Shown: piece by piece, positions 1 through 64,000 of the stretch
How the letters are laid out: every line of letters begins with the position of its first letter
Numbering within the stretch: position 1 is the stretch's first letter
Made by a program: the position numbers and the translations under genes
Notes under the pieces: model-generated
Seen by the model: only the letters and a program-made list of their open reading frames with translations
Databases searched by the model: none
Told to the model about the DNA's origin: nothing
Source: Omnitrophica WOR_2 bacterium GWF2_43_52
GTDB taxonomy: Bacteria > Omnitrophota > Gorgyraeia > Gygaellales > UBA12090
DNA length: 64,000 bases
Direction of reading: 5' to 3'
NCBI GenBank assembly: GCA_001805445.1
Contig: MHGF01000003.1
Location: 54,736-118,735 of the forward strand

Positions 1-645
1 CTGGGGCTTATCGGCATTGCATTAACATATTCAAGGCCTACGTTACTCGCTATTTATGGGGTGTTTGTTTTCTTTTCGATCGCGCGAAAAAGCAAGGCCA
101 TGATTGCCTGCCTAATCATTTTCACTCTTGCTTCGCCTTTTTTGCTGCCGAAATCTGTGAAAACCTGGGCCAGGGATGTTGAGTATAATCCGCTAAGGTT
201 TATGTGTAATGACGATAGAATTGCCGTTTACCGCAATTCACTGCTGATGATTAAAGCGCATCCTCTCATCGGGGTGGGGGCGAATACCTTTATGAAAAGC
301 TACCGATTTTATAAGGAATATCCTGAATACCGTAATATCATAACCCTTGATGAGATGAAGGCGCATAATAATTTCCTGCATATGGCAGGAGAAATAGGTT
401 TGTTAGGGCTCTCAATTTTCTTCTGGTTTCTCTTTATTTTATTTAAGGAGTCTTGGAAGATATATCGTGGCTTAAAGGACCGCTATCTCAGTGCCGCTTC
501 ACTTTCGCTTGTAGCCTGTTTGATCGCCTTTTTGATTAACGGGCTTACCGAAAGCAGCTTGTATTATTCTGTGGTGAGTGTTTTATTCTGGTATATCGCG
601 GGGTTGAGCATATCCCTTAAAAAGATCAGCGATGAAAATCGCTAG
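1..645 (+). CDS. O-antigen ligase family protein (Wzy_C/WaaL-like), 5'-truncated at window edge
   Basis: The frame is open from nt 1, so the gene starts upstream of the window. It carries the Wzy_C signature 'AHNNFLHMAGEIGLLGL' (H-N-x-x-L...E-x-G-x-x-G) and hydrophobic TM segments. It lies directly upstream of a heptosyltransferase, as in waa clusters. Confidence 0.6.
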   Translation: MGLIGIALTYSRPTLLAIYGVFVFFSIARKSKAMIACLIIFTLASPFLLPKSVKTWARDVEYNPLRFMCNDDRIAVYRNSLLMIKAHPLIGVGANTFMKSYRFYKEYPEYRNIITLDEMKAHNNFLHMAGEIGLLGLSIFFWFLFILFKESWKIYRGLKDRYLSAASLSLVACLIAFLINGLTESSLYYSVVSVLFWYIAGLSISLKKISDENR

Positions 646-1600
646 GATTCTTGCCGTAAGAAATGATCGGTTTGGCGAGTTTCTCCTTACGCTTCCCGCG
701 TTGTATGCCTTAAAGGAGCATTATCCCGGAGCTGAATTAACTCTGGTTGTCAATGGCTCTGTAGCGGAATTAGCCGCGCGTATACCTTGTGTTGATGAGG
801 TAATCGTTTGGGAAAATAAAAAACACGGCTTCTTAGAGATAGGAAGGTTTGCCGCGCAGACAGCAGGAAAAAAATACGATCTCTGCGTTATCTTTAACCC
901 CAGCAAGGAATTAAATATAGTCAGTTTCCTCGCGGGGATTCCCGCACGGTGCGGCTATAACAGGAAATGGGGATTTTTATTAAACCGTACAACAGAAGAC
1001 AAAAAACATCTCGGTTCTATGCATGAAACCGAGTATAACCTGGAATTGCTCAAAACAATCGGAATAAGCACAGGTAGCCAACCTTTGAATTTTTTGCTAG
1101 ATATTAGAGATGATGATTTTAGCGATAAACGATTAGTTCATAGAGGGCTATCGAGCAAAAATTTCATTATCATTCATCCCTGGGCAAGTAATACGCAAAA
1201 AGAGTGGCCGCTTGATAAGTTTAAAGCGGTAGCTTTACAAATCATGAACACGCTTCATATACCTTGTGTACTTATCGGAGGCCCTGAAGAAGTAAAGAGG
1301 GCGGATCAATTCTGCAATGATATGCCCTTGATCAATTTGACAGGAAAAACCAGTTTAATTGAGTTAGCAGGTTTGTTGAAAAAGGGCAGAGTTCTTCTTA
1401 CGAATGACTCAGGCCCGATGCATTTGGCGGCAGCCGTGGGGATTCCGATAGTAGCTATTTTCCGTAAGCAGCCTCCTGCCATAAGCGCGAGGCGCTGGGG
1501 GCCGGTGGGAACGAGCAATAGCATTATAGAAAATGATGTTCTCGCCGAAATAAGTGTTGAGGAGGTCTTTCATGGGGTTAAAACAATCCTTAGTAGATAA
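632..1600 (+). CDS. ADP-heptose:LPS heptosyltransferase (glycosyltransferase family 9)
   Basis: GT9 hallmarks are present: N-terminal 'ILAVRNDRFGEFLLTLPAL' and C-terminal 'LLTNDSGPMHLAAAVGIP'. It is about 320 aa. It overlaps the upstream gene, which suggests translational coupling. Confidence 0.8.
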   Translation: MKIARILAVRNDRFGEFLLTLPALYALKEHYPGAELTLVVNGSVAELAARIPCVDEVIVWENKKHGFLEIGRFAAQTAGKKYDLCVIFNPSKELNIVSFLAGIPARCGYNRKWGFLLNRTTEDKKHLGSMHETEYNLELLKTIGISTGSQPLNFLLDIRDDDFSDKRLVHRGLSSKNFIIIHPWASNTQKEWPLDKFKAVALQIMNTLHIPCVLIGGPEEVKRADQFCNDMPLINLTGKTSLIELAGLLKKGRVLLTNDSGPMHLAAAVGIPIVAIFRKQPPAISARRWGPVGTSNSIIENDVLAEISVEEVFHGVKTILSR

Positions 1601-3008
1601 GCAGGCCTACGCGGTAATTCTCGCCGGAGGGGTAGGCAGCCGATTTTGGCCTTTTAGCCGGGAACTTGAGCCAAAGCAATTTATTACTATCGTAGGCAAG
1701 GAGAGCCTCCTGCAAAATACTATCAGGCGCTTGTCTGGCCTGATCAGCGCGAAAAAGGTATATATTATTACCAACAAAAGCTACTTTTACGAGCTTAAAA
1801 AGCAGATTGAAAAATTCAAGATTCCGGAAAATAATATACTCCTTGAGCCGGAAGGGAAAAATACCGCGCCTGCAATTGGCCTAAGCGCGAGGCTTATTGA
1901 AAAACAGAACAAAGATGCTACCCTTATAGTTTTGCCTGCTGACCATTATATCAAAGATATAGCGCGTTTTAAAAGTGCCTTGCGCCAGGCTATTCTATGC
2001 GCGCAAGATAATTTCCTGGTAACCCTAGGCATAAGGCCGGGAAAACCATCAACGGGGTATGGGTACATTAAAATAGGTCACCAGTCACCAGTCACCAGTC
2101 ACCAGTATAGATATTATACGGTAGAAAAATTCCTAGAAAAACCGAGTTTAAAGAATGCGAAGCGATATAGCGCGGATAAACGCTATTTTTGGAATAGCGG
2201 AATGTTTGTCTGGAAAGTTTCGGTGTTCATGGAGGAACTCAAACGCTCTTTACCTGATTTATACTCCCAGCTATCCTTGATACAAACCCACGAGGATATC
2301 TCGAAGATTTGGCCAGAAATAAAACCTATATCTGTGGATTATGGCATTATGGAACATTCAAAACGGATCGCGCTCATCCCTGCTGATTTTGGTTGGAGTG
2401 ACCTGGGAAGTTGGGATTCTCTGCAGGAGTTACTCCCAAAAGATAAAAAAGGGAATGTAATACAATCGGACTCAGTTGATTGTGGTAGCCAGGGCCTTTG
2501 CGTTTTTACTAAATCCAATAGGCTTATCGCGACCATAGGGCTTAAAGATGTGATTATCGCGGATACCCCTGACGCGCTTCTTGTATGCAATAAACATAAA
2601 GCCCAGGAAGTAAAGAACATCGTCGAGTATCTCAAGAAACGTAACCGAAAAGAACACTTAGTGCATCTGACTGATAAGCGCCCGTGGGGATCGTTCACCG
2701 TTTTACAAAGCTCTGATGGGTTTAAAATTAAGATAGTAGAGATTGAGCCGAAGAAACGCCTGAGCCTTCAAAGCCACCAAAAACGCGCTGAACACTGGGT
2801 AGTAGTATCAGGACGCGCTAAGGTTACCCGAGGTAATACGGTGAGATTTGTTGAGAGTAATGAAAGTATCTACATTCCAATAGGAGTCAAGCACCGCCTG
2901 GAAAATCCCGATACAGTGCCGCTTAAAATTGTGGAAGTGCAAACCGGCAGCTACCTGGAAGAAGATGACATCCAGCGCTATGAAGATGATTTCAACCTAC
3001 GCGGTTGA
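1572..3008 (+). CDS. Bifunctional mannose-1-phosphate guanylyltransferase / mannose-6-phosphate isomerase (NTP-transferase + cupin), ManC/CpsB-like
   Basis: The N-terminal 'AVILAGGVGSRFWPFS' is a sugar-nucleotidyltransferase G-loop. The C-terminal 'HLTDKRPWGSF...EHWVVVSGRAKVT' is a cupin of type II PMI. An ATG at 1572 is preceded by the strong SD 'GAGGAGG'. The ORF track's GTG at 1554 is a less likely start. The gene contains a 7-nt tandem repeat at 2077-2104. Confidence 0.8.
   Translation: MGLKQSLVDKQAYAVILAGGVGSRFWPFSRELEPKQFITIVGKESLLQNTIRRLSGLISAKKVYIITNKSYFYELKKQIEKFKIPENNILLEPEGKNTAPAIGLSARLIEKQNKDATLIVLPADHYIKDIARFKSALRQAILCAQDNFLVTLGIRPGKPSTGYGYIKIGHQSPVTSHQYRYYTVEKFLEKPSLKNAKRYSADKRYFWNSGMFVWKVSVFMEELKRSLPDLYSQLSLIQTHEDISKIWPEIKPISVDYGIMEHSKRIALIPADFGWSDLGSWDSLQELLPKDKKGNVIQSDSVDCGSQGLCVFTKSNRLIATIGLKDVIIADTPDALLVCNKHKAQEVKNIVEYLKKRNRKEHLVHLTDKRPWGSFTVLQSSDGFKIKIVEIEPKKRLSLQSHQKRAEHWVVVSGRAKVTRGNTVRFVESNESIYIPIGVKHRLENPDTVPLKIVEVQTGSYLEEDDIQRYEDDFNLRG
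2077..2104 (+). repeat. Perfect heptanucleotide tandem repeat (GTCACCA)x4 inside the ManC-like CDS
   Basis: I read 'gtcacca gtcacca gtcacca gtcacca g' directly from the sequence. The unit length is not a multiple of 3. It encodes 'HQSPVTSHQ'. Confidence 0.9.
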
Positions 3009-3019
3009 ATGAGGTTTCA

Positions 3020-4087
3020 ATGAATATTTTGATTGTGAATCCTTTCGGCATCGGGGATTGTTTATTTGCTACCCCATTACTGCATAGCCTCAAAGACGCC
3101 TTTCCTGATACTAGAATAGGTTTTCTTTGCAATAAACGCACCGCGCCATTGCTTAAGAAGAATCCTTTTATTGACCAGCTATTTATCTATGAAAGAGATG
3201 AGTTTAAGCGCCTTCAGTCTGTTTCCTGGATTACGTGGTTGAGGGAATTTAGCAGGTTTATCAAAAGTATACAAAAGGCAAAGTTTGACCTGGCAATCGA
3301 TTTGTCTTTATCTACACCGTTTGGCTTTTTCTTATTTTTAGCCGGCATAAAGAAAAGGATTGGATATAACTACAAAAACCGGGGGATGTATTTAACCCGA
3401 TCAATGCAGCTCCGTAGCTACGATAAAAAACATATGGTAGAGTATTATAATGGCATCTTAGATTTGCTCAAAGTAAAGCCTCACTATAGCTCCATGGAAC
3501 TTTATCTGAATGAAGAAGATGTGGCTTCCGCGCAAAATCTGTTACGGGAGAAAAATCCTGATAACCTATCGCCGATTATCGTAATAGCTCCGGGAGGCGG
3601 GGCGAGCTGGGGAAAAGAGGCGTATCTAAAATATTGGCCCGCGGGTAATTTTAAAGTCTTAATCGACAAAATCCTTGAAAAATATAACCCTGCGATTATA
3701 ATAGTAGGGGATTTAACTGATAGCACTCTTTTAGGTGCAGGTGATAGCAAGGTTATTAACTGCACTGGTAAACTTACATTGGCGCAAACTGCCGCGCTCA
3801 TACAGAAAGCGGATTTGTTCATTGGTAATGACGGAGGACTTTTACACATGGCGGTAGCCTTAGGCATAAGAACCATTTCTTTCTTTGGCCCGGTTGATCC
3901 GCTGGTGTATGGGCCCTATCCACAGGACCCTCATCGCCATAGTATCCTGAGGAAAACTCTGGAATGCAGCCCCTGCTATCGTAGTTTTCGCCTTAGCTCC
4001 TGCAAAAATGACAGAGAGTGTTTGGTAAAGATTAACGTGGAGGATGCGATAAACGCTATAGATAACGTATTAAGCCATAAGGAGTAA
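3020..4087 (+). CDS. ADP-heptose:LPS heptosyltransferase (GT9), second paralog
   Basis: It carries 'MNILIVNPFGIGDCLFATPLL' and 'GNDGGLLHMAVALGI', which are GT9 motifs. An ATG at 3020 follows a GAGG SD. The ORF-track start at 3005 is a TTG. Confidence 0.8.
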   Translation: MNILIVNPFGIGDCLFATPLLHSLKDAFPDTRIGFLCNKRTAPLLKKNPFIDQLFIYERDEFKRLQSVSWITWLREFSRFIKSIQKAKFDLAIDLSLSTPFGFFLFLAGIKKRIGYNYKNRGMYLTRSMQLRSYDKKHMVEYYNGILDLLKVKPHYSSMELYLNEEDVASAQNLLREKNPDNLSPIIVIAPGGGASWGKEAYLKYWPAGNFKVLIDKILEKYNPAIIIVGDLTDSTLLGAGDSKVINCTGKLTLAQTAALIQKADLFIGNDGGLLHMAVALGIRTISFFGPVDPLVYGPYPQDPHRHSILRKTLECSPCYRSFRLSSCKNDRECLVKINVEDAINAIDNVLSHKE

Positions 4088-4090
4088 TAA

Positions 4091-5200
4091 ATGATTCCCA
4101 TTTCAGATTTACGAAAGCAAATTGCCCCGATTCGCGTGAGTATCGACGAAGCTATTAAAAAAGTTGTAGATAACACCAATTTTATCATGGGGGCTGAGGT
4201 TAAAGAATTAGAGGCAGAACTAGCATCGTATGCTAACGTCAAATACGCGATAGGCGTGTCTAACGGCACCGATGCGATACGATTAGCTTTAGCCGCCTTG
4301 GGTGTTATGGCTGGGGATGGGGTGATTTGCCCCGCGTTTACCTATTATGCCACAGCCGGGGCTGTTGCCAGCATAGGCGCGAGGCCTGTTTTTACCGATA
4401 TAGAGCCAGATACCTATACCATCTCACTACCAAGCTTAGAAAAGGCTATTAAAAAAGGCAAAAGAATTAAAGCGGTTATTCCTGTTCATCTCTACGGCCA
4501 ATGCGCGGATATGGATGGAGTGCGGAAAATTGCAAGAAAGTATAATCTAAAGATTTTAGAAGACACAGCTCAAGCCTTTGGCGCTACCTATCGAGGTAAA
4601 AAAGCAGGGACAATAGGTGACTGCGGTTCAGTGAGCTTTTTCCCGGGGAAAAACCTGGGCGCTTTTGGAGACGCGGGAGGAGTTTTAACGAATAGCGCAA
4701 CAATTGCAGGAAAAATACGGCTTTTGAGAAACCAAGGGAATAAAGAAAAGTATTTTCATTCGCTCTTAGGATATAATCACCGCCTTGATACGCTTCAGGC
4801 CGCGGTATTAAAAGTAAAGCTGCACTATCTTGATGGATGGAATAAAAAACGGCAGGAGAATGCCGAATATTATAATCAACAGTTAAAGGATATCGCGTCT
4901 TTAAAGACACCCTTTGTTCCAGCGTATACCACTCACATTTATCATCAGTACGTGTTGCGTGTCGCTACTTCAAGCCAGAAACTTATCGCGCATTTAAGAA
5001 GTAAAGGGATAGACGCGCGGGTATACTATCCTGTGCCGTTACATTTGCAGAAATGTTTTAAAGATTTAGGGTACAAAAGGGGGGATTTTCCGGAATCAGA
5101 GAAGGCGGCAAAACAAACTTTGGCAATTCCCGTATATCCCGATTTAACTAAAGAGGAACTTGAGTATATTGTGGCTTCAATAAAGGAGCATGTAAAGTGA
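4091..5200 (+). CDS. DegT/DnrJ/EryC1/StrS (ArnB-like) PLP-dependent sugar aminotransferase
   Basis: It carries 'GVSNGTDAIRLAL', then 'DTAQAFGATYRGKKAGTIGDCGSVSFFPGKNLGAFGDAGG' in the PLP-lysine region, then 'GYNHRLDTLQAAVL'. These are typical of the family. It is 369 aa. A good SD 'AAGGAGT' precedes the start. Confidence 0.85.
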   Translation: MIPISDLRKQIAPIRVSIDEAIKKVVDNTNFIMGAEVKELEAELASYANVKYAIGVSNGTDAIRLALAALGVMAGDGVICPAFTYYATAGAVASIGARPVFTDIEPDTYTISLPSLEKAIKKGKRIKAVIPVHLYGQCADMDGVRKIARKYNLKILEDTAQAFGATYRGKKAGTIGDCGSVSFFPGKNLGAFGDAGGVLTNSATIAGKIRLLRNQGNKEKYFHSLLGYNHRLDTLQAAVLKVKLHYLDGWNKKRQENAEYYNQQLKDIASLKTPFVPAYTTHIYHQYVLRVATSSQKLIAHLRSKGIDARVYYPVPLHLQKCFKDLGYKRGDFPESEKAAKQTLAIPVYPDLTKEELEYIVASIKEHVK

Positions 5201-5988
5201 TAGATGTATCCGTCGTAATCATAACAAAGAACGAAGAGCGAAACATAAAGGAGTGTTTAGAGTCAGTAATTGGCTGGGCACAGGAGATACTTATCGTTGA
5301 TGATGAGAGCACAGATAAAACGCTTGCTATCGCAAGCCAGTATAAGGCAAAGATAATAGCCCGAAAGATGGATGTCGAGGGAAGGCATAGAAATTTCGCG
5401 TACGCCCAAGCTAAGAATCTATGGGTTTTAAGCCTTGATGCTGACGAACGGGTTACCAAGGAATTACAGAGCGAAATAGAAGAAGCCCTGGACGCAAAAA
5501 CAAAATATAACGGCTTTACCATGCCCCGGCGTAACTATATCGGTGATTACTGGGTGCGCTACGGAGGATGGTATCCAAGCCCGCAGTTAAAGCTATTTCG
5601 TAAGGATAAATTCAAATATGAGGAAGTCGGAGTGCATCCCCGGGCGTTTATGGATGAACCGTGCGGGCATTTAAAGTCCGATCTTATCCATTATTCGTAT
5701 AAGAGTATAGAAGATTTTCTTAGCAAACTTAATAACCAAACCTCACGAGAAGCTCAGAAATGGTATGGTCAAAATAAGCCAATGCGCTTAGGGAGATTTA
5801 TCTGGCGTACCTACGACCGGTTTTTCCGCTCCTATATCGGGAAAAAAGCATATAAGGATGGTTTTATGGGTTTTATCGTAGCCTACTTCGCAGGCTTATA
5901 TCAGTTTTTAAGTTATTTAAAATACAGGGAATTGGTGAGAAAACTAACTCTAAATTCCCTCTCCCCAGAGGTGAGAGGGACAGGGTGA
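5197..5988 (+). CDS. Glycosyltransferase family 2
   Basis: It has the GT-A DxD arrangement: 'VSVVIITKNEERNI...ILIVDDESTD...VLSLDADE'. The C-terminal hydrophobic segment 'FMGFIVAYFAGLYQFL' suggests membrane association. ArnC-like is possible but unproven. Confidence 0.75.
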   Translation: MIDVSVVIITKNEERNIKECLESVIGWAQEILIVDDESTDKTLAIASQYKAKIIARKMDVEGRHRNFAYAQAKNLWVLSLDADERVTKELQSEIEEALDAKTKYNGFTMPRRNYIGDYWVRYGGWYPSPQLKLFRKDKFKYEEVGVHPRAFMDEPCGHLKSDLIHYSYKSIEDFLSKLNNQTSREAQKWYGQNKPMRLGRFIWRTYDRFFRSYIGKKAYKDGFMGFIVAYFAGLYQFLSYLKYRELVRKLTLNSLSPEVRGTG

Positions 5989-6563
5989 GGGGGAGAGTGG
6001 CAAAACCTGCAATCTTTTTAGATCGCGATGGAGTGATTAACCGCTACCCCGGTGACGGAAAATACGTTACCTGTTGGAAAGAGTTCCGATTCCTGCCACA
6101 TGTTAAAAAGGCTATAGCTTTATTAAACATCAGGAAACAGCCACTCTTTGTGATTTCAAATCAGGCAGGTGTCGCCAAAGGTATATTTTCCCAGGAATCT
6201 CTTACTGCCATTACCACAAATATGTTAAAGGCGCTTGAGAAAAACGGCGCTTTTTTAGAGGCGGTTTACTATTGTACCCATAGGGACGAAGACCATTGCT
6301 CCTGCCGTAAGCCTAAGGCCGGCCTTATTAAAACCGCGGTACAATCGTATAAGGGTAGTATTGACATCAAAGAATCTTTTTTTGTAGGTGATACCCTTCG
6401 CGATGTGCATACCGCAAAGGCCGCGGGCTGCAAATCAATTCTGGTATTTTCCGGCAATGAGAAATTAGCCAACCGTAAAAACTGGGATATTCAGCCGGAT
6501 TTTGTCTTTCGTAATCTTTACGAAGCAGCCAAATTTATCGTAAAATATAGACAGGCATTATGA
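5985..6563 (+). CDS. gmhB: D-glycero-D-manno-heptose 1,7-bisphosphate 7-phosphatase (HAD family, GmhB)
   Basis: The HAD motif I 'IFLDRDGVIN' is present. The zinc-binding 'CSCRKPKAGL' resembles the GmhB C-x-C-R-K-P motif. 'FFVGDTLRDV' matches motif III. The size is 192 aa. Confidence 0.8.
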   Translation: MRGRVAKPAIFLDRDGVINRYPGDGKYVTCWKEFRFLPHVKKAIALLNIRKQPLFVISNQAGVAKGIFSQESLTAITTNMLKALEKNGAFLEAVYYCTHRDEDHCSCRKPKAGLIKTAVQSYKGSIDIKESFFVGDTLRDVHTAKAAGCKSILVFSGNEKLANRKNWDIQPDFVFRNLYEAAKFIVKYRQAL

Positions 6564-7657
6564 GCAAAGTTTTCATCGTCTATGCCTCCGCAGGCGCGGG
6601 ACATCAAAAAGCCGCTGAAGCGCTTTTTGACTACCTTAAAAGAGAATCCCCAAGCCTTGAAATCAGGCTTCTTGACATTTTAGATTATTCCCATCCTTTA
6701 GTTAAGCGTTTATATTCTGACGGATATATATTCCTTATTAGTAAGTTACCATGGGTGTGGTATTTTTTTTATCGTCTCTCTTCTTATCTCGGGAATCATC
6801 CGGTAATTTCTTTAGGTAATTACAGAAATAGCAAGGCATTCTGCGGCCTGCTAAGGAAAGAGAACCCGGATGTCGTCATCTCAACTCACTTTCTCACCAG
6901 CAGTATTATTAGCGTCTTTAAAAGGCGCGCGCTATCCCCTAAGCCGCGTTTAGTTGCCATCATAACCGATTATACCCTGCATCCGTTCTGGATAGGTGAA
7001 GGAGTTGACCTTTATATTACGTCCTGCGCGTATGTAAAGGAACAGCTGGAAAAACGCGGAATCGAGAGCGAGAGAATAAAAGCCTACGGTATTCCGGCAA
7101 AGGATACCTTCTACGTGCCGGCACAACGGAATGAAATTGCCCAAAAGCACAAAATAGCGCCAAAAGAATTCACCGTATTAGTGATTACCGGCGCAATCGG
7201 TATCGGCCCTATTGAGCACATAGTAAAGGCTCTGGCAGGAAAAGCCCAAGTATTGGTCGTATGCGGAAGGAATAAGCGCCTGTTTGAGCGCGTCAGTTTA
7301 ATGCGGCTTCCTTTGGTTAAAGTATTTCCCTTAATCAACTATGTAGATGAGTTGATGTCGGTTTCCGATGTAGTGCTTACTAAGGCAGGGGGCTTAACGA
7401 TAACTGAAAGCCTCGCAAAGAGCCTGCCGATGGTTTTTTTCTCAAGTATCCCTGGATTAGAAACTGCTAATGAGAGGACCCTCAAGCGCTGCGGCGCTGG
7501 CTTTAGAGCTTGCGGGGTTCCGGAGATTGTAAGTACCGTACTTTCTTTAAAAAACGACCCGGGTTTATATACAACGGCTAAGGAAAATATTGAACGCTTT
7601 AGAAGTCAATCAACGCTTAAGGCTATTGCCGATGAACTCAGGCGTTTTACGCGATAA
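6560..7657 (+). CDS. MGDG-synthase-like / GT28-family glycosyltransferase (UgtP/MurG-like fold)
   Basis: The N-terminal 'KVFIVYASAGAGHQKAAEAL' is typical of the MGDG_synth / processive diacylglycerol glycosyltransferase N-domain. The C-terminal 'VLTKAGGLTITESL' is a GT-B donor-binding motif. Confidence 0.6.
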   Translation: MSKVFIVYASAGAGHQKAAEALFDYLKRESPSLEIRLLDILDYSHPLVKRLYSDGYIFLISKLPWVWYFFYRLSSYLGNHPVISLGNYRNSKAFCGLLRKENPDVVISTHFLTSSIISVFKRRALSPKPRLVAIITDYTLHPFWIGEGVDLYITSCAYVKEQLEKRGIESERIKAYGIPAKDTFYVPAQRNEIAQKHKIAPKEFTVLVITGAIGIGPIEHIVKALAGKAQVLVVCGRNKRLFERVSLMRLPLVKVFPLINYVDELMSVSDVVLTKAGGLTITESLAKSLPMVFFSSIPGLETANERTLKRCGAGFRACGVPEIVSTVLSLKNDPGLYTTAKENIERFRSQSTLKAIADELRRFTR

Positions 7658-8661
7658 TGAGCCAAACTTATTTTGTTGATAAGAATAATCGTTTGGTTAT
7701 AAGACGAAAGAGCGCGAAGCTTTTACCGCAAGGTTATTTTTCAGTTGATAACGAAAACCGCCTTGTGTATTGGCTTAATGAGCCGGTTTCCTGGCGCACC
7801 ACCTACCAATTCCCCGATAAACTAATCTTTAGCGGCGCATGGAAAATCAACTCAAAATATGACCTTGAACTTGAGCTTGAGCAAAAGGAACTAGCCTTTC
7901 AAAAAAAGCGGCTAACCCTAAAGGGTAAGCTATTATCTTGCGAAAAAGACCAGATTGTCTTTGAAATACAGACTGTAAACAATAACGGCTTAGACAGCTT
8001 TTACTTGCTCAAATTATCCGGTAGATGGCAGGCGGATGAATATAACCGCCTAACCTTTTTAATAACTAAAAAGGATTCTCCTGACACCCTTACGTTTCAG
8101 GGCTCCTGGCAGCTCAATGAGAATCAGCAGATTACCTATACCTACCAAAAAACGAACCTAAAAACTAAGTCTAAGGTTTCACACACCCTGACCTTTAGCG
8201 GCTATTGGCAAATAACTTCCGCAAAGCGCCTTACCTACATACTTTCAACCGGCGCGCATTCAAGGTTTGATTTTAAGGTTCAGCTTGAGTCTCCCAATAT
8301 TCGTCCCAAAGAAGGGAGTATTAAGTATCGTCTTGGCGTAGGCATAAGGGAGCCAAGAAGGGAAAAAGCAAAGATTATTACCCTTTACGGAGCCTGGAAA
8401 TTCAGCCGTAATGCCGGCGTCATTTTTGAAATGAACCACCGCGAAGGCAGAATATACCGCCTTGAATTCGGGGCGGAAGTAAATTTTAACAGAAACAATC
8501 AAGTAACTTTTAAACTTACCGGACTGAATAGGGAACCGTTAGGTTTGAACCTTACTTTTACCCATAAGCTCTTACAAGAGCTAAACGGAGAACTCTTCAT
8601 TCGCCTAAAAAGATACAGGGATGAATCCGGCGTTGATCTAGGAGTCAAGATTCCATGGTAA
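7657..8661 (+). CDS. Hypothetical protein with ~4 internal beta-rich repeats
   Basis: It is coding-like and coupled to the upstream gene (TGA/ATG overlap). The repeats 'LIFSGAWKINSKYDLEL', 'LTFQGSWQLNENQQITYTY', 'LTFSGYWQITSAKRLTYIL' and 'ITLYGAWKFSRNAGVIFEM' recur about every 45-60 aa. I see no recognisable catalytic motif. Confidence 0.45.
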   Translation: MSQTYFVDKNNRLVIRRKSAKLLPQGYFSVDNENRLVYWLNEPVSWRTTYQFPDKLIFSGAWKINSKYDLELELEQKELAFQKKRLTLKGKLLSCEKDQIVFEIQTVNNNGLDSFYLLKLSGRWQADEYNRLTFLITKKDSPDTLTFQGSWQLNENQQITYTYQKTNLKTKSKVSHTLTFSGYWQITSAKRLTYILSTGAHSRFDFKVQLESPNIRPKEGSIKYRLGVGIREPRREKAKIITLYGAWKFSRNAGVIFEMNHREGRIYRLEFGAEVNFNRNNQVTFKLTGLNREPLGLNLTFTHKLLQELNGELFIRLKRYRDESGVDLGVKIPW

Positions 8662-8761
8662 GTTTTGACGGTTACTAAACAAGCGGGAATTCATCCCTTC
8701 CTGTATCAGTCTACTGTATTCCATCCCTCGACAGTACAAAATTAAAAAAACTAAAAAAATA

Positions 8762-8790
8762 CTGTATTTGTATCATAACTATGTTATAAT
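8762..8790 (+). promoter_or_regulatory. Candidate sigma70-type promoter with extended -10 (TGT-TATAAT) for the protease operon
   Basis: 'tgtTATAAT' lies at 8782-8790 in a 146-bp AT-rich intergenic gap. A weak -35 'ctgtat' sits 17 nt upstream. The direct repeat 'tactgtatt' occurs twice, at about 8714 and 8759. This is sequence-only and was judged against E. coli consensus. Confidence 0.25.
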
Positions 8791-8807
8791 AATACACATT
8801 ATTAGCT

Positions 8808-9083
8808 ATGAAATCACGCAAAATCAAGGTTTTTACCAGATCTGATATAAAAAAGATAAAAGAAAAATACGAGAAGGATTTACTCCTGCTTCCTCATGTA
8901 GTCGGCGTAGGTATAGGGTATAAGATAACACAGGAAAGAGAGAAAAACACCCTTTGTCTAAAAGTATATGTGAGTAAAAAAACCCCTTCCAAAGAACTAT
9001 CCAAGAATAAAACAATCCCGACGCAGCTTGATGGTATTCTTACAGATGTTGAGGAAATCGGTATGGTAAAAGCCTATGCGTAA
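8808..9083 (+). CDS. Small protein (91 aa) paralogous to the N-terminal pro-like domain of the downstream serine protease
   Basis: It shares 'VVGVGIGYKI...LCLKVYV...IPTQLDGILTDVEEIGMVKAYA' with residues about 25-95 of ORF 9076-10002 ('VVGCGIGEKI...ICLKVYV...IPQAVSLIETDVEEIGKIKALGF'). Its stop overlaps the start of the next gene. Confidence 0.5.
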   Translation: MKSRKIKVFTRSDIKKIKEKYEKDLLLLPHVVGVGIGYKITQEREKNTLCLKVYVSKKTPSKELSKNKTIPTQLDGILTDVEEIGMVKAYA

Positions 9084-10002
9084 ACAATCTATGGCAGATA
9101 TCTATACGAATTTACAGGATAAGGAAACATGGCTCTTAGAAAAAGCCAATGTGGTCGGTTGTGGTATAGGCGAAAAGATTAAAGCGGGGCTTCCTCTGGG
9201 CCGGATTTGTCTTAAAGTTTATGTTGAGATAAAACTTCCTCTTAATAAACTCGCTAAGCATGATATTATCCCCCAAGCAGTATCTCTTATTGAGACTGAT
9301 GTTGAGGAAATCGGTAAAATCAAGGCTTTAGGCTTTACCGGCCGCTACCGCCCGGCATTAGGAGGCTCATCAATTGGCCATTATCAAATCACCGCGGGCA
9401 CTTTAGGTTGTCTGGTAAAGGATAAGGCCACTCATGAAATCCTTATTCTCAGCAATAATCACGTCTTAGCCAATTCCAATGAGGCTAAAAAAGGCGATAG
9501 CATCCTGCAACCCGGGCCCTATGATGGGGGAAAAAAGGCGAAAGATACCATTGGTACCTTAGAAAGGTGGGTTGAGATTAAGTTTGGTAAAGAGGCCAAT
9601 CTCATAGATGCCGCCTTAGCAAGGCCCAAGAGCCAAAAATTAGTGAAGCCTGAGATAATGGAAATAGGAGCACCTTTGGGGACTATAAAGCCTAAATTGG
9701 GCATGCTTATTCAAAAGTCAGGAAGGACAACCGGTTACACCGCGGGGAAGATTAAAGACATTAGCGCTACGATAAAAATAAATTACGACCAAAAAGTAGC
9801 CTTATTCAAAAACCAAATTCTCACCACGAATATGTCACAGGGAGGAGATTCCGGTTCTCTGGTTTTGGATATGAAAAAACGCGCCATTGGCCTGCTGTTT
9901 GCAGGCTCAGATGTAGTAACTATTATGAATCCGGTTTTAGAGGTAATAAGGCTACTTAACGTCGTGCCATATTCTATAGTTTCAGAAAAGGTTGAGGAAT
10001 AA
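9076..10002 (+). CDS. Chymotrypsin-fold (S1, streptogrisin/alpha-lytic-protease-like) serine protease with N-terminal pro-like domain; no signal peptide
   Basis: The catalytic triad context is His 'LSNNHVLAN', Asp 'NLIDAALA' and Ser 'QGGDSGSLV'. 'SGRTTGYTAGKIKDISATIKINY' resembles the S1E 'GRTTG...G.I' segment. The N-terminal ~95 aa are duplicated in the upstream small ORF. The N-terminus lacks a hydrophobic signal. Confidence 0.7.
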   Translation: MRKQSMADIYTNLQDKETWLLEKANVVGCGIGEKIKAGLPLGRICLKVYVEIKLPLNKLAKHDIIPQAVSLIETDVEEIGKIKALGFTGRYRPALGGSSIGHYQITAGTLGCLVKDKATHEILILSNNHVLANSNEAKKGDSILQPGPYDGGKKAKDTIGTLERWVEIKFGKEANLIDAALARPKSQKLVKPEIMEIGAPLGTIKPKLGMLIQKSGRTTGYTAGKIKDISATIKINYDQKVALFKNQILTTNMSQGGDSGSLVLDMKKRAIGLLFAGSDVVTIMNPVLEVIRLLNVVPYSIVSEKVEE

Positions 10003-10106
10003 TTCTAATACCAGAAAATGGTACATCGCACGTTGAATATCAAATTGTCCTAAGTTTAAAACTTCCTTATTAAACGAGTGTAGTATTACTTAGAAGGTGC
10101 AATAGT

Positions 10107-12062
10107 ATGTGCGGTATTTCAGGACTCTACTCCTTAAACGGGCGTTCGATAAGATTCGATGTTTTGCGTAAGATGAGCCAATTGTTACTACATCGCGGCC
10201 CTGACGGAGAAGGATACTTTTTGTCGGATACCCGTCTTAAGAAATTTGACGTTCATTATAATTCCGCGGATAGTTTCAATGTCAATGGGCTAAAGCCTGA
10301 TCTCGGATTGGCTCATAGGCGCCTCAGCATTATCGATTTAAGCGTTATCGCCCGCCAACCTATGTCTAATGATGATGGAAGCCTGTGGATTGTATTCAAC
10401 GGTGAGATTTATAATTATATTGAATTGAGGCGCGAATTGTCTACGTTGGGCTGTAATTTTAAAAGTGCTTCTGACACTGAAATAATTTTGCGTTCATATG
10501 AATTATTTGGCATGGGTTGCGTTAAGCGGTTTAACGGTATGTGGGCCTTTGCTATATGGGATGCGCGTAAAAACATACTTTTTTGCTCTAGAGATAGGTT
10601 TGGCGTAAAACCATTTTATTATTTTTATAATGATGGCCTATTCGCATTTGCTTCTGAAATAAAATCCCTCCTGCTGATTCAGCGGGCATATCCTAACGAG
10701 CGAGGAATTTATAATTACCTAGTTAAATCTTTCGGTTTTCTGGATGTCACAGAAGATACTCTTTTTGCGGATATTTATCAATTGCAACCTGCCCATAATC
10801 TGGTTATCGGCGCAGATGGGATAAAAATAGAAAAGTACTGGGATATCTATAGTGCTATTGATAAACCTTTACTTAGCCAGGGGCAGGCCATAGATGCATT
10901 CGGCTCCCTTTTTATCGATGCCATAAAAATAAGGCTGCGTAGTGATGTTAAAGTGGCAGGAGCCTTAAGCGGCGGGATTGATTCTTCGTCCATAACCTGC
11001 GTGATTAAAAAACGCCTCAAAGTAAATAACTATGAAACATATTCCGCGTGTTTTGATAACCCGCACTATGATGAACGTGAATATATCGCTGAGGTAACGC
11101 GAGATACCGGATATAAATCAAATTATGTTTTCCCTGACGAAGCATCCTTCTTTGATATTTTAAAGCGTCAAATATGGCTTCAGGATGAACCATTTAACGC
11201 GATGTGGGTGCATAGCCAGTGGTTTGTTTACCAGAAAGCAGCCGCTAATGGGGTAAAAGTTTTTATTAATGGTCATGGCAGCGATGAATCCTTGGGGGGA
11301 TATTATCCACACTTTGATGCCTTATGGGCTGATTTATTGCGGCGAGGCAGAATATTACTCTTGCTACATGAAATTTCTTTATTCTCTAAGCATAATCCCA
11401 GCCGATCCGTCAATTTGACGAACATCTTGTATTACATAGCGAATTATTATACCCCTGGCTTTATTAAAAGTTTCTTCTCAAAAACGCCAAATTTCCTTAA
11501 TTCTGATTTCGCGCAGAGAAATAGCAAAAAAAAATATCTTTATGAAAATCATTTTAATGATTTCTTAAACCGCTATCTTTATGAGTCATTGTTTATTTCT
11601 CCGATCAGAGGTATGTTGCATTTTGATGACCGTAACAGTATGGCGTTTTCTATAGAATCACGCACGCCTTTTCTTGACTATCGCCTTATAGAACTGGCAT
11701 TTAGCCTGCCTGGGACGTATAAGATTAAAAATGGTTATAATAAATATCTTCTAAGAGAAACAATGAAGGGGATCATCCCGGAGCGAATACAGGCGCGTTT
11801 TACTAAAAAAGGGTTTTCTTCTGGCGCGCCACAATGGTTACGGCAGAACAAAAAGTATTTGTATGATTTATTTAAACCGCAAACATGCCTTGCTGGCAAG
11901 TATCTAAAAAGTCCGGAAGTTATTAAAGAAATTGACCGCTATTGTGACGGAGAAACAAATATACATGAGCAATTAGGGTCTTGGGTAACATTGGAATTAT
12001 GGCTAAGAAAGTTTATTGACGGTAACGGCGGAATAAAAACTGAGGATATATTCCTCAATTGA
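10107..12062 (+). CDS. Asparagine synthetase (glutamine-hydrolysing) family amidotransferase, paralog 1; probable sugar amidotransferase (PseA/WbpS-like role)
   Basis: The N-terminal 'MCGISGL' holds the Ntn Cys2 nucleophile. 'LAHRRLSIIDL' and 'IVFNGEIYNY' follow. The synthetase-domain PP-loop is 'AGALSGGIDSS'. The size is 651 aa. Confidence 0.85.
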   Translation: MCGISGLYSLNGRSIRFDVLRKMSQLLLHRGPDGEGYFLSDTRLKKFDVHYNSADSFNVNGLKPDLGLAHRRLSIIDLSVIARQPMSNDDGSLWIVFNGEIYNYIELRRELSTLGCNFKSASDTEIILRSYELFGMGCVKRFNGMWAFAIWDARKNILFCSRDRFGVKPFYYFYNDGLFAFASEIKSLLLIQRAYPNERGIYNYLVKSFGFLDVTEDTLFADIYQLQPAHNLVIGADGIKIEKYWDIYSAIDKPLLSQGQAIDAFGSLFIDAIKIRLRSDVKVAGALSGGIDSSSITCVIKKRLKVNNYETYSACFDNPHYDEREYIAEVTRDTGYKSNYVFPDEASFFDILKRQIWLQDEPFNAMWVHSQWFVYQKAAANGVKVFINGHGSDESLGGYYPHFDALWADLLRRGRILLLLHEISLFSKHNPSRSVNLTNILYYIANYYTPGFIKSFFSKTPNFLNSDFAQRNSKKKYLYENHFNDFLNRYLYESLFISPIRGMLHFDDRNSMAFSIESRTPFLDYRLIELAFSLPGTYKIKNGYNKYLLRETMKGIIPERIQARFTKKGFSSGAPQWLRQNKKYLYDLFKPQTCLAGKYLKSPEVIKEIDRYCDGETNIHEQLGSWVTLELWLRKFIDGNGGIKTEDIFLN

Positions 12063-12077
12063 CAAAGGAGATGATAC

Positions 12078-13067
12078 ATGAAGTATCTGGTAGTTGGCTC
12101 TGGATCGATCGGAAAAAGGCGCATTGGCATTTTAAATGATTTGGGCATAACATCTATTGACATATGCGATAAATCTGAAACACGGATGGATGATGTTTGT
12201 CAGAAATACAGGGTCGAAGGCAGATATACGGATTATGCTGTGGCTTTGGCAAAAAAACCCGATGTTGTCATTATCTGCACGCCGCCGGTATTTCATATCT
12301 CTATTGCTAAGGCCGCTGTAGAAGCAGGGGCAGGCTTAATGATAGAAAAACCGCTGGCTCATAACTTAGATGGCGTAGATAGCCTGATTAAACTTATTCA
12401 GAAAAAGAAAGCGATTGCTGGCGTTGCTTATACTCTGCGTTTTCATAAAGGCGTTAACCTATTGCGGAATATAGTTGAGCAGAAAATTATAGGAAAGGTT
12501 TATTCTGTGCGCGCGGAGTGCGGCCAATACCTCCCAGATTGGCATCCGTGGGAAGATTATCGAAATTGGTATATGTCAAAAAAAAACGAAGGAGGAGGAG
12601 CGATTTTAGATATTAGCCATGAAATTGATTATGTAAGGTGGCTTCTTGGAGATGCTAAGGAAGTAGGGTGCTTTTACGGAACTATTAGCGATTTACAGAT
12701 GGATGCAGATGATGTGGCTGAAATACTATTGAGGTTTAAAAGCGGGGCCATTAGTTCTATACATCTTGACCTTTTGCAGAGAGATTACAGAAGAAATTGC
12801 GAAATTATTGGTGAAAAAGGGACTGTTTTATGGGACTATACGACAAAACAAATAAAGGTTTTTACAAAGGAAAAAGGTTGCTGGGAGACCATAGAATATA
12901 AAGAGGAACGCTCAGATATGTTCGTCGAAGAAACCAAACATTTTATTAAGTGTTTTGAAAAGAAAGCGCAGATTATGGTTTCTGTTGAAGACGCCGCTAA
13001 AACATTAGCTATTGCAGTTTCGGCGAAAGAGTCGAGCGATTCGAAAAAAATTGTGATACTTCCCTGA
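12078..13067 (+). CDS. Gfo/Idh/MocA-family NAD(P)-dependent oxidoreductase
   Basis: The N-terminal Rossmann 'MKYLVVGSGSIGKRR' is present. 'IEKPLA' matches the conserved EKP motif. The size is 329 aa. A strong SD 'AAAGGAG' precedes the start. Confidence 0.75.
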   Translation: MKYLVVGSGSIGKRRIGILNDLGITSIDICDKSETRMDDVCQKYRVEGRYTDYAVALAKKPDVVIICTPPVFHISIAKAAVEAGAGLMIEKPLAHNLDGVDSLIKLIQKKKAIAGVAYTLRFHKGVNLLRNIVEQKIIGKVYSVRAECGQYLPDWHPWEDYRNWYMSKKNEGGGAILDISHEIDYVRWLLGDAKEVGCFYGTISDLQMDADDVAEILLRFKSGAISSIHLDLLQRDYRRNCEIIGEKGTVLWDYTTKQIKVFTKEKGCWETIEYKEERSDMFVEETKHFIKCFEKKAQIMVSVEDAAKTLAIAVSAKESSDSKKIVILP

Positions 13068-13096
13068 CTTCTTCTATTGATGAGGTATCAGAGACG

Positions 13097-13798
13097 TTGG
13101 AAAAACAGATCTTAGCGTTTGTGCCCGCCCGGGGGGGGTCAAAAAGGCTTCCCGGGAAAAATATCAAACTTTTAGGTGGCATTCCGTTATTAGCCTATTC
13201 CTTAATCGCGGCGCTGAATTCGCGCATCATTACTAAAATTGTGCTTTCGAGCGATGATGATACAATGCTTGCTATTGGTGGTCACTATGGCCGGATTGAA
13301 GGTATCCGCCGTCCCGATAGCCTATCAGATGATAAAGCGACGACGCTTTCTGCCATAGCGCATTGCCTAGAGTATTTAGAAGTCCATCAGGCATATCGGC
13401 CGGATATCGTAGTCTTATTGCAACCAACCTGCCCTTTCAGAGAAAATGGCTATATTGACGCTGCGATTAATTGTTTTTTAGAGTCAGATGCTCATTCTTT
13501 GATTGGTGTATGCGAAGAAAAATATAAACTCGGTGAAATACGCGGTAAGTATTTTTATCCTCAGTATAAAGAAGGCACGCGTAAGCAAGATATGCCGGCT
13601 GTATACCGGGAAAATGGGTCAATTTACATCAGTAGGAGCCATATAATAAAAGAAGGCACGTTATTCGGGAAAAAGATACTCCCCTACCTTGGCAATAAAT
13701 TTAATGCGGTAAATATTGATACACAGCTTGATTTTGATAGTGCGGAAATGATTTTAGAAAAATACGCTGACCAATTTAAAGGAGGCGCGATACAATGA
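13097..13798 (+). CDS. Acylneuraminate cytidylyltransferase family (CMP-nonulosonic-acid synthetase; NeuA/PseF/LegF-like)
   Basis: 'AFVPARGGSKRLPGKNIKLLGGIPLL' matches the NeuA/PseF 'PARGGSKG.P.KN' motif. The KdsB motif 'PARYASTR' is absent. The size is 233 aa. A G8 homopolymer lies inside the catalytic motif at 13131-13138. Confidence 0.8.
   Translation: MEKQILAFVPARGGSKRLPGKNIKLLGGIPLLAYSLIAALNSRIITKIVLSSDDDTMLAIGGHYGRIEGIRRPDSLSDDKATTLSAIAHCLEYLEVHQAYRPDIVVLLQPTCPFRENGYIDAAINCFLESDAHSLIGVCEEKYKLGEIRGKYFYPQYKEGTRKQDMPAVYRENGSIYISRSHIIKEGTLFGKKILPYLGNKFNAVNIDTQLDFDSAEMILEKYADQFKGGAIQ
13131..13138 (+). repeat. Poly-G homopolymeric tract (G8) within the catalytic 'PARGGSK' motif codons of the CMP-NulO synthetase gene
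   Basis: I read 'cccgcccGGGGGGGGtcaaaa' directly. Tracts of G7 or longer are rare in this roughly 40% GC sequence. Confidence 0.9.
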
Positions 13799-14820
13799 AA
13801 AGGATAAAAATTGATAATCACTGGATAGGTGAAAGATGCCCTGTGTTTATTATCGCTGAGGCAGGAATTAACCATAATGGTGACTATCGAAAAGCCCTTG
13901 AACTTGTTGACGCGGCGGCTGAATGCGGAGCAGACGCAGTCAAGTTTCAGACTCACCTTCCAGAACACGAAATGCTGCGTGAGGGATTTAGCGCAGGCTA
14001 TATTGGGCAATCGTTTTTTGATTTATTGAAAAAGTGCCAGTTAAGCGAAATTGACCATCTGCGCCTCATGCAGAGAGCAAAGAAAAAAAAGATAATGTTT
14101 CTTTCTACGCCTTTTAGCCGAGAGGCGGTAGATTTTTTGGATAGGATAGGCATTGCAGCATTTAAAACCGGATCCGGTGAATTGACAAATATACCGCTTC
14201 TAGAACATATCGCTAAAAAGAATAAACCTATGATAATTTCTACAGGAATGAGCAGTATGACGGAAATAGGGAATACCGTAAAAGCGATAACAAAGTTGAA
14301 TAAAGAAATTATCCTGATGCAATGTACATCTACTTATCCGGCTGAATATAAGAATATCAATTTAGCAGTAATAAAAATACTAAAAAAGCGTTTTGGTTTT
14401 CCTGTGGGGCTCTCAGATCATTCTTATGGTATGTATACCGCGCTAGGCGCAGTGGCTTTGGGCGCGGCAATGATAGAGAAGCATTTCACTCTCAATAGGT
14501 CATGGCCTGGCCCTGACCAAAAGGCATCAATTACACCTCGGGAACTGCAGGAATTAGTACGCGGCACAAAGGCTTTGCAGCAGGCATTGGGGAACAAAAA
14601 GAATATCCTCAGGGAGGAGATCCCCGTTCGCAAAATGGCGAATGAAAGCGTTGTTTCTTTGCGCGACATAAATGCCGGCGAAAGGCTGACGCTTAGCAAT
14701 GTTTGGGTCAAACGCCCCGGGACAGGAATCCCTGCCGCCAGCTTAAAAAATGTTATCGGCAGAAGCGCACGGAAACAAATTCGCATTAATTCGCTGATAA
14801 AATGGAGTGATTTACAATGA
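13795..14820 (+). CDS. N-acetylneuraminate synthase family (NeuB/PseI/LegI), with C-terminal SAF domain
   Basis: 'VFIIAEAGINHNGDYRKALELVDAAAECGADAVKFQT' is the classic NeuB N-terminus. 'LSDHS' is present. The C-terminal SAF-like segment is '...RDINAGERLTLSNVWVKRPGTGIPA'. Confidence 0.85.
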   Translation: MKRIKIDNHWIGERCPVFIIAEAGINHNGDYRKALELVDAAAECGADAVKFQTHLPEHEMLREGFSAGYIGQSFFDLLKKCQLSEIDHLRLMQRAKKKKIMFLSTPFSREAVDFLDRIGIAAFKTGSGELTNIPLLEHIAKKNKPMIISTGMSSMTEIGNTVKAITKLNKEIILMQCTSTYPAEYKNINLAVIKILKKRFGFPVGLSDHSYGMYTALGAVALGAAMIEKHFTLNRSWPGPDQKASITPRELQELVRGTKALQQALGNKKNILREEIPVRKMANESVVSLRDINAGERLTLSNVWVKRPGTGIPAASLKNVIGRSARKQIRINSLIKWSDLQ

Positions 14821-15971
14821 AAAAAAAGAGGATTTGTATTGTAACTGCGAATCGCGCAGAATATAGCCGTGTAAAAACAGTACTTGAGGCAATTAGCAAA
14901 AATCAAAAATTAGAATATATACTCATAGTTATCGGTTCTCATTTGTTGCGCAAATACGGAAATACCTATCGAGAAATAGAGCGCGATGGTTTTACTATTC
15001 ACGAACGCATTTATAATACAATAGAAGGGGAAAATCCTGTTACCATGGCTAAATCAGCGGGTTTTGCCATAATAGAATTAGCAACTCTTTTAGACAGCTA
15101 TAAGCCTGATTTTGTAGTAGTTCTTACCGATAGATATGAAACCTTAAGCGCTGCTGTTACGGCTGCCTTTTTAAATATTCCTGTAGCTCATATTCAGGGT
15201 GGAGAAGTTACAGGGACAATAGATGAAAGCATAAGGCACGCGGTAACTAAGTTCGCGCATGTTCATTTCGCCGCTAGCGAAGCAAGTAGGCAGAGAATTA
15301 TCAAGTTGGGAGAAACTCCTGAATTCGTGTTTAATGTAGGCTGCCCTGCTACAGATTTGCTGCTGCGTGCAAAAATACTACGGCAAAAAGAGGTCCTTAC
15401 TAATGAGGAGATCAAAAATCCGCATATAAAAGCAAATGACCCGTTCATTGTAGTATTACAGCATCCGGTTACTACAGAATTCGGCGAGGGGTATTCCCAA
15501 ATAGAAGAAACATTGTATGCGATAAAAGATTTCGGAATGCAGACGATAATGCTTTGGCCTAATGTTGATGCCGGAAGCGAGCATATTGTAACTGCCATAA
15601 GAAGATTTTTAGAAGAATATCGATTGAGGAATATTTTTATGTACCGTCATATTACTAATAGCCTTTTTATACAGTTATTGTATCACTGTAAATGTTTAAT
15701 TGGGAACTCCAGCTCTGGTATCAGGGAAAGCTGTTATTTCGGCACTCCGGTAGTTAATATCGGCACCCGTCAACATGGCCGTGAACGCGGCAAGAATGTA
15801 GTAGATGTTGGGTATGGGCGTCACTTGATACTTAAGGCAATTAAAAAACAAGTTAGCCATGGGCGTTACCCCCGAGAGAATGTTTTTGGCAAAGGGGATG
15901 CCGGTAGGAAAATTGCCGATATTTTATCAACAATAAACGGGATTAAAGTACAGAAGATTATAACGTATTAG
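14817..15971 (+). CDS. UDP-N-acetylglucosamine 2-epimerase (hydrolysing), NeuC/LegG-like
   Basis: 'RICIVTANRAEYSRVKTVLEAI...LEYILIVIGSHL' is typical of the NeuC N-terminus. The GT-B-like epimerase fold motifs are 'DRYETLSAAVTAAFLNIPVAHIQGGE' and 'IGNSSSGIRE'. Confidence 0.8.
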   Translation: MKKKRICIVTANRAEYSRVKTVLEAISKNQKLEYILIVIGSHLLRKYGNTYREIERDGFTIHERIYNTIEGENPVTMAKSAGFAIIELATLLDSYKPDFVVVLTDRYETLSAAVTAAFLNIPVAHIQGGEVTGTIDESIRHAVTKFAHVHFAASEASRQRIIKLGETPEFVFNVGCPATDLLLRAKILRQKEVLTNEEIKNPHIKANDPFIVVLQHPVTTEFGEGYSQIEETLYAIKDFGMQTIMLWPNVDAGSEHIVTAIRRFLEEYRLRNIFMYRHITNSLFIQLLYHCKCLIGNSSSGIRESCYFGTPVVNIGTRQHGRERGKNVVDVGYGRHLILKAIKKQVSHGRYPRENVFGKGDAGRKIADILSTINGIKVQKIITY

Positions 15972-15975
15972 AAAA

Positions 15976-17325
15976 ATGATTAATCAGTTAAGACTATTCA
16001 TAGTTCAGATGCGCTACACGATAAAGCCTTTTTTTTACTTACCCATTACATTTTTAAGGCGCGTTGTTTTTGGCAGAGACGCGCATCTCAAACAGTACTT
16101 TTGGGACAAATGGGGTTTTTTAGACAAACATATGAATGATATTTTAAGCGGAGCGGAGAGTATCCTCTGGATAGATGTTGCTTCCGGTGGAGAAATTTTA
16201 CAATTAGTGAGCTTCCTTCGCTTGTTAAAGAAGCATCATAAAGGTTTAAAGATAGTCCTTTCAACGGCAAGCGATGATGCATATGCGTATGCGGAAAAAT
16301 TAGACACAATAGATTTTGTTTTTAATACTCCGTGGGATTTTGCCTTTGTTGCCAGGCGCGCCTTAAGGCAGGTCAACCCAAACCTTTTTATCAGTGTTGA
16401 ATTTACCCGGATCCCAAAACACTTTTTAACTGCTCAGAGCCTTAGAGTTAAAACCTTGCTTCTGAGCGGATTGATGAGCTGCCGTATGCAGGAACATCCG
16501 ACCTTAGAGCGTACGTACGCGCTTAATGCGTATCATTTTTTTGATTTTATAGCTGCCAAAGAGAATCGTGATTATGAAGGATTCGCGGCGTTAGGTATAG
16601 AGCGTAGCAAGATAGTGCGCTTAGGCAACATGAAGTTTGATACAGGTTTTTTAGATATCAAAGAAAGCCAGATATCCACCTTAAGAGATGTTTTTGCCCT
16701 TAACCCTGGGCAAAAAATATTTCTTGCAGCAAGTGTATTCTCGCCGGAAGAGGAAATAGCTATTGATGCCTTTAGGAAAGCTAAAGCTGTAATCCCGAAT
16801 CTGCGCCTGATTATTGTCCCGCGTTTTACTAAATATATACCAGGAATTGTCGATTATTTAAAACACCATGATTTTTCATATATATTGCGTACAGAGCTTC
16901 CAAAGCGAGATAACGCGGAGGGGCTTAACGATACGGTCGTCATCGTTGATACATTCGGTGAATTAGTGAAATTGTATCATTTAGCTGATTATATTTTTTT
17001 AAGCGGCAGTATCTATCCAGTAAATAAAATAGGTGGCGGCAAGAATATCGTAGAGCCTTTAGCAAGTAAAAAACCCATATTCTTTGGCCCGCACATGCGT
17101 TATTGGCAGGAAATCACGCAGCCCCTGATGTCAATTTACCAAGCATTGGAGGTTCGTAACGCGGATGATTTAGCCACTGGTATAATAGACTTAAGCAGGA
17201 GGCCGGATATACAAAATGCGTTAAGGGATAAGGCCATTGAGTTATTGCATCAATATACTGATGTGATAAGCGATAATGTGCGTTTTGTAGAGACGATACT
17301 CTACAATGGGAAGGTAGCTGCATGA
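15976..17325 (+). CDS. GT30-family glycosyltransferase (3-deoxy-D-manno-octulosonic-acid transferase / WaaA-like)
   Basis: 'ILWIDVASGGEILQLVSFLRLLKK' parallels the WaaA 'WIHxxSVGE...P' acceptor-domain motif. 'LGNMKFD' parallels WaaA 'GSLKFD'. The GT-B C-domain is 'IVDTFGELVKLY'. The size is 449 aa. Confidence 0.6.
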   Translation: MINQLRLFIVQMRYTIKPFFYLPITFLRRVVFGRDAHLKQYFWDKWGFLDKHMNDILSGAESILWIDVASGGEILQLVSFLRLLKKHHKGLKIVLSTASDDAYAYAEKLDTIDFVFNTPWDFAFVARRALRQVNPNLFISVEFTRIPKHFLTAQSLRVKTLLLSGLMSCRMQEHPTLERTYALNAYHFFDFIAAKENRDYEGFAALGIERSKIVRLGNMKFDTGFLDIKESQISTLRDVFALNPGQKIFLAASVFSPEEEIAIDAFRKAKAVIPNLRLIIVPRFTKYIPGIVDYLKHHDFSYILRTELPKRDNAEGLNDTVVIVDTFGELVKLYHLADYIFLSGSIYPVNKIGGGKNIVEPLASKKPIFFGPHMRYWQEITQPLMSIYQALEVRNADDLATGIIDLSRRPDIQNALRDKAIELLHQYTDVISDNVRFVETILYNGKVAA

Positions 17326-18323
17326 GTGCCCCGGTAATTCTTAACGACGGCTCTATGCATCTTTCCTTTGGGAGAAATTGCGTAAATAAATTTATCCGCT
17401 ATAGCGCACCTTTATTTGTAAAAGCCATGCTGGCGCGCAAGAAATATATTGCCCCGATTTTCTCACGCGACCTATACGCGCGCATTGAATTAACTAATGC
17501 CTGTAACTATCGATGTTCATTTTGCCCCCACGGCAGTATGAAGCGCAAACTTGGCATTATGGATAATGTTTTGTACAGAAAAATTATCGACGATTGCCTC
17601 GCCAGCGGTATCCGTAAAATAAATTTGACAAGTTACGGTGAGTCGTTGTTAGACCCGGATGTGCTGGAAAAAATAAGATATGCAAAAGAGACGGGGGCTG
17701 ACTACGTTTATCTTACTACCAATGGCTCGCTTCTTGATCAAGAAAAGTCTAAAGCAGTTATCGCGCTTGGAGTTGATGAAGTGCGCGTTAGTATCGACGC
17801 GATATCAGCGGATGAATATTCAGAGGTGCGCTCTGAATACAATTACGATACCGTTTTAAAGAATATTTCGTTTTTGCTCCAAGCCAAAAAAGCAGACAAA
17901 TCCAAAACGCCGATTGTAACAGTATGTTTTATTCAACGCCGGGACAATGAAAAAGATGCAAAAGAATTTATAAAAAACTGGGAAGAGAAAGCCGACGTGA
18001 TACATTTGCAGGCTTTCCATAATTGGGCGGCACGTATTGAAGATAAGGAACCGGGCTCCTTTGTCCCCTGTAAACGCCTATGGTATACCTTAAATATTTT
18101 TTGGGACGGCCGTGTAGGGTTATGTTGCGCGGATACAGAAGGCCAATATATTCTGGGAGATTTTCGTTATAATTCTTTAACGGAAATCTGGAATGGTGAG
18201 AAATTTCAGGAGGCACGAAAGCGTAATTTACATAATGATAAGGATTTTATTTGCAGCCGCTGTAGTCTTCCAATGCGAGATAGCATGCTTTGGATAAAAA
18301 AGATGCTCACGGCAAAAAACTAA
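17322..18323 (+). CDS. Radical SAM enzyme with C-terminal SPASM/twitch-like auxiliary cluster domain, paralog A
   Basis: The Cx3Cx2C motif is 'CNYRCSFCPHG'. The C-terminal Cys cluster is 'WDGRVGLCCADTEG...CSRCS'. The size is 333 aa. Confidence 0.8.
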   Translation: MSAPVILNDGSMHLSFGRNCVNKFIRYSAPLFVKAMLARKKYIAPIFSRDLYARIELTNACNYRCSFCPHGSMKRKLGIMDNVLYRKIIDDCLASGIRKINLTSYGESLLDPDVLEKIRYAKETGADYVYLTTNGSLLDQEKSKAVIALGVDEVRVSIDAISADEYSEVRSEYNYDTVLKNISFLLQAKKADKSKTPIVTVCFIQRRDNEKDAKEFIKNWEEKADVIHLQAFHNWAARIEDKEPGSFVPCKRLWYTLNIFWDGRVGLCCADTEGQYILGDFRYNSLTEIWNGEKFQEARKRNLHNDKDFICSRCSLPMRDSMLWIKKMLTAKN

Positions 18324-18332
18324 CAAATACCT

Positions 18333-19424
18333 ATGGAAATTAAATTTATTGGCGCACGAATTAAAGAGATATGCCATAAGATTAAGAAACGTGGGGTGAG
18401 CTGGGGCATTAAACGCATGCTGGCGAATATGGGGCGTTGGTTAAAAGAATCGACACAAAGTGTTTTCTCATTTATTGCAGATGCCCGTCGTAATGGCTTT
18501 CGCTGTGCCTATGCTAATCGCAGTGTTGAGCGGCGCTTCCACTCTTTAATCAAAGAATCTTATTATTACAGTACGTTGCGGATTCCTGCCCCCTATCCTG
18601 TCCATGCCCATATTGAAGTAACTTCCTTATGTAATTTGACTTGTTCGATGTGCCCGCGCGCAAACCTGCAGAGGGAGCAGGGGGCAATGAGTTTTGATGT
18701 ATTCCGTAAAATTATAGATAAATTGGCATTAGCGCGCCTGCCCAATACTTTATTTTTGCATTTCACCGGAGAACCCCTGCTAAATGATGATTTACCGATG
18801 ATGATTCGTTATGCCAAGGATAAAGGTGTGCCATGGATAAAATTTAATACCAATGCCGTTTTTTTGGATGAGAAAAAAAGCATGCAAATTATCGACTCCG
18901 GCCTTGATTGCCTGGTTTGCGCCTTAGAAATGAATAAAGAGCAGGAGGCACTACTGCGTCCTGGCGCGGATTATGCGGCAGTCGCATCAAACATTGAAAA
19001 ATTCATGAAACTAAAAAAGAAATCAAAAGCCACAAAACCTCTTGTAAAGCTACAGATGCTGGTAACAAAAGAAAATCAAGGATTTAAAACTCAAGCGTAT
19101 AATCGCTGGAAAAATACCGTTGACCGGGTTGAATTCCACCCATTACACACCGTTGGCGGTTTAGTTGATGACTTAGGCGCAACTAATCTTAAACGTTCCC
19201 ACTGCGAGCAGGTCTGGGTTTCGCTTATTTTTCTTTGGAATGGAGATGTGGTGCCGTGTTGTTTTAACCATGATGCTTCCTTGCGACTCGGTAATATACT
19301 TACAGATTCGTTTGAGGCGATTTGGCACAATGACTTTATCAACAAATTAAGGGAGCAGGATCGCGTAGGCGTGTATTCGAATCCTGTTTGTCGTCGATGC
19401 ATGGTTCAAGGTGCGAGCTATTAA
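18333..19424 (+). CDS. Radical SAM enzyme with SPASM/twitch-like domain, paralog B
   Basis: The Cx3Cx2C motif is 'CNLTCSMCPR'. The C-terminal cluster is 'WNGDVVPCCFNHD...CRRCM'. It has the same 'W-[DN]-G...CC' signature as paralog A. Confidence 0.8.
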   Translation: MEIKFIGARIKEICHKIKKRGVSWGIKRMLANMGRWLKESTQSVFSFIADARRNGFRCAYANRSVERRFHSLIKESYYYSTLRIPAPYPVHAHIEVTSLCNLTCSMCPRANLQREQGAMSFDVFRKIIDKLALARLPNTLFLHFTGEPLLNDDLPMMIRYAKDKGVPWIKFNTNAVFLDEKKSMQIIDSGLDCLVCALEMNKEQEALLRPGADYAAVASNIEKFMKLKKKSKATKPLVKLQMLVTKENQGFKTQAYNRWKNTVDRVEFHPLHTVGGLVDDLGATNLKRSHCEQVWVSLIFLWNGDVVPCCFNHDASLRLGNILTDSFEAIWHNDFINKLREQDRVGVYSNPVCRRCMVQGASY

Positions 19425-19610
19425 AAAATGATGAGCAATGCTCGAAAAACCCAAAGTGAACGCTTCCTCATTTTTCGGGTGCAGAAGCATATAGATTTGG
19501 TCATTACAGCTATTACAGTTTTAACGGACTTTTAATCATAGCAAAAAACCATTTTTTTGCACCAGCATGGTCTTTTGAGGTAGTGTGCTCTAAGCGTATG
19601 ATTTCTACAC

Positions 19611-21083
19611 ATGAGTAGTGTTAAAAAGAAATTGTTTACAGGAAGTATATACAAATTCATCTCTAATATAATAGTAGTCGCATTAGGGTTGCTCACTTCT
19701 ATCGCAGTCAATCGCATGTACGGAAAGGAAAAATATGGCCTGCTTGTTATAGCCTTTACCATAACCAGCTTTTTCTCCGGATTCACCAACTTAGGAGCAA
19801 AAGCTACGCTAAATAAAATCATTCCTAAGCTGAAAACGAGCAAGGATAGAACACAGGATGTCACTGCTATCATTATTACCGGATCAATTTTAGTTTTTTG
19901 TGGAGCTTCTATTGTTGGGCTTTTGCTTTATCTTTCGAGGAACATTATCATAGGTTTTTATAACTTGCCTCATTTTTTGCCAGTACTTATAGCAAGTGTA
20001 TTCTATTTATTTTTCTTCTCTATTTTAGACTTCATCTTCTCGGTGTATCAAGCATTTCAAGATTGGGTTAAAGAGAGCTTGCTTAGCGTACTTTATCCCT
20101 TATTCTATTTAGTGCTGATAGGGATATCTTTTTGTCTATTCCGTAAAGGCATAGAAACAGTTTTGTATTCCAATATTATATCTGCGTTTTTTATTTCTGG
20201 AGTAGGTATTTTTTACTTAAAAGAACATCTCAATTTAAGAAAAATCAATAAATATGACTATGCTTCATTTAAGAGCACATCTCATGAATTTATAAAATTC
20301 GGAATTCCACTCCTTATCCCCCAGGCAAGCGCTTTGTTGGTAATGTGGGCGGACAAATTGATTCTTGGAAAATATGCAAGTATCGCCGAGCTTTCGTTAT
20401 ATTATATAGCGTATAGCTTCATAACTGGCTTGCTGATATTTATAAAAACAATATTCACTATCGCCATGCCTTATTTTGCCGAATTTCATACTATGGATTC
20501 ACTCAAGAATAAGTTCGATATTTTTTTCAAACTGAATATCTATTTATCCATGTTTATTTCTTTGTCTATGTTTGTTTTAATCGATCGTATTGTTACCCTG
20601 ATGTATGGAGGCGGATATGAAAAGGTGGGTTTACTTTTTAAATTTATGATCCCTCTTATTTTTATGAAGTCTTTGCTCTTGGCTCCTGCTGTTTTTATGC
20701 AAAATGTATATTCTATGGTCAAGGTAATTAACATTGGAGGCATTCTATTAGGCGCCACAGATATTCTGATGTGTATTTTTTTAGTGCCGCGTTATGGAGC
20801 TATCGGAGCAGTAGTGTCGGTTTTAGGAGCTCATTTTTTATATACTTGCTGGCTGTTCTTGCTAATCCCTGCTATTAGAAAATTGATTCCGTTTAGAAGT
20901 ATTATTAATGCTCTACTGATATCTATAGTATTGATATCAGTTTATTATTTGATGTTCGCGTTTAAACTAAACAGCATTCTTTTGTTACTTACAGTCCTTA
21001 CCTCATTATTCTTTATTTTTTTGTTTGTATGCCGTGAAGATCGTTTCATTCTGCAGATTGCAGGGAAGGCATTTAGGGCCTAA
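19611..21083 (+). CDS. Wzx-like polysaccharide/O-unit flippase (MOP/polysaccharide biosynthesis protein family), copy 1
   Basis: It is 490 aa and very hydrophobic, with about 12-14 predicted TM segments throughout. This is typical of the family. A second such gene at 51100 supports the call by context. Confidence 0.6.
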   Translation: MSSVKKKLFTGSIYKFISNIIVVALGLLTSIAVNRMYGKEKYGLLVIAFTITSFFSGFTNLGAKATLNKIIPKLKTSKDRTQDVTAIIITGSILVFCGASIVGLLLYLSRNIIIGFYNLPHFLPVLIASVFYLFFFSILDFIFSVYQAFQDWVKESLLSVLYPLFYLVLIGISFCLFRKGIETVLYSNIISAFFISGVGIFYLKEHLNLRKINKYDYASFKSTSHEFIKFGIPLLIPQASALLVMWADKLILGKYASIAELSLYYIAYSFITGLLIFIKTIFTIAMPYFAEFHTMDSLKNKFDIFFKLNIYLSMFISLSMFVLIDRIVTLMYGGGYEKVGLLFKFMIPLIFMKSLLLAPAVFMQNVYSMVKVINIGGILLGATDILMCIFLVPRYGAIGAVVSVLGAHFLYTCWLFLLIPAIRKLIPFRSIINALLISIVLISVYYLMFAFKLNSILLLLTVLTSLFFIFLFVCREDRFILQIAGKAFRA

Positions 21084-21142
21084 AGATTCGTTTCACCAGA
21101 ATCACTGCTTTTTTAAAAAACTAAATTAAGGAAATACAAATA

Positions 21143-22702
21143 ATGCGGCGTGTTATTTTAATTCATCCCTATTATAACTATTACGAAAGCTATCCGTTGG
21201 GTTTAGCTTATTTGAGTGCGGTGTTAAAGCAACAGCGAAAATGTGATGTCCAGGTTATTGATTGCTCGGCTCCTTTCAATCGCCTTACAGATAATGATGT
21301 TTATTCGATGATAAAAAATTTTAAGCCCGACATTATAGGGATATACATTAATGTTTATCAGGCTCTCAATGCTTATAAGCTTGCGGCGTTGGCAAAAAAT
21401 TTCGGCGTACCTATTATTGCTGGCGGCCCACACGTTTGCGCTGTCCCAGAGGAAGTATTAGGAAAAGGCTTTGATATTGCGGTAAAGGGGGAGGCAGAGG
21501 AAACCATTATAGATATACTTGATTGGCTCGATGGTTTAAAAAGGTTAGACTCGATCCCTGGGATTTTTTTTAAGGATGGGGGCAAGATACTGGCGACACG
21601 CGAGCGAAAAGGCCCTTCAGATTTGAGTTTGCTTCCCCTGCCAGACCATGATCAATTTCCCTTATCGCACTATTACAGCAGCGCCCAACAGGTAAAGAAA
21701 GAGTTTTATTTCAAAATATCTTCAAGCCGGGGGTGCCCTTTTAGCTGTATTTTTTGCGCCCTTGTGGGAGGGCATACTTTTAGGGCAAAGAAATCATCGT
21801 TAGTAGTTGAAGAAATAAGGCACTACGTAGATAAATATGGAATCAAGTATTTAACCTTTATTGATCCGGCTTTTACGGTCAGCCGGCAGAGGGTTCATGA
21901 ATTATGCGATCTGCTTATTGCTGAACCAAAGATTAAAATAAAGTGGTGCATTGATACGCGCGTAGATATGGTTGATAGAAACCTTTTACAAAAGATGGCG
22001 GCTGCCGGATGCACAGGCATAATTTATGGGGTAGAGAGTGGAAGCGATGAGACTCTAAAAAAAATCCACAAAGGATTTACTCTAAATCAAGTAAATCATG
22101 CCCTTGAGTGGACGCAAAGCTTAGGTATTTCCGTGTCTATTAATTCTATTGTTGGTTTCCCATGGGAAAAAAAATCCCATATTGAGGATACAAAGAGAAT
22201 ACTACGGTCTTACGCGAAGAAATTGAACCTGGTGCCGACGTATAACGTGCCGATTCCTTATTCGGGCACTTTGCTATATGACGAGTATCATAAACAGTAC
22301 GGATTTACAAATTGGTGGCTTGACTCTTCGTATAGTTATAATATTAAACCCATAAATGGCAGGACTCCTTATTTTTTCCGTGCCACCCCCTATCTTGACC
22401 ATTTTATGCTAAAAAAGAATTTTTTTAACTACAGTCCGCTATTCTCTCAGTATATTTACCGTACTTTAATCGGAAACTGTCTCTATATCAAAAGAGAAAG
22501 TGAAGGATGGTTGAGGACTTATTTTCTCTTTTTGATCGGTAATCTTTCCCTTTGCTTATGTAATATCAACCCAAAACTGGAATACATCTGTGTATCGTGG
22601 CTTGAATCAGAATCCCTGCGTTCTTTTCGCAGGTTTATCAATTGTTTAAGCCTGTTTATTAAAAATTTGTTCCACAGTGCCGGTTCCCGGAATAAAAAGT
22701 AG
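21143..22702 (+). CDS. B12-binding-domain radical SAM enzyme (class B), paralog 1
   Basis: The N-terminal 'ILIHPYYNYYESYPLGLAYLSAVL...IIGIYINV' is a cobalamin-binding Rossmann domain. 'GEAEETI' is present. The radical SAM motif is 'CPFSCIFC' (Cx3Cx2C). The size is 519 aa. Confidence 0.8.
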   Translation: MRRVILIHPYYNYYESYPLGLAYLSAVLKQQRKCDVQVIDCSAPFNRLTDNDVYSMIKNFKPDIIGIYINVYQALNAYKLAALAKNFGVPIIAGGPHVCAVPEEVLGKGFDIAVKGEAEETIIDILDWLDGLKRLDSIPGIFFKDGGKILATRERKGPSDLSLLPLPDHDQFPLSHYYSSAQQVKKEFYFKISSSRGCPFSCIFCALVGGHTFRAKKSSLVVEEIRHYVDKYGIKYLTFIDPAFTVSRQRVHELCDLLIAEPKIKIKWCIDTRVDMVDRNLLQKMAAAGCTGIIYGVESGSDETLKKIHKGFTLNQVNHALEWTQSLGISVSINSIVGFPWEKKSHIEDTKRILRSYAKKLNLVPTYNVPIPYSGTLLYDEYHKQYGFTNWWLDSSYSYNIKPINGRTPYFFRATPYLDHFMLKKNFFNYSPLFSQYIYRTLIGNCLYIKRESEGWLRTYFLFLIGNLSLCLCNINPKLEYICVSWLESESLRSFRRFINCLSLFIKNLFHSAGSRNKK

Positions 22703-22790
22703 GCGTTACATACAATGCCCCCTGTCCAATGAATGTAGCCTGGCAAAAGCACTTCAGGGCGCAAGGTATATAATCGAGAGGATACATTAA

Positions 22791-23513
22791 ATGCAATTTC
22801 AGGATATAGTCTCCGAGAAGTATCTTTCTACCGGTTTTAAGGAATTAAATACTGGTGATTATGACAGATGGATAGAATCATATGACCTTAATTACCAAGA
22901 TCTTATCGGATCATCTGATACTCAAAATATACTAGACATTGGATGTGGCATGGGGCACTTCCTATACTATTTAAAAAAAAGAGGTTATAAGAATTTTCTT
23001 GGGGTTGATATTGGCAGAGAACAAATAGAGCATTGCCGGGTTAAAGTAACTAATAACGTGAAGCGTGTGGAAAATATTTTTGGATTTCTCAATGAAAGAA
23101 AGAATAGTTATGATCTTATAGTGTTGAATGACGTGTTGGAGCATTTTAACCGTGACGATACGATCAATCTCCTGCAGCAGATCGTATGTTCTCTGAAAAA
23201 AGGAGGCAGGCTTTTGATTAAAACTCCGAATATGGGAAGTTTGTTTGCCTGCGCATCGCTCTCCATTGATTTTACTCATCAAATAGGCTTTTCAGAGATT
23301 AGCCTGCCTCAGGTGCTTAGGGCGGTCGGATTCTCAAGTATCGGTGTCAGGCCAGAAAAAATATACATTTCATCGAAAATTAAAAGCATGCTGTTTACTA
23401 TTCTACGAATGTTTTACTTTATGTTCCTGAAATTCCTTGTCTTTATTGACCGTCCAGGAGACAACTATCCAACAATTTTCTCTAAGAACATTATTGCCTG
23501 GGCAGACAAATGA
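22791..23513 (+). CDS. Class I SAM-dependent methyltransferase
   Basis: Motif I is 'ILDIGCGMGHF'. The post-I acidic residue lies in 'GVDIG'. Motif II is 'YDLIVLNDVLEH'. Confidence 0.75.
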   Translation: MQFQDIVSEKYLSTGFKELNTGDYDRWIESYDLNYQDLIGSSDTQNILDIGCGMGHFLYYLKKRGYKNFLGVDIGREQIEHCRVKVTNNVKRVENIFGFLNERKNSYDLIVLNDVLEHFNRDDTINLLQQIVCSLKKGGRLLIKTPNMGSLFACASLSIDFTHQIGFSEISLPQVLRAVGFSSIGVRPEKIYISSKIKSMLFTILRMFYFMFLKFLVFIDRPGDNYPTIFSKNIIAWADK

Positions 23514-24673
23514 AGCAGAGCCAGAAAACTATTTCTATTGTATATGTCATTGAATCATTAGAACGTGGCGGGGCCGAAGGGCTGCTGGCGAGTATTGTAA
23601 AAAAAATAGATAAGGCACGATTTTCTCCGGTAGTAGTCTCATTGTCAGGCAAGGTTTCTTTAAAGAGAGAAATAGAATCTGCCGGAATCCCAGTTTTCGT
23701 GTTGCATATGAAGGAATACACTCATTGGCTTTATGCCGTCATTAGTTTATGGCGGATTATCCGCCGTAAAAATGCCGATATTGTCCATACTCATCTTTTC
23801 TTTGCGAATATTTACGGAAGGATTGCAGCCAAAATATCCGGGGTTAAGCAAATTATAACAACATTGCATAATCCTGACTATAGCTTTGATAGCAAAGACA
23901 CCTTTTTTTCAAAGGTGCGTAAGGCTTTAGATAAATTCACCGGGATATACTGTAATACCAGTTTTTTTGCGGTATCAAATTTTGTAAAAAAAGATTATGA
24001 GAAAAATTTGTCGTTTCGCGCTATTGAAGTGCTTTACAATTGTGCCGAAACGATTCCTCCCTGCACTTCCCAAGATCCTATTTATTCCTCCAAAAGGGAG
24101 GAGCTGGGGTTTAAGAAAGAAGACCGGATTATCGTCAATGTCGGAAGGCTCTACGCGCAAAAGGGCCAGATTTACCTATTAAAGGCGGTTGCATTACTTA
24201 AAGAAGCTAGTTTCCCTTGTAAGGTGATACTCATAGGACAAGGCGGGCTTGAAGGGAAACTACGTGAGGCAGCAGTCAAGCTGAATCTTGAGAATGACAT
24301 TATTTTCTTAAGGAACAGAATTGATGTGCCAGAAATATTACGTGTTGCAGATGTTTTTGTTTTCCCTTCTTTGTATGAAGGTTTTGGCATTGCTTTGGTT
24401 GAGGCAATGCTCATCGGTTTGCCGGTAATTGCTTCTGATATAGAGAGTATCAGGGAAATAGTCCGCGATAGGCAAGACGGGATATTAGTTGAACCAATGA
24501 ATTCGGATGCATTGGCATTGGCTATTAAAAATATTGTTTCCGATAAGCCATTGAGCCTTTTATTAGGAGAGAGCGCTAAGCTAAGAGCGCACCATCTTTT
24601 TAATACAGAACGATATATCCGAAATCTTGAAAATCGCTATCTGGCATTGCGTCAGCAAGGAGGGCCATACTGA
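23510..24673 (+). CDS. Glycosyltransferase family 4 (GT-B, retaining)
   Basis: 'FPSLYEGFGIALVEAMLIGLPVIASD' is the classic GT4 E-x7-E region. The N-terminal 'ISIVYVIESLERGGAE' is present. Confidence 0.85.
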   Translation: MKQSQKTISIVYVIESLERGGAEGLLASIVKKIDKARFSPVVVSLSGKVSLKREIESAGIPVFVLHMKEYTHWLYAVISLWRIIRRKNADIVHTHLFFANIYGRIAAKISGVKQIITTLHNPDYSFDSKDTFFSKVRKALDKFTGIYCNTSFFAVSNFVKKDYEKNLSFRAIEVLYNCAETIPPCTSQDPIYSSKREELGFKKEDRIIVNVGRLYAQKGQIYLLKAVALLKEASFPCKVILIGQGGLEGKLREAAVKLNLENDIIFLRNRIDVPEILRVADVFVFPSLYEGFGIALVEAMLIGLPVIASDIESIREIVRDRQDGILVEPMNSDALALAIKNIVSDKPLSLLLGESAKLRAHHLFNTERYIRNLENRYLALRQQGGPY

Positions 24674-24674
24674 T

Positions 24675-25598
24675 ATGCCTGTTGAGAATTGTATCGTATG
24701 TAATAACCAAATCAAAAAAAGTACTTTATGGGGGGGGTATTTTTTTAAGGGCCAGCAATTTTCGCTTGTTAAGTGTAGCGGTTGTGGGTTCATGTTTTTA
24801 AACCCTTTTCCTGATATAACGTTAATAGATGACCTATACGCCCAAGACGATTATTTTGATGCTTATCATGCAACAACCGAAGGCATAAAGAGTTACATCG
24901 ATGGAATGCGTAGCTATAATTCTATAGATACAAATATAATAAATATCATCCACCGTTATAAGGAGCATGGCAGGCTTCTTGATATTGGGTGCGCCGGAGG
25001 GCGTTTTCTCCTTAATGCAAGAAACGCAGGCTTTGAGGTATATGGTATCGAACCAAATAAGAAAATGGCAGATTTTGCTGTTACAAAGCTTGGGCTTAAA
25101 GTATCCTGTGGAAAGTTGAGCGAACTAAATACTCAAAGCGGTTCTTTTGACATTATCCACCTATCTGACGTTCTAGAGCATTTGCCTGAAATAAGAAATA
25201 CTATGGAAATAATCAAGGGACTTCTTGCCAAGAATGGTATAGTGGTTATCCAACAACCCATGCTTTATAACAATTCCTTCTTTAACGCGTTACTACAAAT
25301 AAATATGTTGCTTAAGAGCGATAGGTACGCTCCTAATCCGCCTGCACATTTATGGGAATTTAATCATGCCACCCTACCCAGGTTTTTGAACAAGTCTGGT
25401 TTTGAGATTGTACAAATGGAAGTACGCGAGACCAGAGCAAAGCCGCTCTCTGCTTACGGTCAGAGTGTTTCAATAAAGAATAGAATCTCGCTACAGGTAA
25501 AGAATATCTCGTGTTTTTTGTCCAATCTTTCTTTTTTGAAGTGGCTCAAGCTTGGCGATAGGGCAATCGTAATTTGTAAAAAGCGGGAAACCGTATGA
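24675..25598 (+). CDS. Class I SAM methyltransferase with N-terminal Cys4 zinc-ribbon
   Basis: The zinc ribbon is 'CIVCNN...CSGCGF', two CxxC pairs. Motif I is 'LLDIGCAGGRF'. The likely ATG at 24675 comes 1 nt after the upstream stop. The track's 24627 start would overlap by 47 nt. A G8 tract lies at 24730-24737. Confidence 0.7.
   Translation: MPVENCIVCNNQIKKSTLWGGYFFKGQQFSLVKCSGCGFMFLNPFPDITLIDDLYAQDDYFDAYHATTEGIKSYIDGMRSYNSIDTNIINIIHRYKEHGRLLDIGCAGGRFLLNARNAGFEVYGIEPNKKMADFAVTKLGLKVSCGKLSELNTQSGSFDIIHLSDVLEHLPEIRNTMEIIKGLLAKNGIVVIQQPMLYNNSFFNALLQINMLLKSDRYAPNPPAHLWEFNHATLPRFLNKSGFEIVQMEVRETRAKPLSAYGQSVSIKNRISLQVKNISCFLSNLSFLKWLKLGDRAIVICKKRETV
24730..24737 (+). repeat. Poly-G tract (G8) followed by T7 near the 5' end of the zinc-ribbon methyltransferase gene
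   Basis: I read 'ctttatGGGGGGGGtatttttttaagg' directly. It encodes 'LWGGYFFKG' at about codon 18. Confidence 0.9.
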
Positions 25599-26296
25599 AA
25601 CTTTCTATAGTGATTCCGGTTTATAATGAGGTTAGAACTATACTTCCCTTAATAGAGCGAGTAAAACGGACAAACTTCGACAAGGAAATTATTATTGTAG
25701 ATGATTTCTCAGAAGACGGAACGCGTCAATTACTTTGCGCTATAGGCGATAAAAATATAAAAGTATTTATGCATAGCCGTAATATGGGCAAGGGAGCAGC
25801 TCTTATAACAGGATTCAAACATGCGACTGGGGATATAATAATAATTCAAGATGCAGATTTAGAATACGACCCAGGCGACTATGGGAAATTGATTAAGCCT
25901 ATTGTGACTGGGGATTGCCTTGTCGTTTATGGCTCGAGATTCTTGACGTATAATTATTCTTCCTTAAAACAACATCTTTTTTATATAACACATTTTTTAG
26001 GGAATAAGTTTCTTAATTTTTTAACCTGTGTTTTATTCCGGACAAAAATCACAGATATGGAAACCTGTTATAAGGCGATATCCAGAGATGTCCTAAGGAG
26101 GTTACATTTATCGGCAAGGCGCTTTGATATTGAGCCAGAGATTACTGCACAACTATTAAATATGAAAATAAAGATTACGGAAGTTCCAATTTCATATACC
26201 CCGAGAGATTATAAGCAAGGCAAAAAAATCTCGTGGCGTGATGGATTGGCAGCGATGTTCATTTTATTGAAATATAGAGTAAGAGGCAGGCGATGA
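25595..26296 (+). CDS. GT2 polyprenyl-phosphate sugar synthase (DPM1/GtrB/ArnC-like)
   Basis: 'KLSIVIPVYNEVRTI...IIIVDDFSEDGT...IIIIQDADLEYDP' shows the GT-A DxD and 'DAD' arrangement typical of dolichyl/undecaprenyl-phosphate sugar synthases. The size is 233 aa. Confidence 0.7.
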   Translation: MKLSIVIPVYNEVRTILPLIERVKRTNFDKEIIIVDDFSEDGTRQLLCAIGDKNIKVFMHSRNMGKGAALITGFKHATGDIIIIQDADLEYDPGDYGKLIKPIVTGDCLVVYGSRFLTYNYSSLKQHLFYITHFLGNKFLNFLTCVLFRTKITDMETCYKAISRDVLRRLHLSARRFDIEPEITAQLLNMKIKITEVPISYTPRDYKQGKKISWRDGLAAMFILLKYRVRGRR

Positions 26297-26399
26297 GCAC
26301 GGTTTTTCGGTTAACTATTCCTCATGAAGGTGTTGTAAAAATTGACGTAAAGAAACGCGGATTTCTTTCACGATATGGTTTGTCTAAATTATTTTTAAT

Positions 26400-27104
26400 A
26401 TGGGCGTAGTCTTTGATACACTATCATATATAGCAAAGCTCGATCGGATGAACCAGTGGGTCTATAGAAAAGTGAGCCCCTATATAGGGAATAGAATTCT
26501 GGAGGCCGGTTGCGGCAACGGCAATATTACGTCATTGTTGCTGAATAAAGAGTTAGTTGTAGCGTTAGATAACGATGAAGCAATGATAGAAGAGACCAAA
26601 AGAAGGTATCGAGGGAAATCAAACATCATCGTTAAAAAGTTAGATTTATCTCATGTGCCGCTTTCTGAGCTGAAAAGTTTTGGTTTCGATACAATTTTGT
26701 GCATCAATGCCCTAGAGCATATCCTAGATGATTTTCGGGTATTAAATAATTTTAATGCTGTTTTACGAGATGATGGATATTTTGTTCTCATCGTTCCCGC
26801 TTTTAAGGAATTATTTTGTTCATTGGACAGGGCAGCTGGCCATTACAGACGATATACAAAGCGTGAACTAACGGCTAAGATACTTGCTTCCGGATTTGAC
26901 GATCTTACACTATGTTACGCCAATTTTTTCGGAATCTTCGGTTGGATCGTAAACGGGATAGTCTTTAGAAAAAAACGGCTCTCAACGAGAATGCTTGCAT
27001 TGTTTGATTACTTTGTCCCTTTTTTTGAGTGGTTTGAAAAAAAATCAGGGCCTCCAGTAGGGCTCTCTCTTATTGCTGTTTGCAGAAAGCATAATAAAAA
27101 ATGA
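26400..27104 (+). CDS. Class I SAM-dependent methyltransferase
   Basis: Motif I is 'ILEAGCGNGNIT'. 'DTILCINALEHI' is motif II-like. The size is 234 aa. The N-terminus may be incomplete (see rejected note on 26294-26399). Confidence 0.65.
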   Translation: MGVVFDTLSYIAKLDRMNQWVYRKVSPYIGNRILEAGCGNGNITSLLLNKELVVALDNDEAMIEETKRRYRGKSNIIVKKLDLSHVPLSELKSFGFDTILCINALEHILDDFRVLNNFNAVLRDDGYFVLIVPAFKELFCSLDRAAGHYRRYTKRELTAKILASGFDDLTLCYANFFGIFGWIVNGIVFRKKRLSTRMLALFDYFVPFFEWFEKKSGPPVGLSLIAVCRKHNKK

Positions 27105-28564
27105 AAGTTTTATTCTTCCATCGTAATGCAGAGTGGCTTGGTATTGAATATTTGTCAAGCGCGCTTAAAAAAGCGGGGCACGCAACTGAACTTATTTTCG
27201 ATCCTGGTGCCGGTGACGTTGAATACCAGTTTAAGTTTTTGGACCGTTTTTTTAATGTAACCGAAAACATGCTGAAAAAGGCCGAAGCTTATAAGCCTGA
27301 TCTTATTGCCTTCTCTTGCCTAACCAATCTTTACCCTTGGGTTTCGACTATGGTTGGTCTTCTTAAAGATCGTATGGACGTGCCGATAATTGTCGGAGGA
27401 TTGCATCCTACAATCCTTCCTGATTTTGTAATCGCTAATCCGCACATTGATATGATCTGCGTAGGTGAAGGTGAAGAGGCATTGGTAGAATTGGCAGATA
27501 GTATTGGGAACGGAAAGATAAATTATGAGATAAGGAATATTTGGTTTAAAAAAGATGGCCGTATAGTTAAGAATGCGTCCCGTCCTTTAATCCAGGATAT
27601 GGATGCCTTACCTTTTCCGGATAAGGATCTTTTCAGAAAGTACGGATGTTTTTCAAGCAGGATTTATGTAATGACCGGAAGAGGATGCCCTTTTCATTGC
27701 ACATATTGTTTTAACTCGTTTTACCGCGAAAAATTCTCTGGGAATGGATACTCTTATGTAAGGAGAAGAAGTGTGGAAAACGTAATGCGTGAGTTAGAGC
27801 ATTTTAAGGCTAAATATCGTTTGAGCGAAGTATTTTTCTATGATGACATCTTTAGCATAAACGACGCCTGGATAAAGGTTTTTTGCGCTGAGTACAAAAA
27901 AAGGATCAAACTTCCTTTTAAAGTCCTCGTTCATCCTCAAACTGTAAAAGAAGAGACCATGACAGCTCTTGCCGATGCCGGATGCATTTATGTTGATATA
28001 GGCCTTGAATCGGGAAATGAGGATTTAAGAAGAGCGCTGCTTAAAAGAAATATGAGTAATGATGATATCGTGAGGACCGGAAAAATCCTCAAAAAGGTAG
28101 GCATCAAATTCTGTACTTTGAATATCTTGGGCTTCCCCGGAGAAACGAAGGCGCAGATGTGGGACACTTACAAATTAAATGAAGCCTTACATCCTGATGG
28201 TGCCATTGTGTCTATTTTCTATCCCTTTCCTAAGACCGAACTCGCTGAATTCAGCTTAAAAAATGGATTTCTAAACGATTCTGATTACCAGAAAATATGT
28301 CAAGGAAAAGGGGGCTATAAATCGGGCTCTCTTTTGAATAATGTAGAAATCGCAGAAGCCTTGAAATTACAAATTCTCATCCCGGTGATGGTCAAGATGC
28401 CTCGCTTTTTACGGCCGCTACTCACGAAAATACCGGTAAATTCTTTTACTAGGATTTTTTCAATATTTTTCCTTTCCATACCGCGAAACGCTTATATCCG
28501 GATAAAGGAGTCAATAATTATGTTTATAAAATCGCACCTAGCCTATATAATGACAAAAAAATGA
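27101..28564 (+). CDS. B12-binding-domain radical SAM enzyme (class B), paralog 2
   Basis: The cobalamin-binding region is 'LIAFSCLTNLYPWV...IIVGGLHPT', followed by 'GEGEEAL'. The radical SAM motif is 'CPFHCTYC'. The size is 487 aa. Confidence 0.8.
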   Translation: MKVLFFHRNAEWLGIEYLSSALKKAGHATELIFDPGAGDVEYQFKFLDRFFNVTENMLKKAEAYKPDLIAFSCLTNLYPWVSTMVGLLKDRMDVPIIVGGLHPTILPDFVIANPHIDMICVGEGEEALVELADSIGNGKINYEIRNIWFKKDGRIVKNASRPLIQDMDALPFPDKDLFRKYGCFSSRIYVMTGRGCPFHCTYCFNSFYREKFSGNGYSYVRRRSVENVMRELEHFKAKYRLSEVFFYDDIFSINDAWIKVFCAEYKKRIKLPFKVLVHPQTVKEETMTALADAGCIYVDIGLESGNEDLRRALLKRNMSNDDIVRTGKILKKVGIKFCTLNILGFPGETKAQMWDTYKLNEALHPDGAIVSIFYPFPKTELAEFSLKNGFLNDSDYQKICQGKGGYKSGSLLNNVEIAEALKLQILIPVMVKMPRFLRPLLTKIPVNSFTRIFSIFFLSIPRNAYIRIKESIIMFIKSHLAYIMTKK

Positions 28565-29949
28565 AAGTCCTCCTTGTTAAACCATACAATCTAAGCGATC
28601 ATATACAACCGCCGTTAGGCTTAGGGTATTTGGCCACAGCTATTCGTGATAAGTGTAATGTCGCATTGCTGGATTGCATTAAAGAGCGAATCACTAAACC
28701 GGAAGCATTATTAACTATCATCAAAAAATATAAGCCAGATGTTCTCGGAATGCAGTGCTATACTTTTCATGTCAATTTTGTAAAAGAAACTTTTCGCCTC
28801 GTTAAAGGCTTCAATAAAGATATTATATGCGTCTCAGGAGGGCCTCATCTGTCCGCGGTCCCCCATGAGGCAATGCAACAGTTTTATCCCTTTATCGATT
28901 TTGGCTTTCAAGGAGAATCTGAGATAGGGTTGCCATTGCTGATAAATGAGCTGATCAAAGGCAAGGTTACTCCTGGGAATATCCCGGGGTTGTTATGGAT
29001 GGAAGATGGAATAGTTAGGGCAAATAGCCCAGCATTGGCGGATAATCTTGACACGCTTGGTTTTCCTGCATGGGATTTACTGAGACCGGATACGTATCCT
29101 GAATCTCAACATGGAGCGTTTTACCGTAAATTTCCTATTGCGCCGATCATAGTCACGCGTGGCTGTCCCTACCATTGCACATTCTGCGCGGCTAACAAAA
29201 TAGCAGGAAGAAAGCTAAGGAAACACAGCATTGCTTATGTCCTTGAACAGATGCAACTTCTTTATCATACATACGGTATCCGGGAATTTCATATTATTGA
29301 CGATAATTTTACTTTTGATGTCACATATGCCAAGAGTTTGCTCAACGGCATGATGAAGCTTAATCTTGATATTAGCTGGGCAACTCCTAACGGCATACGC
29401 TTAGACCGCATTGATGATGAGTTGCTGGGATTGATGAAGCAAAGCGGGCTTTATCTTATTTCTTTAGGTATAGAATCAGGTTCCGACCGCATACTCAAAA
29501 TTATGCGCAAAGGGACAACCGTTGCAGGGATAAGAAAAAGCGTTAAGATGATCAATAAGTCAGGGATTGATGTAGCCGGCTTCTTTATTTTAGGGTTTCC
29601 CGGAGAAACAAAGGATGATATCGAAAAGACTATTAGTTTGGCCTGCGAATTGGACTTAGTTCGCGCTAACTTCTTTACCTATCTTCCTTTTCCTGCCACA
29701 GACAGTTTTAATGAATTAAAAGCAAACGGTGGGTTGGATAACGTAGATTGGGATAATTTTTATTTTATGAGTGCCCCTTATGTCCCCGCGACAATGACCA
29801 GAAAGGAATTAAAGCGATTTCAACGCAAGGCTTTTTTCAGGTTTTTCTTCCGCCCTAAAATATTTATTAAAAATATCCTGCAGATAAAATCTTTTCAGCA
29901 CTTAAAATACTTGTTTCTGAGGCTATACCATTGGATTATAAAAAGCTAG
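28561..29949 (+). CDS. B12-binding-domain radical SAM enzyme (class B), paralog 3
   Basis: 'LLVKPYNLSDHIQPPLGLGYLATAI' starts the B12 domain. 'GESEIGL' is present. The radical SAM motif is 'CPYHCTFC'. The size is 462 aa. Confidence 0.8.
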   Translation: MKVLLVKPYNLSDHIQPPLGLGYLATAIRDKCNVALLDCIKERITKPEALLTIIKKYKPDVLGMQCYTFHVNFVKETFRLVKGFNKDIICVSGGPHLSAVPHEAMQQFYPFIDFGFQGESEIGLPLLINELIKGKVTPGNIPGLLWMEDGIVRANSPALADNLDTLGFPAWDLLRPDTYPESQHGAFYRKFPIAPIIVTRGCPYHCTFCAANKIAGRKLRKHSIAYVLEQMQLLYHTYGIREFHIIDDNFTFDVTYAKSLLNGMMKLNLDISWATPNGIRLDRIDDELLGLMKQSGLYLISLGIESGSDRILKIMRKGTTVAGIRKSVKMINKSGIDVAGFFILGFPGETKDDIEKTISLACELDLVRANFFTYLPFPATDSFNELKANGGLDNVDWDNFYFMSAPYVPATMTRKELKRFQRKAFFRFFFRPKIFIKNILQIKSFQHLKYLFLRLYHWIIKS

Positions 29950-31256
29950 GCAGATTTTTTTATTCTGAAAAAGTTCTCCTTATTGCAATATGTGTTGCCG
30001 CTCTGATAGTGCGCTTAGGGTTTATGTTTTACCATGATTTCCCTTTGTTTGCAGATGAACTTGAATATGACCGTTTAGCAGTATCACTTTTGGATGGTAA
30101 CGGATACGTAAGCAAGGCAGGTAATGCTACGGCAGGAAGGCCCCCTGGGTATCCACTGCTTGTAAGTACTGTTTACCTTGTTTTTGGACATGAAACTGCA
30201 GTAGTTAAGCTGTTGCAGGCAGCAATAGACAGCCTGACATGTCTTTTAATTTACTTTTTGGGGCGCTCTATTTTTAGTAAAAAAGTAGGATTATTGTCTG
30301 CAATAATTTCAATATTGCATGTAAGCTTTATCGCCCAGTCTTCAAAGCTGTTGACGGAAGGGGTATCGACCTTTTTATTATTGTGCGCGGTACTATTGTT
30401 TCGTAAAGCTTCTCTATCACGGAAAGCACTTTTGTACTGCTTAAGCGGTTTTTTTCTTGGAATTACGTGCATGGTTCGCTCAAATTTTCTTATCCTTAGT
30501 GCAATTTTCTTACTTTTTATGCTTTACGAGTTTTCAAGATTTCCGTTTCTCCGCGATAAACTCATCAAAGGTATGGGATGCTATACAATTGCTTTTTTGT
30601 TCGTTATTTTCCCTTGGAGTATAAGAAATTTTAAGCAATTCCATGCGTTTGTACCTATTTCAACTTTTCAAGGGTATGCTCTTTACGCATCATATAAGCC
30701 GGTAGACGGTAAGATGTATGGATTTGTTCCCTATGATAATGTCATGAAGGAAGCCAACAGCATTGCCTCGGAAACCCAACAGAGTAAATTCCTATCGAAA
30801 AAGGCATTTTTGTTACTTAAAGCTGATCCTCTGCTCTTTTTCAGGCTAATCCCGCTAAAAATTTGCTATTTTTTCAGTCCTTTGGACTGGGAATTAGTTT
30901 ACTCTAAGGTAATATATAACTATTCCTATGTATTTTATTTCCCCTTTTTTTTAACCGGCTTATTTACTTTTAGACATCGGTTACTTGAATTAAACGCATT
31001 ATATCTTCCGGTCATTGGAGTACTTATGTTTACGATTGTGTTATTTGGGATACCTAGATTTAGAATACCTATAGAGCCTTACATGATTATACTTTCAGCA
31101 GCGAGCATTATCCATGTCTATGACACAACGATTCGCAAGCGTAAGATGCTTTTGTGTTTGTGTGCATATTTTACAGCTAATTATGTTTTATTCATAAACT
31201 CGGAAGCAACAAAAATTGCTCTAAGATTTCTCTCACGGAAAGCTGGTCTTTGGTAA
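29931..31256 (+). CDS. GT-C fold membrane glycosyltransferase (GT39/GT83, ArnT/PMT-like)
   Basis: The first-loop motif 'FADELEYD' (DE...Y) follows TM1, as in ArnT/PMT. 'GRPPGYPLL' is present. There are about 10 or more TM segments. It lies downstream of a polyprenyl-P-sugar synthase. Confidence 0.6.
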   Translation: MDYKKLGRFFYSEKVLLIAICVAALIVRLGFMFYHDFPLFADELEYDRLAVSLLDGNGYVSKAGNATAGRPPGYPLLVSTVYLVFGHETAVVKLLQAAIDSLTCLLIYFLGRSIFSKKVGLLSAIISILHVSFIAQSSKLLTEGVSTFLLLCAVLLFRKASLSRKALLYCLSGFFLGITCMVRSNFLILSAIFLLFMLYEFSRFPFLRDKLIKGMGCYTIAFLFVIFPWSIRNFKQFHAFVPISTFQGYALYASYKPVDGKMYGFVPYDNVMKEANSIASETQQSKFLSKKAFLLLKADPLLFFRLIPLKICYFFSPLDWELVYSKVIYNYSYVFYFPFFLTGLFTFRHRLLELNALYLPVIGVLMFTIVLFGIPRFRIPIEPYMIILSAASIIHVYDTTIRKRKMLLCLCAYFTANYVLFINSEATKIALRFLSRKAGLW

Positions 31257-32674
31257 AAATGTTTAATAAAATCGTGATTTTCTTTCTTGGGGCATGTATC
31301 GGGCTTTTAGGTTTCTTCTCGCCCGGGGCATTATTTTTACTCATAGCTGTAGGGTTTACCTGCTTGGCTTTACGACATTATACCCACGGCAGGCAGAGAG
31401 TTTTTCTAATCTCTGTTTTTCTTATTGCATTTTGTATCAGGTTAATAGTGAGCCTTACATTAGATCTTTCCGCACTGGCCATATTTCCAAGCGCTGCGAT
31501 GCGCGAAGTCAAGAACCCCATTCCTGCAGATGATGATTATCAAAACCTTATAAAAGAAAATACGAGAACTTTTTTTAAAATTGGAGATAGCGATTATTCC
31601 TCAGCAAGAGGTTACATGTATGCCGCTGCTGCTCGAGGGATGGATAATAAGGTCATCCGTCATTATCTTGATCCTACCTCTTCATATGGCGTAAACGGGT
31701 ATTTATATGTAATCGGTATGTTTTATTTTCTTTTTGGCTATAGCCCAATTACGGTAAAATTCCTCAACTGCTATTTCGGTGCTGTAGCGGTTATCTTCAT
31801 ATATTTATTGGGGAGAAATTACAATGAAATTGCTGCGAGAATCGCTTGTTTTTTTATGATATTTTTCCCTTCGTTAATCTTGTGGTCAACAACTGATTTA
31901 AAAGACACTTCTACGATGCTGGCTTCTGTCTTGCTCGTTTATTCAATAACATTGATAATGCGAAAAATTACTTTATCTTCTCTATTGTTGATGATATTCG
32001 CTCTTTTGATGCAATTTTTCCTTACAAAAAGAGATCTCTGGTTTTTGTCCCTTATTTCTTTATTCCTCGTTTTTTTTACAGGCATCTTTTTCAACTTGTC
32101 ACAAAGGCAGAAAACGCGCTTATGTGTTTCTGTTATCCTGATTGCACTGCCGCTGGTATCCTTAACGCATATTTTTGATAATGCTGTAATAACAAGAATG
32201 CATAAGCTTTTTATCCACCATATTGGCAATGTGCATACGCAAGGTATTTCATATCGGGTTTTAGATGAAAGCTATTATCACGATCCTGATTCTATCTACG
32301 AAATGCCAACTCAAAAATTGATTACTTCTTCTATCATGGCTGTCATCCATTTCCTACTAGAGCCATTCCCGTCGAGATTCCTGCATAAAAACTTTATAGT
32401 GGTTTGGCCACAGATGATATTCTGGTATTCATTGATACCTTCAATTTTTCTAGGTATAATACTATTGTTGAGGAATTGTATGCAAAAATCACTCCCTGTT
32501 TTCATCTACACCTTTTTGACAACATGTTCAATCGCGATAGGAAGTGGTAATGTAGGAACAGTGTTCCGGCATAGAGATTACGTTACTCAATTTTATTTAT
32601 TATTTGCCGCGATCGGTATATCGAACTGTTTCAAGGCTAAAGAAGGGAAACGAGAAAATGAAGTCGTATTTTAG
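31250..32674 (+). CDS. Polytopic integral membrane protein, unknown function (possible second GT-C/acceptor-side partner)
   Basis: It is 474 aa, very hydrophobic throughout, and coupled to the upstream GT-C gene. I see no soluble catalytic motif. Confidence 0.45.
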   Translation: MVKMFNKIVIFFLGACIGLLGFFSPGALFLLIAVGFTCLALRHYTHGRQRVFLISVFLIAFCIRLIVSLTLDLSALAIFPSAAMREVKNPIPADDDYQNLIKENTRTFFKIGDSDYSSARGYMYAAAARGMDNKVIRHYLDPTSSYGVNGYLYVIGMFYFLFGYSPITVKFLNCYFGAVAVIFIYLLGRNYNEIAARIACFFMIFFPSLILWSTTDLKDTSTMLASVLLVYSITLIMRKITLSSLLLMIFALLMQFFLTKRDLWFLSLISLFLVFFTGIFFNLSQRQKTRLCVSVILIALPLVSLTHIFDNAVITRMHKLFIHHIGNVHTQGISYRVLDESYYHDPDSIYEMPTQKLITSSIMAVIHFLLEPFPSRFLHKNFIVVWPQMIFWYSLIPSIFLGIILLLRNCMQKSLPVFIYTFLTTCSIAIGSGNVGTVFRHRDYVTQFYLLFAAIGISNCFKAKEGKRENEVVF

Positions 32675-35546
32675 GCATTTAAGAGTACTTCAGGTAGTGG
32701 CTATCCTTAACCTTACGCTATTTTTGTCTGTGTTGCTCCTAATAGCTTTATTTTATGGGTTTTGGTACCAAAGCTTACCGGAAAATTCACCAATAAGGTC
32801 AAGGTTACAACTCGGCGCCATCATTTCAAAATTTGAACCCGGCTGGCTTTTTAGCGATTTGAGAAGTTTAAATATTCCTATCTATGATTTAGAAATTAAA
32901 CAAGTAAAGCTGCAAAAGATGTTAGAGGAATTACCGCCCTCTGATGCTCTTATGACCGATGAGTATAGGAAATTTGAATCTGCAAAGTTTAGTTTCGCAG
33001 GACAATCTTATAAGGTCAAAACCAGGATCCGCGGCCTAACCCCTAATCATTGGCAGGATGAAAAAAAGTCGTGGCGGATTAAGTTTAACTCAGACGCTTT
33101 ATTTAATCACACTAAGAGCTTGAATTTGATCATTCCTCAAGATAGAGGCTTTTTTGCGGAATATTTAAGTAATAGTATAGCGCGCAAGCTAAACCTGCTT
33201 ACTCCGCGGGACACTTTCGTCTTCCTGCGCCTCAATGGTGTGTTGCAAGGAGTCTACTATTCAATCGAAACGCCTAGCAAAGTATTTTTAGAATACAATC
33301 GAAAAGTAGATGATGCTAATTTTTACCGCGAAGATAACTGGGATTGGTTCAAATATGGTTTCGATCCGATATTTACAGATATCGGGCATTGGAAGAAAGA
33401 TAACAGTGAAACCTATTCTGGATTTGAAAATTACGCTGATATTGATTACTTATTGACTCTGTTAAATTCTTCAACCGATGAGACCTTTAATAAGGAGATA
33501 CCTGCTTTAATAGATATGGATGTTTTTTTACGTTGGCAGGCGCACTCTATGATAATGGGTAGCTATCATCAGTCAGAACATGGCAATAATAATCTATTTT
33601 TTAACCCTATCACAGGGAAGTTTGAATTCATGCCCTACGATCTTAATATCTTCCCTCTTGAAGGGCAATTCATCGATAAGCCGTATAATCCGCTGGTGAC
33701 AAGAATTTTAGAAAACAGGCGCTTTTTACATGAACGCAATACTATTTTATGGGACTATGTGAATAATCCCACTGATTTAGAAAATGATTTAAAGTTCTAT
33801 GATGATGCCTATCAGAAGTACAAGAAAGCCTTTTATGCAGATAGAAAGAAAGGATTTACAAATTCGAGTTTCGATAACACTGTTTCTCGGTTACGCCGAA
33901 TTTTTATTCAAAATCACAAAAAAATTATTGCTAATCTTGAATTTTGTGAAATTTTTGCCACTGTACATATACACCCAAAGAGCAATAAAATACTTGGTAG
34001 CCTAGATTTGGCACTACATGGCTTTAGTTCAGCAAAGCTCAGCGAGATCATTATACCTTTTTCTGCTGATTCTACGATAACCCAAGGGACCAAGGTTAAC
34101 ATCTATTATGACAGTAACGCATCAGAATATTTTGATGCTGAGGATACCTTTCTCACAAGCCTCACTGCTGACGCACAAAAAAAGTGTTTTAAGGGAGATA
34201 GTTTTTCATTGATGCTGTATTCGGCACGGGATGCCCAGTTGCAGCCAGTGAAGGCTCACTATAAGTTTTTCATTACCGGTAATGCTAACGAAGCAATGCA
34301 ACAGTCACTTGGAGCTATCAACATAGTTGCTTCGAATGCAGTTACAAAAAAACAACTCACACCGATTGTGCGTTGTGTAGATGGACGCCTTTTTTCATCA
34401 TTTCCTCAGGTTACTGCTTCCCTTGATGCCTTTTTGTTAGAATATCCCCAATTTAAGCAAGACGCCAATAGCTCCTTTACTGTGGTACTCGATGCTGGCG
34501 AATATATCATCGACCGGACAATAATTGTTCCTTCAGGTTTGACTTTAATCATTAATCCGGGAGTAGTTCTTAAATTCCAAAAGAGTATATCATTTTTATC
34601 ATACGCTAAGGTTGTGGCCATTGGAAACAAGGAGCATCCGATACGATTCACCGCGCTTGATAAAATTGAGCCTTGGGGGAATTTTGCTGTCATTGGCGAA
34701 AGTTCAGCCTCATCAGAGTTTTCATATTGTATTATTGAATATTCAGGGGAAAGTTATGTAAACGGCATTAAATTTTCTGGCGGCATATCCGTACACGACT
34801 CAGATGTGATAGTGCGTAATTGTATACTTCGCTATAGTTTTGGTGATGACGCGATTAATATTAAGTCCGCTCATTGCATCTTAGAGAATTCCGTGTTCTA
34901 TAAAAACTCATCCGATGCGATAGATTTCGATTTTGCCACCGGGGCGATCGAAAACAATTATATTTTGGATAATACCGGAGACGGTATTGACCTCTGCGGC
35001 ACTGATATTGTGATTGCAGGAAATCGAATAGAAAGTAGCGGGGATAAAGGCATAAGTGTTGGAGAAAGGTCGAAACCAGTTATAGTAAATAATCTGATTC
35101 GCTCCTGCAACATAGGTATTGCATCTAAAGACAAATCTGATGCACGTATTGTCAATTCTACTCTTGTTGATAATAAAACAGGAATTTCCCTCTATATGAA
35201 AAAACAGGTTTTTGGCCCGGCAGCCGTCGAGATACGTAACACAGTGCTATGGAATAATGAAAAAGAAATTATAGCTGACGCAGGTTCTGTTATAGCAATA
35301 AGCGAAAGCACTCTTTCTCTAGGAGCAGAAGGAACATATATCTCTAATTTTACCCCATTGTTTGTAGATATAAAAAATGGGAATTATCTGCTAACTGACA
35401 GCAGAAAAGATTCAACAGGAAAGATTCCTAAAAGCAATATAACATATCTTAAAGATATGCCACAATTCAAGGATCTAAAAGACGCGAACATCGGAATCCT
35501 CACCAACCCCGAAGTAATGTCGTTTGATGATTTCAGCGTGCCCTAA
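32658..35546 (+). CDS. CotH-kinase-family protein with N-terminal membrane anchor and C-terminal right-handed parallel beta-helix (pectin-lyase-like) repeats
   Basis: The N-terminal TM is 'VVAILNLTLFLSVLLLIALFY'. The central CotH-like region is 'YKVKTRIRGLTPNHWQDEKKSWRIKF...LNLIIPQDRG...'. The C-terminus has repeated beta-helix rungs such as 'NCILRYSFGDDAINI', 'ENSVFYKNSSDAIDF', 'ENNYILDNTGDGIDL', 'AGNRIESSGDKGISV' and 'NNLIRSCNIGI'. The likely ATG at 32658 is used; the track start at 32604 overlaps the upstream gene by 70 nt. Confidence 0.6.
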   Translation: MKSYFRHLRVLQVVAILNLTLFLSVLLLIALFYGFWYQSLPENSPIRSRLQLGAIISKFEPGWLFSDLRSLNIPIYDLEIKQVKLQKMLEELPPSDALMTDEYRKFESAKFSFAGQSYKVKTRIRGLTPNHWQDEKKSWRIKFNSDALFNHTKSLNLIIPQDRGFFAEYLSNSIARKLNLLTPRDTFVFLRLNGVLQGVYYSIETPSKVFLEYNRKVDDANFYREDNWDWFKYGFDPIFTDIGHWKKDNSETYSGFENYADIDYLLTLLNSSTDETFNKEIPALIDMDVFLRWQAHSMIMGSYHQSEHGNNNLFFNPITGKFEFMPYDLNIFPLEGQFIDKPYNPLVTRILENRRFLHERNTILWDYVNNPTDLENDLKFYDDAYQKYKKAFYADRKKGFTNSSFDNTVSRLRRIFIQNHKKIIANLEFCEIFATVHIHPKSNKILGSLDLALHGFSSAKLSEIIIPFSADSTITQGTKVNIYYDSNASEYFDAEDTFLTSLTADAQKKCFKGDSFSLMLYSARDAQLQPVKAHYKFFITGNANEAMQQSLGAINIVASNAVTKKQLTPIVRCVDGRLFSSFPQVTASLDAFLLEYPQFKQDANSSFTVVLDAGEYIIDRTIIVPSGLTLIINPGVVLKFQKSISFLSYAKVVAIGNKEHPIRFTALDKIEPWGNFAVIGESSASSEFSYCIIEYSGESYVNGIKFSGGISVHDSDVIVRNCILRYSFGDDAINIKSAHCILENSVFYKNSSDAIDFDFATGAIENNYILDNTGDGIDLCGTDIVIAGNRIESSGDKGISVGERSKPVIVNNLIRSCNIGIASKDKSDARIVNSTLVDNKTGISLYMKKQVFGPAAVEIRNTVLWNNEKEIIADAGSVIAISESTLSLGAEGTYISNFTPLFVDIKNGNYLLTDSRKDSTGKIPKSNITYLKDMPQFKDLKDANIGILTNPEVMSFDDFSVP

Positions 35547-35558
35547 GGTTTCTAAAGT

Positions 35559-36299
35559 ATGAGCATAGAACGGTTCCATATACATAGGTTCGAGTTTAAG
35601 TATCCATTATCCGACAGGCAGTATTCGGCATTTAAAAATGAGCTTTTGCAGTATGTGGATTATGACGAACATTGCCTTGTTAATTCTGATAAAGCTTATA
35701 TGGTGCACTCCTTATATCATGATAGTCCAGCTAACACTTATTTCTGGGAGAAAGCCGACGGATTGCGAAACAGGAAGAAATTTCGCTTTAGAGTTTATGA
35801 TCTGAGCCCTGATAATGAACCGGATATCTACTTAGAAATTAAAAGAAAAACAGATTTTACTATCATTAAGGATAGGGCAAAACTTGATTTTGAAACGTAT
35901 GTATCCGCAGAGAACGGCTCGCCTCTGAAAATGCTTGAGGCCAAGAATATTCCGTCTGATCAAAGGAAAATCATTGAGGAATTTGTATGCGATTCACTTC
36001 GTTTGCATTTAAGGCCTAAGGTGCTAATATCTTATAAGCGCGAAGCATTTACTGCAAAATACCATAAAAATATCCGGATTACTTTTGACAGCCAAATAAA
36101 AAGTTATAAAACAGGCAACATCTTTTCGCCATTTAAACAACCGCACTCGGTTTACACTGAAGGAGTTATTTTAGAACTTAAGTTTAAAGGATCGTTACCG
36201 GAATGGTTTCACTTTTTGGTCCAGAAATATAATTTAGTCAAAGATACCTATTCCAAATATTTTATGTCTATGGTCGAATCGTATAGTCTATCTGTTTAA
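35559..36299 (+). CDS. VTC-domain (CYTH-like triphosphate-tunnel, 'polyphosphate polymerase domain') protein
   Basis: The size is 246 aa. 'YLEIKRK' is an ExExK-like tunnel motif. It follows a CotH gene and precedes a DUF4956-like gene, which is the recurrent CotH/VTC/DUF4956 neighbourhood. Confidence 0.5.
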   Translation: MSIERFHIHRFEFKYPLSDRQYSAFKNELLQYVDYDEHCLVNSDKAYMVHSLYHDSPANTYFWEKADGLRNRKKFRFRVYDLSPDNEPDIYLEIKRKTDFTIIKDRAKLDFETYVSAENGSPLKMLEAKNIPSDQRKIIEEFVCDSLRLHLRPKVLISYKREAFTAKYHKNIRITFDSQIKSYKTGNIFSPFKQPHSVYTEGVILELKFKGSLPEWFHFLVQKYNLVKDTYSKYFMSMVESYSLSV

Positions 36300-36317
36300 T
36301 GAGAGAGGAGTAAATAT

Positions 36318-37004
36318 ATGGGCAACATACTTACAATGGGAGGAGACTACGTTATTGGAGATAATCTGGTTTCAATCGCTATGAATATATCTCTGTCATT
36401 TGTTCTTGGCCTACTTATTGCTACTGTTTATAAAAAAACGCACAAGGGCGTATCGTACTCACAGTCTTTTACTCAGACACTCCTGATTTTAACGGTTATT
36501 TCTACGAGCGCCATGATGGTTATTGGAAGCAGCTTAGCCAAGGCCTTTGGGATGGCTGGAGCGCTTTCCATAATTCGCTTTCGTACAGTAGTCAAGGATC
36601 CTAAAGATATCGGTTTTGTTTTCTTGGCTTTGGTGATTGGAATGGCGTGTGGTACACAAGGGTATTTGATCGCTATTACTACTGCTGCATTACTAACGAT
36701 TATTATTATATCATTGACTAAAGTAAACTTTGGTTCTATTAAAAAGCATAATTTTGTCTTGCGTTATTACCAACAAATGAATCTTATCTCAAATGAAGAG
36801 GTTCACGATTTATTACGCACGTATTTAAAATCCTGTGTTTTATTGAGCATGTTATCACATGAGTCAGGGAAAACATTTGAATTTTCATACAATGTTGATT
36901 TTATAAGTAAAAACGAACAAAATGATTTACTGAAAGAGTTGAGCGCGCGCAAGGGCATCAGTAATGTTTATCTTTTAAATGCGTCAAACGATATAGAGTA
37001 TTGA
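36318..37004 (+). CDS. DUF4956-like small membrane protein
   Basis: It has 3-4 TM segments. 'GALSIIRFRTVVKDPKDIGFVF' resembles the conserved 'RFRT..KD..D' core I recall for DUF4956. Its context after the VTC gene supports the call. Confidence 0.45.
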   Translation: MGNILTMGGDYVIGDNLVSIAMNISLSFVLGLLIATVYKKTHKGVSYSQSFTQTLLILTVISTSAMMVIGSSLAKAFGMAGALSIIRFRTVVKDPKDIGFVFLALVIGMACGTQGYLIAITTAALLTIIIISLTKVNFGSIKKHNFVLRYYQQMNLISNEEVHDLLRTYLKSCVLLSMLSHESGKTFEFSYNVDFISKNEQNDLLKELSARKGISNVYLLNASNDIEY

Positions 37005-37017
37005 TCGTAAAAAAACA

Positions 37018-39672
37018 ATGAAAATTTCGTTAATTTATCCATTATTATCCAGAGCCAGAAGCTTACTTGACGAGAATAAACAATATTGGCCGCCTCTGGG
37101 TTTGGCCTATATCGCTGCGGTACTCGAAAAAAAAGGCCATAGTGTGCAGATTTTAGATAGAGACCTTATTTTACGCAGGAGCAGTTTCGACTTTGACAAG
37201 ACTGATACGATAACCTTAGGGTTGATTAAGGATTTTGGCGCGCAGATTGTCGGTTTTAGCGCGACCACGCCCAATATCTCGGATATAAACTTTTTTTCGT
37301 CAAAAATCAAGAGCATGCTTCCGGGAATGCTCATGGTAATTGGCGGGCCGCATTGTTCCGGTGAACCTGTTGAAACATTAGAAATATGCAAGAATATAGA
37401 TGTCCTTGTCAGAGGTGAAGGAGAGATCACTATGCAAGAAATAGCCAGCGGAGCCCTTATTGACGGTATTGCTGGATTGACATACAGGAGTACGCGCCAA
37501 GGAATCGTTTCTAACATTGACAGGCCGTTGATCGAGGCACTCGATGAGTTACCTTTTCCTGCAAGGCATTTGCTTGATATGGATTATTATACAAGGCCAA
37601 GCAGATTTACTAGCAGAAACCATTCTTTCAGAACGACGCATATTTTTACTGCTCGAGGATGTCCTTATAACTGTCATTACTGCGCAGGGCCTTTAATGGG
37701 GAGGATGACAGTAAGGTATCATTCTGCGCATAGGTTAATCGACGAGATCAAAGAGCTTATCAGTAAATATTCAGTAGAGGCTATTTATTTCGCTGATGAT
37801 ATGTTCTTAAGTAACAAAAAACGCGCCATGGAAATAATCGACTTATTTATTACAAACAGATTGCACAAGAAAATTTCTTGGATCGCACAAATAAACCCAA
37901 ACGTGGCGGATAAAGAGCTCTTATCAGCCATGAAAGAGGCCGGATGCATCCACGTCGAATACGGTTTTGAATCTGGTTCCCAACGAGTTCTAGGGCTTAT
38001 GAATAAAAGGACAAATGTTTTACGCAATAAGGAAGTCGTTAAACTAACGCGAAAGGTAGGCCTTCATTTCCAAGGAAATTTTATCGTTGGATATCCTGGA
38101 GAAACAGAAGACGACTTTGCCGAAACTGTCTCCTTTATAAGAGAAACACGCCCTAATATGGTCTCGATGAATTTATTTATGCCATTGCCGGGAACAGATA
38201 TATACAGAAAACTCAAGCAGAGCGGATGTCTTAATACAAATTGGGATGATTTTGGCAATCCAGACGCGCCTTACATAAATTACGCCGATATGCCGAAATC
38301 TCGTTTCGAGGAGCTTTATTTTCGCGCCAAATTAAAAGTGGTCCTACCAATAAATCTGTTTAATTTTATTAAAAGTAACCTATTGCACCCGCTTAGGCTT
38401 ATCTATGTGTTAATAACCCAATTTAAAGGTGTGTTAAAACGCGCTTTTAAAGCGGCGGCAGAACTCAAGAGAATAGGCAAGAAACATAATCCGCAACCGA
38501 TAGTCCTGCTGGTAGCGTACCACTCTATCACTTATCCGATTATGGAATCCCAGGGGATTTCGTACATTAAAAAATTATCGCACTACGGAATTCAATATTT
38601 TATTCTGACGTACGAAACTCGGGATACTCTTGCTCGATATAAAATAGCAGATACTGACCTCAAGCTGCAAACGAACTGGCATCATCTGTATTATCATAAA
38701 AACCCCAGATTGCTTGCTACGCTCTTTGATGTTATCTGTGGGATGTGGTATGTTTTCTTTATTGTACGCAAAAGCAGGATTAATATAGTGCATGCCAGAG
38801 GTCTAGTGCCAGCGGTTATTGCCTTTTTACCTGCAAAGATAATGGGAGTTAAATTCTTTTTTGATACGAGGGGGCTGCTTGCAGACAAATATGTAGGTGG
38901 GGGATTGCTAAAAAATAAAAGTTTAACGTATAGAGTGATGCGTTTCGCCGAAAATTTTTTAATACAACAATCTGATTCCTTTACTGTCGAAACTATTAGG
39001 CATGCGCAAGTAATCCGTAATAGCAACGTTAGTCTTTCTTCAAAGATGGAAGTGATTCCTTCTTGCGTAGATTTGGATAAATTTAAATGCGATACTTCAA
39101 AACCAGACAGCGGAAAATTTAAGTTAGCCTATATAGGGAAATGCGGAAGCTGGTATATGCTTGATGAGATGTTTGACTTTTTCCGTGTTCTCTTAAAAAT
39201 CTCTTCACAGGCTGTATTTATGCTTGCTACTGATCGAGATCCGAATGAAATCTTTCGCGCTGCGATGCGAAAAGGTATTCCTGAAGACAGCATAGTGGTA
39301 AAAAACCTTTCGCATGCCGAGGTAGCCGGTTTTCTCTCGCGCGCGAGCGCGGGGATATTTTTTATCAACCCGTACAAACGTTATAATTCTTCTCCTACAA
39401 AATATGGAGAATATCTTGCCTGTGGCCTTCCGGTGGTAATCAACAGCGGTATTGGAGATACTGAAGAGATAACTACAAAAATGAATATTGGCGTTATAAT
39501 AAATACTTTTTCAGAAGCATCATATGAATCTGCGGCTAGAAAGCTTCTTGATTTGTGTAAAGACGCCACAAGCGTTCAGACACGCTGTAAGCAGGCTGCC
39601 GAAGAACTTCTTTCACTGAAAAAAGGCGCTGAAAAATATCGCGATATTTTTCAGCACTTGCTAAAGATTTGA
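37018..39672 (+). CDS. Fusion protein: B12-binding radical SAM (class B) N-terminal half + GT4 glycosyltransferase C-terminal half
   Basis: The N-terminal half has 'ISLIYPLLSRARS...WPPLGLAYIAAVL' (B12 domain), 'GEGEITM' and the radical SAM 'CPYNCHYC'. The C-terminal ~380 aa are a GT-B/GT4 with 'FINPYKRYNSSPTKYGEYLACGLPVVINS' in the E-x7-E region. The total is 884 aa. Confidence 0.75.
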   Translation: MKISLIYPLLSRARSLLDENKQYWPPLGLAYIAAVLEKKGHSVQILDRDLILRRSSFDFDKTDTITLGLIKDFGAQIVGFSATTPNISDINFFSSKIKSMLPGMLMVIGGPHCSGEPVETLEICKNIDVLVRGEGEITMQEIASGALIDGIAGLTYRSTRQGIVSNIDRPLIEALDELPFPARHLLDMDYYTRPSRFTSRNHSFRTTHIFTARGCPYNCHYCAGPLMGRMTVRYHSAHRLIDEIKELISKYSVEAIYFADDMFLSNKKRAMEIIDLFITNRLHKKISWIAQINPNVADKELLSAMKEAGCIHVEYGFESGSQRVLGLMNKRTNVLRNKEVVKLTRKVGLHFQGNFIVGYPGETEDDFAETVSFIRETRPNMVSMNLFMPLPGTDIYRKLKQSGCLNTNWDDFGNPDAPYINYADMPKSRFEELYFRAKLKVVLPINLFNFIKSNLLHPLRLIYVLITQFKGVLKRAFKAAAELKRIGKKHNPQPIVLLVAYHSITYPIMESQGISYIKKLSHYGIQYFILTYETRDTLARYKIADTDLKLQTNWHHLYYHKNPRLLATLFDVICGMWYVFFIVRKSRINIVHARGLVPAVIAFLPAKIMGVKFFFDTRGLLADKYVGGGLLKNKSLTYRVMRFAENFLIQQSDSFTVETIRHAQVIRNSNVSLSSKMEVIPSCVDLDKFKCDTSKPDSGKFKLAYIGKCGSWYMLDEMFDFFRVLLKISSQAVFMLATDRDPNEIFRAAMRKGIPEDSIVVKNLSHAEVAGFLSRASAGIFFINPYKRYNSSPTKYGEYLACGLPVVINSGIGDTEEITTKMNIGVIINTFSEASYESAARKLLDLCKDATSVQTRCKQAAEELLSLKKGAEKYRDIFQHLLKI

Positions 39673-40769
39673 AAATCCTTTTTTGGGTGCCTTACCCATC
39701 AGAAGGCGCAAGCAACAGGTACAGGGTAGAACAATACTTGCCTTTCTTAAAAAAAGAGGCGATTAAATTTTCACTCCATCCCTTTTGGACAAAATCCGCA
39801 TATAAAGTTTTATATAGGAATGGATATTACTTCAGAAAGTTTTTCTTCTTTTTTGCGGGTATTCTTTTCAGAACGATTGATGTTTTCAGTATATTCCGTT
39901 ATGATGTGGTTTTTATTCATCGAGAGGCGTGCCCTGTCGGATCAGCTTTTTTCGAATCGGCAGCGTTTTTTTTAGGGAGAGAGGTCATTTTTGATTTTGA
40001 TGATGCAATATTTTTACCTTCAAGCAGCCGTTGCAACAATTTTGTCGAAAAGTTTAAAAACCCGGGGAAAGTCGCCACTATCATTAAGAAAAGTAAATAC
40101 GTAATATGTGGAAATTCATTTTTAGCTGATTTTTCATTGCGATACAATCCGTCGGTTGTTATTATTCCTACGCCAATAGATACGACAAAATATTCTCCTA
40201 TGATAGCCACTGACAACAGGCCAACGATCATTGGTTGGATGGGCAGCGCAACGACTCTTGATTTTCTCGATCCGATGAAGAATGTGTTTACAGTTTTATC
40301 CAGCCTTTTTAATGATGTTGAGTTTAAAATAATCGGGGGGGCATTTTTGATTCCCGGACTTTCAAGAGTAAGGAGCAAATCGTGGTCATTCGCTGACGAA
40401 ATAGATGACCTTAGAAGTATGGATATCGGAATTATGCCTATGCCTGATAACGATTGGACCAGAGGAAAGTGTGGATTCAAGGCAATTCTCTATATGAGCA
40501 TGGGAATTCCCTGCGTTTGTTCTCCGGTAGGCATGAACAAAGAGATAATCATAAATGGTAGCAATGGATTCCTCGCAACTACTCAGGAAGATTGGGTAGA
40601 AAAACTCTCGCTTCTTATAAAAGACTCTGCACTTCGCAGAAAACTTGGTAATGCAGGAAGAAAGACGGTTGAGGAAAGATATTCATTAAAAGCTAATGCT
40701 CAAAAATATTTGGAGGTTTTAAAAAACTGCAAAAAGGTTAATTGCAAACGTTACGGCAGGCATAGCTAA
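39669..40769 (+). CDS. Glycosyltransferase family 4-like (GT-B)
   Basis: The size is 366 aa. 'CGFKAILYMSMGIPCVCSPVGMNKEII' is the GT-B C-domain donor-binding region. The N-terminal 'KILFWVPYPSEGASNRYR' is present. A G7 tract lies at 40335-40341. Confidence 0.65.
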   Translation: MKILFWVPYPSEGASNRYRVEQYLPFLKKEAIKFSLHPFWTKSAYKVLYRNGYYFRKFFFFFAGILFRTIDVFSIFRYDVVFIHREACPVGSAFFESAAFFLGREVIFDFDDAIFLPSSSRCNNFVEKFKNPGKVATIIKKSKYVICGNSFLADFSLRYNPSVVIIPTPIDTTKYSPMIATDNRPTIIGWMGSATTLDFLDPMKNVFTVLSSLFNDVEFKIIGGAFLIPGLSRVRSKSWSFADEIDDLRSMDIGIMPMPDNDWTRGKCGFKAILYMSMGIPCVCSPVGMNKEIIINGSNGFLATTQEDWVEKLSLLIKDSALRRKLGNAGRKTVEERYSLKANAQKYLEVLKNCKKVNCKRYGRHS

Positions 40770-40836
40770 TTTACAGTAAATTAAAAATTAACCTTTTCCT
40801 GCCTTTTAGGGAAAAGACAAGCGGGTATCAATGCCA

Positions 40837-42723
40837 ATGTGCGGAATCTGTGGAATCATAGACTATCGGAGTTCCAGAATAGAAAAAGGTTTGCTTTCGC
40901 GAGCCTCTTCACAGATGTATCATCGCGGCCCTGATGATGAGGGTTTTTACATAGATAATCCTCCTTCAGGGCCAAGTGTAGGCTTAGGGCACAGGAGATT
41001 AAAAATCATAGATCTCTCAGAAGCTGGACATCAGCCGATGACTAATGAAGATGGAACAATTTGGATCGTTTTTAATGGAGAGATTTATAATTTCAATGAA
41101 CTCAAGACAGAATTGGAAAAGAAAAGGCACGTGTTTCGTTCGCGCACCGATACCGAATGCATTATCCACCTGTACGAAGAATTCGGAGAAGAATGTGTGC
41201 ATTATTTACGCGGGATGTTCGCTTTTGCCATTTGGGATAAGAAAAATGAAGTGCTGATCCTGGCTCGAGATAGAGTAGGCAAGAAACCGTTACTCTATTA
41301 TCATAGAAACGGTAGTTTTTGTTTTGCCTCTGAATTTTGTGCTCTGTTAAAATGCAGACAGATTGATAATGAAATAAATATGGAAGCGATTGACGAGTAT
41401 TTGTCATTCGGTTATATTCCGGCTCCGGGGACAATTTACAAACATGTCTTTAAGCTTCCTCCAGCGCATATACTCGTTCTTAAGAATGATGAGGTAAAAA
41501 TAAAACAATATTGGAGTTTAAATTACTTAGATAAGATAAGGATAAGCGAGCAGGAAGCATCGCTAGAAGTGCTGCGATTATTGAAAGAATCCATTGGCCT
41601 TAGGCTCTGTAGCGACGTTCCCTTAGGGGCGTTTTTGAGCGGCGGTGTAGACTCTAGTACCATCGTTGCGCTTATGACGCAGTTATCCGCTAATAAGGTT
41701 AAAACTTTTTCTATCGGTTTTGAGGATAACGATTATAATGAGTTGCAATTTGCAAGAAACATTTCAGAGAAGTTCGGTACTGACCACCATGAGTTCATCG
41801 TGAAGCCAGACGCTCTAAAAATACTTCCTCTATTGGTTGAGCGGTATGGAGAGCCTTATGCCGATTCTTCATGCATCCCTACTTATTACGTGGCACAGCA
41901 GACCAAGCAACACGTCACGGTCGCGCTTAACGGTGACGGAGGTGATGAATTGTTCGCGGGGTACGACAGATATCAGGCAATGCTTTTGACCGCGAGGATG
42001 CCTATCCCTGTAAGGAAGCTCTTAAGCCTTCTCTCTGTGGTCTTGCCAGATTCTACAAACCCTAAGCATAAACTCAGAAGATTAAAGAGATTTCTGAACG
42101 CAGCGGCTTTGCCGTTACAGGATAGGTACCTCAAGTGGATAGGTATATTTGATAGCACTCTTAAAAAGAAAATCTACGCTAACGATTTATTGAAGCAAAT
42201 CGCTGACTCGCGTGCCTTGGATTTTATTAAAACGTTTATGCCAATGGTTAAAAAAAATTTTACTATTGATGCTTTGCTTGCGGCGGATACGCTAACGTAT
42301 TTGCCTTATGACCTCTTGGTTAAAGTCGATATAACCAGTATGGCTAATTCATTGGAAGCTCGATCACCTTTCTTGGACCAAAAACTCATGGAATTTGCAG
42401 CTAGGCTGCCAGTAGAATATAAAATGAGGAATTTTGTTAAGAAGTATATCCTGAAGAAAGCGGTCACAGGCATTCTCCCAAAAGAAAATATTGTAAGAAA
42501 GAAGATGGGCTTTGGAATGCCGGTAGGGAATTGGTTCAGAGGCAACATGAAAGAATTTCTGATAGAAACCATCTTATCAAAAAGATCTTGCAACCGGAAT
42601 TATTTTAATATGAGCGTTATTTCAGGGATGTTGCAGGATCATGTTAAAAATAAAGCAGATTATTCCCTACAGCTTTGGTCTCTCCTGATGTTAGAAATGT
42701 GGCATCAAAGATTTATTGATTGA
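40837..42723 (+). CDS. Asparagine synthetase family amidotransferase, paralog 2
   Basis: 'MCGICGI' holds the Cys2 nucleophile. The M at 40837 is the likely true start, 2 codons inside the track ORF. 'LGHRRLKIIDLS' and 'IVFNGEIYNF' follow. The PP-loop is 'GAFLSGGVDSS'. Confidence 0.85.
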   Translation: MCGICGIIDYRSSRIEKGLLSRASSQMYHRGPDDEGFYIDNPPSGPSVGLGHRRLKIIDLSEAGHQPMTNEDGTIWIVFNGEIYNFNELKTELEKKRHVFRSRTDTECIIHLYEEFGEECVHYLRGMFAFAIWDKKNEVLILARDRVGKKPLLYYHRNGSFCFASEFCALLKCRQIDNEINMEAIDEYLSFGYIPAPGTIYKHVFKLPPAHILVLKNDEVKIKQYWSLNYLDKIRISEQEASLEVLRLLKESIGLRLCSDVPLGAFLSGGVDSSTIVALMTQLSANKVKTFSIGFEDNDYNELQFARNISEKFGTDHHEFIVKPDALKILPLLVERYGEPYADSSCIPTYYVAQQTKQHVTVALNGDGGDELFAGYDRYQAMLLTARMPIPVRKLLSLLSVVLPDSTNPKHKLRRLKRFLNAAALPLQDRYLKWIGIFDSTLKKKIYANDLLKQIADSRALDFIKTFMPMVKKNFTIDALLAADTLTYLPYDLLVKVDITSMANSLEARSPFLDQKLMEFAARLPVEYKMRNFVKKYILKKAVTGILPKENIVRKKMGFGMPVGNWFRGNMKEFLIETILSKRSCNRNYFNMSVISGMLQDHVKNKADYSLQLWSLLMLEMWHQRFID

Positions 42724-42901
42724 CATACTTAATAGCTATCGCTGATTTTCTGCGGTTGCCTTTATTCCTGAAGAGGATATCTGCGGTTTCGAAATGTAAC
42801 TACCCAATTCTATCGCCAGATAATTAAAGAATATAAACGCTTTCTCAATGCAGACAATTGATTTTCCCACCTTTAAGATTGAAATCCTTTTGTTATTTGA
42901 T

Positions 42902-42929
42902 TTGAATTACCGTCTCATTGTGTTATAAT
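42902..42929 (+). promoter_or_regulatory. Candidate sigma70-type promoter (-35 TTGAAT, 16-nt spacer, extended -10 TGT-TATAAT) upstream of the second sub-cluster
   Basis: 'TTGAAT' lies at 42902-42907 and 'tgtTATAAT' at 42921-42929, inside a 322-bp intergenic gap. This is the longest non-coding stretch in the window. Confidence 0.3.
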
Positions 42930-43045
42930 TAGAAGATAAAAGCGCGCCTCATGCTTTCCGTTGACGATACGGGATTATCCTTATCCCCAAGAGATGTCAA
43001 AGTTTTCCAAGTGTCATAAAAAGAGCATAAAAGGCTTATAAAAAC

Positions 43046-43750
43046 ATGCGCAGTAAGAAAATTATATTTTTATGTTTTTTAACTCTAAGTATTGCGGTTT
43101 TACCCTTGCTTTGCCTTAGCACTTCAACCCAGCAGTGCATTAATTATAATTGCCGGACAATAATTGTTCCGCTTTACCTCAAAGTATTAAATTTTCTTGA
43201 TCGGCATTGTAACTACATCCGATTAACTAATGAAATTATAGGGAGAGAATCTCTGCCTCAGCAAAAAGTATTGGCCTTATTATCTTGGACATACAGGAAT
43301 ATCCATAAACTTCCAGATGGAGCAGAGGTAGTCGATGACCATGTTTGGAATATTATTATCCGTAGATTCGGGACTAACGATCAATCCGCTGATGTTTTCT
43401 CTACTTTGTGCAACTATGCAGGATTGAGTTCCTTTTACCAGCTTATCTCAGCAATCGATGATAGGGAAAAAATTCCCTTATCCTTTGTCAAAATTGATAA
43501 AGAATGGCACGTGTTTGACACCTATCATGGAGTATATTTCCTAAATTCAAAGAATGGACTTGCCTCAATACATGATATAAAAAAAGGAGACTGCAAAATT
43601 GCTGTTTTTGTGGATGAGGGGATCTCTTTGTTTGATTACCGTCACTATTTTCCGAATTTGCCCGATATACCTGTTGTCGGATTACACAGAGCAAACATAC
43701 AATCGCCGATAAGACGATTAAAATTCGCACTTGAGAAATTTGCCAGATGA
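43046..43750 (+). CDS. Secreted hypothetical protein, possibly transglutaminase-like cysteine-peptidase fold
   Basis: The N-terminal signal is 'KIIFLCFLTLSIAVLPLLCLSTS'. A Cys 'TLCNYAGLSS' is followed by 'KEWHVFDTYHGVYF', which gives a Cys...His...Asp order reminiscent of transglutaminase-like cores. The match to the G-x-C-x-x-[FY]-A motif is imperfect. Confidence 0.35.
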   Translation: MRSKKIIFLCFLTLSIAVLPLLCLSTSTQQCINYNCRTIIVPLYLKVLNFLDRHCNYIRLTNEIIGRESLPQQKVLALLSWTYRNIHKLPDGAEVVDDHVWNIIIRRFGTNDQSADVFSTLCNYAGLSSFYQLISAIDDREKIPLSFVKIDKEWHVFDTYHGVYFLNSKNGLASIHDIKKGDCKIAVFVDEGISLFDYRHYFPNLPDIPVVGLHRANIQSPIRRLKFALEKFAR

Positions 43751-44805
43751 AAAGCATATTCCCAGCCCATAAAAAGATCCGCTTTGGAATTATCGGGTGT
43801 GGGAGAATCTCAAAAATCCATACCGCTGTTTTAAACCAGTTACCAGGAGCTGAGATTTGTGCGGTTTGCGATATCGTTGAAGAACGGGCAAAAGCTTACG
43901 CTGAGGAATTAAAATGTTTCTGCTATACTGATTATCATGACCTGCTTAAATCTAAGGAAATTGATGTAGTAAACATTTGCACGCCAACACATATGCATGT
44001 TACCATGGCCGTAGATGCAGCCTTAGCCGGCAAACATGTAGTTACGGAAAAACCAATGGCTACTACGTTGGCTGATGCAGACAAAATGATTGAAACCTGT
44101 AAAAGAAACGGTGTAAAATTGTTTGTGGTTAAGCAGAACCGTTATAATCCTCCCATAGTAAAACTTAAGGAGGCAATTAGTGAAGGCAGATTCGGGAAGA
44201 TTTTTTTTGGAAAAACGAGCGTGTATTGGCAGCGAGACCAAAAATATTACAATGAACATGAGTGGTTTCGAACAAGGGATATGGGCGGGGGCGTGCTCAT
44301 CAATCAAGCCAGCCACAACATTGATATGCTTTGCTGGTTATTAGGGCCGGTTGAAAGCGTATATGCAAAAATCCAGACCTTTACTCACTCAATAGAAACA
44401 GAGGATTTTGGATTGGGGATCATTAAATTCAAAAATGGCGCATTGGGAGTCATTGAAGCCACTACCTGTGTTTATCCAAAGAACATAGAAGGCTCTATAA
44501 CAATATTCGGTGAAAATGGTTCAGTAAAGGTTGGAGGCATCCAGATGAACCATATGCAGCTATGGGAATTCAAGGATTTTCGCAACGAAGATGAGATTTA
44601 TAGCCGTTGTGCTACTTTACCTCCTAATGTCTATGGTTACGGACACATAAAATTTTTTGAAGACGTATTGCGCGTGATCAAAGGAAGCGGGATAGCGTAC
44701 GTCGATGGCAATGAAGGAAAGCCTAGCCTAGAGCTGATACTGGCAATGTATAAATCTGCAGAAACGGGTAAAGAAATAGTTATGTCTGAGTTTTTACGCT
44801 TATAG
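43747..44805 (+). CDS. Gfo/Idh/MocA-family oxidoreductase (second copy)
   Basis: The Rossmann region is 'IRFGIIGCGRISKIH'. 'TEKPMA' is the EKP motif. 'GGGVLINQASHNIDML' is the family C-domain. The size is 352 aa. Confidence 0.8.
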   Translation: MKSIFPAHKKIRFGIIGCGRISKIHTAVLNQLPGAEICAVCDIVEERAKAYAEELKCFCYTDYHDLLKSKEIDVVNICTPTHMHVTMAVDAALAGKHVVTEKPMATTLADADKMIETCKRNGVKLFVVKQNRYNPPIVKLKEAISEGRFGKIFFGKTSVYWQRDQKYYNEHEWFRTRDMGGGVLINQASHNIDMLCWLLGPVESVYAKIQTFTHSIETEDFGLGIIKFKNGALGVIEATTCVYPKNIEGSITIFGENGSVKVGGIQMNHMQLWEFKDFRNEDEIYSRCATLPPNVYGYGHIKFFEDVLRVIKGSGIAYVDGNEGKPSLELILAMYKSAETGKEIVMSEFLRL

Positions 44806-44830
44806 CGTAAGGAATGAAAGGATCTTCATA

Positions 44831-46462
44831 ATGTACGTACTCGGTATTAGCGGAGGGTTCAGGGCTGGCAATATGGATGGCGCTGCGTGCCTTATACATA
44901 ATAACACAATAATCGCTGCCGCAGAAGAAGAGCGTTTCATCAGGGTCAAACATGCCGCAGGCCTCATTCCTCTGCAAGCCATTCACTATTGTCTCCGCGA
45001 AGCCTGTATAGATATAAAGAATATCGACGCTTTAGTTTTTGCAGGAGCTACATATACAGATATTAAGGATAAGCTTGAGAGATATTTCACTTTTAAGTTT
45101 GGCTATTGTCCGAAAATTTATTTGATAGAACATCACCTGGCTCATGCTGCCAGCGCTTTTTTTGTGTCAGGATTTGATGAGGCGAATATTTTAACCATGG
45201 ATCTTTCTGGTGACGGTATTGCGACTCTTATGTCCTATGGTTGTCAGGGCAAAATAACTAAGATCAAGCAATTCACACGCCCAAACTCGTTAGGTGCATT
45301 TTACAACATTATTACTCAATACCTTGGTTTTAACCGTAACAATGATGAATATAAGGTTATGGGATTGGCATCATACGGAAAGCCAGTTTTTGATTTGACC
45401 TGGCTTTTAAAAAAAACCAGCGATGGATACTTATTTAACCAAGAGGCTATGGTGGAAGTGAAACAAGGAGACTCATTTCCTTCCATGCAAGAACCAGTTT
45501 ACAGCAGAAAATTTTTAAAGAAATTTACTAAACCACGTCTTCCCGGTTCACCCATAACCTCTTATCATATGAATTTTGCCGCAAGCGGACAAAGGCTTCT
45601 TGAGAATGTTATATGCAATTTAGTCCGTGAGATCCATCACAAGAGTGGTTCCCGTAATATCTGTATTGCTGGCGGAGTAGGATTGAATTGCGTGGCTAAT
45701 GCCAAAGTAAGAAAATTGCCTTTTATTGATAATGTTTTCATTAGTCCTGCTGCAAGCGATGCGGGACTAGCCATGGGATGCGCTTTACAGTATGCAACCG
45801 AAAAAGGGTTTACTTTTGACAAACTTACTCATGCCTATTGGGGGCCAGGATACTCAAACAAAGAAATAGAAAATACGCTTAACCATATTAAATGTAACTA
45901 CAGTAGATGCGCGGATATTCCTAAGGCAATCGCAAAAAAATTAATTGAGGGAAGAATTATTGGATGGTTTCAAGGAAGAATGGAATATGGCCCCAGGGCG
46001 CTGGGAGCGCGGTCAATCTTAGGAGACCCCAGAAGAAAAAACATGAAAGATAGAATTAACCATGTAGTAAAGTTTAGAGAGTCATTTCGTCCCTTTGCGC
46101 CCTCAGTACTTGCCGAAAAAGCAGCTGATTATTTTGAAAACGCTGCCGAAGCTCCTTTTATGACTTTAAACTTTGATGTTATTAAAAAATGTCAAAAGCA
46201 AATACCCGCGGTAGTGCATGTTGACGGAACATCGCGGGTGCAAACGGTCGCCGAAAAAGATAACCCAACATACTATCATTTGATCAAAGAGTTTTATAAT
46301 CTAACCGGAATACCGATAGTGCTAAACACGAGCTTTAATGTACGGGAAGAGCCTATTGTTTGCACACCTTTTCAAGCAGTGGCTACGTTTTATGAATCAG
46401 GGCTTGATTGTCTAGCTATAGGAGACTTTATTTTGGAGAAAGGAAGCCGCCCGCATGGGTAA
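44831..46462 (+). CDS. Carbamoyltransferase, NodU/CmcH family (O-carbamoylation of a sugar)
   Basis: The N-terminal 'MYVLGISGGFRAGNMDGAACLI' is the YgjD/Kae1-like fold start typical of NodU/CmcH/TobZ. The conserved His motif is in 'EHHLAHAASAF'. The C-terminal carbamoyltransferase region is 'GRMEYGPRALGARSIL'. The size is 543 aa. Confidence 0.8.
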   Translation: MYVLGISGGFRAGNMDGAACLIHNNTIIAAAEEERFIRVKHAAGLIPLQAIHYCLREACIDIKNIDALVFAGATYTDIKDKLERYFTFKFGYCPKIYLIEHHLAHAASAFFVSGFDEANILTMDLSGDGIATLMSYGCQGKITKIKQFTRPNSLGAFYNIITQYLGFNRNNDEYKVMGLASYGKPVFDLTWLLKKTSDGYLFNQEAMVEVKQGDSFPSMQEPVYSRKFLKKFTKPRLPGSPITSYHMNFAASGQRLLENVICNLVREIHHKSGSRNICIAGGVGLNCVANAKVRKLPFIDNVFISPAASDAGLAMGCALQYATEKGFTFDKLTHAYWGPGYSNKEIENTLNHIKCNYSRCADIPKAIAKKLIEGRIIGWFQGRMEYGPRALGARSILGDPRRKNMKDRINHVVKFRESFRPFAPSVLAEKAADYFENAAEAPFMTLNFDVIKKCQKQIPAVVHVDGTSRVQTVAEKDNPTYYHLIKEFYNLTGIPIVLNTSFNVREEPIVCTPFQAVATFYESGLDCLAIGDFILEKGSRPHG

Positions 46463-47591
46463 AGCCTGCCCTATTTTACTTTCCCGCGTTCATATTGATA
46501 AAGAAATCCAAAAAGCTACCCTTAGGGCATTGAATAGCGGACACTATATCCTCGGTAAGGAAAGCCAAGCATTTGAAGAAGAATTTGCCGATTATATTGG
46601 CACAAAATACGCTATACTTACTGGATCCGGAACAGCAGCCCTATGGCTTACGCTCATTTCTTTAGAAGTAAAAGCCCATGATGAAATTATTGTCCCATCA
46701 CTAACCGCTTTCCCCACAATTGAGCCTATACTAACGATTGGAGCCAATCCAGTCTTTGTCGACATTACTGACACCTATACTATAGATCCTTCAAAAATAG
46801 AGGAAAAGATATCGCCTAAAACCAAAGGGATCATTCCTGTTCATTTATACGGCCATCCGGCTAACATGAATGAGATAAAAAACATTGCTCGCCGGCATAA
46901 CTTATTTATTCTCGAGGATTGTTGTCAGGCTCACGGAGCGCGCTTCGAGAATAAACGGGTCGGTTCAATAGGAATTGCAGGATGTTTTTCCTTTTATCCT
47001 TCCAAGAATCTCACCGTGTGCGGTGATGGAGGGATAGTTACTACTAATAATAAATCTTTGAGCAAAACCTTAAGAATGCTGCGCGACCATGGCCGCTCAT
47101 CTAAGTATACCCATAGCATTCTTGGTTTTAATGAACGGTTTAACGAAATACAAGCCGCTATTGGGCGTGTGAACTTAAAGAAATTGGATTCATACAACGA
47201 ACACCGCAGACAAGTAGCGCTATGGTATCGAAAATTTCTTTCAGGATTACCACTCGAACTTCCGCAAGAAAAATCATGGGCATATCATGTCTATCATATG
47301 TTTGTTATCAGATTTAAAGAACGTGATAAGCTAAAACTATTTATAGAGTCAAAAAACATCGGTACAGGGATACATTATCCTATTCCTTGTCATTTACAGC
47401 CGGCAATCTCCGCTAAAAGCAGGCCTATTAATCTAGCCCTTACTGAGGAATATTGCAAAGAAATATTGTCATTGCCTATATATCCTATGCTTACGAAAAA
47501 ACAGACAACGCATATCTGCAACGCAATTAACTTTTTTCTACATCGACAGTCAGAAGAAAAGAAAGCAGCAAAAGATCATGATCTGCCCTAA
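46455..47591 (+). CDS. DegT/DnrJ/EryC1/StrS-family PLP-dependent sugar aminotransferase (second copy)
   Basis: The catalytic Lys region is 'EDCCQAHGARFENKRVGSIGIAGCFSFYPSKNLTVCGDGG'. 'GFNERFNEIQAAIG' is present. The size is 378 aa. Confidence 0.85.
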   Translation: MGKACPILLSRVHIDKEIQKATLRALNSGHYILGKESQAFEEEFADYIGTKYAILTGSGTAALWLTLISLEVKAHDEIIVPSLTAFPTIEPILTIGANPVFVDITDTYTIDPSKIEEKISPKTKGIIPVHLYGHPANMNEIKNIARRHNLFILEDCCQAHGARFENKRVGSIGIAGCFSFYPSKNLTVCGDGGIVTTNNKSLSKTLRMLRDHGRSSKYTHSILGFNERFNEIQAAIGRVNLKKLDSYNEHRRQVALWYRKFLSGLPLELPQEKSWAYHVYHMFVIRFKERDKLKLFIESKNIGTGIHYPIPCHLQPAISAKSRPINLALTEEYCKEILSLPIYPMLTKKQTTHICNAINFFLHRQSEEKKAAKDHDLP

Positions 47592-47900
47592 ACACCAAAT
47601 GAATATACTTTGGTAGCAAAACATAAAAAAGGCACGAGGAATTGAAGAAATGCATTTTCATGCCCACAATGGATAACTTTTCGATTACTAAAAGCAATCC
47701 GCGAGCTATCTTCTTCTCTATATATACGCCTATTCATTCAGCTCCAATGAAAATTATTCGGGGAAACCTTTCTGAACAGATAAAATAAAACGCTATACAA
47801 CACCCTCTTGAAAGCCTGTACTTATATTAAGAAGATATGTAATGATGTCGCTTCCGTATACAATAAAATGAAAGGCAAAGAATTCAGATCAAGGTGAGCT

Positions 47901-48881
47901 ATGACGATACAATCTAAAGAAGAATTGTTTGCCTGCCCTGAATGCAAGTCCCGTTTGCATTTTGGCGATAACAAGATCAACTGCTTAAAATGTAACATAT
48001 TTTTTACTTACAAAGATGGCATCTACCATTTTTTGCCGTTTACCTTAGATGATTATGACCAGGAACAACGCGCAGTATTTGATAAAATTTCTTCCGGGTA
48101 TGATATGTATTTGAATGCACAACCCTTTTATACCCTTATCCGCGATAATTACGTTTATCCGTTTTGGTTTAAGGACGATTTTCACAATAAGACAGCACTT
48201 GATATCGGCTGTGGTACTGGTTGGGCCAGCGCAAAAGCCCTCTCTATGGTTAAGCTTCTGGTGAATCTTGATATTTCTCTGGGAAATCTGACGTATGCGC
48301 AACAGAGGCTTAAGGCCCATCATTCTCTCTTTGTCCAATCGGATATGAAGCAGCTTCCTTTTTCTGATAATTCATTCGACATCGTTACCTGTTTTTGGGC
48401 GTTGCATCATATTAAAGACATTCGCATTGTGGTTGAAGAAATAAAAAGGATTTTACGCAAGGATGGGGTCTTTCTTGGAATTGAGCCTAACCCGAAATAC
48501 TCCTGGGTTGAATACTGGTCTGACACTATGCGCTTCCCTAACAGATTGAGAGACAAGGTATTACAACTCCATAGAAGAACACAGATCCACAGCCAAAAAC
48601 ATCTTATAAAAGAAGAATCTTACATGCAAGGTATTCACATGAAATATGACCACCACGCCGGCATGATGAACGTTAAGGAATATAAAAGTATCTTTGAGAA
48701 AAAAGGATTTAAATTCGTTTTTCAACCAGTAGGGCTCGAAATGCTTCCACCAAGGATGATCATGAGCAAAAATAAAAAGTTAGTAAAAATCCTCCTGGAT
48801 ATTTCTGATAAGCGCCTGAGGCTTGCGTATTACCGCGAGAAAGCCTATTTTAATATAATCCGGGCTCAAAAAGAACGCTAA
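47901..48881 (+). CDS. Class I SAM methyltransferase with N-terminal Trm112-like zinc ribbon
   Basis: The zinc ribbon is 'CPECKSRL...CLKCN'. Motif I is 'ALDIGCGTGW'. 'FDIVTCFWALHHI' is motif II/III-like. Confidence 0.7.
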   Translation: MTIQSKEELFACPECKSRLHFGDNKINCLKCNIFFTYKDGIYHFLPFTLDDYDQEQRAVFDKISSGYDMYLNAQPFYTLIRDNYVYPFWFKDDFHNKTALDIGCGTGWASAKALSMVKLLVNLDISLGNLTYAQQRLKAHHSLFVQSDMKQLPFSDNSFDIVTCFWALHHIKDIRIVVEEIKRILRKDGVFLGIEPNPKYSWVEYWSDTMRFPNRLRDKVLQLHRRTQIHSQKHLIKEESYMQGIHMKYDHHAGMMNVKEYKSIFEKKGFKFVFQPVGLEMLPPRMIMSKNKKLVKILLDISDKRLRLAYYREKAYFNIIRAQKER

Positions 48882-48888
48882 CATTATA

Positions 48889-49653
48889 ATGCAAAAGAAA
48901 GCAAAACATATTGACCATAAAACAGCCCGTATTTATGGAGATATCTTTCAAGACTTAAGCGACACATCATTTACCCTTAAAGCAAATTCTTATCTTGCGC
49001 GTACGACTTTAAGAAACTCCTGGTTTCAAGGGAAGTGTTGCCTTGATGCCGGTTGCGGAGCAGGCATAGCGGCAGTTGCGCTTGCACGGATAAAAGAAAC
49101 CCGTGTTTACGCCGTTGATTTCTCCGAACACTGCCTTGCGATAGCGCATAAACGCCTAAAGAATTTTAAGCGCTGTTCGCTTTTGAAAGCTTCAGTTTTA
49201 GAGCTTCCATTTAAAGATAACTCCTTTAATTTTATCAATTGTAATGGGGTAGTGCATCATCTGGCTGATTCTCTAAATGTTTTAACAGAATTTTACCGTG
49301 TCCTTTCGCCTTACGGATGGCTTTTTTTAGGAGTATATGGGGCAGGAGGGCTGGCCAACGAATACCAGATCAATATTGGTAGAGTTCTATCTAAAGCAAT
49401 TCCCTATACGATTATGAAAAAAATACTCCCCCAAAAACAGCGCGCGCAAACACTCGATCATTGGTATGCGCCAATACGACATACTTATAGAGAAACCGAG
49501 GTAATAGAGGCGCTGAAAACTTTCAGATTTCAAAATATTAAGCGTCTTTCTTCCGATTTCTATCGAAAGCCAGGGGACTGCCTAGAAAAGTTAAAACTCG
49601 GGCCAGATGGAATGTATATGCATTTTTTGGCCCAAAAAGTTATTTCTTCATGA
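48889..49653 (+). CDS. Class I SAM-dependent methyltransferase
   Basis: Motif I is 'CLDAGCGAGIAA'. 'FNFINCNGVVHHL' is present. Confidence 0.7.
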   Translation: MQKKAKHIDHKTARIYGDIFQDLSDTSFTLKANSYLARTTLRNSWFQGKCCLDAGCGAGIAAVALARIKETRVYAVDFSEHCLAIAHKRLKNFKRCSLLKASVLELPFKDNSFNFINCNGVVHHLADSLNVLTEFYRVLSPYGWLFLGVYGAGGLANEYQINIGRVLSKAIPYTIMKKILPQKQRAQTLDHWYAPIRHTYRETEVIEALKTFRFQNIKRLSSDFYRKPGDCLEKLKLGPDGMYMHFLAQKVISS

Positions 49654-51071
49654 AAATTGTCCTCGTTGAAGTTGTCCCCAGTAAAGATACCCTAACGATG
49701 AATTTGGTGCCGCCATTGGGCTTGGGATATATAGCCTCTAGCCTAGAATCAAAAGGATTTAAAGTAGCGCTTATTGATGGAGTAAGCTATGATTTTTCAC
49801 TCGATAAAGCCTGTCAACTTATAATAAATGAAAAACCTGATATTGTAGGATTTTCTTCTACCACGCAAGCCCGCCAAAGGGCTGTAGAGCTAATTAAAAA
49901 GGTTAAACATGCTACGGGAGCCTTAACAGTTGGTGGAGGGGTTCATTTTCACGCAACTAGCTTCGCAGCGCTTTCAGCTATCCCAGAACTTGATATTGTA
50001 GTAAAAGGCGAAGGGGAGATCACCCTGCCTGATCTTGCCCGTACTTTTTTCAGCAAAGGCGATCTTAGCGCTGTTTCTGGCATCGTCTACAGAGAAAATG
50101 AGAAAATTATAGAAACAAAGGAACGGCCCTTTATTCTTGATTTAGACACACTTCCAATGCCTGCGTATCATCTGTATAATCTTTCTAAATACTCGTGCAC
50201 TCTGGAAGGAACTAAAATTCCCGCGATTGGAGTAATCAGTTCACGTGGATGCCCTAACAACTGCATTTTTTGTGCTAACCGTGTATTGCGTAAACAAACC
50301 TTCAGATTCCGCTCTCCCAAGAAATTTGTAGATGAGATTGCTTTTCTGAAAAATACCTATGGCTATCGAGCATTTGATTTCTGGGATGACACTCTGACCA
50401 TGTCCAAAAGGCACATTACCGAAATTTGCCAAGAATTGTTACAGCGGAAACTTGAAATCCAGTGGTTTGCGCGTGCCCGGGTTAACACTATCGATAAAGA
50501 CGTTCTTACGCTTATGAAAAGATCAGGATGTTTTGAAATCGCCTACGGGATAGAATCTGGCAGCGAAAAAATACTTAAGACAATAAATAAGGGAGCCAGC
50601 CTACAGCAGGCTCGGCAAGCGGTTCGCTTGACTGCAGAAGCAGGTTTACGCATAAGCAATTTCTTTATTGTCTCGCTTCCGGGTGAAACGCTCAATGATA
50701 TTGATGAAACCCTGAAATTGATGGAGGAGTTCAGCAGGATAGATAATACTCGTAATTACTATTGCTTTGCTATGATTTACCCCGGGACCGATCTTGAAAT
50801 CTCGGCAAAACATGAAAAACTTCTGCCGGATGATTTTAATTGGTATTCGCCATTTTACTGTCAGCGCAATAAAATAGTAGGCAATGATCCAAAAATCCCT
50901 TGTTATGAAAATCCCGCATTGCCCCTTGAACAAATTAAATCGTATATCATCAAATCGCACTCATTCACAAATAAAATGAAAAAAACCTCAAAAAGAATAC
51001 TGAAGATAAGAAATTTTATCGAACTAAGAAATTTCGCTGGATTAGTTTTTAAATATTTCTCCCAAAAATAA
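49650..51071 (+). CDS. B12-binding-domain radical SAM enzyme (class B), paralog 5
   Basis: The B12 domain is 'LVPPLGLGYIASSLESKGFKVALIDG...IVGFSSTT'. 'GEGEITL' is present. The radical SAM motif is 'CPNNCIFC'. The size is 473 aa. Confidence 0.8.
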   Translation: MKIVLVEVVPSKDTLTMNLVPPLGLGYIASSLESKGFKVALIDGVSYDFSLDKACQLIINEKPDIVGFSSTTQARQRAVELIKKVKHATGALTVGGGVHFHATSFAALSAIPELDIVVKGEGEITLPDLARTFFSKGDLSAVSGIVYRENEKIIETKERPFILDLDTLPMPAYHLYNLSKYSCTLEGTKIPAIGVISSRGCPNNCIFCANRVLRKQTFRFRSPKKFVDEIAFLKNTYGYRAFDFWDDTLTMSKRHITEICQELLQRKLEIQWFARARVNTIDKDVLTLMKRSGCFEIAYGIESGSEKILKTINKGASLQQARQAVRLTAEAGLRISNFFIVSLPGETLNDIDETLKLMEEFSRIDNTRNYYCFAMIYPGTDLEISAKHEKLLPDDFNWYSPFYCQRNKIVGNDPKIPCYENPALPLEQIKSYIIKSHSFTNKMKKTSKRILKIRNFIELRNFAGLVFKYFSQK

Positions 51072-51099
51072 TTAATGCTGGTTAGGCTGGATAATCTTT

Positions 51100-52605
51100 A
51101 TGCCACATAGCTATCATAAAAGAGCTTTCTCTGGTATGGCTTACAACTACCTAGGCAAACTGGTTTCCGCTGTGTTGTCCTTTTTTACCTTCACTTATAT
51201 AGTCAAAGCTGTTTCGGTAGAAGAGTATGGTTTTTACAGCAGTATCATCAATATTATTTTTTTCATTACTTTAATCTTAGACTTCGGCATCCCTGAAATT
51301 GTTTTAAGGTATTTTCCTGAGTATATGGAGAAAAAAGACCCCTATATTATGAAAGAGATATTATCTAGGTGCCTCAAACTCATATTCAGGGGAAGCGCGA
51401 TTTTGGTCATTGCCGCGCTTATCTTGCTTTTTTCTTTTCATAATAACGCTGCGGTCAATTCCTTCCTGCGTTTTACTCCTTTTTTGGTTATTCTCGGTTC
51501 TCTAAAAGTGCTTTCTTTGGTTTTCTCTAATATCCTCAACGCCTTTCTCTACCAAGGCTACAGGAATATGTTCGAGGTTTTAACTGCCTTGCTCAAACTA
51601 ATCTTGACCTCTATTTCAATAAACATGGGGTTGGGTGTCTGTGGAATAGTAATTAGCTGCGGGATAGCGGATTTTTTCTTAATAGTTTCGAGCTTTCTAA
51701 GATTATATAAGCCATTATACGGACAAGCACGGGCGAATTCCCCTGCTCAAAAGGTTTCGCTTCAGCGCTTTGAGAAATTCGGTAGAAACGAATATTTCTA
51801 TAAGTTATTCTGGTTTTTTACGGATAATCGTATCGATATCTATATAGTTACCTTTTTTTTAGGCATTACTTCAGCGGGATGCTTTGCCTTTGCGATAAAC
51901 ACAACGAATATGCTTATGGAGTGGACTCCGGGCACTATCTTTCGCAACGTGATTTCACCACTATTCGTTAGGCAGTACGCAAAAAACAAAGGTCTTGAGG
52001 AACTGCAATACCTTTTTCAGCTATACAACAAATTTCTGCTTTTTCTCACTTTTCCTATCTATTTGTTCATCGGCATTCTCAGTAAAGAAATCATAACATA
52101 TGTGTTCGACCAAAAATATCTTACTGCTATAAGGCCATTTCAACTTTTTTTATTTTTTACCTTTTTTATTAATTTCATCATTCCGATTCGAAGCATTTTA
52201 TCTGTTTTAGAAAGGCCTGACATAAGCAACCTTAGTAATGTTTTTGCTGTTTTAAAATTTATATTGATTCTATTTTTTATCAATTATTACAATATTAACG
52301 CAGTGGCCATCGCTTATGGCATAACACTCTTTGCGATCATCGCTTTTAATCTATCTATGATGCGTACATTTTTTACGCCCCGCTATCCCCGAGAAGCAAT
52401 CTTAAAGATTGCGGTTAACGGGTTAGTGATAGGAGTGGCTTTATCTTTGGTTAAAAGCCACATTACCAATACAAGTGGTCTTATAACTATGGGTTTGATG
52501 GGGTTTATGGCCTATGCGGGACTATCATATTATAATAAACCTTTTAGCGATTACGACAGAGAATTGTTAAATAGCGGTCTAAAGATGCGGCTTTGGAAAT
52601 TTTGA
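51100..52605 (+). CDS. Wzx-like polysaccharide flippase / polysaccharide biosynthesis membrane protein, copy 2
   Basis: It is 501 aa and hydrophobic throughout, with about 12-14 TM segments. Its N-terminal 'NYLGKLVSAVLSFFTFTYIVKAVSVEEYGFYS' resembles the Wzx/MOP N-terminus. Confidence 0.6.
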   Translation: MPHSYHKRAFSGMAYNYLGKLVSAVLSFFTFTYIVKAVSVEEYGFYSSIINIIFFITLILDFGIPEIVLRYFPEYMEKKDPYIMKEILSRCLKLIFRGSAILVIAALILLFSFHNNAAVNSFLRFTPFLVILGSLKVLSLVFSNILNAFLYQGYRNMFEVLTALLKLILTSISINMGLGVCGIVISCGIADFFLIVSSFLRLYKPLYGQARANSPAQKVSLQRFEKFGRNEYFYKLFWFFTDNRIDIYIVTFFLGITSAGCFAFAINTTNMLMEWTPGTIFRNVISPLFVRQYAKNKGLEELQYLFQLYNKFLLFLTFPIYLFIGILSKEIITYVFDQKYLTAIRPFQLFLFFTFFINFIIPIRSILSVLERPDISNLSNVFAVLKFILILFFINYYNINAVAIAYGITLFAIIAFNLSMMRTFFTPRYPREAILKIAVNGLVIGVALSLVKSHITNTSGLITMGLMGFMAYAGLSYYNKPFSDYDRELLNSGLKMRLWKF

Positions 52606-52685
52606 TCTTTTTTCACTCCTATCAGTACAGCAGAGTATATATCTTAATAAGAGTTTGCGCCTAAGGGCGGCAGGATGGAAAGACA

Positions 52686-53876
52686 ATGAATAAATTAGAA
52701 GGCCTCGATATAGTCTGTTTATCTACATCAGCCTGGGATTATCCTTTCGGAAGCAAGCAGAATATCATGAATAGGCTTTCAAAAGAAAATAGGATACTAT
52801 ATATCGAATCTCAACTCTCAATTTTACATGTTTTTAAATACCCTCTTTTATTCTTCAGCAGGGCAAAAGATTTTCTAAAAGGCTTGTGGCATCCGTATGC
52901 TGCGAACAAAAATATCATTGTATTTTCACCCCCGCCTATTTTTCTTCCTTTCGATACCTATTCTTTACACATCAATGCTTTTAATCAAAAAATACTGCTT
53001 CTGTTATTAAAGTGCGTTTTTAAAAGAATCGGCTTCCGCCCAGTCATCCTTTGGGCTTTTCATCCACGCAGCGCTCAATTATGCGGAAGATTAAATGAAA
53101 GGCTTTCGATTTATCATGGCATTGACGAGTACTCTGTAGAGAAAACCAGCAAATCAAGAAAAAATGTCTTAGAGATACTGGAAAGCGAGATACTCGCAAA
53201 AGTTGACATTGTCTTCCTTTGCAGCAAAGAGTTATGCAAATTAAAAAGTAAATTGCGTCCTGACGCGATATTTCTGCCTCCCGGAGGAGATTTTGCGCGT
53301 TTTGCTCATAACGCGCATAAATATGCCATACCAGCGGATATCAAAGAAATACGCCCTCCCAGGATTGGTTTCGCGGGCAGCCTTGACAGACGAATTGATG
53401 CAGGGCTTATCTCTGCCGTCGCTCAGAGAAATCCACATTGGTCAATAATCTTGATCGGAAATAACCGCTTGAGCACCGAAGAAAATAAGCTGCTTAGCAA
53501 ATCGAGCAATATTTATTTCTTAGGTTTTAAAAATAGGAATGATATCCCTGCCTACATTCATGCGTTAGATATTTGCATATTACCTTATTTTATTGATGAA
53601 TTCACCAAGTTTATATTCCCTTTAAAATTATTTGAGTGCCTTGCATCAGGTAAACCTATAGTTTCTACAGCGCTTGCGGATTTAGAGGCTTATAGCAATT
53701 ACATACACGTTTGCCGGACATATAATGCTTTTATTCAGGCAATACAAGCCTCTCTAACTAACGTACAGGATGGGCAGGCAGAACGGACAATGTTGGCGGA
53801 GGAAAACTCTTGGGATATCAGGGTCAAAGAAGCCGCGGGAATAATCATACAGAAGCTGAGTAAAAGTAATGTTTAA
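52686..53876 (+). CDS. Glycosyltransferase (GT-B, GT4-like); paralog of the N-domain of ORF 58168
   Basis: The N-terminal 'IVCLSTSAWDYPFGSKQNIMNRLSKENRILYIES' aligns with 'IICISSIDWEFIWQGHQEIMAVFAKNGNRILFIEN' of ORF 58168. The C-terminal 'LFECLASGKPIVSTALADL' is a GT-B donor-binding region. Confidence 0.55.
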   Translation: MNKLEGLDIVCLSTSAWDYPFGSKQNIMNRLSKENRILYIESQLSILHVFKYPLLFFSRAKDFLKGLWHPYAANKNIIVFSPPPIFLPFDTYSLHINAFNQKILLLLLKCVFKRIGFRPVILWAFHPRSAQLCGRLNERLSIYHGIDEYSVEKTSKSRKNVLEILESEILAKVDIVFLCSKELCKLKSKLRPDAIFLPPGGDFARFAHNAHKYAIPADIKEIRPPRIGFAGSLDRRIDAGLISAVAQRNPHWSIILIGNNRLSTEENKLLSKSSNIYFLGFKNRNDIPAYIHALDICILPYFIDEFTKFIFPLKLFECLASGKPIVSTALADLEAYSNYIHVCRTYNAFIQAIQASLTNVQDGQAERTMLAEENSWDIRVKEAAGIIIQKLSKSNV

Positions 53877-54876
53877 GCGAAAAATAAGAAAAGCAGCCTT
53901 ACAATGCGGAAATTACATTTTCCCGCTTTTCCCATCAATCCTCATACATCGGCTTCCTCGTACTCTCGTCATTGAACCGACCAATGTCTGTATGTTACAC
54001 TGTAGGGCCTGCGCCACTGTAAATAATCCTGTTCGAGAAAAAGGGTACATGCCTCTAAGTCTTTTTAGAAAGATCTTGCGCCAGATTGATTGGGATTTAA
54101 AGACCATAAATTTTTCCTATGCCGGAGAACCACTTTTGAATAGAGACATTTTTAAAATGATAAAACTTGCGAATGAAAAACGGTTGCGTTCTAATATTGA
54201 GACAAATGGCATGCTTCTGGAAGAACGGGCTGACGAGATCCTAGATTCCGGGCTCTGCAAACTCAACATAGCTTTTGACGGCATCTCGCAGGATAGCGTT
54301 TCAAAATATAGAAAAGGCATCGATTTTACCAGAGTGATTTCAGGAATAAACCATCTCGTCCAAAAAAAGAAAAAACTCGCTTTGAGGTTTCCGGAAATAC
54401 ACCTGCAGTTCATAGTCATGAAACATAATGAACTTGAGATTCCCGAAGCTATGCGCATCGCACAAAGAATCGGAGTTGAATCAATAGATTTTAAGTCTTT
54501 TATATTAACCGGTGGCATATGGCTTAACCGTCAGGGGATCAACGCTTTCGCAGAGGAATATTTACCAAAAAATGAGAAATTTAGCAGATACTCCTTACAA
54601 GGCAGATCATGGGTTTTGAAAAAACATCTGCAAGGAGTATGCCCGTATGCTTTTTCAGCGATGGTAATTATGTGGGATGGTAACGTGACAGCATGCACCA
54701 TGGATGTTAACGGAGACTACATTGTCGGCAACCTCAACCGTGAGCGCCTGAGGGATATTTGGCTGAGCAATAATTATACGGAATTACGAAAAAACATTTT
54801 AACAAAGAAGGCCCCGCAATGCAAAGAGTGCGCGTATCTCGTTGACCATTTTATCGACATGAGGACAGGAAAATAA
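53869..54876 (+). CDS. Radical SAM enzyme with SPASM/twitch-like domain, paralog C
   Basis: The Cx3Cx2C motif is 'CMLHCRAC'. The C-terminal cluster is 'WDGNVTACTMDVNG...CKECA'. It has the same W-D-G signature as ORFs 17322 and 18333. Confidence 0.8.
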   Translation: MFKRKIRKAALQCGNYIFPLFPSILIHRLPRTLVIEPTNVCMLHCRACATVNNPVREKGYMPLSLFRKILRQIDWDLKTINFSYAGEPLLNRDIFKMIKLANEKRLRSNIETNGMLLEERADEILDSGLCKLNIAFDGISQDSVSKYRKGIDFTRVISGINHLVQKKKKLALRFPEIHLQFIVMKHNELEIPEAMRIAQRIGVESIDFKSFILTGGIWLNRQGINAFAEEYLPKNEKFSRYSLQGRSWVLKKHLQGVCPYAFSAMVIMWDGNVTACTMDVNGDYIVGNLNRERLRDIWLSNNYTELRKNILTKKAPQCKECAYLVDHFIDMRTGK

Positions 54877-54882
54877 AATCAT

Positions 54883-56694
54883 ATGTGCGGAATATTCGGA
54901 GTAATCAATAAAAACGCTGTGGCAATAGATAAAGATTTAGTGAGTAAGGCCTTATCTACGCTTTCCCACAGGGGGCCGGACGATGAAGGGGTTTATTTTA
55001 ATAGTATTAACTCAGTAGCTCTAGGCCATAGAAGGTTGTCGATTATTGATGTTTCACCTGCAGGCCGTCAGCCTCTCAGCAATGAAGACGAAAGCATATG
55101 GTTGGTTTTAAACGGGGAAATATATAATTATGAGTCGTTAACAATGGATCTAAAAAAGAGAGGGCATACTTTTAAGAGTAATTCGGATACGGAAGTAATT
55201 ATTCATCTTTATGAAGAGCGTGGCATTAGCTGTGTCAGCAGTTTAAGAGGCATGTTTTCTTTTGCTTTATGGGACAGTAAGAAAAATCAGTTATTTTTGG
55301 TAAAAGATAGGGTGGGGAAAAAACCTCTGTTTTATTTTGACAATAGCAAGGCTCTCGTTTTTTCATCTGAGTTAAAATCTATTTTACTTTACAATAAAAA
55401 CACCGCATCTTTGAATTACAATGGCCTGCTTCAATATCTTAACTACTTTTATATTGCCGCGCCTCAGACAGCTTTTAATGAAATAAAAAAACTTATTCCT
55501 GGCCATATCTTATCCATAAAAAACGGAGAGTTAAAAATAGAAAGGTATTGGACCCCTGACTATAACAATAAAATAAACATTGATTTTACTGAAGCAAAGA
55601 AACGAGTCAGAGAATTAGTGATAGAGGCAGTAAAGCTCCGGATGATAAGTGATGTTCCTGTGGGAGCTTTTATTAGCGGGGGTTTAGATTCATCGATTGT
55701 CACAGGGATAATGAGTTCAATAAGCAGCAAGCCCATAAAAACTTTTTCTGTGGGATTCAAAAATAAAGAATTAAATGAACTACCTTATTCAAGAATTATC
55801 GCCAATCATTACCGATGCGATCATCACGAACTCGTTTTAAACGCTGATTGTATCGAGGCCTTACCACGATTGATTGAGAACTTTGGGGAACCTCATGCGG
55901 ATTCCTCGGCTTTAGCAACCTACTGTTTGTCGAGCCTTGCCAAAAAATATATTTCGGTCACTTTAATTGGTGAGGGAAGTGATGAACTTTTCGCCGGTTA
56001 CAAGAGATACGCATTCTATAGGGTTCTGCGCCGGATACAATTCCTGCCTGATTGGTTCAAGACTATATTTCATTTAAACCTTAAGCCGCGTTATAAAAAG
56101 TGGATTGGAGTTTTCCCTGAGCCTGTAAAAAGCAATCTATTCCAGGCTACTTTCTTAGAAAGATGTCTCGGAGAAGATGTTGATGCAGAACTATTTAAGA
56201 TTATGGATTATGCCGACAGGTTTAAAGGCGTTGATTCCGCCCTTTATACCGATCTAAATTATTTTCTCCCCTACGATTTGCTCATCAAAGTAGACGTTGC
56301 CACGATGTCCCACGGTGTAGAAGCAAGGGCGCCTTATCTTGATCAACAGATAATAGAATTTACCGGCTCCTTACCTGAAAACTGGAAATTACACGGACGT
56401 ACATTTAAGTATATATTAAAAGAAGCCTTTAAAGATTTACTCCCGCAAAAAATAATGGAAAGAGAAAAAACTGGTTTTATAGTTCCGGTAAACCACTGGT
56501 TTAGAAACGAATTGAAGGATTACTTGAGAGATATTTTATTATCAGACAAAGCCAAGAGCAGAGGCTATTTTAACCCTAAAAAGGTTGAAGAATTGATTGG
56601 CGAACACATAAAAAGTAAGCATAATTACGGACATCAGCTGTGGACATTATTGATTTTCGAATTATGGCACAGGATCTTTGTAGACCGAGGCTGA
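54883..56694 (+). CDS. Asparagine synthetase family amidotransferase, paralog 3
   Basis: The start is 'MCGIFGV'. 'LGHRRLSIIDVS' and 'LVLNGEIYNY' follow. The PP-loop is 'GAFISGGLDSS'. Confidence 0.85.
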   Translation: MCGIFGVINKNAVAIDKDLVSKALSTLSHRGPDDEGVYFNSINSVALGHRRLSIIDVSPAGRQPLSNEDESIWLVLNGEIYNYESLTMDLKKRGHTFKSNSDTEVIIHLYEERGISCVSSLRGMFSFALWDSKKNQLFLVKDRVGKKPLFYFDNSKALVFSSELKSILLYNKNTASLNYNGLLQYLNYFYIAAPQTAFNEIKKLIPGHILSIKNGELKIERYWTPDYNNKINIDFTEAKKRVRELVIEAVKLRMISDVPVGAFISGGLDSSIVTGIMSSISSKPIKTFSVGFKNKELNELPYSRIIANHYRCDHHELVLNADCIEALPRLIENFGEPHADSSALATYCLSSLAKKYISVTLIGEGSDELFAGYKRYAFYRVLRRIQFLPDWFKTIFHLNLKPRYKKWIGVFPEPVKSNLFQATFLERCLGEDVDAELFKIMDYADRFKGVDSALYTDLNYFLPYDLLIKVDVATMSHGVEARAPYLDQQIIEFTGSLPENWKLHGRTFKYILKEAFKDLLPQKIMEREKTGFIVPVNHWFRNELKDYLRDILLSDKAKSRGYFNPKKVEELIGEHIKSKHNYGHQLWTLLIFELWHRIFVDRG

Positions 56695-56695
56695 T

Positions 56696-58171
56696 ATGAA
56701 GGTATTGCTTATTCAACCGCCGTTTACTATATATCATTCGGAAAGCAAAAAATGCCATCCACCTTTAGGATTAGCTTATCTTGCCGGAGTTTTACGATTT
56801 AATTATGATGTGCGGATATTAGATGCGCTAGCGGAAGGCTACGATTTTCAGGAAAAAATAAGCCCAGGAATCATTCGCTATGGTATGGCCTTTACCGAAA
56901 TTAGGAAACGTATTGCGGATTTTTCTCCCGATATTGTTGGAGTATCATGTTTGTTTTCTGCGCAAGTCGAAAACTCCCTTTTAGCCTGCAGGGCGGCCAA
57001 GGAAGTTTCTAAAAGCATCCTTACTGTGTCTGGAGGAGCCCATCCTTCAACGGTTCCGCAGGAAATGCTTGCTGATTCTAATTTGGACTTTATAGTTTTA
57101 CAAGAAGGAGAAACCAGCTTCCCTGCATTACTACAGGCTTTAGAGGCAAAAAGTGACTTCTCCAGGATAGATGGTATTGCTTTTAAAAAAAACGGGAAAA
57201 TTATCGTAAATCCAAAAGCCGCGATGGAGGAAAATTTGGATACCATACCGTTCCCTTATTGGCAGGCATTGCCTATAAAAAAATACTTTCACATCAATAA
57301 TCCTCATGGGGTCGCGCTTTCAAATGTTCCGTTTCTACCTGTTATAACTTCTCGAGGCTGTCCTTTTTCTTGTATTTTTTGTTCTGTGAACAACCTCTGG
57401 GGCAGAGGATACCGGAAACGTTCAGCGGAGAATGTCTTAGATGAATTACAATACCTCATTGATTCTTTCGGTGTTAGAGAAATACTTTTTGAAGACGATA
57501 ACCTTACCTTAGATAAGCAACGGGCAATAAATATTTTCGCAGGAATGGTGGAGCGGAAATTTAATCTTCGCTGGAGCGTCCCTAACGGGATTGCGGTTCA
57601 GACATTGGACGAACCTATGCTTGAGCTTATGAAAAAAAGCGGTTGTCACAGTATTAGTATCGCAGTTGAATCAGGAGACGAATACATCCTGCACAAGGTT
57701 ATCGGTAAGCCTCTTGAGTTATCTCAAGTTAAACCAATTGTGGAAAAAGCCAGAAAAATAGGCCTGGAAACTACTATCTTCTTTGTCGTAGGATTTCCTT
57801 CGGAAACCAGGGAACAGATAAAACATACCTTCACTTTCTCCGAAAAATTGGGAGCGGATAACGTCAATTTTTTTTATGCTACTCCTTTACCAGGCACGGC
57901 CTTATTCGAAGTATGCCGAAAGAAAGGTTACTTGCAAGGCAAGATTGACTATTCACGGCTTAAATCTGATTACCCTGTTTTTTCTACTGATACTTTTACA
58001 GTTACGGAACTTGCGTCTGCGGTGCGAAAACAAAAATCAAAACTATACTTTCTTTATGCATTAGCTCATCCTGTGAAATCCGTAAGAAAAATATGGCGCA
58101 CGATAATAATAGACCCGAGAAATTTTATCCGTTTCTGCCTTAGATTTTTCAAGGGAATTTCAAAAACATGA
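56696..58171 (+). CDS. B12-binding-domain radical SAM enzyme (class B), paralog 6
   Basis: The B12 domain is 'VLLIQPPFTIYHSESKKCHPPLGLAYLAGVL'. 'QEGETSF' is present. The radical SAM motif is 'CPFSCIFC'. The size is 491 aa. Confidence 0.8.
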   Translation: MKVLLIQPPFTIYHSESKKCHPPLGLAYLAGVLRFNYDVRILDALAEGYDFQEKISPGIIRYGMAFTEIRKRIADFSPDIVGVSCLFSAQVENSLLACRAAKEVSKSILTVSGGAHPSTVPQEMLADSNLDFIVLQEGETSFPALLQALEAKSDFSRIDGIAFKKNGKIIVNPKAAMEENLDTIPFPYWQALPIKKYFHINNPHGVALSNVPFLPVITSRGCPFSCIFCSVNNLWGRGYRKRSAENVLDELQYLIDSFGVREILFEDDNLTLDKQRAINIFAGMVERKFNLRWSVPNGIAVQTLDEPMLELMKKSGCHSISIAVESGDEYILHKVIGKPLELSQVKPIVEKARKIGLETTIFFVVGFPSETREQIKHTFTFSEKLGADNVNFFYATPLPGTALFEVCRKKGYLQGKIDYSRLKSDYPVFSTDTFTVTELASAVRKQKSKLYFLYALAHPVKSVRKIWRTIIIDPRNFIRFCLRFFKGISKT

Positions 58172-60036
58172 TCAAACAGCAAACTATCATCTGTATTTCT
58201 AGCATTGACTGGGAGTTTATTTGGCAAGGCCATCAAGAAATCATGGCCGTCTTTGCCAAAAACGGTAACCGGATTCTTTTCATAGAAAACACCGGTGTGC
58301 GGGCGCCATCCTTTAAGGATATTGGCCGGTTGAATAAAAGAATAAAGATTTGGTTCTCAAGCATTCGGGGTTTCAGGGAAGTGCAGAAAAATATTGTAGT
58401 CTATTCTCCGATTATTCTGCCGTTTCCCCATTCTTTTTTTGCGCGGTTAATCAATAAACGGCTGCTCTTACGCCCTCTCGAGAAATGGATGAAGGCGGCA
58501 AGATTTGACCAGCCAATCATTTGGACCTTCTTGCCTACGGGAATTGCTCTTGATATAATCAACACAATAAACCACAAATTGCTCGTGTATTACTGTATTG
58601 CCGACTTCGCTAAACTTACTGATAAGCCATATAAACTAGCCTTAACTGAAAAGGAAGTTATCCGCCAAAGTGATGTAATTTTCACTCAAGGCAGCGTATT
58701 GAAAAATAAATGCCTGCAGTATAACAATAACGTGCATATTTTTCCTTTCGGAGTCAATGTGGAAGCGTTTTTATGCGCAAACCCGGACAAAGAGAAAAAA
58801 CCTGACGATATAAGAACTATTCCTCACCCAATAATCGGCTACGTTGGCGGAATCCATCGGCACATCGATTTTTCGCTTCTTAAGAATATCGCGCAAAACC
58901 GTCCTGAATGGTCTCTTGTGCTTATCGGTCCAGCCCAATCCGATCTCTCAGAGATAAAACATATCAATAATATATTCTTCCTAGGAAAAAAAGAATTCTC
59001 GATACTACCATCTTATATTGCTGAGTTTGATGTCGGAATAATCCCGTATAAGATCAATGCCTATACCCAAACAGTTTATCCAACAAAAATGAATGAATAC
59101 TTGGCTATGGGTAAACCGGTGGTTTCAACTAATCTTCCTGAAGTTATCGCCTTTAATAAAGAAAATCACGAAATCTTGCGCGTAGCTTCCACAAACGAAG
59201 ATTTTATCAAAGCTATCGATACCTATCTCGGTTACGACACTCCCTCCAGCATAGTCGATAGAATAGCCTGTGCCAAAAAGAACTGCTGGACAGAACGCAT
59301 CGAATTGATGAGCCGTCACATAGAGGCATTCTTAGACTTAAAAACTCCAGGGCAAAACGAATGGCAAATTTCACTGCTTCGGATCTATAAGCAATGGCGC
59401 AGGAAAATGGTTATGGTTGTTTCATCCGTTTTAATTATCTACGCAGGGATATTCTATACCCCGTTTATCTGGTGGATTTCTGAACCACTGATAATTTCTC
59501 AAAATCCACAAAAAGCTGATTGTATTCTGGTTTTAGCCGGAGGAGTAGGCGAATCTGGACAACCTGAGCAAGGATATGAAGAAAGAGTGTCTTACGCTGT
59601 GAAGCTTTACCGGCAAGGTTATTCAGAAAATTTATTGTTTTCTTCCGGATACACCTATGCTTTCAAAGAACCCTTCATAATGAAAGCCTTGGCCATGTCT
59701 GAAGGAGTTCCGGAGAATCGAATTTATCTTGAAACTAAAGCTAAAAATGTATATGAAAACATTATTTTTTCGGGAAATATACTCAGAATGAATAAGTGGA
59801 GAACCATTCTACTGGTAAGTTCTCCCTACAATATGCTTCGGGCCTCGCTGGTAGCAAAAAAACAAATACCTGCAATTACAATAGTGTATACCCCAATATC
59901 CGATTCCCTTTTTTACAGGCATGGAGAAAATGCTGCTGGCAACCCTGTATTGAAACAAATTACTATGCGTCAAATAAAAGGGCTCTTGCATGAATATTTA
60001 GGCATAGCCTATTACTTTCTAAAAAAATATATTTAG
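58168..60036 (+). CDS. Fusion: GT-B glycosyltransferase (paralog of ORF 52686) + C-terminal DUF218 (YdcF/SanA/ElyC-like) domain
   Basis: The N-terminal ~400 aa form a GT domain: 'GYVGGIHRHIDFSLL' and 'NEYLAMGKPVVSTNLPEV'. A TM segment 'MVMVVSSVLIIYAGIFY' follows. The C-terminal 'ADCILVLAGGVGESGQPEQGYEERVSYAVKLYRQGYSENLLFSSGYT...NVYENIIFSGNIL' is typical of DUF218. Confidence 0.6.
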   Translation: MIKQQTIICISSIDWEFIWQGHQEIMAVFAKNGNRILFIENTGVRAPSFKDIGRLNKRIKIWFSSIRGFREVQKNIVVYSPIILPFPHSFFARLINKRLLLRPLEKWMKAARFDQPIIWTFLPTGIALDIINTINHKLLVYYCIADFAKLTDKPYKLALTEKEVIRQSDVIFTQGSVLKNKCLQYNNNVHIFPFGVNVEAFLCANPDKEKKPDDIRTIPHPIIGYVGGIHRHIDFSLLKNIAQNRPEWSLVLIGPAQSDLSEIKHINNIFFLGKKEFSILPSYIAEFDVGIIPYKINAYTQTVYPTKMNEYLAMGKPVVSTNLPEVIAFNKENHEILRVASTNEDFIKAIDTYLGYDTPSSIVDRIACAKKNCWTERIELMSRHIEAFLDLKTPGQNEWQISLLRIYKQWRRKMVMVVSSVLIIYAGIFYTPFIWWISEPLIISQNPQKADCILVLAGGVGESGQPEQGYEERVSYAVKLYRQGYSENLLFSSGYTYAFKEPFIMKALAMSEGVPENRIYLETKAKNVYENIIFSGNILRMNKWRTILLVSSPYNMLRASLVAKKQIPAITIVYTPISDSLFYRHGENAAGNPVLKQITMRQIKGLLHEYLGIAYYFLKKYI

Positions 60037-60038
60037 CA

Positions 60039-61355
60039 ATGAAAAAGCTCTTATTGTTATACGTGATTTCACTGCCTCTGGCTGGTGTAATGACGTTTTT
60101 TAACATACGTGATAAGATCCAGCTTAACGACCTTATATTTCTTATTTTAACCATAGTGTTTGCTCTTTCTGTTTTATTCGGCAAAAGGAAGCTTCATACT
60201 GTTTCATTAGGATATTTTCTTATCCTAATAGTAGTAACTTTTATGGCTTCTAATTTAAAAGCTGGATTCACACCTGACATTGCCGTTGAGTATTCTGGAA
60301 TTATATATTTGATAGTAGTCTATTGCTTGGTATTTCAATTCATTGATTCCGAAATTATTTTTTGGCGCATCATTAATGTTTGGGCATGGGTAAGCAGTAT
60401 AATCGCTGTGGTTTCGCTTTTATCATATATTGGATACTATGCTGGCTTAAAAACTGGATTGGTCAGTGATTTTGGGCTTTTAGGAAAAGCCAACCCTGCA
60501 TTTGTAATTCGCTTAACCGGAACATTTAAACATCCGGGAATGTTTGCAGCCTATTTGCATGTCTCGATAGTTTTAATCTCTATTTTATTTTTCAGAACAA
60601 AAACATATAGCGAAAAGGCCCTCTCTGCAGCAGCCTTATGTTTATGTTTTGTGGCCGCAGGGTTGACTAAAACCAGGGTTATTGCCGGTATTATGTTCAC
60701 CATTTTTCTCATAACGTTAAGATTACAAGGTTCAAGAGGAAACTCTTTAATCAAATTTTTTTCAGGGGCTACCGCTTTCTCAACCATGCTTTTTATGCTT
60801 ATAATTACCGTTTGGTGGATCTTTCCTATTACTATTAGTCGCGATCCTCTAACCAAAAAGCGTTCTATAAAAGTTAATCTGGTCCATCAATCTTATTTCA
60901 TTCAGCATAAAGCGGCATTGCGTATGACCATGGACTATCCAGTATTAGGGGTAGGAATGGGGCTCTATAACATCCGATCTGCAGAGTATGTATCGTGGCA
61001 AGAGGCAAAAGATCCCTACCGTATCATGTTTCCTCAGGCTACCGAAAAAACGGACAATTTTTATCGCAAAGGTTTCGATCCCCATTCTACGTACTTAGGC
61101 TGGGCCGCGGAAACCGGATTGGCAGGATTATTTTCTATCATGGTTTTCTTTACTGCGGTAATTTGTGTGCTGAATAAAGGCAGAGCCTTTAGCTCTGCCG
61201 CGGGGAATGTTTTTCATATTTTTCTTGCCGGAATATTTGGGTTTTTATTTAATGCCCTCTATCTGGATATCCTGACTATGCGCCATTTTTGGCTGATGCT
61301 TGTTTTCGGGGTATCTTACTATAATCTCATTGTGAATAAGGAGAAAGCGGTTTAA
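60039..61355 (+). CDS. O-antigen ligase/polymerase family membrane protein (Wzy_C domain)
   Basis: There are about 10-12 TM segments. 'DPHSTYLGWAAETGLAGL' matches the Wzy_C H-x-x-x-L...E-x-G-x-x-G signature. A periplasmic loop is 'YRIMFPQATEKTDNFYRKGF'. Confidence 0.6.
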   Translation: MKKLLLLYVISLPLAGVMTFFNIRDKIQLNDLIFLILTIVFALSVLFGKRKLHTVSLGYFLILIVVTFMASNLKAGFTPDIAVEYSGIIYLIVVYCLVFQFIDSEIIFWRIINVWAWVSSIIAVVSLLSYIGYYAGLKTGLVSDFGLLGKANPAFVIRLTGTFKHPGMFAAYLHVSIVLISILFFRTKTYSEKALSAAALCLCFVAAGLTKTRVIAGIMFTIFLITLRLQGSRGNSLIKFFSGATAFSTMLFMLIITVWWIFPITISRDPLTKKRSIKVNLVHQSYFIQHKAALRMTMDYPVLGVGMGLYNIRSAEYVSWQEAKDPYRIMFPQATEKTDNFYRKGFDPHSTYLGWAAETGLAGLFSIMVFFTAVICVLNKGRAFSSAAGNVFHIFLAGIFGFLFNALYLDILTMRHFWLMLVFGVSYYNLIVNKEKAV

Positions 61356-63232
61356 TGTGCGGGATCGCTGGAATATTTAATCGAAACGGATCAAAGGTTG
61401 CCTCTCAAGGAATCAGGAAGATGCTTTCTGTGCTTTCTCACCGCGGGCCTGATGATGAAGGGACGTACTTCAGTAACGGTATCGGCTTAGGCCATAGACG
61501 CTTAAGCATCATTGACCTTGACAGTGGCCATCAACCTTTAGGGAATGAAACCGGCTCAGTACAAATTGTTTTTAACGGTGAAATATACAATTACCAAGAG
61601 TTGACTGCTGCATTAAAGGACAGAGGCCATGTATTTTCTACTAAAAGCGATACAGAAACAATTGTTCATTTATATGAAGAATATGGGATAGAGTCTTTCT
61701 CAAGGTTAAAAGGAATTTTTGCCTTTGCCCTGTGGGATGAAAATGCGGAAAGGCTTATATTAGTCAGGGACCAGGTAGGGGTTAAACCGCTATTTTATTT
61801 TATAGGTAAAGAAAGAGTGATTTTTGCTTCCGAGGTTAAATCTATACTGCAAAACACGCAAATCAGCAGGGAAATCGACGGGCGATCTTTTGACGATTAT
61901 TTTGCCCTTGGGTATATTACCGGAGGAAAAACCATAATTAAAGGTATCCATTCACTTCTGCCTGCGAATTTTTTGATAATAGATAAATCAAGGGAAATTT
62001 TAAAAGAGTATTGGGATATCCCATTCACAACAGATAGACCTTTTAAGGAAAAATATTACCAGGAGCAGTTACTAGGCTTGTTATCCCGAATTATACCCAA
62101 ACAGATGATCAGTGATGTCGCCGTAGGGGCTTTTTTAAGCGGAGGAATAGATTCCAGCGCCGTAGTAAGCTTTATGGGCAATAATCGTAAAGAAATAATT
62201 AAAACCTTCAGCATCGGTTTTAAGGAAAAGACTTATGATGAGTCGGTATATGCCAGGATGGTAAGCACTACATTCCGCACCCAGCACAAACAAAAGACGA
62301 TCAACGCTAACATCAGGAATATTATCGAAAAAATTATTTGGTTCAATGACGAGCCTTTTGCTGATACCTCAACTATCCCCATGTATTGCCTTTCTCAGTT
62401 AGCTTCTGAAGAGGTTAAGGTAGTATTATCTGGTGACGGAGGAGACGAAAATTTTTTAGGCTACCATACCTCTATCGCTGACAAACTACACCAAAATTAT
62501 TCTCGGTTTCCAGTCTGGTTGCGAAAAGGATTAAAGACAATCGGCGAAGGAGTATCTTCAGGCTTTGTGAAGGTAGGTGTCGGTGAAAAAATTAAGCGCT
62601 TCTTAAGAGGCGGGGTTTACCCTCAACCTTACGCTCATTATCTATGGCGCATTTATTTTGACGATCAAGAACGAAAAAAACTTTTTTCTCCTGATTTCCT
62701 TAGAAATAATCAAGGATATTCCCCCTTTGACCAGTTTATTGACCTGTTTGACAAACACAAGGAGGCCACTCTTACCCAGCGCTTAAGCTATATTGATTAT
62801 AAGACCTGGCTCGTCGATGACATCCTGAGAAAAGTGGACCGTGCGAGCATGGCACATTCCCTTGAGGCCAGAGTGCCACTTCTTGATCAGGAATTAATTG
62901 CTTTTTCAGCTCGTCTGCCTGATAATCTAAAAATGAAGGGAATACAAGGGAAGTATATTTTGAAACGGGCTCTTGCTTCTAGGCTTCCGCCTAAAATCAT
63001 CAACAGGCCAAAGCAAGGATTCAATGCTCCAATAGCTTATTGGATCAATAATGAATTGCAGGATTATGTCGATGATTACCTTTCTCGGGAAAGTATTACA
63101 AAAAGCGGTTATTTTAATTTCAATTACGTAAATACCTTACTACAAGACCACCGTAAGGCTAAAAAGGACAACGGTATTAAAATCTGGAGTATACTAGTAT
63201 TTATGCTTTGGAGAGATGCGTATCTTACATAA
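61355..63232 (+). CDS. Asparagine synthetase family amidotransferase, paralog 4
   Basis: The start is 'MCGIAGI'. 'LGHRRLSIIDLD' and 'IVFNGEIYNY' follow. The PP-loop is 'GAFLSGGIDSS'. The start overlaps the upstream stop (TAATG). Confidence 0.85.
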   Translation: MCGIAGIFNRNGSKVASQGIRKMLSVLSHRGPDDEGTYFSNGIGLGHRRLSIIDLDSGHQPLGNETGSVQIVFNGEIYNYQELTAALKDRGHVFSTKSDTETIVHLYEEYGIESFSRLKGIFAFALWDENAERLILVRDQVGVKPLFYFIGKERVIFASEVKSILQNTQISREIDGRSFDDYFALGYITGGKTIIKGIHSLLPANFLIIDKSREILKEYWDIPFTTDRPFKEKYYQEQLLGLLSRIIPKQMISDVAVGAFLSGGIDSSAVVSFMGNNRKEIIKTFSIGFKEKTYDESVYARMVSTTFRTQHKQKTINANIRNIIEKIIWFNDEPFADTSTIPMYCLSQLASEEVKVVLSGDGGDENFLGYHTSIADKLHQNYSRFPVWLRKGLKTIGEGVSSGFVKVGVGEKIKRFLRGGVYPQPYAHYLWRIYFDDQERKKLFSPDFLRNNQGYSPFDQFIDLFDKHKEATLTQRLSYIDYKTWLVDDILRKVDRASMAHSLEARVPLLDQELIAFSARLPDNLKMKGIQGKYILKRALASRLPPKIINRPKQGFNAPIAYWINNELQDYVDDYLSRESITKSGYFNFNYVNTLLQDHRKAKKDNGIKIWSILVFMLWRDAYLT

Positions 63233-63992
63233 CATGGATGTCGAACGGCTACAACAACAACAATATGACAAGCTTATAGACAAATATGACGCTACCTACG
63301 GCGACGACTATAGTCAACAGTATAGATGTAAATACATTTACAAGCCTATGTTTGATTCTATCAGCCTGAAAGGAATGAATGTTTTAGAAGCTATGTCCGG
63401 CAGTGGACAAGTAACGGATTATTTACTTTCGCATGGAGCGATAGTTACCGGCCTGGATATCTCTAAAAAATCGATACAACTTTTCAAGGAGCGTTGGCCG
63501 GGAAGCACTGCGGTATGTTGCTCTCTTTTGAACTCAGGATTGCCCAGTGAGTCATTCGATTGCGTAGTCGTGATGGGCGGATTGCACCATGTACAGCCAC
63601 ATAGTATGCAAGCTATCGATGAGGCATACCGTTTACTTAAGCCCGGAGGGTATTTTTGTTTTGCCGAACCTTTTGCCGGATCATTCCTGGATACTATCCG
63701 TAAAATATGGTATCGTCACGATCCGCTTTTTGCTAAAAATGAGCAAGCTATAGATATTGAATTCCTGAAAAACGAATATGCCGACCGCTTTGAAATTAAA
63801 AAAGAAAAATTTATCGGCAACGTGGCATATATTTTTGTGATGAACGCGATGATCCTACGAATACCTGCCTTCTTGAGACGCTGGTATGCTCCCTTTTTAT
63901 TACGCATGGAGTATTTTCTAGAACGCATACTAGGTAAACGCTTTTCTTGTTTTTGTCTCAATCAATGGAGAAAGAAATACGTCATAAAATGA
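63216..63992 (+). CDS. Class I SAM-dependent methyltransferase (probable)
   Basis: Motif I-like 'VLEAMSGSGQVTDYL' is present. 'VTGLDIS' is post-I. 'FDCVVVMGGLHHV' is motif II/III-like. 'LKPGGYFCFAEP' is motif IV-like. Confidence 0.6.
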   Translation: MRILHNMDVERLQQQQYDKLIDKYDATYGDDYSQQYRCKYIYKPMFDSISLKGMNVLEAMSGSGQVTDYLLSHGAIVTGLDISKKSIQLFKERWPGSTAVCCSLLNSGLPSESFDCVVVMGGLHHVQPHSMQAIDEAYRLLKPGGYFCFAEPFAGSFLDTIRKIWYRHDPLFAKNEQAIDIEFLKNEYADRFEIKKEKFIGNVAYIFVMNAMILRIPAFLRRWYAPFLLRMEYFLERILGKRFSCFCLNQWRKKYVIK

Positions 63993-64000
63993 AAAAGAAA

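Follow-up and report, generated by a model that had tools for sequence, protein, structure and literature searches.

A heptanucleotide array within manC of a Candidatus Omnitrophota bacterium, a probable slipped-strand ON/OFF switch

Does a short run of identical seven-nucleotide units, lying in the middle of a gene predicted to make GDP-mannose for a surface glycan, serve a Candidatus Omnitrophota bacterium as a switch thrown by replication slippage? The question is raised by four GTCACCA units in a 64-kb stretch of DNA (the window, meaning the whole stretch analysed), which an earlier note had put forward as a candidate for phase variation. The gene and the elements around the repeat are as follows:

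1572 to 3008, + strand: manC, predicted bifunctional mannose-1-phosphate guanylyltransferase / mannose-6-phosphate isomerase, 478 aa in the ON frame (ORF, Pfam, 2X5S)
2055 to 2069, + strand: codons of the invariant motif GYGYI, on the strand leading into the hairpin; conserved anchor on the 5' side of the variable loop (alignment, loop extraction)
2077 to 2106, + strand: heptanucleotide array, (GTCACCA)x4 followed by GT (direct reading, TRF, simulation)
2130 to 2144, + strand: codons of the invariant motif FLEKP; conserved anchor on the 3' side of the variable loop (alignment, loop extraction)

Positions 2077-2104 read exactly GTCACCA four times and are followed by GT at 2105-2106, which gives 4.3 copies (TRF score 60, 100% matches, 4.3 copies). 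The array begins at codon 169 from the ATG and encodes the peptide G-HQSPVTS-HQ-Y, and the original description of four perfect units in a ManC-like gene, at about codon 168 of the nucleotidyltransferase domain, is upheld by direct reading, TRF and Pfam. It is the sole perfect repeat of at least three units with a unit length of 4-9 in the window, which otherwise has just two A9 runs as simple repeats. It also passes the heptanucleotide threshold of at least three units applied in a survey of H. influenzae, where a frameshifted hmw1a had (AATTTTG)14 inside the gene (PMC2651432). A chance origin had been called very unlikely, and this is borne out when the window is simulated 300 times with an order-2 Markov model: the longest perfect tandem run at periods 4-12 has 23 matched bases, against a simulated maximum of 15 (0/300).

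The open reading frame encodes 478 aa from ATG 1572, or 484 aa from GTG 1554, with Pfam matches to NTP_transferase (2.3e-48), ManC_GMP_beta-helix (9e-17) and the cupin MannoseP_isomer (1.3e-43), all three exceeding their cut-offs. By this architecture of nucleotidyltransferase, β-helix linker and C-terminal cupin isomerase, the predicted product is a full-length type II PMI-GMP (ManC/CpsB). The closest solved structure is that of T. maritima GMP (2X5S, E 1.7e-74, aligned over residues 14-354), and the protein is 64-85% identical to proteins labelled ManC by their sources; the identical 4-unit protein is found on 21 contigs and is named ManC in Omnitrophica MAGs. The array-bearing loop is predicted to be a β-hairpin turn in an AF2 model. 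It is 5 aa longer than the loop of the T. maritima enzyme, and loop length among homologs ranges from 13 to 48 aa. No second manC, a paralog that could back up an OFF state, is present within the 64-kb window.

The gene is flanked on both sides by glycosyltransferase genes:

632 to 1600, + strand: GT9 gene, heptosyltransferase-like, upstream of manC (ORF, Pfam); overlaps the manC start by 29 nt
3021 to 4087, + strand: GT9 gene downstream of manC, from ATG 3021 or from TTG 3005, the latter overlapping the manC stop

The 29-nt overlap places the upstream gene in the same operon as manC, and the downstream protein, called as 355 or 360 aa, belongs to a gene on which a manC OFF allele could have a polar effect. 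Together with genes for a Wzy_C ligase-like protein, the two GT9 proteins, DegT, GT2, a GmhB-like protein, NeuB, a CMP-transferase, a Kdo transferase, a Wzx flippase and GT4, the neighbourhood has the predicted content of an LPS/O-antigen-type surface-glycan cluster of a Candidatus Omnitrophota genome. No consumer of GDP-mannose (GMD or a mannosyltransferase, for example) was specifically identified adjoining manC. From the domain content and the gene neighbourhood, loss of ManC would presumably alter the supply of GDP-mannose to the glycan, and a switch acting on it would be expected to change the surface phenotype.

Because the unit length is not a multiple of three, a change of one unit shifts the reading frame. 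In-silico variants gave a full-length product at 1, 4 and 7 units, and truncated products of 174-188 aa at 2, 3, 5, 6 and 8 units, both alternative frames reaching TAG within 6 codons:

2108 to 2110, + strand: TAG stop of the +1-unit / -2-unit frame, directly after the array (in-silico variants, frame translations)
2122 to 2124, + strand: TAG stop of the -1-unit / +2-unit frame (in-silico variants; natural product P0122)

The 5-unit and 2-unit products both end in ...SPV before the stop. The -1-unit product has 181 aa and ends in ...GHQSPVTSIDIIR, and it occurs naturally: an exact-sequence look-up of the predicted 3-unit truncated protein found it in public data as P0122. The expectation that a one-unit change would shift the frame and truncate the enzyme is thus matched by the in-silico variants and by a natural product.

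The source of this protein is a 27.9-kb MEGAHIT contig, L101 (ENA ERZ27254739), which matches the window at every aligned base (2857 of 2857) and departs from it by a single 7-nt gap, one unit (3 versus 4), so that unit number is the only difference in an otherwise clonal background. The earlier note had held that an invariant repeat number would make phase variation unlikely; the number is not invariant, and repeat-number polymorphism among near-identical genomes is seen in this one variant contig. All of the remaining 11 fetched loci of the species (11/11) have 4 units, at least 10 other samples yielded 4-unit assemblies with 99.95-100% identity across 6 kb, and a changed unit number is found in 1 of about 23 contigs of the species. 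Exact look-ups in the protein collection returned no +1, ±2 or ±3-unit products of the species. A two-flank search allowing a 6-36-nt gap in one metagenome contig collection gave no match, the 4-unit allele included, which indicates that the organism is not in that collection. A second natural null allele, L102, is of another kind:

2080 to 2170, + strand: 91-nt segment missing in L102 (L102 vs window)

This deletion begins 3 nt into the array, in a contig 100% identical to the window at 207-2079 and 2171-4062, and breaks ManC into ORFs of 171 and 268 aa; in L091, of the same species cluster, the PMI domain of ManC is truncated. These extra disrupted alleles suggest that manC is dispensable and has been lost repeatedly.

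At the same β-hairpin loop, orthologs with 64-85% protein identity have arrays of some four heptamers, with differing units:

P0002: GCCGCAG + (GTCACAG)x3
P0001: (GTCAACG)x3 + a decayed unit
P0010: (GCCGCAG)x4, with 1 mismatch
P0064: (CGACTAT)x4.7
P0037: (AAAATCA)x4
P0132: (CAGCCGT)x4
P0088: degenerate

An array is present at this loop in 8 lineages with DNA sequence, a count that carries a selection bias, as the orthologs fetched as DNA were partly picked for peptide periodicity; the two closest orthologs, P0001 and P0002, were picked on similarity alone, and both carry arrays. ON alleles have about 4 units in every lineage. Related lineages thus keep an array at the orthologous site, with units that are uniform inside each lineage and unlike between lineages. 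Such a pattern is concerted evolution, which needs ongoing expansion and contraction, and the array at the manC loop keeps turning over in this way. Conservation of the HQSPVTS peptide in a form lacking the nucleotide repeat had been named as a finding that would weigh against a switch, and the opposite was found: the array is kept, and unit sequence and peptide differ. In these thinly sampled lineages, exact look-ups found no ±1-unit products of five ortholog lineages, and no member of ten ortholog clusters, likewise thinly sampled, ended at the loop; the short members of these clusters were contig-end fragments or long-read indel fragments. A genome-contig search with a ManC alignment returned, among the matches listed, mostly non-Omnitrophota ManC. 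L001 and L002, the only Omnitrophota among the matches listed, have short loops lacking repeats and were used as controls. The degenerate pattern YFWNSGMF(V/I)WK, searched in metagenomes, was not clade-specific and gave a broad control set, along with one independent heptamer array (L147).

Across manC loops, strong arrays are limited to period 7. A 4-unit period-7 array score of at least 0.9 was reached by 7 of 191 distinct loop DNAs, and periods 4, 5, 6, 8, 9 and 10 reached it in 0/191, the harmless in-frame periods being absent. At the peptide level, lag 7 was the only enriched lag in 67 distinct long loops, with 140 identities against 71.6±7.8 in shuffled sequences (z = 8.7).

Other roles were considered for the array and rejected. 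An array of DNA-binding sites, or an RNA structure, is at odds with a unit sequence that is not conserved; for a DGR-type variable region the segment is too short and devoid of an A-specific pattern; and a harmless in-frame peptide repeat would have a period of 3, 6 or 9 nt rather than 7.

On balance, (GTCACCA)4 is probably a slipped-strand ON/OFF switch of the contingency type acting on manC, and the original proposal of a phase-variation switch gains support from the natural 3-unit allele and the same-site arrays of the orthologs. The array would act as a hot spot for slipped-strand mispairing, with 4 units keeping manC in frame and encoding the putative surface β-hairpin tip GHQSPVTSHQ between GYGYI and FLEKP, where almost any peptide may be tolerated. 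Replication slippage that removes or adds one unit would bring the ribosome to a TAG 1 to 6 codons downstream, and the OFF product of ~181 aa would end halfway through the nucleotidyltransferase domain, before the β-helix and the isomerase domain. GDP-mannose would then no longer be made for the surrounding LPS/O-antigen-type glycan until another slippage event restored the frame. We infer that switching is frequent and reversible, and that the OFF state alters the cell surface and is under selection, e.g. for escape from phages or other surface-recognising enemies. In studied systems, more units bring steeply higher switching rates; manC, with no more than 4, may switch at a modest or low rate. 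Copy number at classical contingency loci also varies widely between strains, whereas the manC ON alleles all have about 4 units.

A less likely alternative is that the arrays are tolerated scars of slippage, arising and turning over by mutation pressure alone in a loop that takes any insertion, and that the 3-unit allele is an ordinary loss-of-function allele, under drift or mild selection in one subpopulation, rather than one state of a selected, reversible switch. The loops of homologs are indeed very free in length and sequence, the arrays are short and always of about 4 units, OFF alleles are rare (the one slippage allele in the species and none in other lineages), and the irreversible manC nulls described above demonstrate that plain gene loss happens. 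A permissive loop should, however, hold periods 3, 6 and 9 no less often than 7, and only period 7 is seen. Perfect arrays moreover persist at the site down to 64% protein identity, re-homogenised with new units, which requires frequent slippage, two thirds of it frame-shifting, and purifying selection alone should favour point mutations that interrupt the array in so tolerant a loop. Even mere scarring would imply a hypermutable ON/OFF site, and differs from a switch on adaptiveness only.

We consider it improbable that the loop is instead a hypervariable cassette, shaped by recombination and by diversifying or balancing selection on its peptide or DNA, with different arrays passing between strains as alleles and frame-shifting incidental. 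The L103 and L104 genes speak for it: they differ at 44 sites, 35 of them within gene positions 501-559, which cover the array and the next 25 nt on the 3' side, and 9 in the other 1381 nt. Among proteins that are 99% identical outside the loop, each of the two loop types is also combined with either N-terminal and either C-terminal haplotype, and by the four-gamete criterion this is evidence of recombination. One K-rich loop is also shared by backbones only 68% identical. Yet ManC is cytoplasmic, leaving no obvious agent of diversifying selection on the hairpin tip, and recombination moves arrays but does not explain the perfect or near-perfect 7-nt x4 form of every allele, nor the 3-unit allele in a clonal background; it is compatible with slippage rather than an alternative to it. 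It is very improbable that faulty sequencing or assembly produced the repeat or its 3-unit variant. The variant is indeed known from just one contig, whose end lies 740 nt past the array, but an exact 7-nt loss with all other aligned bases identical is unlike the Illumina error pattern, and the identical 4-unit array is present in independent ENA, JGI, Logan and NCBI assemblies made with different assemblers. An array of 28-30 nt also lies far below the k-mer (141) and read length, making assembly collapse impossible, and arrays recur in many unrelated ortholog assemblies.

Taken as a slipped-strand switch, the manC array invites comparison with neuO of E. coli K1 (CUS-3 prophage), a capsule O-acetyltransferase gene switched by the coding-region heptanucleotide 5'-AAGACTC-3', with arrays of 3-53 units and 65.6% of genomes OFF (PMC13001214). 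Both loci have a 7-nt unit inside the ORF of a surface-glycan gene, give full length at one residue class modulo 3, encode an enzyme that tolerates the translated heptad peptide, and have OFF genotypes in natural genomes. The neuO array is 5'-terminal, long and highly variable with one unit sequence, whereas that of manC is mid-gene, of about 4 units and lineage-specific in unit, and OFF alleles are rare in manC compared with neuO. Moreover, neuO modifies a polymer while manC makes a nucleotide-sugar precursor, and the manC host, unlike that of neuO, belongs to a free-living or episymbiotic groundwater phylum. The manC array would work like neuO but is neither its homologue nor a member of the neuO-type VNTR. 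The closest functional analogue is the pair manA and wbeL of V. cholerae O1, poly-A contingency loci in the pathway from mannose through GDP-mannose to the perosamine O-antigen (Seed et al. 2012, PMC3441752), where the switch acts on the supply of a precursor and not on a transferase. Their variants, also found in natural isolates, are selected by O-antigen-specific phage and give phage resistance (PMC3441752), and as in manC, frame-shifting simple repeats lead to truncated null products a few codons past the tract. The V. cholerae tracts are, however, homopolymers (A8/A9) rather than heptamers, the enzyme switched is the type I PMI ManA while manC there is not phase-variable, and phenotype and reversibility have been shown experimentally for manA, whereas the manC switch of Omnitrophota is predicted from sequence. 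The H. influenzae and Neisseria loci (lic, lgt, hmw and others) share short tandem repeats, slipped-strand mispairing and a setting in LPS or surface genes, but belong to host-adapted pathogens with long arrays at many loci per genome, in contrast to the one short array in 64 kb described here.

In kind, the locus is thus probably a known one, a slipped-strand contingency locus whose gene and phylum are new and whose units turn over unusually fast. It is possible, though somewhat doubtful, that the manC loop is a long-lived, selected contingency site across the clade, where a 4-unit array stays switchable while its unit is rewritten much faster than the gene. If so, this would be the first simple-repeat phase variation documented in an uncultivated, non-host-associated candidate phylum, and it would imply strong fluctuating selection, through phages or host or prey recognition, on nanobacterial surface glycans. 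To our knowledge, nearly all known cases of simple-repeat phase variation come from host-adapted pathogens and commensals, and the literature searched holds no mention of phase variation in this uncultivated environmental phylum. Both ON and OFF manC alleles are present in metagenomes, and the clade as a whole conserves the repeat site, which suggests that bet-hedging on surface glycans also occurs in subsurface Omnitrophota, plausibly against phages. The 7-nt length polymorphism is a cheap and concrete marker for ON/OFF dynamics in existing read archives. Fast concerted unit replacement and the presence of two array alleles in one population are unusual among known contingency loci, and make the manC loop a natural system for the study of the birth and upkeep of such repeats.

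As a side observation, the two array alleles that segregate in one recombining population, with ManC 99% identical outside the loop, are both perfect and entirely different from each other, and a single AAAATCA stands at the 5' junction of the CAGCCGT array.

The heptanucleotide array lies within a manC open reading frame.

1572-3008, + strand: manC ORF, 478 aa, from ATG 1572 to TGA 3008, holding the array
2077-2104, + strand: uninterrupted (GTCACCA)x4, then GT at 2105-2106

Direct reading and Tandem Repeats Finder both bore out the four perfect units claimed in the earlier note, the program reporting at 2077 a period of 7, 4.3 copies, 100% matches and a score of 60, the highest in the window. 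The array is the sole perfect repeat with at least three units of 4-9 nt within the 64 kb; the program also reported a weak 21-nt period repeat (2.3 copies, 74% matches) at 40598-40643, inside the ORF 39669-40769. The note had further judged a chance origin very unlikely, and in 300 order-2 Markov simulations (periods 4-12) the longest perfect tandem run reached 15 matched bases, versus 23 observed. The repeat is real, and chance is ruled out.

The manC product carries NTP_transferase, ManC β-helix and mannose-6-phosphate isomerase/cupin domains, the predicted architecture of a bifunctional ManC/CpsB enzyme. Its closest homologs are proteins from Candidatus Omnitrophota MAGs, and the identical protein occurs on 21 contigs from groundwater metagenomes (ENA, JGI, Logan, NCBI GCA_001804385.1). 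A search of the 64-kb window for a second manC found none. The neighbouring genes, whose annotations point to a surface-glycan cluster of the LPS-core/O-antigen type, encode:

Wzy_C (O-antigen-ligase-like) protein
two GT9 heptosyltransferase-like proteins, one gene overlapping the manC start and the other abutting the manC stop
DegT aminotransferase, GT2, GmhB-like phosphatase and GT28
NeuB, NeuC-like epimerase, CMP-sugar transferase and Kdo transferase
Wzx flippase, GT4 and methyltransferases

The array codes for G-HQSPVTS-HQ-Y, between the motifs GYGYI and FLEKP that are invariant in our alignment of ManC homologs (A1). The segment bounded by these motifs is the most variable part of ManC (13-48 aa among 120 homologs, main classes 14 and 20 aa). 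An AlphaFold2 model places residues 169-179 in a β-hairpin turn, with strands 165-168 and 180-188 on either side; in T. maritima GMP 2X5S, the nearest relative with a solved structure, the loop is shorter by 5 aa. Variability, position and extra length together suggest that the site would tolerate almost any in-frame peptide. When manC was rebuilt in silico with 0-8 GTCACCA units, full-length ManC was obtained only with 1, 4 or 7; every other number led to TAG 2108-2110 or TAG 2122-2124 and to products of 174-188 aa, lacking half the nucleotidyltransferase domain and all that lies downstream of it. The claim that a one-unit change shifts the frame and truncates the enzyme thus held in the rebuilt genes.

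An exact-sequence search of ~15 billion proteins for the predicted 1-, 2-, 3-, 5-, 6- and 7-unit products returned one of them, the 3-unit product of 181 aa that ends ...GHQSPVTSIDIIR (P0122); the other five had no exact match. The contig encoding P0122 (L101; ENA ERZ27254739, MEGAHIT k141, 27.9 kb) aligns with the window over 2864 columns with 0 mismatches and a single 7-nt gap, exactly one GTCACCA unit. Unit number, whose invariance across isolates the earlier note had taken as an argument against phase variation, is therefore the sole difference between this contig and the window in the aligned columns. All 11 other loci of the species have 4 units; 10 of them match the window at 99.95-100% identity across their overlap with it (up to 6 kb), and one at 99.5%. 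Slippage variants amount to 1 in ~23 contigs. The population appears essentially clonal, and the changed unit number is predicted to inactivate manC. Two further disrupted alleles fall in the 90% protein cluster of the window ManC, with assembly problems possible for both. One (L102; ENA ERZ28563792 scaffold_7536) has a 91-nt deletion, window 2080-2170, that begins 3 nt into the array and divides ManC into 171-aa and 268-aa ORFs, the rest being 100% identical; this could be a genuine second null allele or else a mistake in scaffolding. The other, in the 99.5%-identical strain (L091; ENA ERZ4903137), retains 4 units and has 10 of its 19 mismatches packed into a 70-nt stretch inside the PMI cupin domain (window 2749-2817), leaving a ManC truncated at 408 aa and a 55-aa ORF; three readings fit this cluster: a recombination tract, a pseudogene or a chimeric assembly. 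The two alleles suggest that the cells can do without manC and have lost it repeatedly.

Phase variation was also to be doubted if orthologs kept the peptide without the DNA repeat. The fetched DNA revealed the opposite, namely arrays of about four heptamers at the same position with different unit sequences, while the short-loop orthologs L001 and L002 have no repeat.

Arrays in manC orthologs (locus / protein, protein identity to the window ManC, array)
L100 / P0001, 85%: (GTCAACG)x3 + decayed unit
L092 / P0002, 83%: GCCGCAG + (GTCACAG)x3
L093 / P0010, 70%: GCCGCAG GCTGCAG GCCGCAG GCCGCAG
L104 / P0132, about 70%: (CAGCCGT)x4, perfect
L103 / P0037, about 69%: (AAAATCA)x4, perfect
L095-L099 / P0064, 64%: (CGACTAT)x4.7, perfect
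L105 / P0088, 64%: degenerate array

Units are homogeneous inside a lineage and differ between lineages, a pattern characteristic of concerted evolution, which requires continuing gain and loss of units. Two thirds of such events result in frame shifts, and stepwise growth from 1 to 4 units also crosses OFF states. The heptamer period is specific. Among the loop DNAs of all manC loci retrieved, 191 distinct sequences mostly from other phyla, scores of at least 0.9 over a 4-unit window were reached by seven loops, at period 7 only, and by none at periods 4, 5, 6, 8, 9 or 10. Six of the seven belong to this Omnitrophota clade. The other (L147, Ga0184628_10025654) carries AGGGTTC AGGGTTC AGGGTTC GGGGTTC in the same hairpin loop of an unrelated high-GC ManC of FREKP type, ~110-145 nt upstream of a match at 2649-2681, and represents a heptamer array that arose independently in this position. 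Across 67 distinct 18-20-aa loops, lag-7 identities numbered 140 versus 71.6±7.8 in within-loop shuffles, a z of 8.7 that overstates independence because the loops are phylogenetically related; other lags were not enriched in this set, and the signal was absent from short loops. Orthologs for DNA fetching were partly chosen by peptide periodicity; the two closest, chosen by similarity alone, both have arrays.

Recombination also appears to act on the site. The L103 and L104 genes (1440 nt each) differ at 44 positions, 35 of them in gene positions 501-559 (the array and 25 nt 3') and 9 in the other 1381 nt; their perfect arrays, at 1501-1560 and 585-644, have almost nothing in common. In the P0037 90% cluster each loop type is paired with both N-terminal (EPFGVTQHVD / ERSGETKQAE) and both C-terminal haplotypes (TTISARV / ATVPARV), a four-gamete pattern that indicates recombination, and proteins sharing 83-99% identity outside the loop have at least five different arrays within it. 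This is how alleles behave that recombine and are replaced rapidly. One AAAATCA copy stands at the 5' junction of the CAGCCGT array, a hint that a boundary unit could conceivably take over by slippage; the surplus of substitutions on the 3' side of the array is a further sign of recombination. Such fast unit turnover was unexpected. It invites the reading that the loop is a hypervariable cassette driven by recombination, in which frame-shifting is incidental; we consider this improbable, the natural OFF allele differing from the window by one unit in a clonal background.

Together with the repeat, its frame logic and the conservation of the site with concerted evolution, that OFF allele leads us to regard the array, in support of the earlier note's interpretation, as probably a slipped-strand ON/OFF switch of manC. 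Slippage would then occur at a high rate and be reversible, the OFF state would alter a surface phenotype, and switching would have adaptive value. Evidence against a switch comprises the array's mere four units, the constant copy number of ON alleles, the single slippage variant, the absence of a +1 allele, and the lack of OFF alleles in five other, thinly sampled lineages and in ten ortholog clusters. These points leave room for a tract that is hypermutable as such, without a selected switch function, which we hold possible but distinctly less probable; the missing harmless in-frame periods argue against a merely permissive loop. An artefact is very improbable: the array cannot be collapsed by assembly because it is far shorter than the assembler k-mer and the reads, and exact loss of one unit is not typical of Illumina error.

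Mechanistically, neuO of E. coli K1 comes closest: the heptanucleotide AAGACTC lies within the coding region, the gene is ON if the count is divisible by 3, arrays have 3-53 units, and 65.6% of 64 complete genomes are OFF (PMC13001214). In function, the nearest parallel is V. cholerae O1, where phage-resistant variants arise through poly-A tracts in two genes of the mannose/perosamine O-antigen pathway, manA and wbeL (PMC3441752). Haemophilus influenzae surveys accept at least three heptamer units as candidate switches, and hmw1a has an intragenic (AATTTTG)14 frameshift (PMC2651432). Unlike these systems, the manC array lies in the middle of its gene, where it encodes a hairpin loop; its copy number is low and fixed and its units are replaced rapidly, the enzyme concerned supplies a precursor, and the host phylum is environmental and uncultivated. 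Our literature search found no paper joining Omnitrophota or Omnitrophica with phase variation, and the array would add to the simple-repeat contingency loci, with some unusual properties.

Homopolymer tracts of A9 length switch genes in V. cholerae. Two A9 runs in the same glycan cluster, at 11526-11534 and 12578-12586, lie inside asparagine-synthase-like and GFO/IDH/MocA oxidoreductase genes, roughly the number that chance would give at 40% GC. Three orthologous loci have two additional genes, a small one and one of the ParE-toxin family, likely a toxin-antitoxin pair, between manC and the downstream GT9 (L093:3028-3610, L094:2221-2803, L104:1637-2219); the window has no counterpart there. 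A second structural polymorphism in the glycan operon of manC is found in the assemblies L084 and L089, where a 225-nt in-frame deletion (window 480-704) between imperfect 12-nt direct repeats, TG[G/C]CTTAAAGGA, joins the ORF of the Wzy_C (O-antigen-ligase-like) protein and the GT9 ORF upstream of it in a 651-aa product, with nine mismatches grouped just upstream of the deletion.

What the first reader, a model, noticed from the sequence alone, without database searches (positions are those of the whole stretch)
8662..10106. Embedded two-gene operon: S1E-like serine protease with pro-like domain plus a free-standing paralog of that pro-domain
ORF 9076-10002 has a chymotrypsin-fold catalytic triad (NNHV / DAALA / GDSGS) and a 'GRTTGYTAG' segment like streptogrisin/alpha-lytic proteases. 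It is preceded by an N-terminal domain of about 95 aa. ORF 8808-9083 (91 aa) is a stand-alone homolog of just that N-domain. It shares VVG-GIG-KI, L-LKVYV and TDVEEIG-hK-A. It is translationally coupled, since its stop overlaps the protease start. Alpha-lytic-type proteases need their pro-region as a folding catalyst, and that pro-region is also a tight inhibitor. Free pro-domain homologs, such as I9-type inhibitors for subtilases, act as dedicated inhibitors. So this looks like a protease paired with a trans-acting foldase or inhibitor. Unusually, neither protein has a signal peptide, and they are nearly cysteine-free. That argues for a cytoplasmic, kinetically trapped protease. The pair has its own AT-rich promoter region with an extended -10 (tgtTATAAT) and the direct repeats 'tactgtatt'. 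It interrupts an otherwise pure glycan locus, so it may be an inserted regulatory, defence or maturation module.
Basis: partly seen in the sequence, partly recalled or inferred. Interest (0 to 1): 0.6.

Follow-up and report, generated by a model that had tools for sequence, protein, structure and literature searches.

The report
NAL1-like protease plus free N-domain
This Omnitrophota gene pair encodes a cytoplasmic serine protease related to the rice yield protein NARROW LEAF 1, preceded by a separate small gene that copies only the protease's N-terminal domain; the pairing recurs across several bacterial phyla, has not been studied, and is interesting but not revolutionary.

Summary
Both ORFs are real. 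The 91-aa protein (8808-9083) is a paralogue of the first ~88 residues of the 308-aa protease (9076-10002): 43% identity, E=1e-14. The genes overlap by 8 nt.

The whole protein, however, is a bacterial homologue of plant NARROW LEAF 1 (NAL1). Profile and structure searches hit NAL1 first and over its full length, and the triad H129/D178/S259 aligns with NAL1 H234/D291/S385.

The shared N-domain corresponds to NAL1's ATP-binding domain. In NAL1 that domain stays in the mature enzyme and forms the trimer interface. It is not a cleaved pro-region. No link to alpha-lytic pro-regions or I9/I78 inhibitors was found.

Basic residues equivalent to NAL1's phosphate ligands R120 and K139, and a DV motif at its Mg site, are nearly invariant in both free and fused copies.

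The free-domain gene lies immediately upstream of the protease in 34 of 80 species-level loci and downstream in 13. Natural N-N-protease fusions exist.

Best reading: a two-subunit NAL1-type oligomeric protease with an accessory, probably nucleotide-binding, subunit. Whether that subunit activates or inhibits is unknown. Composition gives no sign of recent insertion.

The parts
8662..8807 (+). AT-rich 146-nt spacer upstream of the pair. It holds an extended -10-like TGTTATAAT (8782-8790) and two copies of TACTGTATT (8712-8720, 8760-8768).
   Evidence: Sequence read. GC is 0.32-0.34 here. The generic promoter scan did not call it, and the repeat is not conserved in related loci. Function as a promoter or operator is inferred only.
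8808..9083 (+). Gene for a 91-aa stand-alone N-domain protein, homologous to the NAL1 ATP-binding domain (NAL1_N / ABD-like). Predicted topology is helix 11-26, strands 31-41, 48-57 and 77-86. K39, K58 and D80-V81 are the equivalents of NAL1 ATP-Mg ligands.
   Evidence: ORF. 43% identity to protease residues 5-86, E=1e-14. Pfam NAL1_N E=6.5e-5, and 14 of 15 orthologues match (best 6e-11). PDB profile hits are to NAL1 only. AF2 model pLDDT 72.7. 15 orthologue clusters with 18 invariant columns.
9076..10002 (+). Gene for the 308-aa NAL1-like serine protease (N-domain + linker + chymotrypsin-fold domain).
   Evidence: ORF. Pfam Nal1_C 26.8 bits (cut-off 26.1) and Trypsin_2. The family profile hits NAL1 residues 104-408, E 2e-5. 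The AF2 model (pLDDT 73.8, pTM 0.79) has NAL1 as its top 33 Foldseek hits (E~1e-12, TM 0.62-0.68), followed by S1E proteases.
9076..9339 (+). N-domain of the protease (residues 1-88), the paralogue of the small ORF. K34, K53 and D75-V76 are equivalents of NAL1 R120, K139 and the DV Mg site.
   Evidence: Domain HMM hit, alignment to NAL1, residue conservation counts.
9340..9966 (+). Linker (residues ~88-108, low-confidence, with invariant R92-P93 and G97) followed by the serine-protease domain. Catalytic codons are H129 (9460-9462), D178 (9607-9609) and S259 (9850-9852).
   Evidence: SPD HMM hit, invariant columns, alignment to NAL1 H234/D291/S385 (with PMC12012508), pLDDT profile.
10003..10106 (+). 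104-nt spacer before the asparagine-synthase-like gene. No terminator was detected, so read-through into the glycan genes is possible.
   Evidence: No Rfam family found.

Best explanation
The pair encodes a two-component, cytoplasmic, NAL1-type serine protease.

The large subunit consists of a ~88-residue N-domain, homologous to the ATP-binding domain (ABD) of rice NARROW LEAF 1, followed by an S1E-like chymotrypsin-fold domain with an intact His-Asp-Ser triad. In NAL1 the N-domain is held in shape by a bound nucleotide and packs against the protease domain of a neighbouring subunit. This builds a ring-shaped oligomer with inward-facing active sites. By analogy the same is proposed here.

The small gene encodes a free copy of that interface domain. 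It is made in step with the protease through overlapping genes. The proposal is that it binds the protease domain in trans as an accessory subunit and so sets the enzyme's oligomeric state, gating or activity.

Shown: the homologies, the conserved triad, the conserved basic and acidic residues at the NAL1 nucleotide-site positions, the gene coupling, the conservation of the pair across phyla, and the natural fusions.

Inferred: nucleotide binding, physical association of the two proteins, oligomer formation, and whether the effect is activation or inhibition. The substrate is unknown.
For: (1) Paralogy is clear at E=1e-14.

(2) The NAL1 relationship holds for the whole protease. Pfam Nal1_C is above its cut-off. 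The profile aligns to NAL1 residues 104-408. The 33 best Foldseek PDB hits are all NAL1 and cover the full length. The N-domain profile hits only NAL1 residues 113-166, which lie in the ABD, at E 3.5e-6.

(3) NAL1's ABD binds ATP-Mg through R120, K139 and D166/V167, forms the trimer interface with the neighbouring protease domain, and K139A causes aggregation (PMC12012508). The equivalent positions are K/R in 32 of 35 free and 81 of 81 fused domains (R120). They are K in 35/35 and 81/81 (K139), and D-V in 33/35 and 78/81.

(4) The pair is conserved. Of 80 species-level loci, 34 have the free-domain gene directly upstream on the same strand (median ~66 nt from the small ORF's stop to the start of the fused N-domain match), in Omnitrophota, Chloroflexota and Actinomycetota. 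Another 13 have a more divergent copy downstream, 11 of them within 80 nt.

(5) Rosetta-stone fusions exist. Of the 150 best N-domain representatives, 8 are N-N-protease and 2 are N-protease-N. P0010, 73% identical to the window protease, is a continuous 381-aa N-N-protease ORF.

(6) The stop and start overlap by 8 nt.
Against: No direct evidence shows that the two proteins touch. A multimer model could not be run, and the tools return no coordinates.

The models are of only moderate confidence. For the protease, only one of five models exceeded pLDDT 70.

The isolated small-ORF model gave no significant structural hit. NAL1 appeared only at E~0.1, among generic alpha/beta folds.

NAL1's R122 and K123 equivalents are not conserved. 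The D80-to-D166 mapping is ambiguous by two residues, because NAL1 reads DVDV (vs 74).

Bacterial proteins lack the plant N-terminal strand that staples NAL1 trimers into the active hexamer, so the oligomeric state may differ.

Thirty-three of the 80 loci, all 39 viral contigs and the clostridial plasmid copies have no free domain. It is therefore dispensable for the family as a whole.
Confidence: 0.6

Rival explanations
1. The N-domain acts like an alpha-lytic-protease pro-region: a folding catalyst that then stays bound as an inhibitor, possibly after autocleavage in the linker. The free paralogue would be a dedicated trans-acting foldase or inhibitor of a kinetically trapped cytoplasmic protease.
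For: After NAL1, the catalytic domain is closest to S1E enzymes. The N-domain sits exactly where S1E pro-regions sit. The linker carries invariant R92-P93 and G97 and is followed by GG-SIG...GTLGC. From my recollection, this resembles the start of mature S1E enzymes. In NAL1, damaging the ABD nucleotide site causes misfolding and aggregation, so the domain does matter for folding and assembly.
Confidence: 0.2
2. The free domain is a dominant-negative antagonist. It occupies the surface of the protease domain that a neighbouring subunit's N-domain would use. This prevents ring assembly and keeps the protease inactive until the small protein is removed or its nucleotide state changes.
For: In NAL1 the ABD-protease interface builds the trimer, and activity depends on correct higher-order assembly. 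The free copy keeps the domain core. Co-translation from overlapping genes would suit a stoichiometric antidote-like partner.
Against: Natural N-N-protease fusions would be permanently self-inhibited under a pure competition model. Free copies show extra conservation in their N-terminal helix, which hints at an interface of their own. There is no experimental data.
Confidence: 0.12
3. The small ORF is merely a relic of a partial tandem duplication, or it has a function unrelated to the protease, and adjacency reflects only its origin.
For: Many family members work without it. A neighbour-joining tree of the 80-column domain does not resolve whether free copies in different phyla share one origin.
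Against: There are 89 free-standing representatives of 76-164 aa among the best 150 hits. Eighteen columns are invariant among 15 orthologues. Orientation and spacing are conserved in 34+13 loci from several phyla. Recurrent fusions to the protease exist. None of this fits a decaying relic.
Confidence: 0.05

Closest known systems
Rice NARROW LEAF 1 (NAL1) serine protease (PDB 7Y77, 8HAS/8HAT/8HAU, 8PME-8PN2; Pfam NAL1_N PF25608 + Nal1_C PF25819)
   Same: - The order is the same: an ABD-like domain followed by a chymotrypsin-fold domain.
- The triad aligns (H129/D178/S259 = H234/D291/S385).
- Equivalents of the ATP-Mg ligands R120, K139 and D166-V167 are conserved.
- A segment aligning with NAL1 beta-strand 11 is present.
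- Both are intracellular, with no signal peptide.
- NAL1 gives the best sequence-profile and fold matches.
   Different: - Only 16-20% identity.
- It lacks the plant N-terminal domain (residues 1-88, including strand beta1 that staples trimers into the active hexamer) and the C-terminal tail.
- R122 and K123 equivalents are not conserved.
- It has a separately encoded second copy of the ABD-like domain, which NAL1 does not have.
- Oligomeric state, nucleotide binding and substrates are untested.
S1E peptidases (streptogrisins A/B, alpha-lytic protease) with their pro-regions
   Same: The catalytic domain's fold and C-terminal-barrel motifs (GRTTG..., GDSG) are shared. An N-terminal accessory domain precedes the catalytic domain in both.
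   Different: There is no signal peptide and no conserved disulfide cysteines. The N-domain has no detectable similarity to the alpha-lytic pro-region. Its NAL1 homologue is not removed. The protein is cytoplasmic.
Free-standing propeptide-like protease inhibitors (e.g. I9 family for subtilases)
   Same: The concept is the same: a separately encoded homologue of a protease's own N-terminal accessory domain that could act on the protease in trans.
   Different: The fold family and the protease clan are different. No sequence or structure match was found here. Inhibition is not shown.

Membership tests
NAL1-family serine protease (Pfam Nal1_C / NAL1_N) | Match to the Nal1_C protease-domain model at or above the curated cut-off | tested here: met
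   26.8 bits against a cut-off of 26.1, which is marginal. Many homologues carry PF25819 precomputed. The family profile hits NAL1 chains at E 2e-5 over NAL1 residues 104-408.
NAL1-family serine protease (Pfam Nal1_C / NAL1_N) | N-terminal ABD-type domain (NAL1_N) preceding the protease domain | tested here: met
   The small ORF scores 23 bits, below the cut-off of 27. However, 14 of 15 orthologues match, the best at 6e-11. A 91-sequence N-domain profile hits only NAL1 residues 113-166, E 3.5e-6. The protease's own N-domain aligns to NAL1 residues 104-172.
NAL1-family serine protease (Pfam Nal1_C / NAL1_N) | Full-length fold similarity to solved NAL1 | tested here: met
   In Foldseek against the PDB, ranks 1-33 are all NAL1, with E 1.8e-12 to 1.7e-10 and TM 0.62-0.68 on the query. 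The model is of moderate confidence, pLDDT 73.8.
NAL1-family serine protease (Pfam Nal1_C / NAL1_N) | Catalytic triad H234/D291/S385 | tested here: met
   H129, D178 and S259 align to these residues and are invariant in 39 homologues. The three-dimensional geometry could not be measured because no coordinates are returned.
NAL1-family serine protease (Pfam Nal1_C / NAL1_N) | ATP-Mg binding site in the ABD (R120, I121, R122, K123, K139, V140, Q149, L151, D166, V167) | tested here: inconclusive
   Equivalents of R120, K139 and D-V are nearly invariant in both free and fused domains. R122 and K123 are not conserved. The D166 register is ambiguous. Binding itself is not testable here.
NAL1-family serine protease (Pfam Nal1_C / NAL1_N) | Trimer-of-dimers (D3 hexamer) cage stapled by the N-terminal strand beta1 | tested here: not met
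   The bacterial protein starts about 16 residues before the ABD-like domain, so there is no counterpart of plant residues 1-88. Whether it oligomerises by other means cannot be tested with these tools.
S1E (streptogrisin / alpha-lytic protease) peptidases | Chymotrypsin-fold catalytic domain closest to S1E members | tested here: met
   Foldseek gives 2sfa, SGPB, L5 and alpha-lytic protease at E 2e-9 to 1e-7, with TM 0.6-0.7 on the target. HMM hits are at 6e-5 to 3e-3, limited to the C-terminal barrel. NAL1 scores better.
S1E (streptogrisin / alpha-lytic protease) peptidases | Secreted pre-pro-enzyme with an alpha-lytic-type pro-region | tested here: not met
Propeptide-type protease inhibitors (I9 / I78) | Sequence or fold match of the 91-aa protein to these inhibitor families | tested here: not met
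Known anti-phage defence systems (PADLOC) | Match of either protein to a defence-system model | tested here: not met
   No PADLOC hit at E<=0.1 for the small ORF, the protease or the upstream ORF.

The most novel reading that the evidence does not exclude
The free ABD-like protein is a nucleotide-sensing assembly switch. In trans, it does what the plant-specific N-terminal domain does for NAL1: it brings protease rings together into, or gates, the active cage. Proteolysis in these bacteria would then be tied to ATP status through a separate, titratable subunit. This would be a previously undescribed two-component form of a self-compartmentalising serine protease. It would also suggest how the three-domain plant NAL1 arose, by fusion of such a pair (N-N-protease fusions already exist in bacteria).
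Probability: 0.15. Interest if true: 0.7.

Novelty: new variant of a known kind. Interest (0 to 1): 0.45.

Why it matters
NAL1 is an agronomically important rice protease whose unusual ATP-stabilised cage structure was solved only in 2023-2025.

This locus belongs to a very large bacterial family: at least 570 species-level genomes and thousands of protein clusters. My literature searches found no study of it.

In several phyla the ATP-binding and interface domain is additionally encoded as a separate small protein, which is sometimes fused back onto the protease.

That gives a tractable bacterial system for asking what the nucleotide-binding domain does in this protease class. It also offers a candidate evolutionary route to the plant architecture. 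Finally, it corrects the likely default annotation ('S1 family peptidase' plus 'hypothetical protein').

Tried and rejected
- A single-sequence scan of genome contigs found nothing. The alignment-based scan worked.
- Neighbour-joining with 30 bootstrap resamples could not resolve whether free copies share one origin. Twenty-eight of 35 free copies, mostly Chloroflexota, form one clade. The Omnitrophota free copies join neither that clade nor their own fused domains.
- Recent horizontal insertion is rejected. GC and GC3 z-scores lie within about +/-1.5. The small ORF's codon-usage deviation is what a 91-codon sample would give. A relative keeps the pair next to the same glycosyltransferase.
- Defence-system membership: no PADLOC hit.
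- Regulatory RNA in the spacers: no credible Rfam hit.
- TACTGTATT as a conserved operator: absent from all 80 related loci.
- A functional link to glycan synthesis is not supported. Neighbours differ between phyla.
- A structure prediction of the natural fusion P0010 to infer docking was considered and dropped, because the tool returns no coordinates or PAE.

Full report
**Observation**

The window carries two overlapping + strand ORFs: 8808-9083 (91 aa) and 9076-10002 (308 aa). The small ORF's stop codon lies within the first codons of the protease (ATGCGTAAA). Both start codons are supported by conserved N-termini in the closest homologues: MKSRK... in six small-ORF clusters, and MRKQ... 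in P0002 and P0003.

BLASTP of the small protein against the protease aligns residues 10-91 with residues 5-86. That is 43% identity with no gaps, E=1e-14. H129, D178 and S259 are invariant in an alignment of 39 homologues.

**What the proteins are**

The exact protease sequence is on record from a Candidatus Omnitrophica MAG.

Pfam places the protease in Nal1_C, just above the curated cut-off, with a weaker Trypsin_2 match. It places the small protein in NAL1_N (E=6.5e-5, below cut-off). Fourteen of 15 small-ORF orthologues match NAL1_N, the best at 6e-11.

A profile of the protease family hits the rice NARROW LEAF 1 chains in the PDB over profile positions 17-277, equal to NAL1 residues 104-408 (E 2e-5). 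These rank ahead of the streptogrisin and alpha-lytic enzymes. An AF2 model (pLDDT 73.8, pTM 0.79; only one of five models was good) finds NAL1 as its 33 best Foldseek PDB hits. Those hits have E~1e-12, TM 0.62-0.68 and full-length coverage. S1E proteases follow at E 1e-9 to 1e-7 and cover only the catalytic domain.

The protein as a whole is a bacterial NAL1 homologue.

**What the N-domain is**

According to PMC12012508, NAL1 consists of three parts:
- an N-terminal domain (residues 1-88);
- an ATP-binding domain (ABD, residues 89-172: four strands and a curved helix);
- the protease domain (residues 184-458, triad H234/D291/S385).

The ABD binds ATP-Mg through R120, I121, R122, K123, K139, V140, Q149, L151, D166 and V167. 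It packs against the protease domain of the next subunit to form the trimer. K139A causes aggregation and loss of activity. Two trimers are stapled into the active hexameric cage by a strand from the plant N-terminal domain.

Numbering the HMMER alignment reproduces every one of those residue identities in NAL1, so the register is reliable. On that register the bacterial N-domain (residues 17-85) is the ABD. A 91-sequence profile of free and fused N-domains hits nothing in the PDB at E<=10 except NAL1 residues 113-166 (E 3.5e-6).

Conservation at the NAL1 ligand positions, counted across 35 free and 81 fused domains, is as follows:

| NAL1 position | Free domains | Fused domains |
|---|---|---|
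| R120 (K/R) | 32/35 | 81/81 |
| K139 (K) | 35/35 | 81/81 |
| D-V of the TDVEEIG motif | 33/35 | 78/81 |
| R122, K123 | not conserved | not conserved |

Because NAL1 reads D164-V-D166-V, the D80 mapping is ambiguous by two residues. The inference is that both copies keep the core of a nucleotide or polyanion site. Binding itself is untested.

**Pro-region or inhibitor hypothesis**

No alpha-lytic pro-domain or I9/I78 model matched either protein or any of the 15 orthologues. None appeared in PDB profile searches at E<=10.

The domain does sit where S1E pro-regions sit. The linker also has invariant R92-P93 and G97 before a GG-SIG...GTLGC segment. A deep relationship, or autoprocessing, therefore cannot be excluded. 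Nothing tested here supports it, and in NAL1 the homologous domain stays in the active enzyme.

**Conservation of the pair**

The protease family is very large:
- 7,995 of 8,000 scored candidates were significant.
- At least 570 species-representative genomes encode a relative.
- The N-domain profile finds 5,565 cluster representatives at 50% identity.

I scanned the 80 best genome loci with domain HMMs:
- 34 have a free N-domain ORF directly upstream on the same strand. The distance from its stop to the fused N-domain match has a median of ~66 nt, and 31 of 35 (window included) are 150 nt or less. These are Omnitrophota, many Chloroflexota, two Actinomycetota and one 'Proteobacteria' MAG.
- 13 have a more divergent free copy downstream, 11 of them within 80 nt. 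These are Chlorobiaceae, gamma- and delta-proteobacteria, Opitutae and one Chloroflexia.
- 33 have none.

Among the best 150 N-domain representatives the architectures are as follows:

| Architecture | Count |
|---|---|
| Free-standing N-domain (76-164 aa) | 89 |
| N-protease | 43 |
| N-N-protease | 8 |
| N-protease-N | 2 |
| Protease-N | 2 (at least one looks partial) |
| Tandem NN / NNN / NNNN | 6 |

P0010, 73% identical to the window protease, is a continuous 381-aa N-N-protease ORF on its contig. Conserved adjacency together with recurrent fusion is the classical signature of physically interacting partners.

Free copies are nearest to other free copies in 33 of 34 cases. The tree does not resolve whether the split arose once or several times.

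**Context**

All 58 large ORFs of the window are on the + strand. The flanks are glycan-synthesis genes: GT9, ManC, DegT, GT2, HAD, an MGDG-synthase-like glycosyltransferase, AsnB-like, GFO, a CMP-sugar transferase, NeuB and a 2-epimerase.

The pair does not look recently inserted. The protease has GC 0.425 and GC3 0.414, and the small ORF has GC 0.362. All are within about 1.5 SD of the window's genes. Locus L001 (72% identity) has the pair downstream of an orthologue of the same glycosyltransferase. Outside this clade the neighbours are unrelated, so a link to glycan metabolism is not indicated.

The upstream spacer holds an extended -10-like TGTTATAAT and two TACTGTATT copies. These are not conserved in relatives. 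No terminator flanks the pair. There is no PADLOC hit and no credible Rfam hit.

**Mechanism**

The best-supported reading is a two-subunit NAL1-type protease. The large subunit oligomerises through its nucleotide-stabilised N-domain. The free paralogue is made in fixed proportion from the overlapping gene and binds the protease domain in trans as an accessory subunit that modulates assembly, gating or activity.

The identity of the parts is secure. The association, the nucleotide binding and the direction of the effect are inferences. Rivals are a pro-region-like foldase/inhibitor, a dominant-negative assembly blocker, and an unrelated or relic function, which is unlikely given the conservation.

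The most novel reading not excluded is that the free domain replaces, in trans, the plant N-terminal domain that closes NAL1 into its active cage.

**Novelty**

Four full-text searches found NAL1 papers only on plants and nothing on bacterial homologues or on a free ABD-like partner. The library is incomplete, so this is weak evidence of absence.

I rate the finding as a new variant of a known kind, of moderate interest.

Noticed in passing
L009 1499-2281, L010 1632-2555, L013 6967-7869, L046 956-1915 and 17 further loci: In 21 of the 80 related genome loci, the NAL1-like protease has no upstream free N-domain gene. These loci are from Campylobacterales, Rhizobiaceae, Sulfitobacter, Desulfocapsaceae, gamma-proteobacteria and Trueperaceae. 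Instead the protease is followed directly (within 0-67 nt in the 18 loci where spacing was measured) by a conserved ~300-320-aa ORF with no Pfam or PADLOC match. Its motifs include NDkWyNsK and QynW. It may be an alternative partner or a substrate. L010 and L046 also carry a weak N-like ORF about 1.1 kb downstream, after that gene.
   Followed up: partly
L120 (Clostridium novyi plasmid pCN2, NZ_CP029460.1) 668-16959: At least nine paralogues of the N-domain+protease gene (36-42% identity to the window protein) are clustered on one plasmid, next to toxin-type genes (aerolysin-family toxin, PI-PLC, clostripain). Similar multi-copy hits occur on C. botulinum group III plasmids, and single copies on Bacillus cereus/thuringiensis, Rhizobium and Ralstonia plasmids. 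None has a free N-domain gene.
   Followed up: partly
L081-L119 (IMG/VR viral contigs): Thirty-nine viral-classified contigs encode relatives of the protease (34-48% identity). Nearly all show the N-domain+protease form, and none has a free N-domain gene within 5 kb. Several contigs are over 100 kb, so some may be prophage-bearing or misclassified.
   Followed up: partly
P0149 (255 aa), P0165 (434 aa), P0137, P0143, P0154, P0234: These proteins consist of two, three or four tandem N-domains without a recognisable protease domain. The domain therefore also occurs as a repeat module. Their genomic context could not be looked up.
   Followed up: no
window 7657-8661: A 334-aa ORF lies directly upstream of the pair. 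It has no significant Pfam match (best E 0.0027, far below cut-off) and no NCBIfam or PADLOC match. It is absent from the otherwise syntenic relative L001, where a different small hydrophobic ORF sits between the glycosyltransferase and the small N-domain gene.
   Followed up: partly
window 8617-8626 and 8689-8698: A perfect 10-nt inverted repeat (AGGGATGAAT / ATTCATCCCT, 62 nt apart) straddles the stop codon of ORF 7657-8661. No T-run follows it. Its function is unknown.
   Followed up: no
window 1-64000: All 58 ORFs of at least 120 aa that look like genes lie on the + strand, forming one long co-directional array that begins with glycan and LPS-type genes.
   Followed up: no
L121 723-1476: In the contig with the natural N-N-protease fusion (P0010), the genes just upstream encode an NTP_transf_5 protein with a faint AbiEii-like hit, followed by a 73-aa ORF. 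This might be a toxin-antitoxin-like pair, but it was seen only once.
   Followed up: no

Follow-up and report, generated by a model that had tools for sequence, protein, structure and literature searches.

A co-directional, probable cell-envelope glycan supercluster rich in radical SAM proteins in an uncultured Omnitrophota bacterium

Gene content and organization

The window, the 64,000-nucleotide stretch of GWF2_43_52 DNA analyzed here, contains about 51 ORFs (>=120 aa) taken as genes; all are on the + strand, and few gaps exceed 100 bp (Table 1). It probably covers the greater part of a co-directional gene supercluster for cell-envelope glycans, of the LPS core and O-antigen type, in this uncultured groundwater bacterium. 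A first-pass annotation had described an operon-like array at 10107-63992; the array continues in both directions, past both ends of the window, and the supercluster spans at least 78 kb. The operon structure is putative, and promoter and terminator scans of the locus performed no better than on shuffled sequence. The GC content is 0.43 in the block 632..8661 as compared with 0.37-0.41 downstream.

Table 1. Features of the window, in order of position
Coordinates	Strand	Feature	Evidence and remarks
61..645	+	Wzy_C / O-antigen-ligase-like (WaaL-like), 3' part	PF04932; complete gene of 412 aa in upstream flank
632..8661	+	LPS-core-type block: GT9, ManC, GT9, DegT, GT2, GmhB-like HAD, GT28-like, 334-aa beta-rich protein	Pfam
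10107..12062	+	AsnB 1, most divergent of the four	Passes generic TIGR01536 only; MCG, SGGIDS
12078..13067	+	GFO/IDH/MocA sugar oxidoreductase	Pfam; best NCBIfam UDP-GlcNAc 3-dehydrogenase, 133 bits vs 450 cut-off
13097..15971	+	NeuA-like cytidylyltransferase, NeuB-like synthase, NeuC-like hydrolysing 2-epimerase	Pfam, NCBIfam
15976..17325	+	GT30-type (Kdo-transferase-like) glycosyltransferase	PF04413; WaaA model 170 bits vs 438 cut-off
17322..18323	+	Twitch-type rSAM 1	PF04055 + PF13186; CX3CX2C at residue 61; five C-terminal Cys
18333..19424	+	Twitch-type rSAM 2	PF04055 + PF13186; CX3CX2C
19611..21083	+	Wzx-type flippase 1	PF01943 + PF13440
21143..22702	+	B12-rSAM 1	CPFSCIFC motif; best curated ApyD, then BchE, HpnJ, all far under cut-offs
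22791..23513	+	Class I methyltransferase 1	Pfam
23510..24673	+	GT4 glycosyltransferase	Pfam
24675..25598	+	Class I methyltransferase 2	Pfam; N-terminal Cys-rich segment
25595..26296	+	GT2 glycosyltransferase	Pfam
26400..27104	+	Class I methyltransferase 3	Pfam; overlaps B12-rSAM 27101 by 4 bp
27101..28564	+	B12-rSAM 2	Best curated HpnJ, 135 bits vs 578 cut-off
28561..29949	+	B12-rSAM 3	Best curated Sden_1168, 171 bits vs 575 cut-off; overlaps GT-C gene 29931
29931..31256	+	PMT_2 (GT-C) membrane glycosyltransferase	Pfam; seven TM-like segments
31250..32674	+	Polytopic membrane protein	No Pfam match; eight TM-like segments; weak similarity to PMT_2 29931, E 8e-5
32604..37004	+	CotH kinase-like protein with beta-helix, VTC domain protein, DUF4956 protein	Pfam
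37018..39672	+	B12-rSAM 4 fused to GT4, 884 aa	Pfam; best curated HpnJ
39669..40769	+	GT4 glycosyltransferase, conserved partner of the B12-rSAM::GT4 fusion	Pfam, synteny
40837..42723	+	AsnB 2, WbpS-like	TIGR03108 651.7 bits vs 816.9 cut-off
43046..43750	+	Signal-anchored 234-aa protein, weak transglutaminase-core resemblance	PF01841 E 0.017, under threshold; one N-terminal TM segment
43747..47591	+	Putative amino-sugar branch: GFO oxidoreductase, NodU/CmcH-type carbamoyltransferase (44831), DegT aminotransferase	Pfam
47901..49653	+	Class I methyltransferases 4 and 5	Pfam; second overlaps B12-rSAM 49650 by 4 bp
49650..51071	+	B12-rSAM 5	Best curated BchE, 208 bits vs 481 cut-off
51100..52605	+	Wzx-type flippase 2	Pfam
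52686..53876	+	GT4 glycosyltransferase	Pfam
53869..54876	+	Twitch-type rSAM 3	Four C-terminal Cys, spacing 18/42/3
54883..56694	+	AsnB 3, WbpS-like	TIGR03108 557 bits, under cut-off
56696..58171	+	B12-rSAM 6	Sden_1168 methyltransferase family, 309.5 bits vs 575
58168..60036	+	GT4::DUF218 fusion	Pfam; TuaH-like region 126 bits vs 550
60039..61355	+	Wzy_C-family membrane protein (polymerase, ligase or O-oligosaccharyltransferase)	PF04932 33.9 bits vs 31.7; eight TM-like segments
61355..63232	+	AsnB 4, WbpS-like	TIGR03108 633.5 bits, under cut-off
63216..63992	+	Class I methyltransferase 6	Pfam; overlaps seventh B12-rSAM start by 4 bp
63989..64000	+	B12-rSAM 7, first 12 nt (468 aa, continues outside window)	PF02310 + PF04055 at 10774-12180 of L007 (downstream flank)

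Four kinds of content are joined in the supercluster: LPS-core genes, a nonulosonic-acid module, a module conserved in Omnitrophota, and variable O-unit-type modules that carry their own Wzx and Wzy_C genes. The nonulosonic-acid module comprises NeuA-, NeuB- and NeuC-like genes (starting at 13097, 13795 and 14817), the GT30-type transferase and two radical SAM (rSAM) proteins of the twitch type. NeuC passes TIGR03568 (412.6 versus 235.9), the NeuB score is 381.6 versus 399.65, and the NeuA-like protein is under the PseF cut-off. The initiating transferase (PF00953) is located beyond the window. Within the window, neither WbpA nor WbpD was identified and no UDP-sugar 6-dehydrogenase for uronic acid supply was seen. 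The first-pass annotation had treated the locus as a single system; the combination of LPS-core genes, a nonulosonic-acid module, two Wzx genes in the window and three Wzy_C genes, flanks included, instead indicates that the supercluster serves two or more lipid-linked units. The individual assembly genes that it named (Wzx at 19611 and 51100, Wzy_C at 60039, GT2 at 25595, GT4, the GT30-type gene at 15976, GT-C at 29931 and the NeuABC-like genes) are all present, and its starts at 40837 and 24675 agree with the profile alignment start and public gene calls. The exceptional number of genes for rSAM proteins, AsnBs and methyltransferases that it reported in a glycan-biosynthesis region was also found: nine of 41 genes encode rSAM proteins, an enrichment with P ~1e-7 given an assumed rSAM background rate of 2%.

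Radical SAM proteins, amidotransferases and methyltransferases

Domain content and motif integrity were observed directly. Proteins were called B12-rSAMs when PF02310 and PF04055 both exceeded the Pfam gathering score, and six in the window do so (21143, 27101, 28561, 37018, 49650 and 56696), exactly those proposed previously; a seventh begins at 63989. Each of the nine rSAM proteins, six B12 and three twitch, has one CX3CX2C motif; the B12 domain and the cluster motif are both present in all six B12-rSAMs. Cobalamin binding is a prediction and cannot be read from sequence: AprD4, which is among the closest solved relatives, is a diol-dehydratase acting on an aminoglycoside sugar and does not bind cobalamin, according to a review. 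No B12-rSAM (0/6) reaches a curated NCBIfam cut-off, and likewise no rSAM meets a function-specific one. The Sden_1168 methyltransferase family is the best curated match only for 56696 and 28561, and C-methylation is the most likely activity of these two; the others may catalyze methylation, deoxygenation or rearrangement. The C-methyl decorations anticipated earlier are favored for these two proteins; for the other four of the six, the leading curated match is HpnJ or BchE, neither of them a methylase. The accessory B12-rSAMs are highly diverse, 30 sequences falling into 27 clusters at >=40% identity.

The three proteins at 17322, 18333 and 53869 contain PF04055 and PF13186, as expected from their earlier designation as SPASM/twitch proteins, but the SPASM label does not hold. 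Their C-terminal cysteines number only four or five, in the pattern C-x17-C(C)-x41/42-C-x2-C, which suffices for one auxiliary cluster and identifies them as twitch-type and not full SPASM proteins.

GATase_7 and Asn_synthase domains are present in all four of the AsnB-family proteins that had been listed (10107, 40837, 54883 and 61355), and all four have an MCG start, providing the N-terminal Cys, and an SGGxDS PP-loop. None of the four meets a function-specific curated cut-off; TIGR03108 is the best-scoring model for three (40837, 54883 and 61355). Members of this family, WbpS, WbqG and PGN_1234, make uronamides and adjoin wbpE and wzx (PMC7468200). The amide part of the earlier proposal of amidino or amide groups is therefore better supported than the amidine part. 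A gene for the predicted carbamoyl tailoring was located, the NodU/CmcH-type carbamoyltransferase at 44831. The adjoining GFO protein has UDP-GlcNAc 3-dehydrogenase as its best match (155 bits versus 450), and the DegT protein is PseC/ArnB-like, under cut-offs. Class I methyltransferase domains are found at the six listed positions (22791, 24675, 26400, 47901, 48889 and 63216); seven had been claimed, but the seventh is absent from the window.

Conserved module, fusions and occurrence in other genomes

Gene order, fusions and taxonomic spread were observed directly, and the comparison included 27 related loci. The Omnitrophota-conserved module consists of a GT-C-like membrane protein, the B12-rSAM::GT4 fusion, a GT4, a WbpS-like AsnB, the transglutaminase-like protein, a GFO oxidoreductase and a DegT aminotransferase. 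The protein at 31250 is probably a second GT-C-like enzyme, and its homologue lies directly upstream of the B12-rSAM/GT4 unit in several relatives. Most relatives, fused or split, have an orthologue of the GT4 at 39669 in the corresponding place, with 43-58% identity (35% in L018); orthologues of the AsnB at 40837 are 57-60% identical in L011, L013, L025 and L027, and the 43046 protein is also part of the conserved core by synteny. The CotH/VTC/DUF4956 trio breaks a gene order that is contiguous in the relatives, and trio homologues were found in 0/27 related loci at E <= 1e-8. The trio is known next to Gram-positive pel loci, where the same three adjacent families (CotH, polyphosphate-polymerase VTC and DUF4956) form an accessory set within a polysaccharide locus. 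The present set differs in that its CotH has a C-terminal right-handed beta-helix and that it splits an Omnitrophota-specific module.

The B12-rSAMs are tied to glycosyltransferases and methyltransferases through fusions. In the AF2 model of the 37018 protein (pLDDT 82), the N half has a class-B rSAM fold and the C half a retaining GT-B fold, both complete, and the closest folds to the GT half are those of the small-molecule or lipid-linked transferases MshA, BshA and PglA. Homologues of this protein are 44-62% identical with both halves conserved, residues C215, C219 and C222 are invariant in their alignment, and the pair exists as one fused gene in some genomes and as two adjacent genes in others. 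Locus L042 has a B12::GT2 fusion and locus L041 an MT::GT2 fusion, and many orthologues of 56696 (~768 aa, 52-57% identical) carry a fused class I methyltransferase at the C terminus. Within the window, each of three methyltransferase genes (26400, 48889 and 63216) has a 4-bp overlap with the B12-rSAM gene after it. A glycosyltransferase is fused to, or directly follows, four of the seven B12-rSAMs, and is also the commonest B12-rSAM neighbor in the other loci (23/59 cases). GT4::DUF218 is a conserved downstream partner of 56696-type rSAMs, with the same pairing in L041, L025 and L027.

The search of public genomes and MAGs that had been suggested showed that this gene make-up recurs. Homologues are overwhelmingly from Omnitrophota, several of the related loci having two to four B12-rSAMs per ~22 kb, and a similar rSAM-rich pattern is seen in a Thermodesulfobacteriota MAG and two other contigs, one from a 3.6-Mb genome and one linked through a protein named Woesearchaeota in one source. 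A glycan locus rich in rSAM, AsnB and methyltransferase genes is thus common in Omnitrophota, is found in some other uncultured lineages, and is not a one-off. A search of the literature found no paper describing such a locus, and no characterized near-identical locus with a known glycan.

Alternative readings, proposed assembly route and known systems

It is possible, although we favor it less, that the B12-rSAMs are mostly not methylases and catalyze AprD4-like 1,2-diol dehydration, HpnJ- or OxsB-like ring contraction to carbocycles, or BchE-like cyclization, in which case the glycan would have deoxy or rearranged residues and not C-methyl groups. HpnJ is the best or near-best curated match for four of the six (HpnJ comes first for 27101 and 37018 and BchE for 49650, while the order for 21143 is ApyD, BchE, HpnJ). 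Among solved sequences, AprD4 ranks first for both 56696 and 37018, with TM 0.72-0.74 by fold, and the heading to which the review noted above assigns both HpnJ and BchE is 'other or unknown transformations'. However, these scores are 20-45% of the curated cut-offs, which does not amount to membership, and the methyltransferases MgmA/QCMT, TsrM, TokK and CysS match about as well as AprD4 in fold comparison. The 56696 protein is clearly nearest to the Sden_1168 family and has orthologues fused to methyltransferases, and the class-B enzymes characterized so far are mostly methylases (PMC12931638).

Part of the array, namely the modules with the PMT-family GT-C, the Gtf3-related GT domain and the Wzy_C proteins, could serve O-linked protein glycosylation and not an LPS O-antigen or free polysaccharide, but we consider this unlikely. 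The Wzy_C family includes the PglL/PilO O-oligosaccharyltransferases, PMT and PMT_2 matches occur at 29931, and the fused GT domain of homologues has a precomputed PF26337 (Gtf3_C) assignment and a weak match to the glucosyltransferase in PDB 4w6q. The neighboring heptosyltransferases, GmhB-like phosphatase and WaaL-like gene nevertheless point to LPS, no obvious candidate for an acceptor protein was seen, ArnT-like lipid and glycan transferases also belong to PMT_2, and the GT half folds nearest to MshA, BshA and PglA. It is very improbable that the rSAM, AsnB and methyltransferase genes form an embedded peptide (RiPP) or lipid pathway that lies among glycan genes by accident. The weak matches that would suggest one (ApyD, rSAM_ocin_1, a lasso-peptide cyclase model for the AsnBs, a ladderane-type lipid rSAM and Tes) are all far under cut-offs, and no ORF resembling a precursor peptide, no peptidase paired with an ABC exporter and no gene for lipid synthesis is present, the larger gaps holding short unremarkable ORFs. 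Furthermore, the rSAM genes alternate gene by gene with glycosyltransferase genes and in many lineages form fusions with GT4 or GT2, and the glutaminase Cys of the AsnBs is intact, as is typical of amidotransferases.

For the preferred reading, an envelope glycan tailored during assembly, we infer substrates, chemistry and order of steps as follows. GT2 and GT4 enzymes would assemble sugars on undecaprenyl phosphate on the cytoplasmic side, and each new residue, or its nucleotide-sugar precursor, would be edited before Wzx flipping by enzymes encoded beside, or fused to, the transferase responsible for that residue. Class I methyltransferases would introduce O- or N-methyl groups, B12-rSAMs would perform radical chemistry at unactivated sugar carbons, and twitch rSAMs might catalyze BtrN- or BlsE-like oxidation, epimerization or decarboxylation. 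The WbpS-like AsnBs would convert sugar carboxylates of uronic or ulosonic acids to carboxamides with glutamine and ATP, and the NodU-type enzyme would add carbamoyl groups. After flipping, the GT-C enzymes and Wzy_C proteins would extend, polymerize or ligate the units in the periplasm. Members of the Wzy_C and PMT families are also found in protein glycosylation, so that LPS, a free polymer or a protein could each be the acceptor.

The AsnBs share with WbpS, WbqG and PGN_1234 (eps_aminotran_1, TIGR03108), of Wbp-type O-antigen or A-LPS pathways, the two-domain build, N-terminal Cys and PP-loop, and DegT (WbpE-like), GFO (WbpB-like) and wzx genes are nearby, with GFO and DegT adjoining 40837. 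They differ in that the three WbpS-like ones score 557-652 bits as compared with the trusted cut-off of 816.9, and in being four paralogues in one locus as compared with one. BtrN, which has a single auxiliary cluster, and BlsE are the nearest solved chains to 53869; both act on sugar-like (aminocyclitol or sugar-acid) substrates, and the C-terminal cysteines of 53869 are likewise enough for a single auxiliary cluster only. However, the E-values are just 1e-9 to 1e-11, the BlsE NCBIfam score is far under its cut-off, and those enzymes belong to antibiotic clusters, whereas 53869 is in a polysaccharide locus.

HpnJ (hopanoid cyclitol-ether formation) and AprD4 (aminoglycoside 3'-deoxygenation) both alter a hexosamine-type ring by radical chemistry. 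The proteins here score 135-187 bits with HpnJ (cut-off 578) and 68-111 bits with the AprD4 model (cut-off 500), and membership in either family was rejected on these sub-cut-off scores and because neither hopanoid genes (hpnI, hpnK) nor an AprD3-type partner is present. CysS, which is among the sequence and fold matches of the B12-rSAMs, acts after an O-methyltransferase and iteratively extends the methoxy carbon; the pairing of a methyltransferase with a B12-rSAM recurs here and is fused in some lineages. The likeness is purely one of analogy: CysS acts on the aromatic methoxy group of a carrier-bound intermediate and no sign of an O-alkyl sugar was seen here. To our knowledge, the only characterized precedent for radical C-methylation of sugars is that of GenK, GenD1/GntE, Fms7 and MoeK5, whose substrates are unactivated sugar carbons in the aminoglycoside and moenomycin pathways. 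These carbohydrate-acting class-B rSAM methylases (PMC12931638), compared by description, share the B12-binding domain and rSAM core with the present proteins. Their targets are small secondary metabolites, and a cluster encodes one or two such enzymes, whereas here seven paralogues are encoded in a Wzx/Wzy-type envelope-glycan locus, some of them fused to glycosyltransferases.

Gene content and extent of the region

About 51 ORFs of at least 120 aa were taken as genes in the window, all on the plus strand; seven shorter minus-strand ORFs nested within these genes were left out of the count. Neighbouring genes mostly abut or overlap, and only five gaps exceed 100 bp. Pfam was run on every window ORF, and the resulting features are collected in the table, where the starts also serve as gene names. 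The six B12-binding radical SAM proteins (B12-rSAMs), the three radical SAM proteins (rSAMs) with a SPASM domain and the four AsnB-type amidotransferases picked out by the first-pass annotation were recovered in the same numbers and at the same starts, interleaved as it had described with Wzx, Wzy_C, GT2, GT4, GT30, GT-C and NeuABC-like genes. The six class I methyltransferases (MTs) that it listed are also present, but the seventh of which it wrote is absent from the window. The load of nine rSAMs in 41 genes is far beyond chance at any plausible genomic background.

Domain-defined features of the window and, for the B12-rSAMs, their top curated matches
Feature	Start	Strand	Basis	Top curated match	Score vs cut-off
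B12-binding + Radical_SAM	21143	+	Pfam, one of 6	ApyD, then BchE, HpnJ	172 vs 750
B12-binding + Radical_SAM	27101	+	Pfam, one of 6	HpnJ	135 vs 578
B12-binding + Radical_SAM	28561	+	Pfam, one of 6	Sden_1168, then HpnJ	171 vs 575
B12-binding + Radical_SAM	37018	+	Pfam, one of 6	HpnJ	187 vs 578
B12-binding + Radical_SAM	49650	+	Pfam, one of 6	BchE	208 vs 481
B12-binding + Radical_SAM	56696	+	Pfam, one of 6	Sden_1168	309.5 vs 575
Radical_SAM + SPASM domain	17322, 18333, 53869	+	Pfam, n = 3		
GATase_7 + Asn_synthase	10107, 40837, 54883, 61355	+	Pfam, n = 4		
Class I methyltransferase	22791, 24675, 26400, 47901, 48889, 63216	+	Pfam, n = 6		
Wzx-like	19611, 51100	+	Pfam		
Wzy_C	60039	+	Pfam		
GT2	25595	+	Pfam		
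GT4	23510, 39669, 52686, 58168 (58168 a GT4::DUF218 fusion)	+	Pfam		
GT30-type transferase	15976	+	Pfam		
PMT_2 GT-C enzyme	29931	+	Pfam		
NeuA/B/C-like	13097–15971	+	Pfam		
Two GFO oxidoreductases + DegT aminotransferase		+	Pfam		
NodU/CmcH-type carbamoyltransferase	44831	+	Pfam		

The first 8.6 kb encode, by Pfam, two GT9 heptosyltransferases, ManC, a GmhB-like HAD protein and a GT28-like protein, and look like LPS-core genes. GC content falls from 0.43 over the first 8 kb to 0.37–0.41 in the remainder, the tailoring-rich part at 10000–64000; such a fall is the usual pattern of variable O-antigen-type regions. The LPS-core block ends with a gene (7657–8661) for a 334-aa soluble β-rich protein with about four internal LTF.G.W... 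repeats, for which no Pfam family was found. The following stretch (8662–10002) includes the largest intergenic gap (414 bp), with a 91-aa ORF that is a called gene in public annotations, and then a trypsin-like/Nal1_C-like protease. A repeat search in the gaps returned only a two-copy, 29-nt direct repeat at 9035 and 9288 (86% identical), probably a chance occurrence. Rfam and tRNA scans gave no matches, so no cobalamin or SAM riboswitch was found, and a promoter and terminator scan of 40–54 kb gave counts equal to those in shuffled sequence and did not resolve transcription units.

Glycan genes run on past both ends of the window. Identical proteins are encoded on a 145.7-kb groundwater-metagenome contig, in which the window corresponds to positions ~3821–67820, and in several MAGs. 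Upstream are a 678-aa PMT_2 protein and a complete 412-aa Wzy_C gene; the window ORF 61–645 is the tail end of the latter. A seventh B12-rSAM starts at 63989 and continues downstream, followed by GT2, an MBOAT and GDSL pair, an epimerase, GT4, a PF00953 initiating transferase and another Wzy_C. In this downstream stretch (L007, 13062–20019) the MBOAT and GDSL-like pair is in the style of AlgI/AlgJ O-acetylation, and the initiating transferase (605 aa) combines PF00953 (WecA/MraY-type), CoA_binding_3 and PglD_N-like domains. The Wzx/Wzy components comprise two Wzx and the Wzy_C proteins, with the PF00953 enzyme just outside the window; no Wzz-type chain-length regulator was found in the window. 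NeuC passes its curated NCBIfam cut-off (412.6 versus 235.9 bits), NeuB is slightly under its own (381.6 versus 399.65 bits), and the NeuA-like cytidylyltransferase scores 133.9 versus 205.7 bits for PseF. The array had first been read as one system. Because LPS-core genes are accompanied by at least two Wzx and, with the flanks counted, three Wzy_C-family genes, it is a supercluster rather than a single system, and very probably one for envelope glycans.

Radical SAM proteins and amidotransferases

Each of the six B12-rSAMs has an N-terminal B12-binding (Rossmann) domain followed by the rSAM core, the arrangement that defines class B, with PF02310 at 58–77 bits (cut-off 32.1) and PF04055 at 69–97 bits (cut-off 29.5). 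A single CX3CX2C motif is present in each of the nine rSAMs and is invariant across 15 homologues of 37018, a B12-rSAM::GT4 fusion. The domain searches that the first-pass annotation had named as a check thus find both the B12-binding domain and the cluster motif in all six. Their use of cobalamin is predicted from the domain, there being no diagnostic sequence motif, and AprD4 has a B12 domain without binding cobalamin (review of B12-dependent rSAM enzymes). Within the window, the B12-rSAM paralogues are mutually 25–34% identical, the twitch rSAMs (those with one auxiliary cluster) 26–28% and the AsnBs 31–42%. In other Omnitrophota, 37018 and 56696 have orthologues that are as much as 55–68% identical, which, set against the low identity of the paralogues, indicates that the latter are long-standing and functionally distinct rather than recent duplicates.

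No rSAM of the window reaches a curated NCBIfam cut-off. The class-B families compared were HpnJ, BchE, PhpK, Sden_1168, HpnR, Mmp10-type, TsrM, KedN5, BzaD, AprD4, TIGR04295 and others; the closest approach is that of 56696 to Sden_1168, and all other proteins score at most 45% of their cut-offs. By sequence, the closest solved chains are AprD4, a diol dehydratase acting on paromamine, MgmA/QCMT (9ccb) and TokK. C-methylation, part of the original prediction, is not established for all six proteins because AprD4 is among these chains and the HpnJ and BchE matches are to enzymes listed as non-methylating or unknown (review of B12-dependent rSAM enzymes). The case for C-methylation is strongest for 56696 and 28561, and that C-methylases make up the majority of the B12-rSAMs we consider somewhat less likely than not. 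The alternative of non-methylating radical chemistry, AprD4-, HpnJ- or BchE-like, draws on these same matches, sits least easily with 56696 and 28561, and appears rather doubtful. A hopanoid (HpnIJK) reading of the GT2-MT-27101 genes was rejected because the scores are far under the cut-off and no deacetylase or hopanoid gene is present, and a phosphonate reading of the Sden_1168 and PhpK matches was set aside, the window having no PEP-mutase-type gene.

The three proteins first labelled SPASM/twitch do contain PF04055 and PF13186, but their four or five C-terminal Cys residues, spaced C-x17-C(C)-x41/42-C-x2-C, are enough for one auxiliary cluster and so indicate the twitch type, not full SPASM. 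None reaches the cut-off of a curated SPASM function family (anSME, PqqE, BlsE, tungsten-cofactor maturase and others), the top score being to TIGR04317 (100–150 bits versus 380). Among solved chains 53869 is closest to BtrN and to BlsE, a cytosylglucuronate decarboxylase, and both enzymes act on sugar-like substrates. All four AsnBs begin with MCG (an N-terminal Cys after Met) and have a GATase domain and an Asn_synthase domain with the SGGxDS PP-loop; they pass the generic TIGR01536 model and no function-specific model. TIGR03108 is the best model for 40837 (651.7 bits), 61355 (633.5 bits) and 54883 (557.4 bits), all below its trusted cut-off of 816.9, and gives 346.9 bits for 10107. This family (eps_aminotran_1) includes WbpS, WbqG and PGN_1234 of P. 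gingivalis, enzymes that make uronamides from uronic acids and whose genes adjoin wbpE and wzx (PMC7468200).

Related loci and fusion proteins

A profile of the 37018 fusion, scanned against one genome per GTDB species, returned 27 loci, most labelled Omnitrophota and others Planctomycetota or Planctomycetia, Nitrospirae, Margulisiibacteriota, WOR-1, Saganbacteria or Dissulfurispiraceae. Where homologues of the 37018 or 56696 protein have a source name, it is almost always Omnitrophota or Omnitrophica; a copy of the 56696 protein with 100% identity is named Omnitrophica WOR_2 bacterium GWF2_43_52 in one source. When ORFs of the related loci were classified against the window proteins, several loci (L012, L020, L021, L023, L025, L032 and L034) had two to four B12-rSAMs per ~22 kb, together with MTs, AsnBs and twitch rSAMs. 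The density in the window, ~2.2 per 20 kb, is ordinary among these relatives, and the initial view of a singular locus does not hold. A core order recurs, consisting of a 31250-like membrane protein, the B12-rSAM and GT4 unit, a 39669-like GT4, a 40837-like AsnB, a 43046-like protein, GFO and DegT; orthologues of the rSAM/GT4 unit, GT4 partner and AsnB are 43–68% identical, and those of the 31250-like, 43046-like, GFO and DegT members only 24–41%. In the window this order is broken at 32604–37004 by CotH, VTC and DUF4956 genes; the 31250-like and B12-rSAM::GT4 genes are adjacent in relatives. The CotH kinase-like protein has 980 aa and a C-terminal right-handed β-helix, and DUF4956 is a membrane protein. 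Gene 43046 (43046–43750) encodes a protein of 234 aa, signal-anchored, whose one match, to the transglutaminase core, is below threshold (E 0.017); its single-sequence AlphaFold model (pLDDT 46) was unusable. Proteins of this type are kept beside core-module AsnB or GT4 genes in L011, L012, L016, L020, L024 and L030.

Outside the core, 30 accessory B12-rSAM sequences fall into 27 clusters at identities of at least 40%. In L040, from a 3.59-Mb genome, a cluster at 7546–20963 runs twitch, B12, twitch, B12, unknown, B12, PMT, PMT, GT2, GT2. This cluster is ~2.5 kb downstream of metK and ahcY (SAM synthesis/recycling), with rhomboid and M48 peptidase genes between. An exhaustive representative-library search gave 10,471 cluster representatives at E ≤ 1e-30. 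Among these (P0381, P0384, P0396 and P0459) are megaproteins of 2096–2331 aa with four or five rSAM domains (three or four B12-type and one SPASM-type); a further protein, 2633 aa long, joins two rSAM domains to DUF362, a ferredoxin domain, three GT4 domains and TPR repeats. These large proteins, all known from protein sequences alone, are possibly gene-call or genetic-code artefacts. A 2026 preprint on Omnitrophota giant proteins independently places GT group 1 and radical SAM domains in one co-occurring module.

The product of 37018 has 884 aa, and its architecture is repeated in dozens of homologue clusters at 44–62% identity, with the Fe-S cysteines and many residues of both halves invariant. 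In its AlphaFold model (pLDDT 82) the N-terminal half superposes on MgmA, TsrM, AprD4, OxsB, TokK and CysS, and the C-terminal half on the retaining GT-B enzymes MshA, BshA, PglA and methylmannose-polysaccharide mannosyltransferase. The two halves are fused in L011–L013 and L030 and are adjacent, often overlapping, genes in L016, L018, L020, L021 and L023–L027. Many orthologues of 56696 (52–57% identity, ~768 aa) have a C-terminal class I MT domain. In another locus (L041), such a fusion is followed by GT4::DUF218, as 56696 is in the window, and an MT::GT2 fusion is also present; a Thermodesulfobacteriota MAG has a B12-rSAM::GT2 fusion among MT, Wzx, Wzy_C and GT4::DUF218 genes. The order in L043 is Wzx, B12, MT, GT2, MT, B12, GT2, MT, MT, B12, Wzx, carbamoyltransferase. 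This locus, on JGI contig Ga0066639_10000067, carries a protein (P0202) named Woesearchaeota in one source, and because it has bacterial-type heptose genes (a SIS GmhA-like gene and a PfkB + cytidylyltransferase HldE-like gene) the archaeal label is doubtful.

An MT gene overlaps the next B12-rSAM by 4 bp in three cases (26400/27101, 48889/49650 and 63216/63989). With the downstream flank included, a glycosyltransferase is part of, or comes straight after, four of the seven B12-rSAMs: 28561 precedes the GT-C gene, 37018 is the GT4 fusion, 56696 precedes GT4::DUF218, and the seventh precedes GT2. A glycosyltransferase is also the commonest immediate neighbour of B12-rSAMs in the other loci (23 of 59 cases). 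We read these fusions and neighbours as Rosetta-stone evidence, from sequence, that GT, MT and B12-rSAM would act on the same intermediates.

The fusion of rSAMs to glycosyltransferases contradicts an embedded RiPP or lipid pathway, as does the lack of precursor or lipid genes, and such a pathway is highly improbable; the larger intergenic gaps contain short unremarkable ORFs only, and no peptidase/exporter pair was found. The PMT, Gtf3-like and Wzy_C families do not discriminate between glycan acceptors, so protein O-glycosylation by part of the array has something in its favour, but we consider it unlikely. Tailoring of the region's own sugars by the rSAM, AsnB and MT enzymes is the reading that we prefer and think probable.

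Proposed route and comparison with known systems

The SAM and the reducing system on which rSAM enzymes depend are both in the cytoplasm, so these enzymes would have to act before Wzx flipping. The substrates may be nucleotide sugars or undecaprenyl-PP-linked oligosaccharides, edited residue by residue in steps coupled to each transferase. Class I MTs would add O- or N-methyl groups, the B12-rSAMs would methylate, deoxygenate or rearrange at unactivated carbons, and the twitch rSAMs would oxidise, epimerise or decarboxylate. WbpS-like AsnBs would convert uronic or ulosonic acids to carboxamides and the NodU-type enzyme would add carbamoyl groups, with the GT-C and Wzy_C proteins working later in the periplasm. 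More tentatively, and against the balance of likelihood, triads of GT, MT and B12-rSAM, in the form of neighbouring genes, all pairwise fusions and possibly the megaproteins with four or five rSAM domains, may be an unrecognised way of diversifying envelope glycans by radical formation of C–C bonds on lipid-linked sugars during assembly. If so, the products could have C-methyl branches, or O-ethyl/O-isopropyl ethers by CysS-like extension of O-methyl groups, HpnJ-like chemistry could yield carbocyclic residues, and the accessory B12-rSAMs, so diverse among the loci sampled, would be a serotype-like, fast-diversifying toolkit.

Very small, host-dependent cells occur among the Omnitrophota. Should the enzymes work in the proposed way, Omnitrophota glycans, and those of some other uncultured lineages sharing the gene pattern, would carry C-alkyl, deoxy or rearranged residues and many carboxamides, which might alter glycosidase resistance, phage/host recognition and possibly sedimentary biomarker chemistry, and the set of catalysts for C–H functionalisation of sugars would be enlarged. 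The locus and its relatives are sequence-defined candidates for the laboratory, in which natural fusions name the partner glycosyltransferase or MT.

The action of radical SAM enzymes on cell-surface polysaccharides is essentially uncharted territory. A literature search found no description of such a locus, as the first-pass annotation had supposed, and nothing on enrichment of B12-rSAMs, twitch rSAMs or AsnBs in Omnitrophota or other envelope-glycan loci; on Omnitrophota LPS, and on B12-rSAM, rSAM or AsnB genes in O-antigen or polysaccharide loci, all that came up were hypervariable regions of the generic 'polysaccharide cassette' kind. Substrates of polysaccharide, glycan or sugar type go unmentioned in a 2026 review of B12-dependent rSAM enzymes. 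Each component is a member of a known superfamily, within the familiar frame of a Wzx/Wzy-type glycan locus; the locus is a solid, widely distributed lead rather than a singular one. The CotH/VTC/DUF4956 trio is also reported as an accessory set adjoining Gram-positive pel loci, and the GFO oxidoreductase (best match UDP-GlcNAc 3-dehydrogenase) and DegT aminotransferase near AsnB 40837 resemble the WbpB/WbpE pair of the Wbp pathway.
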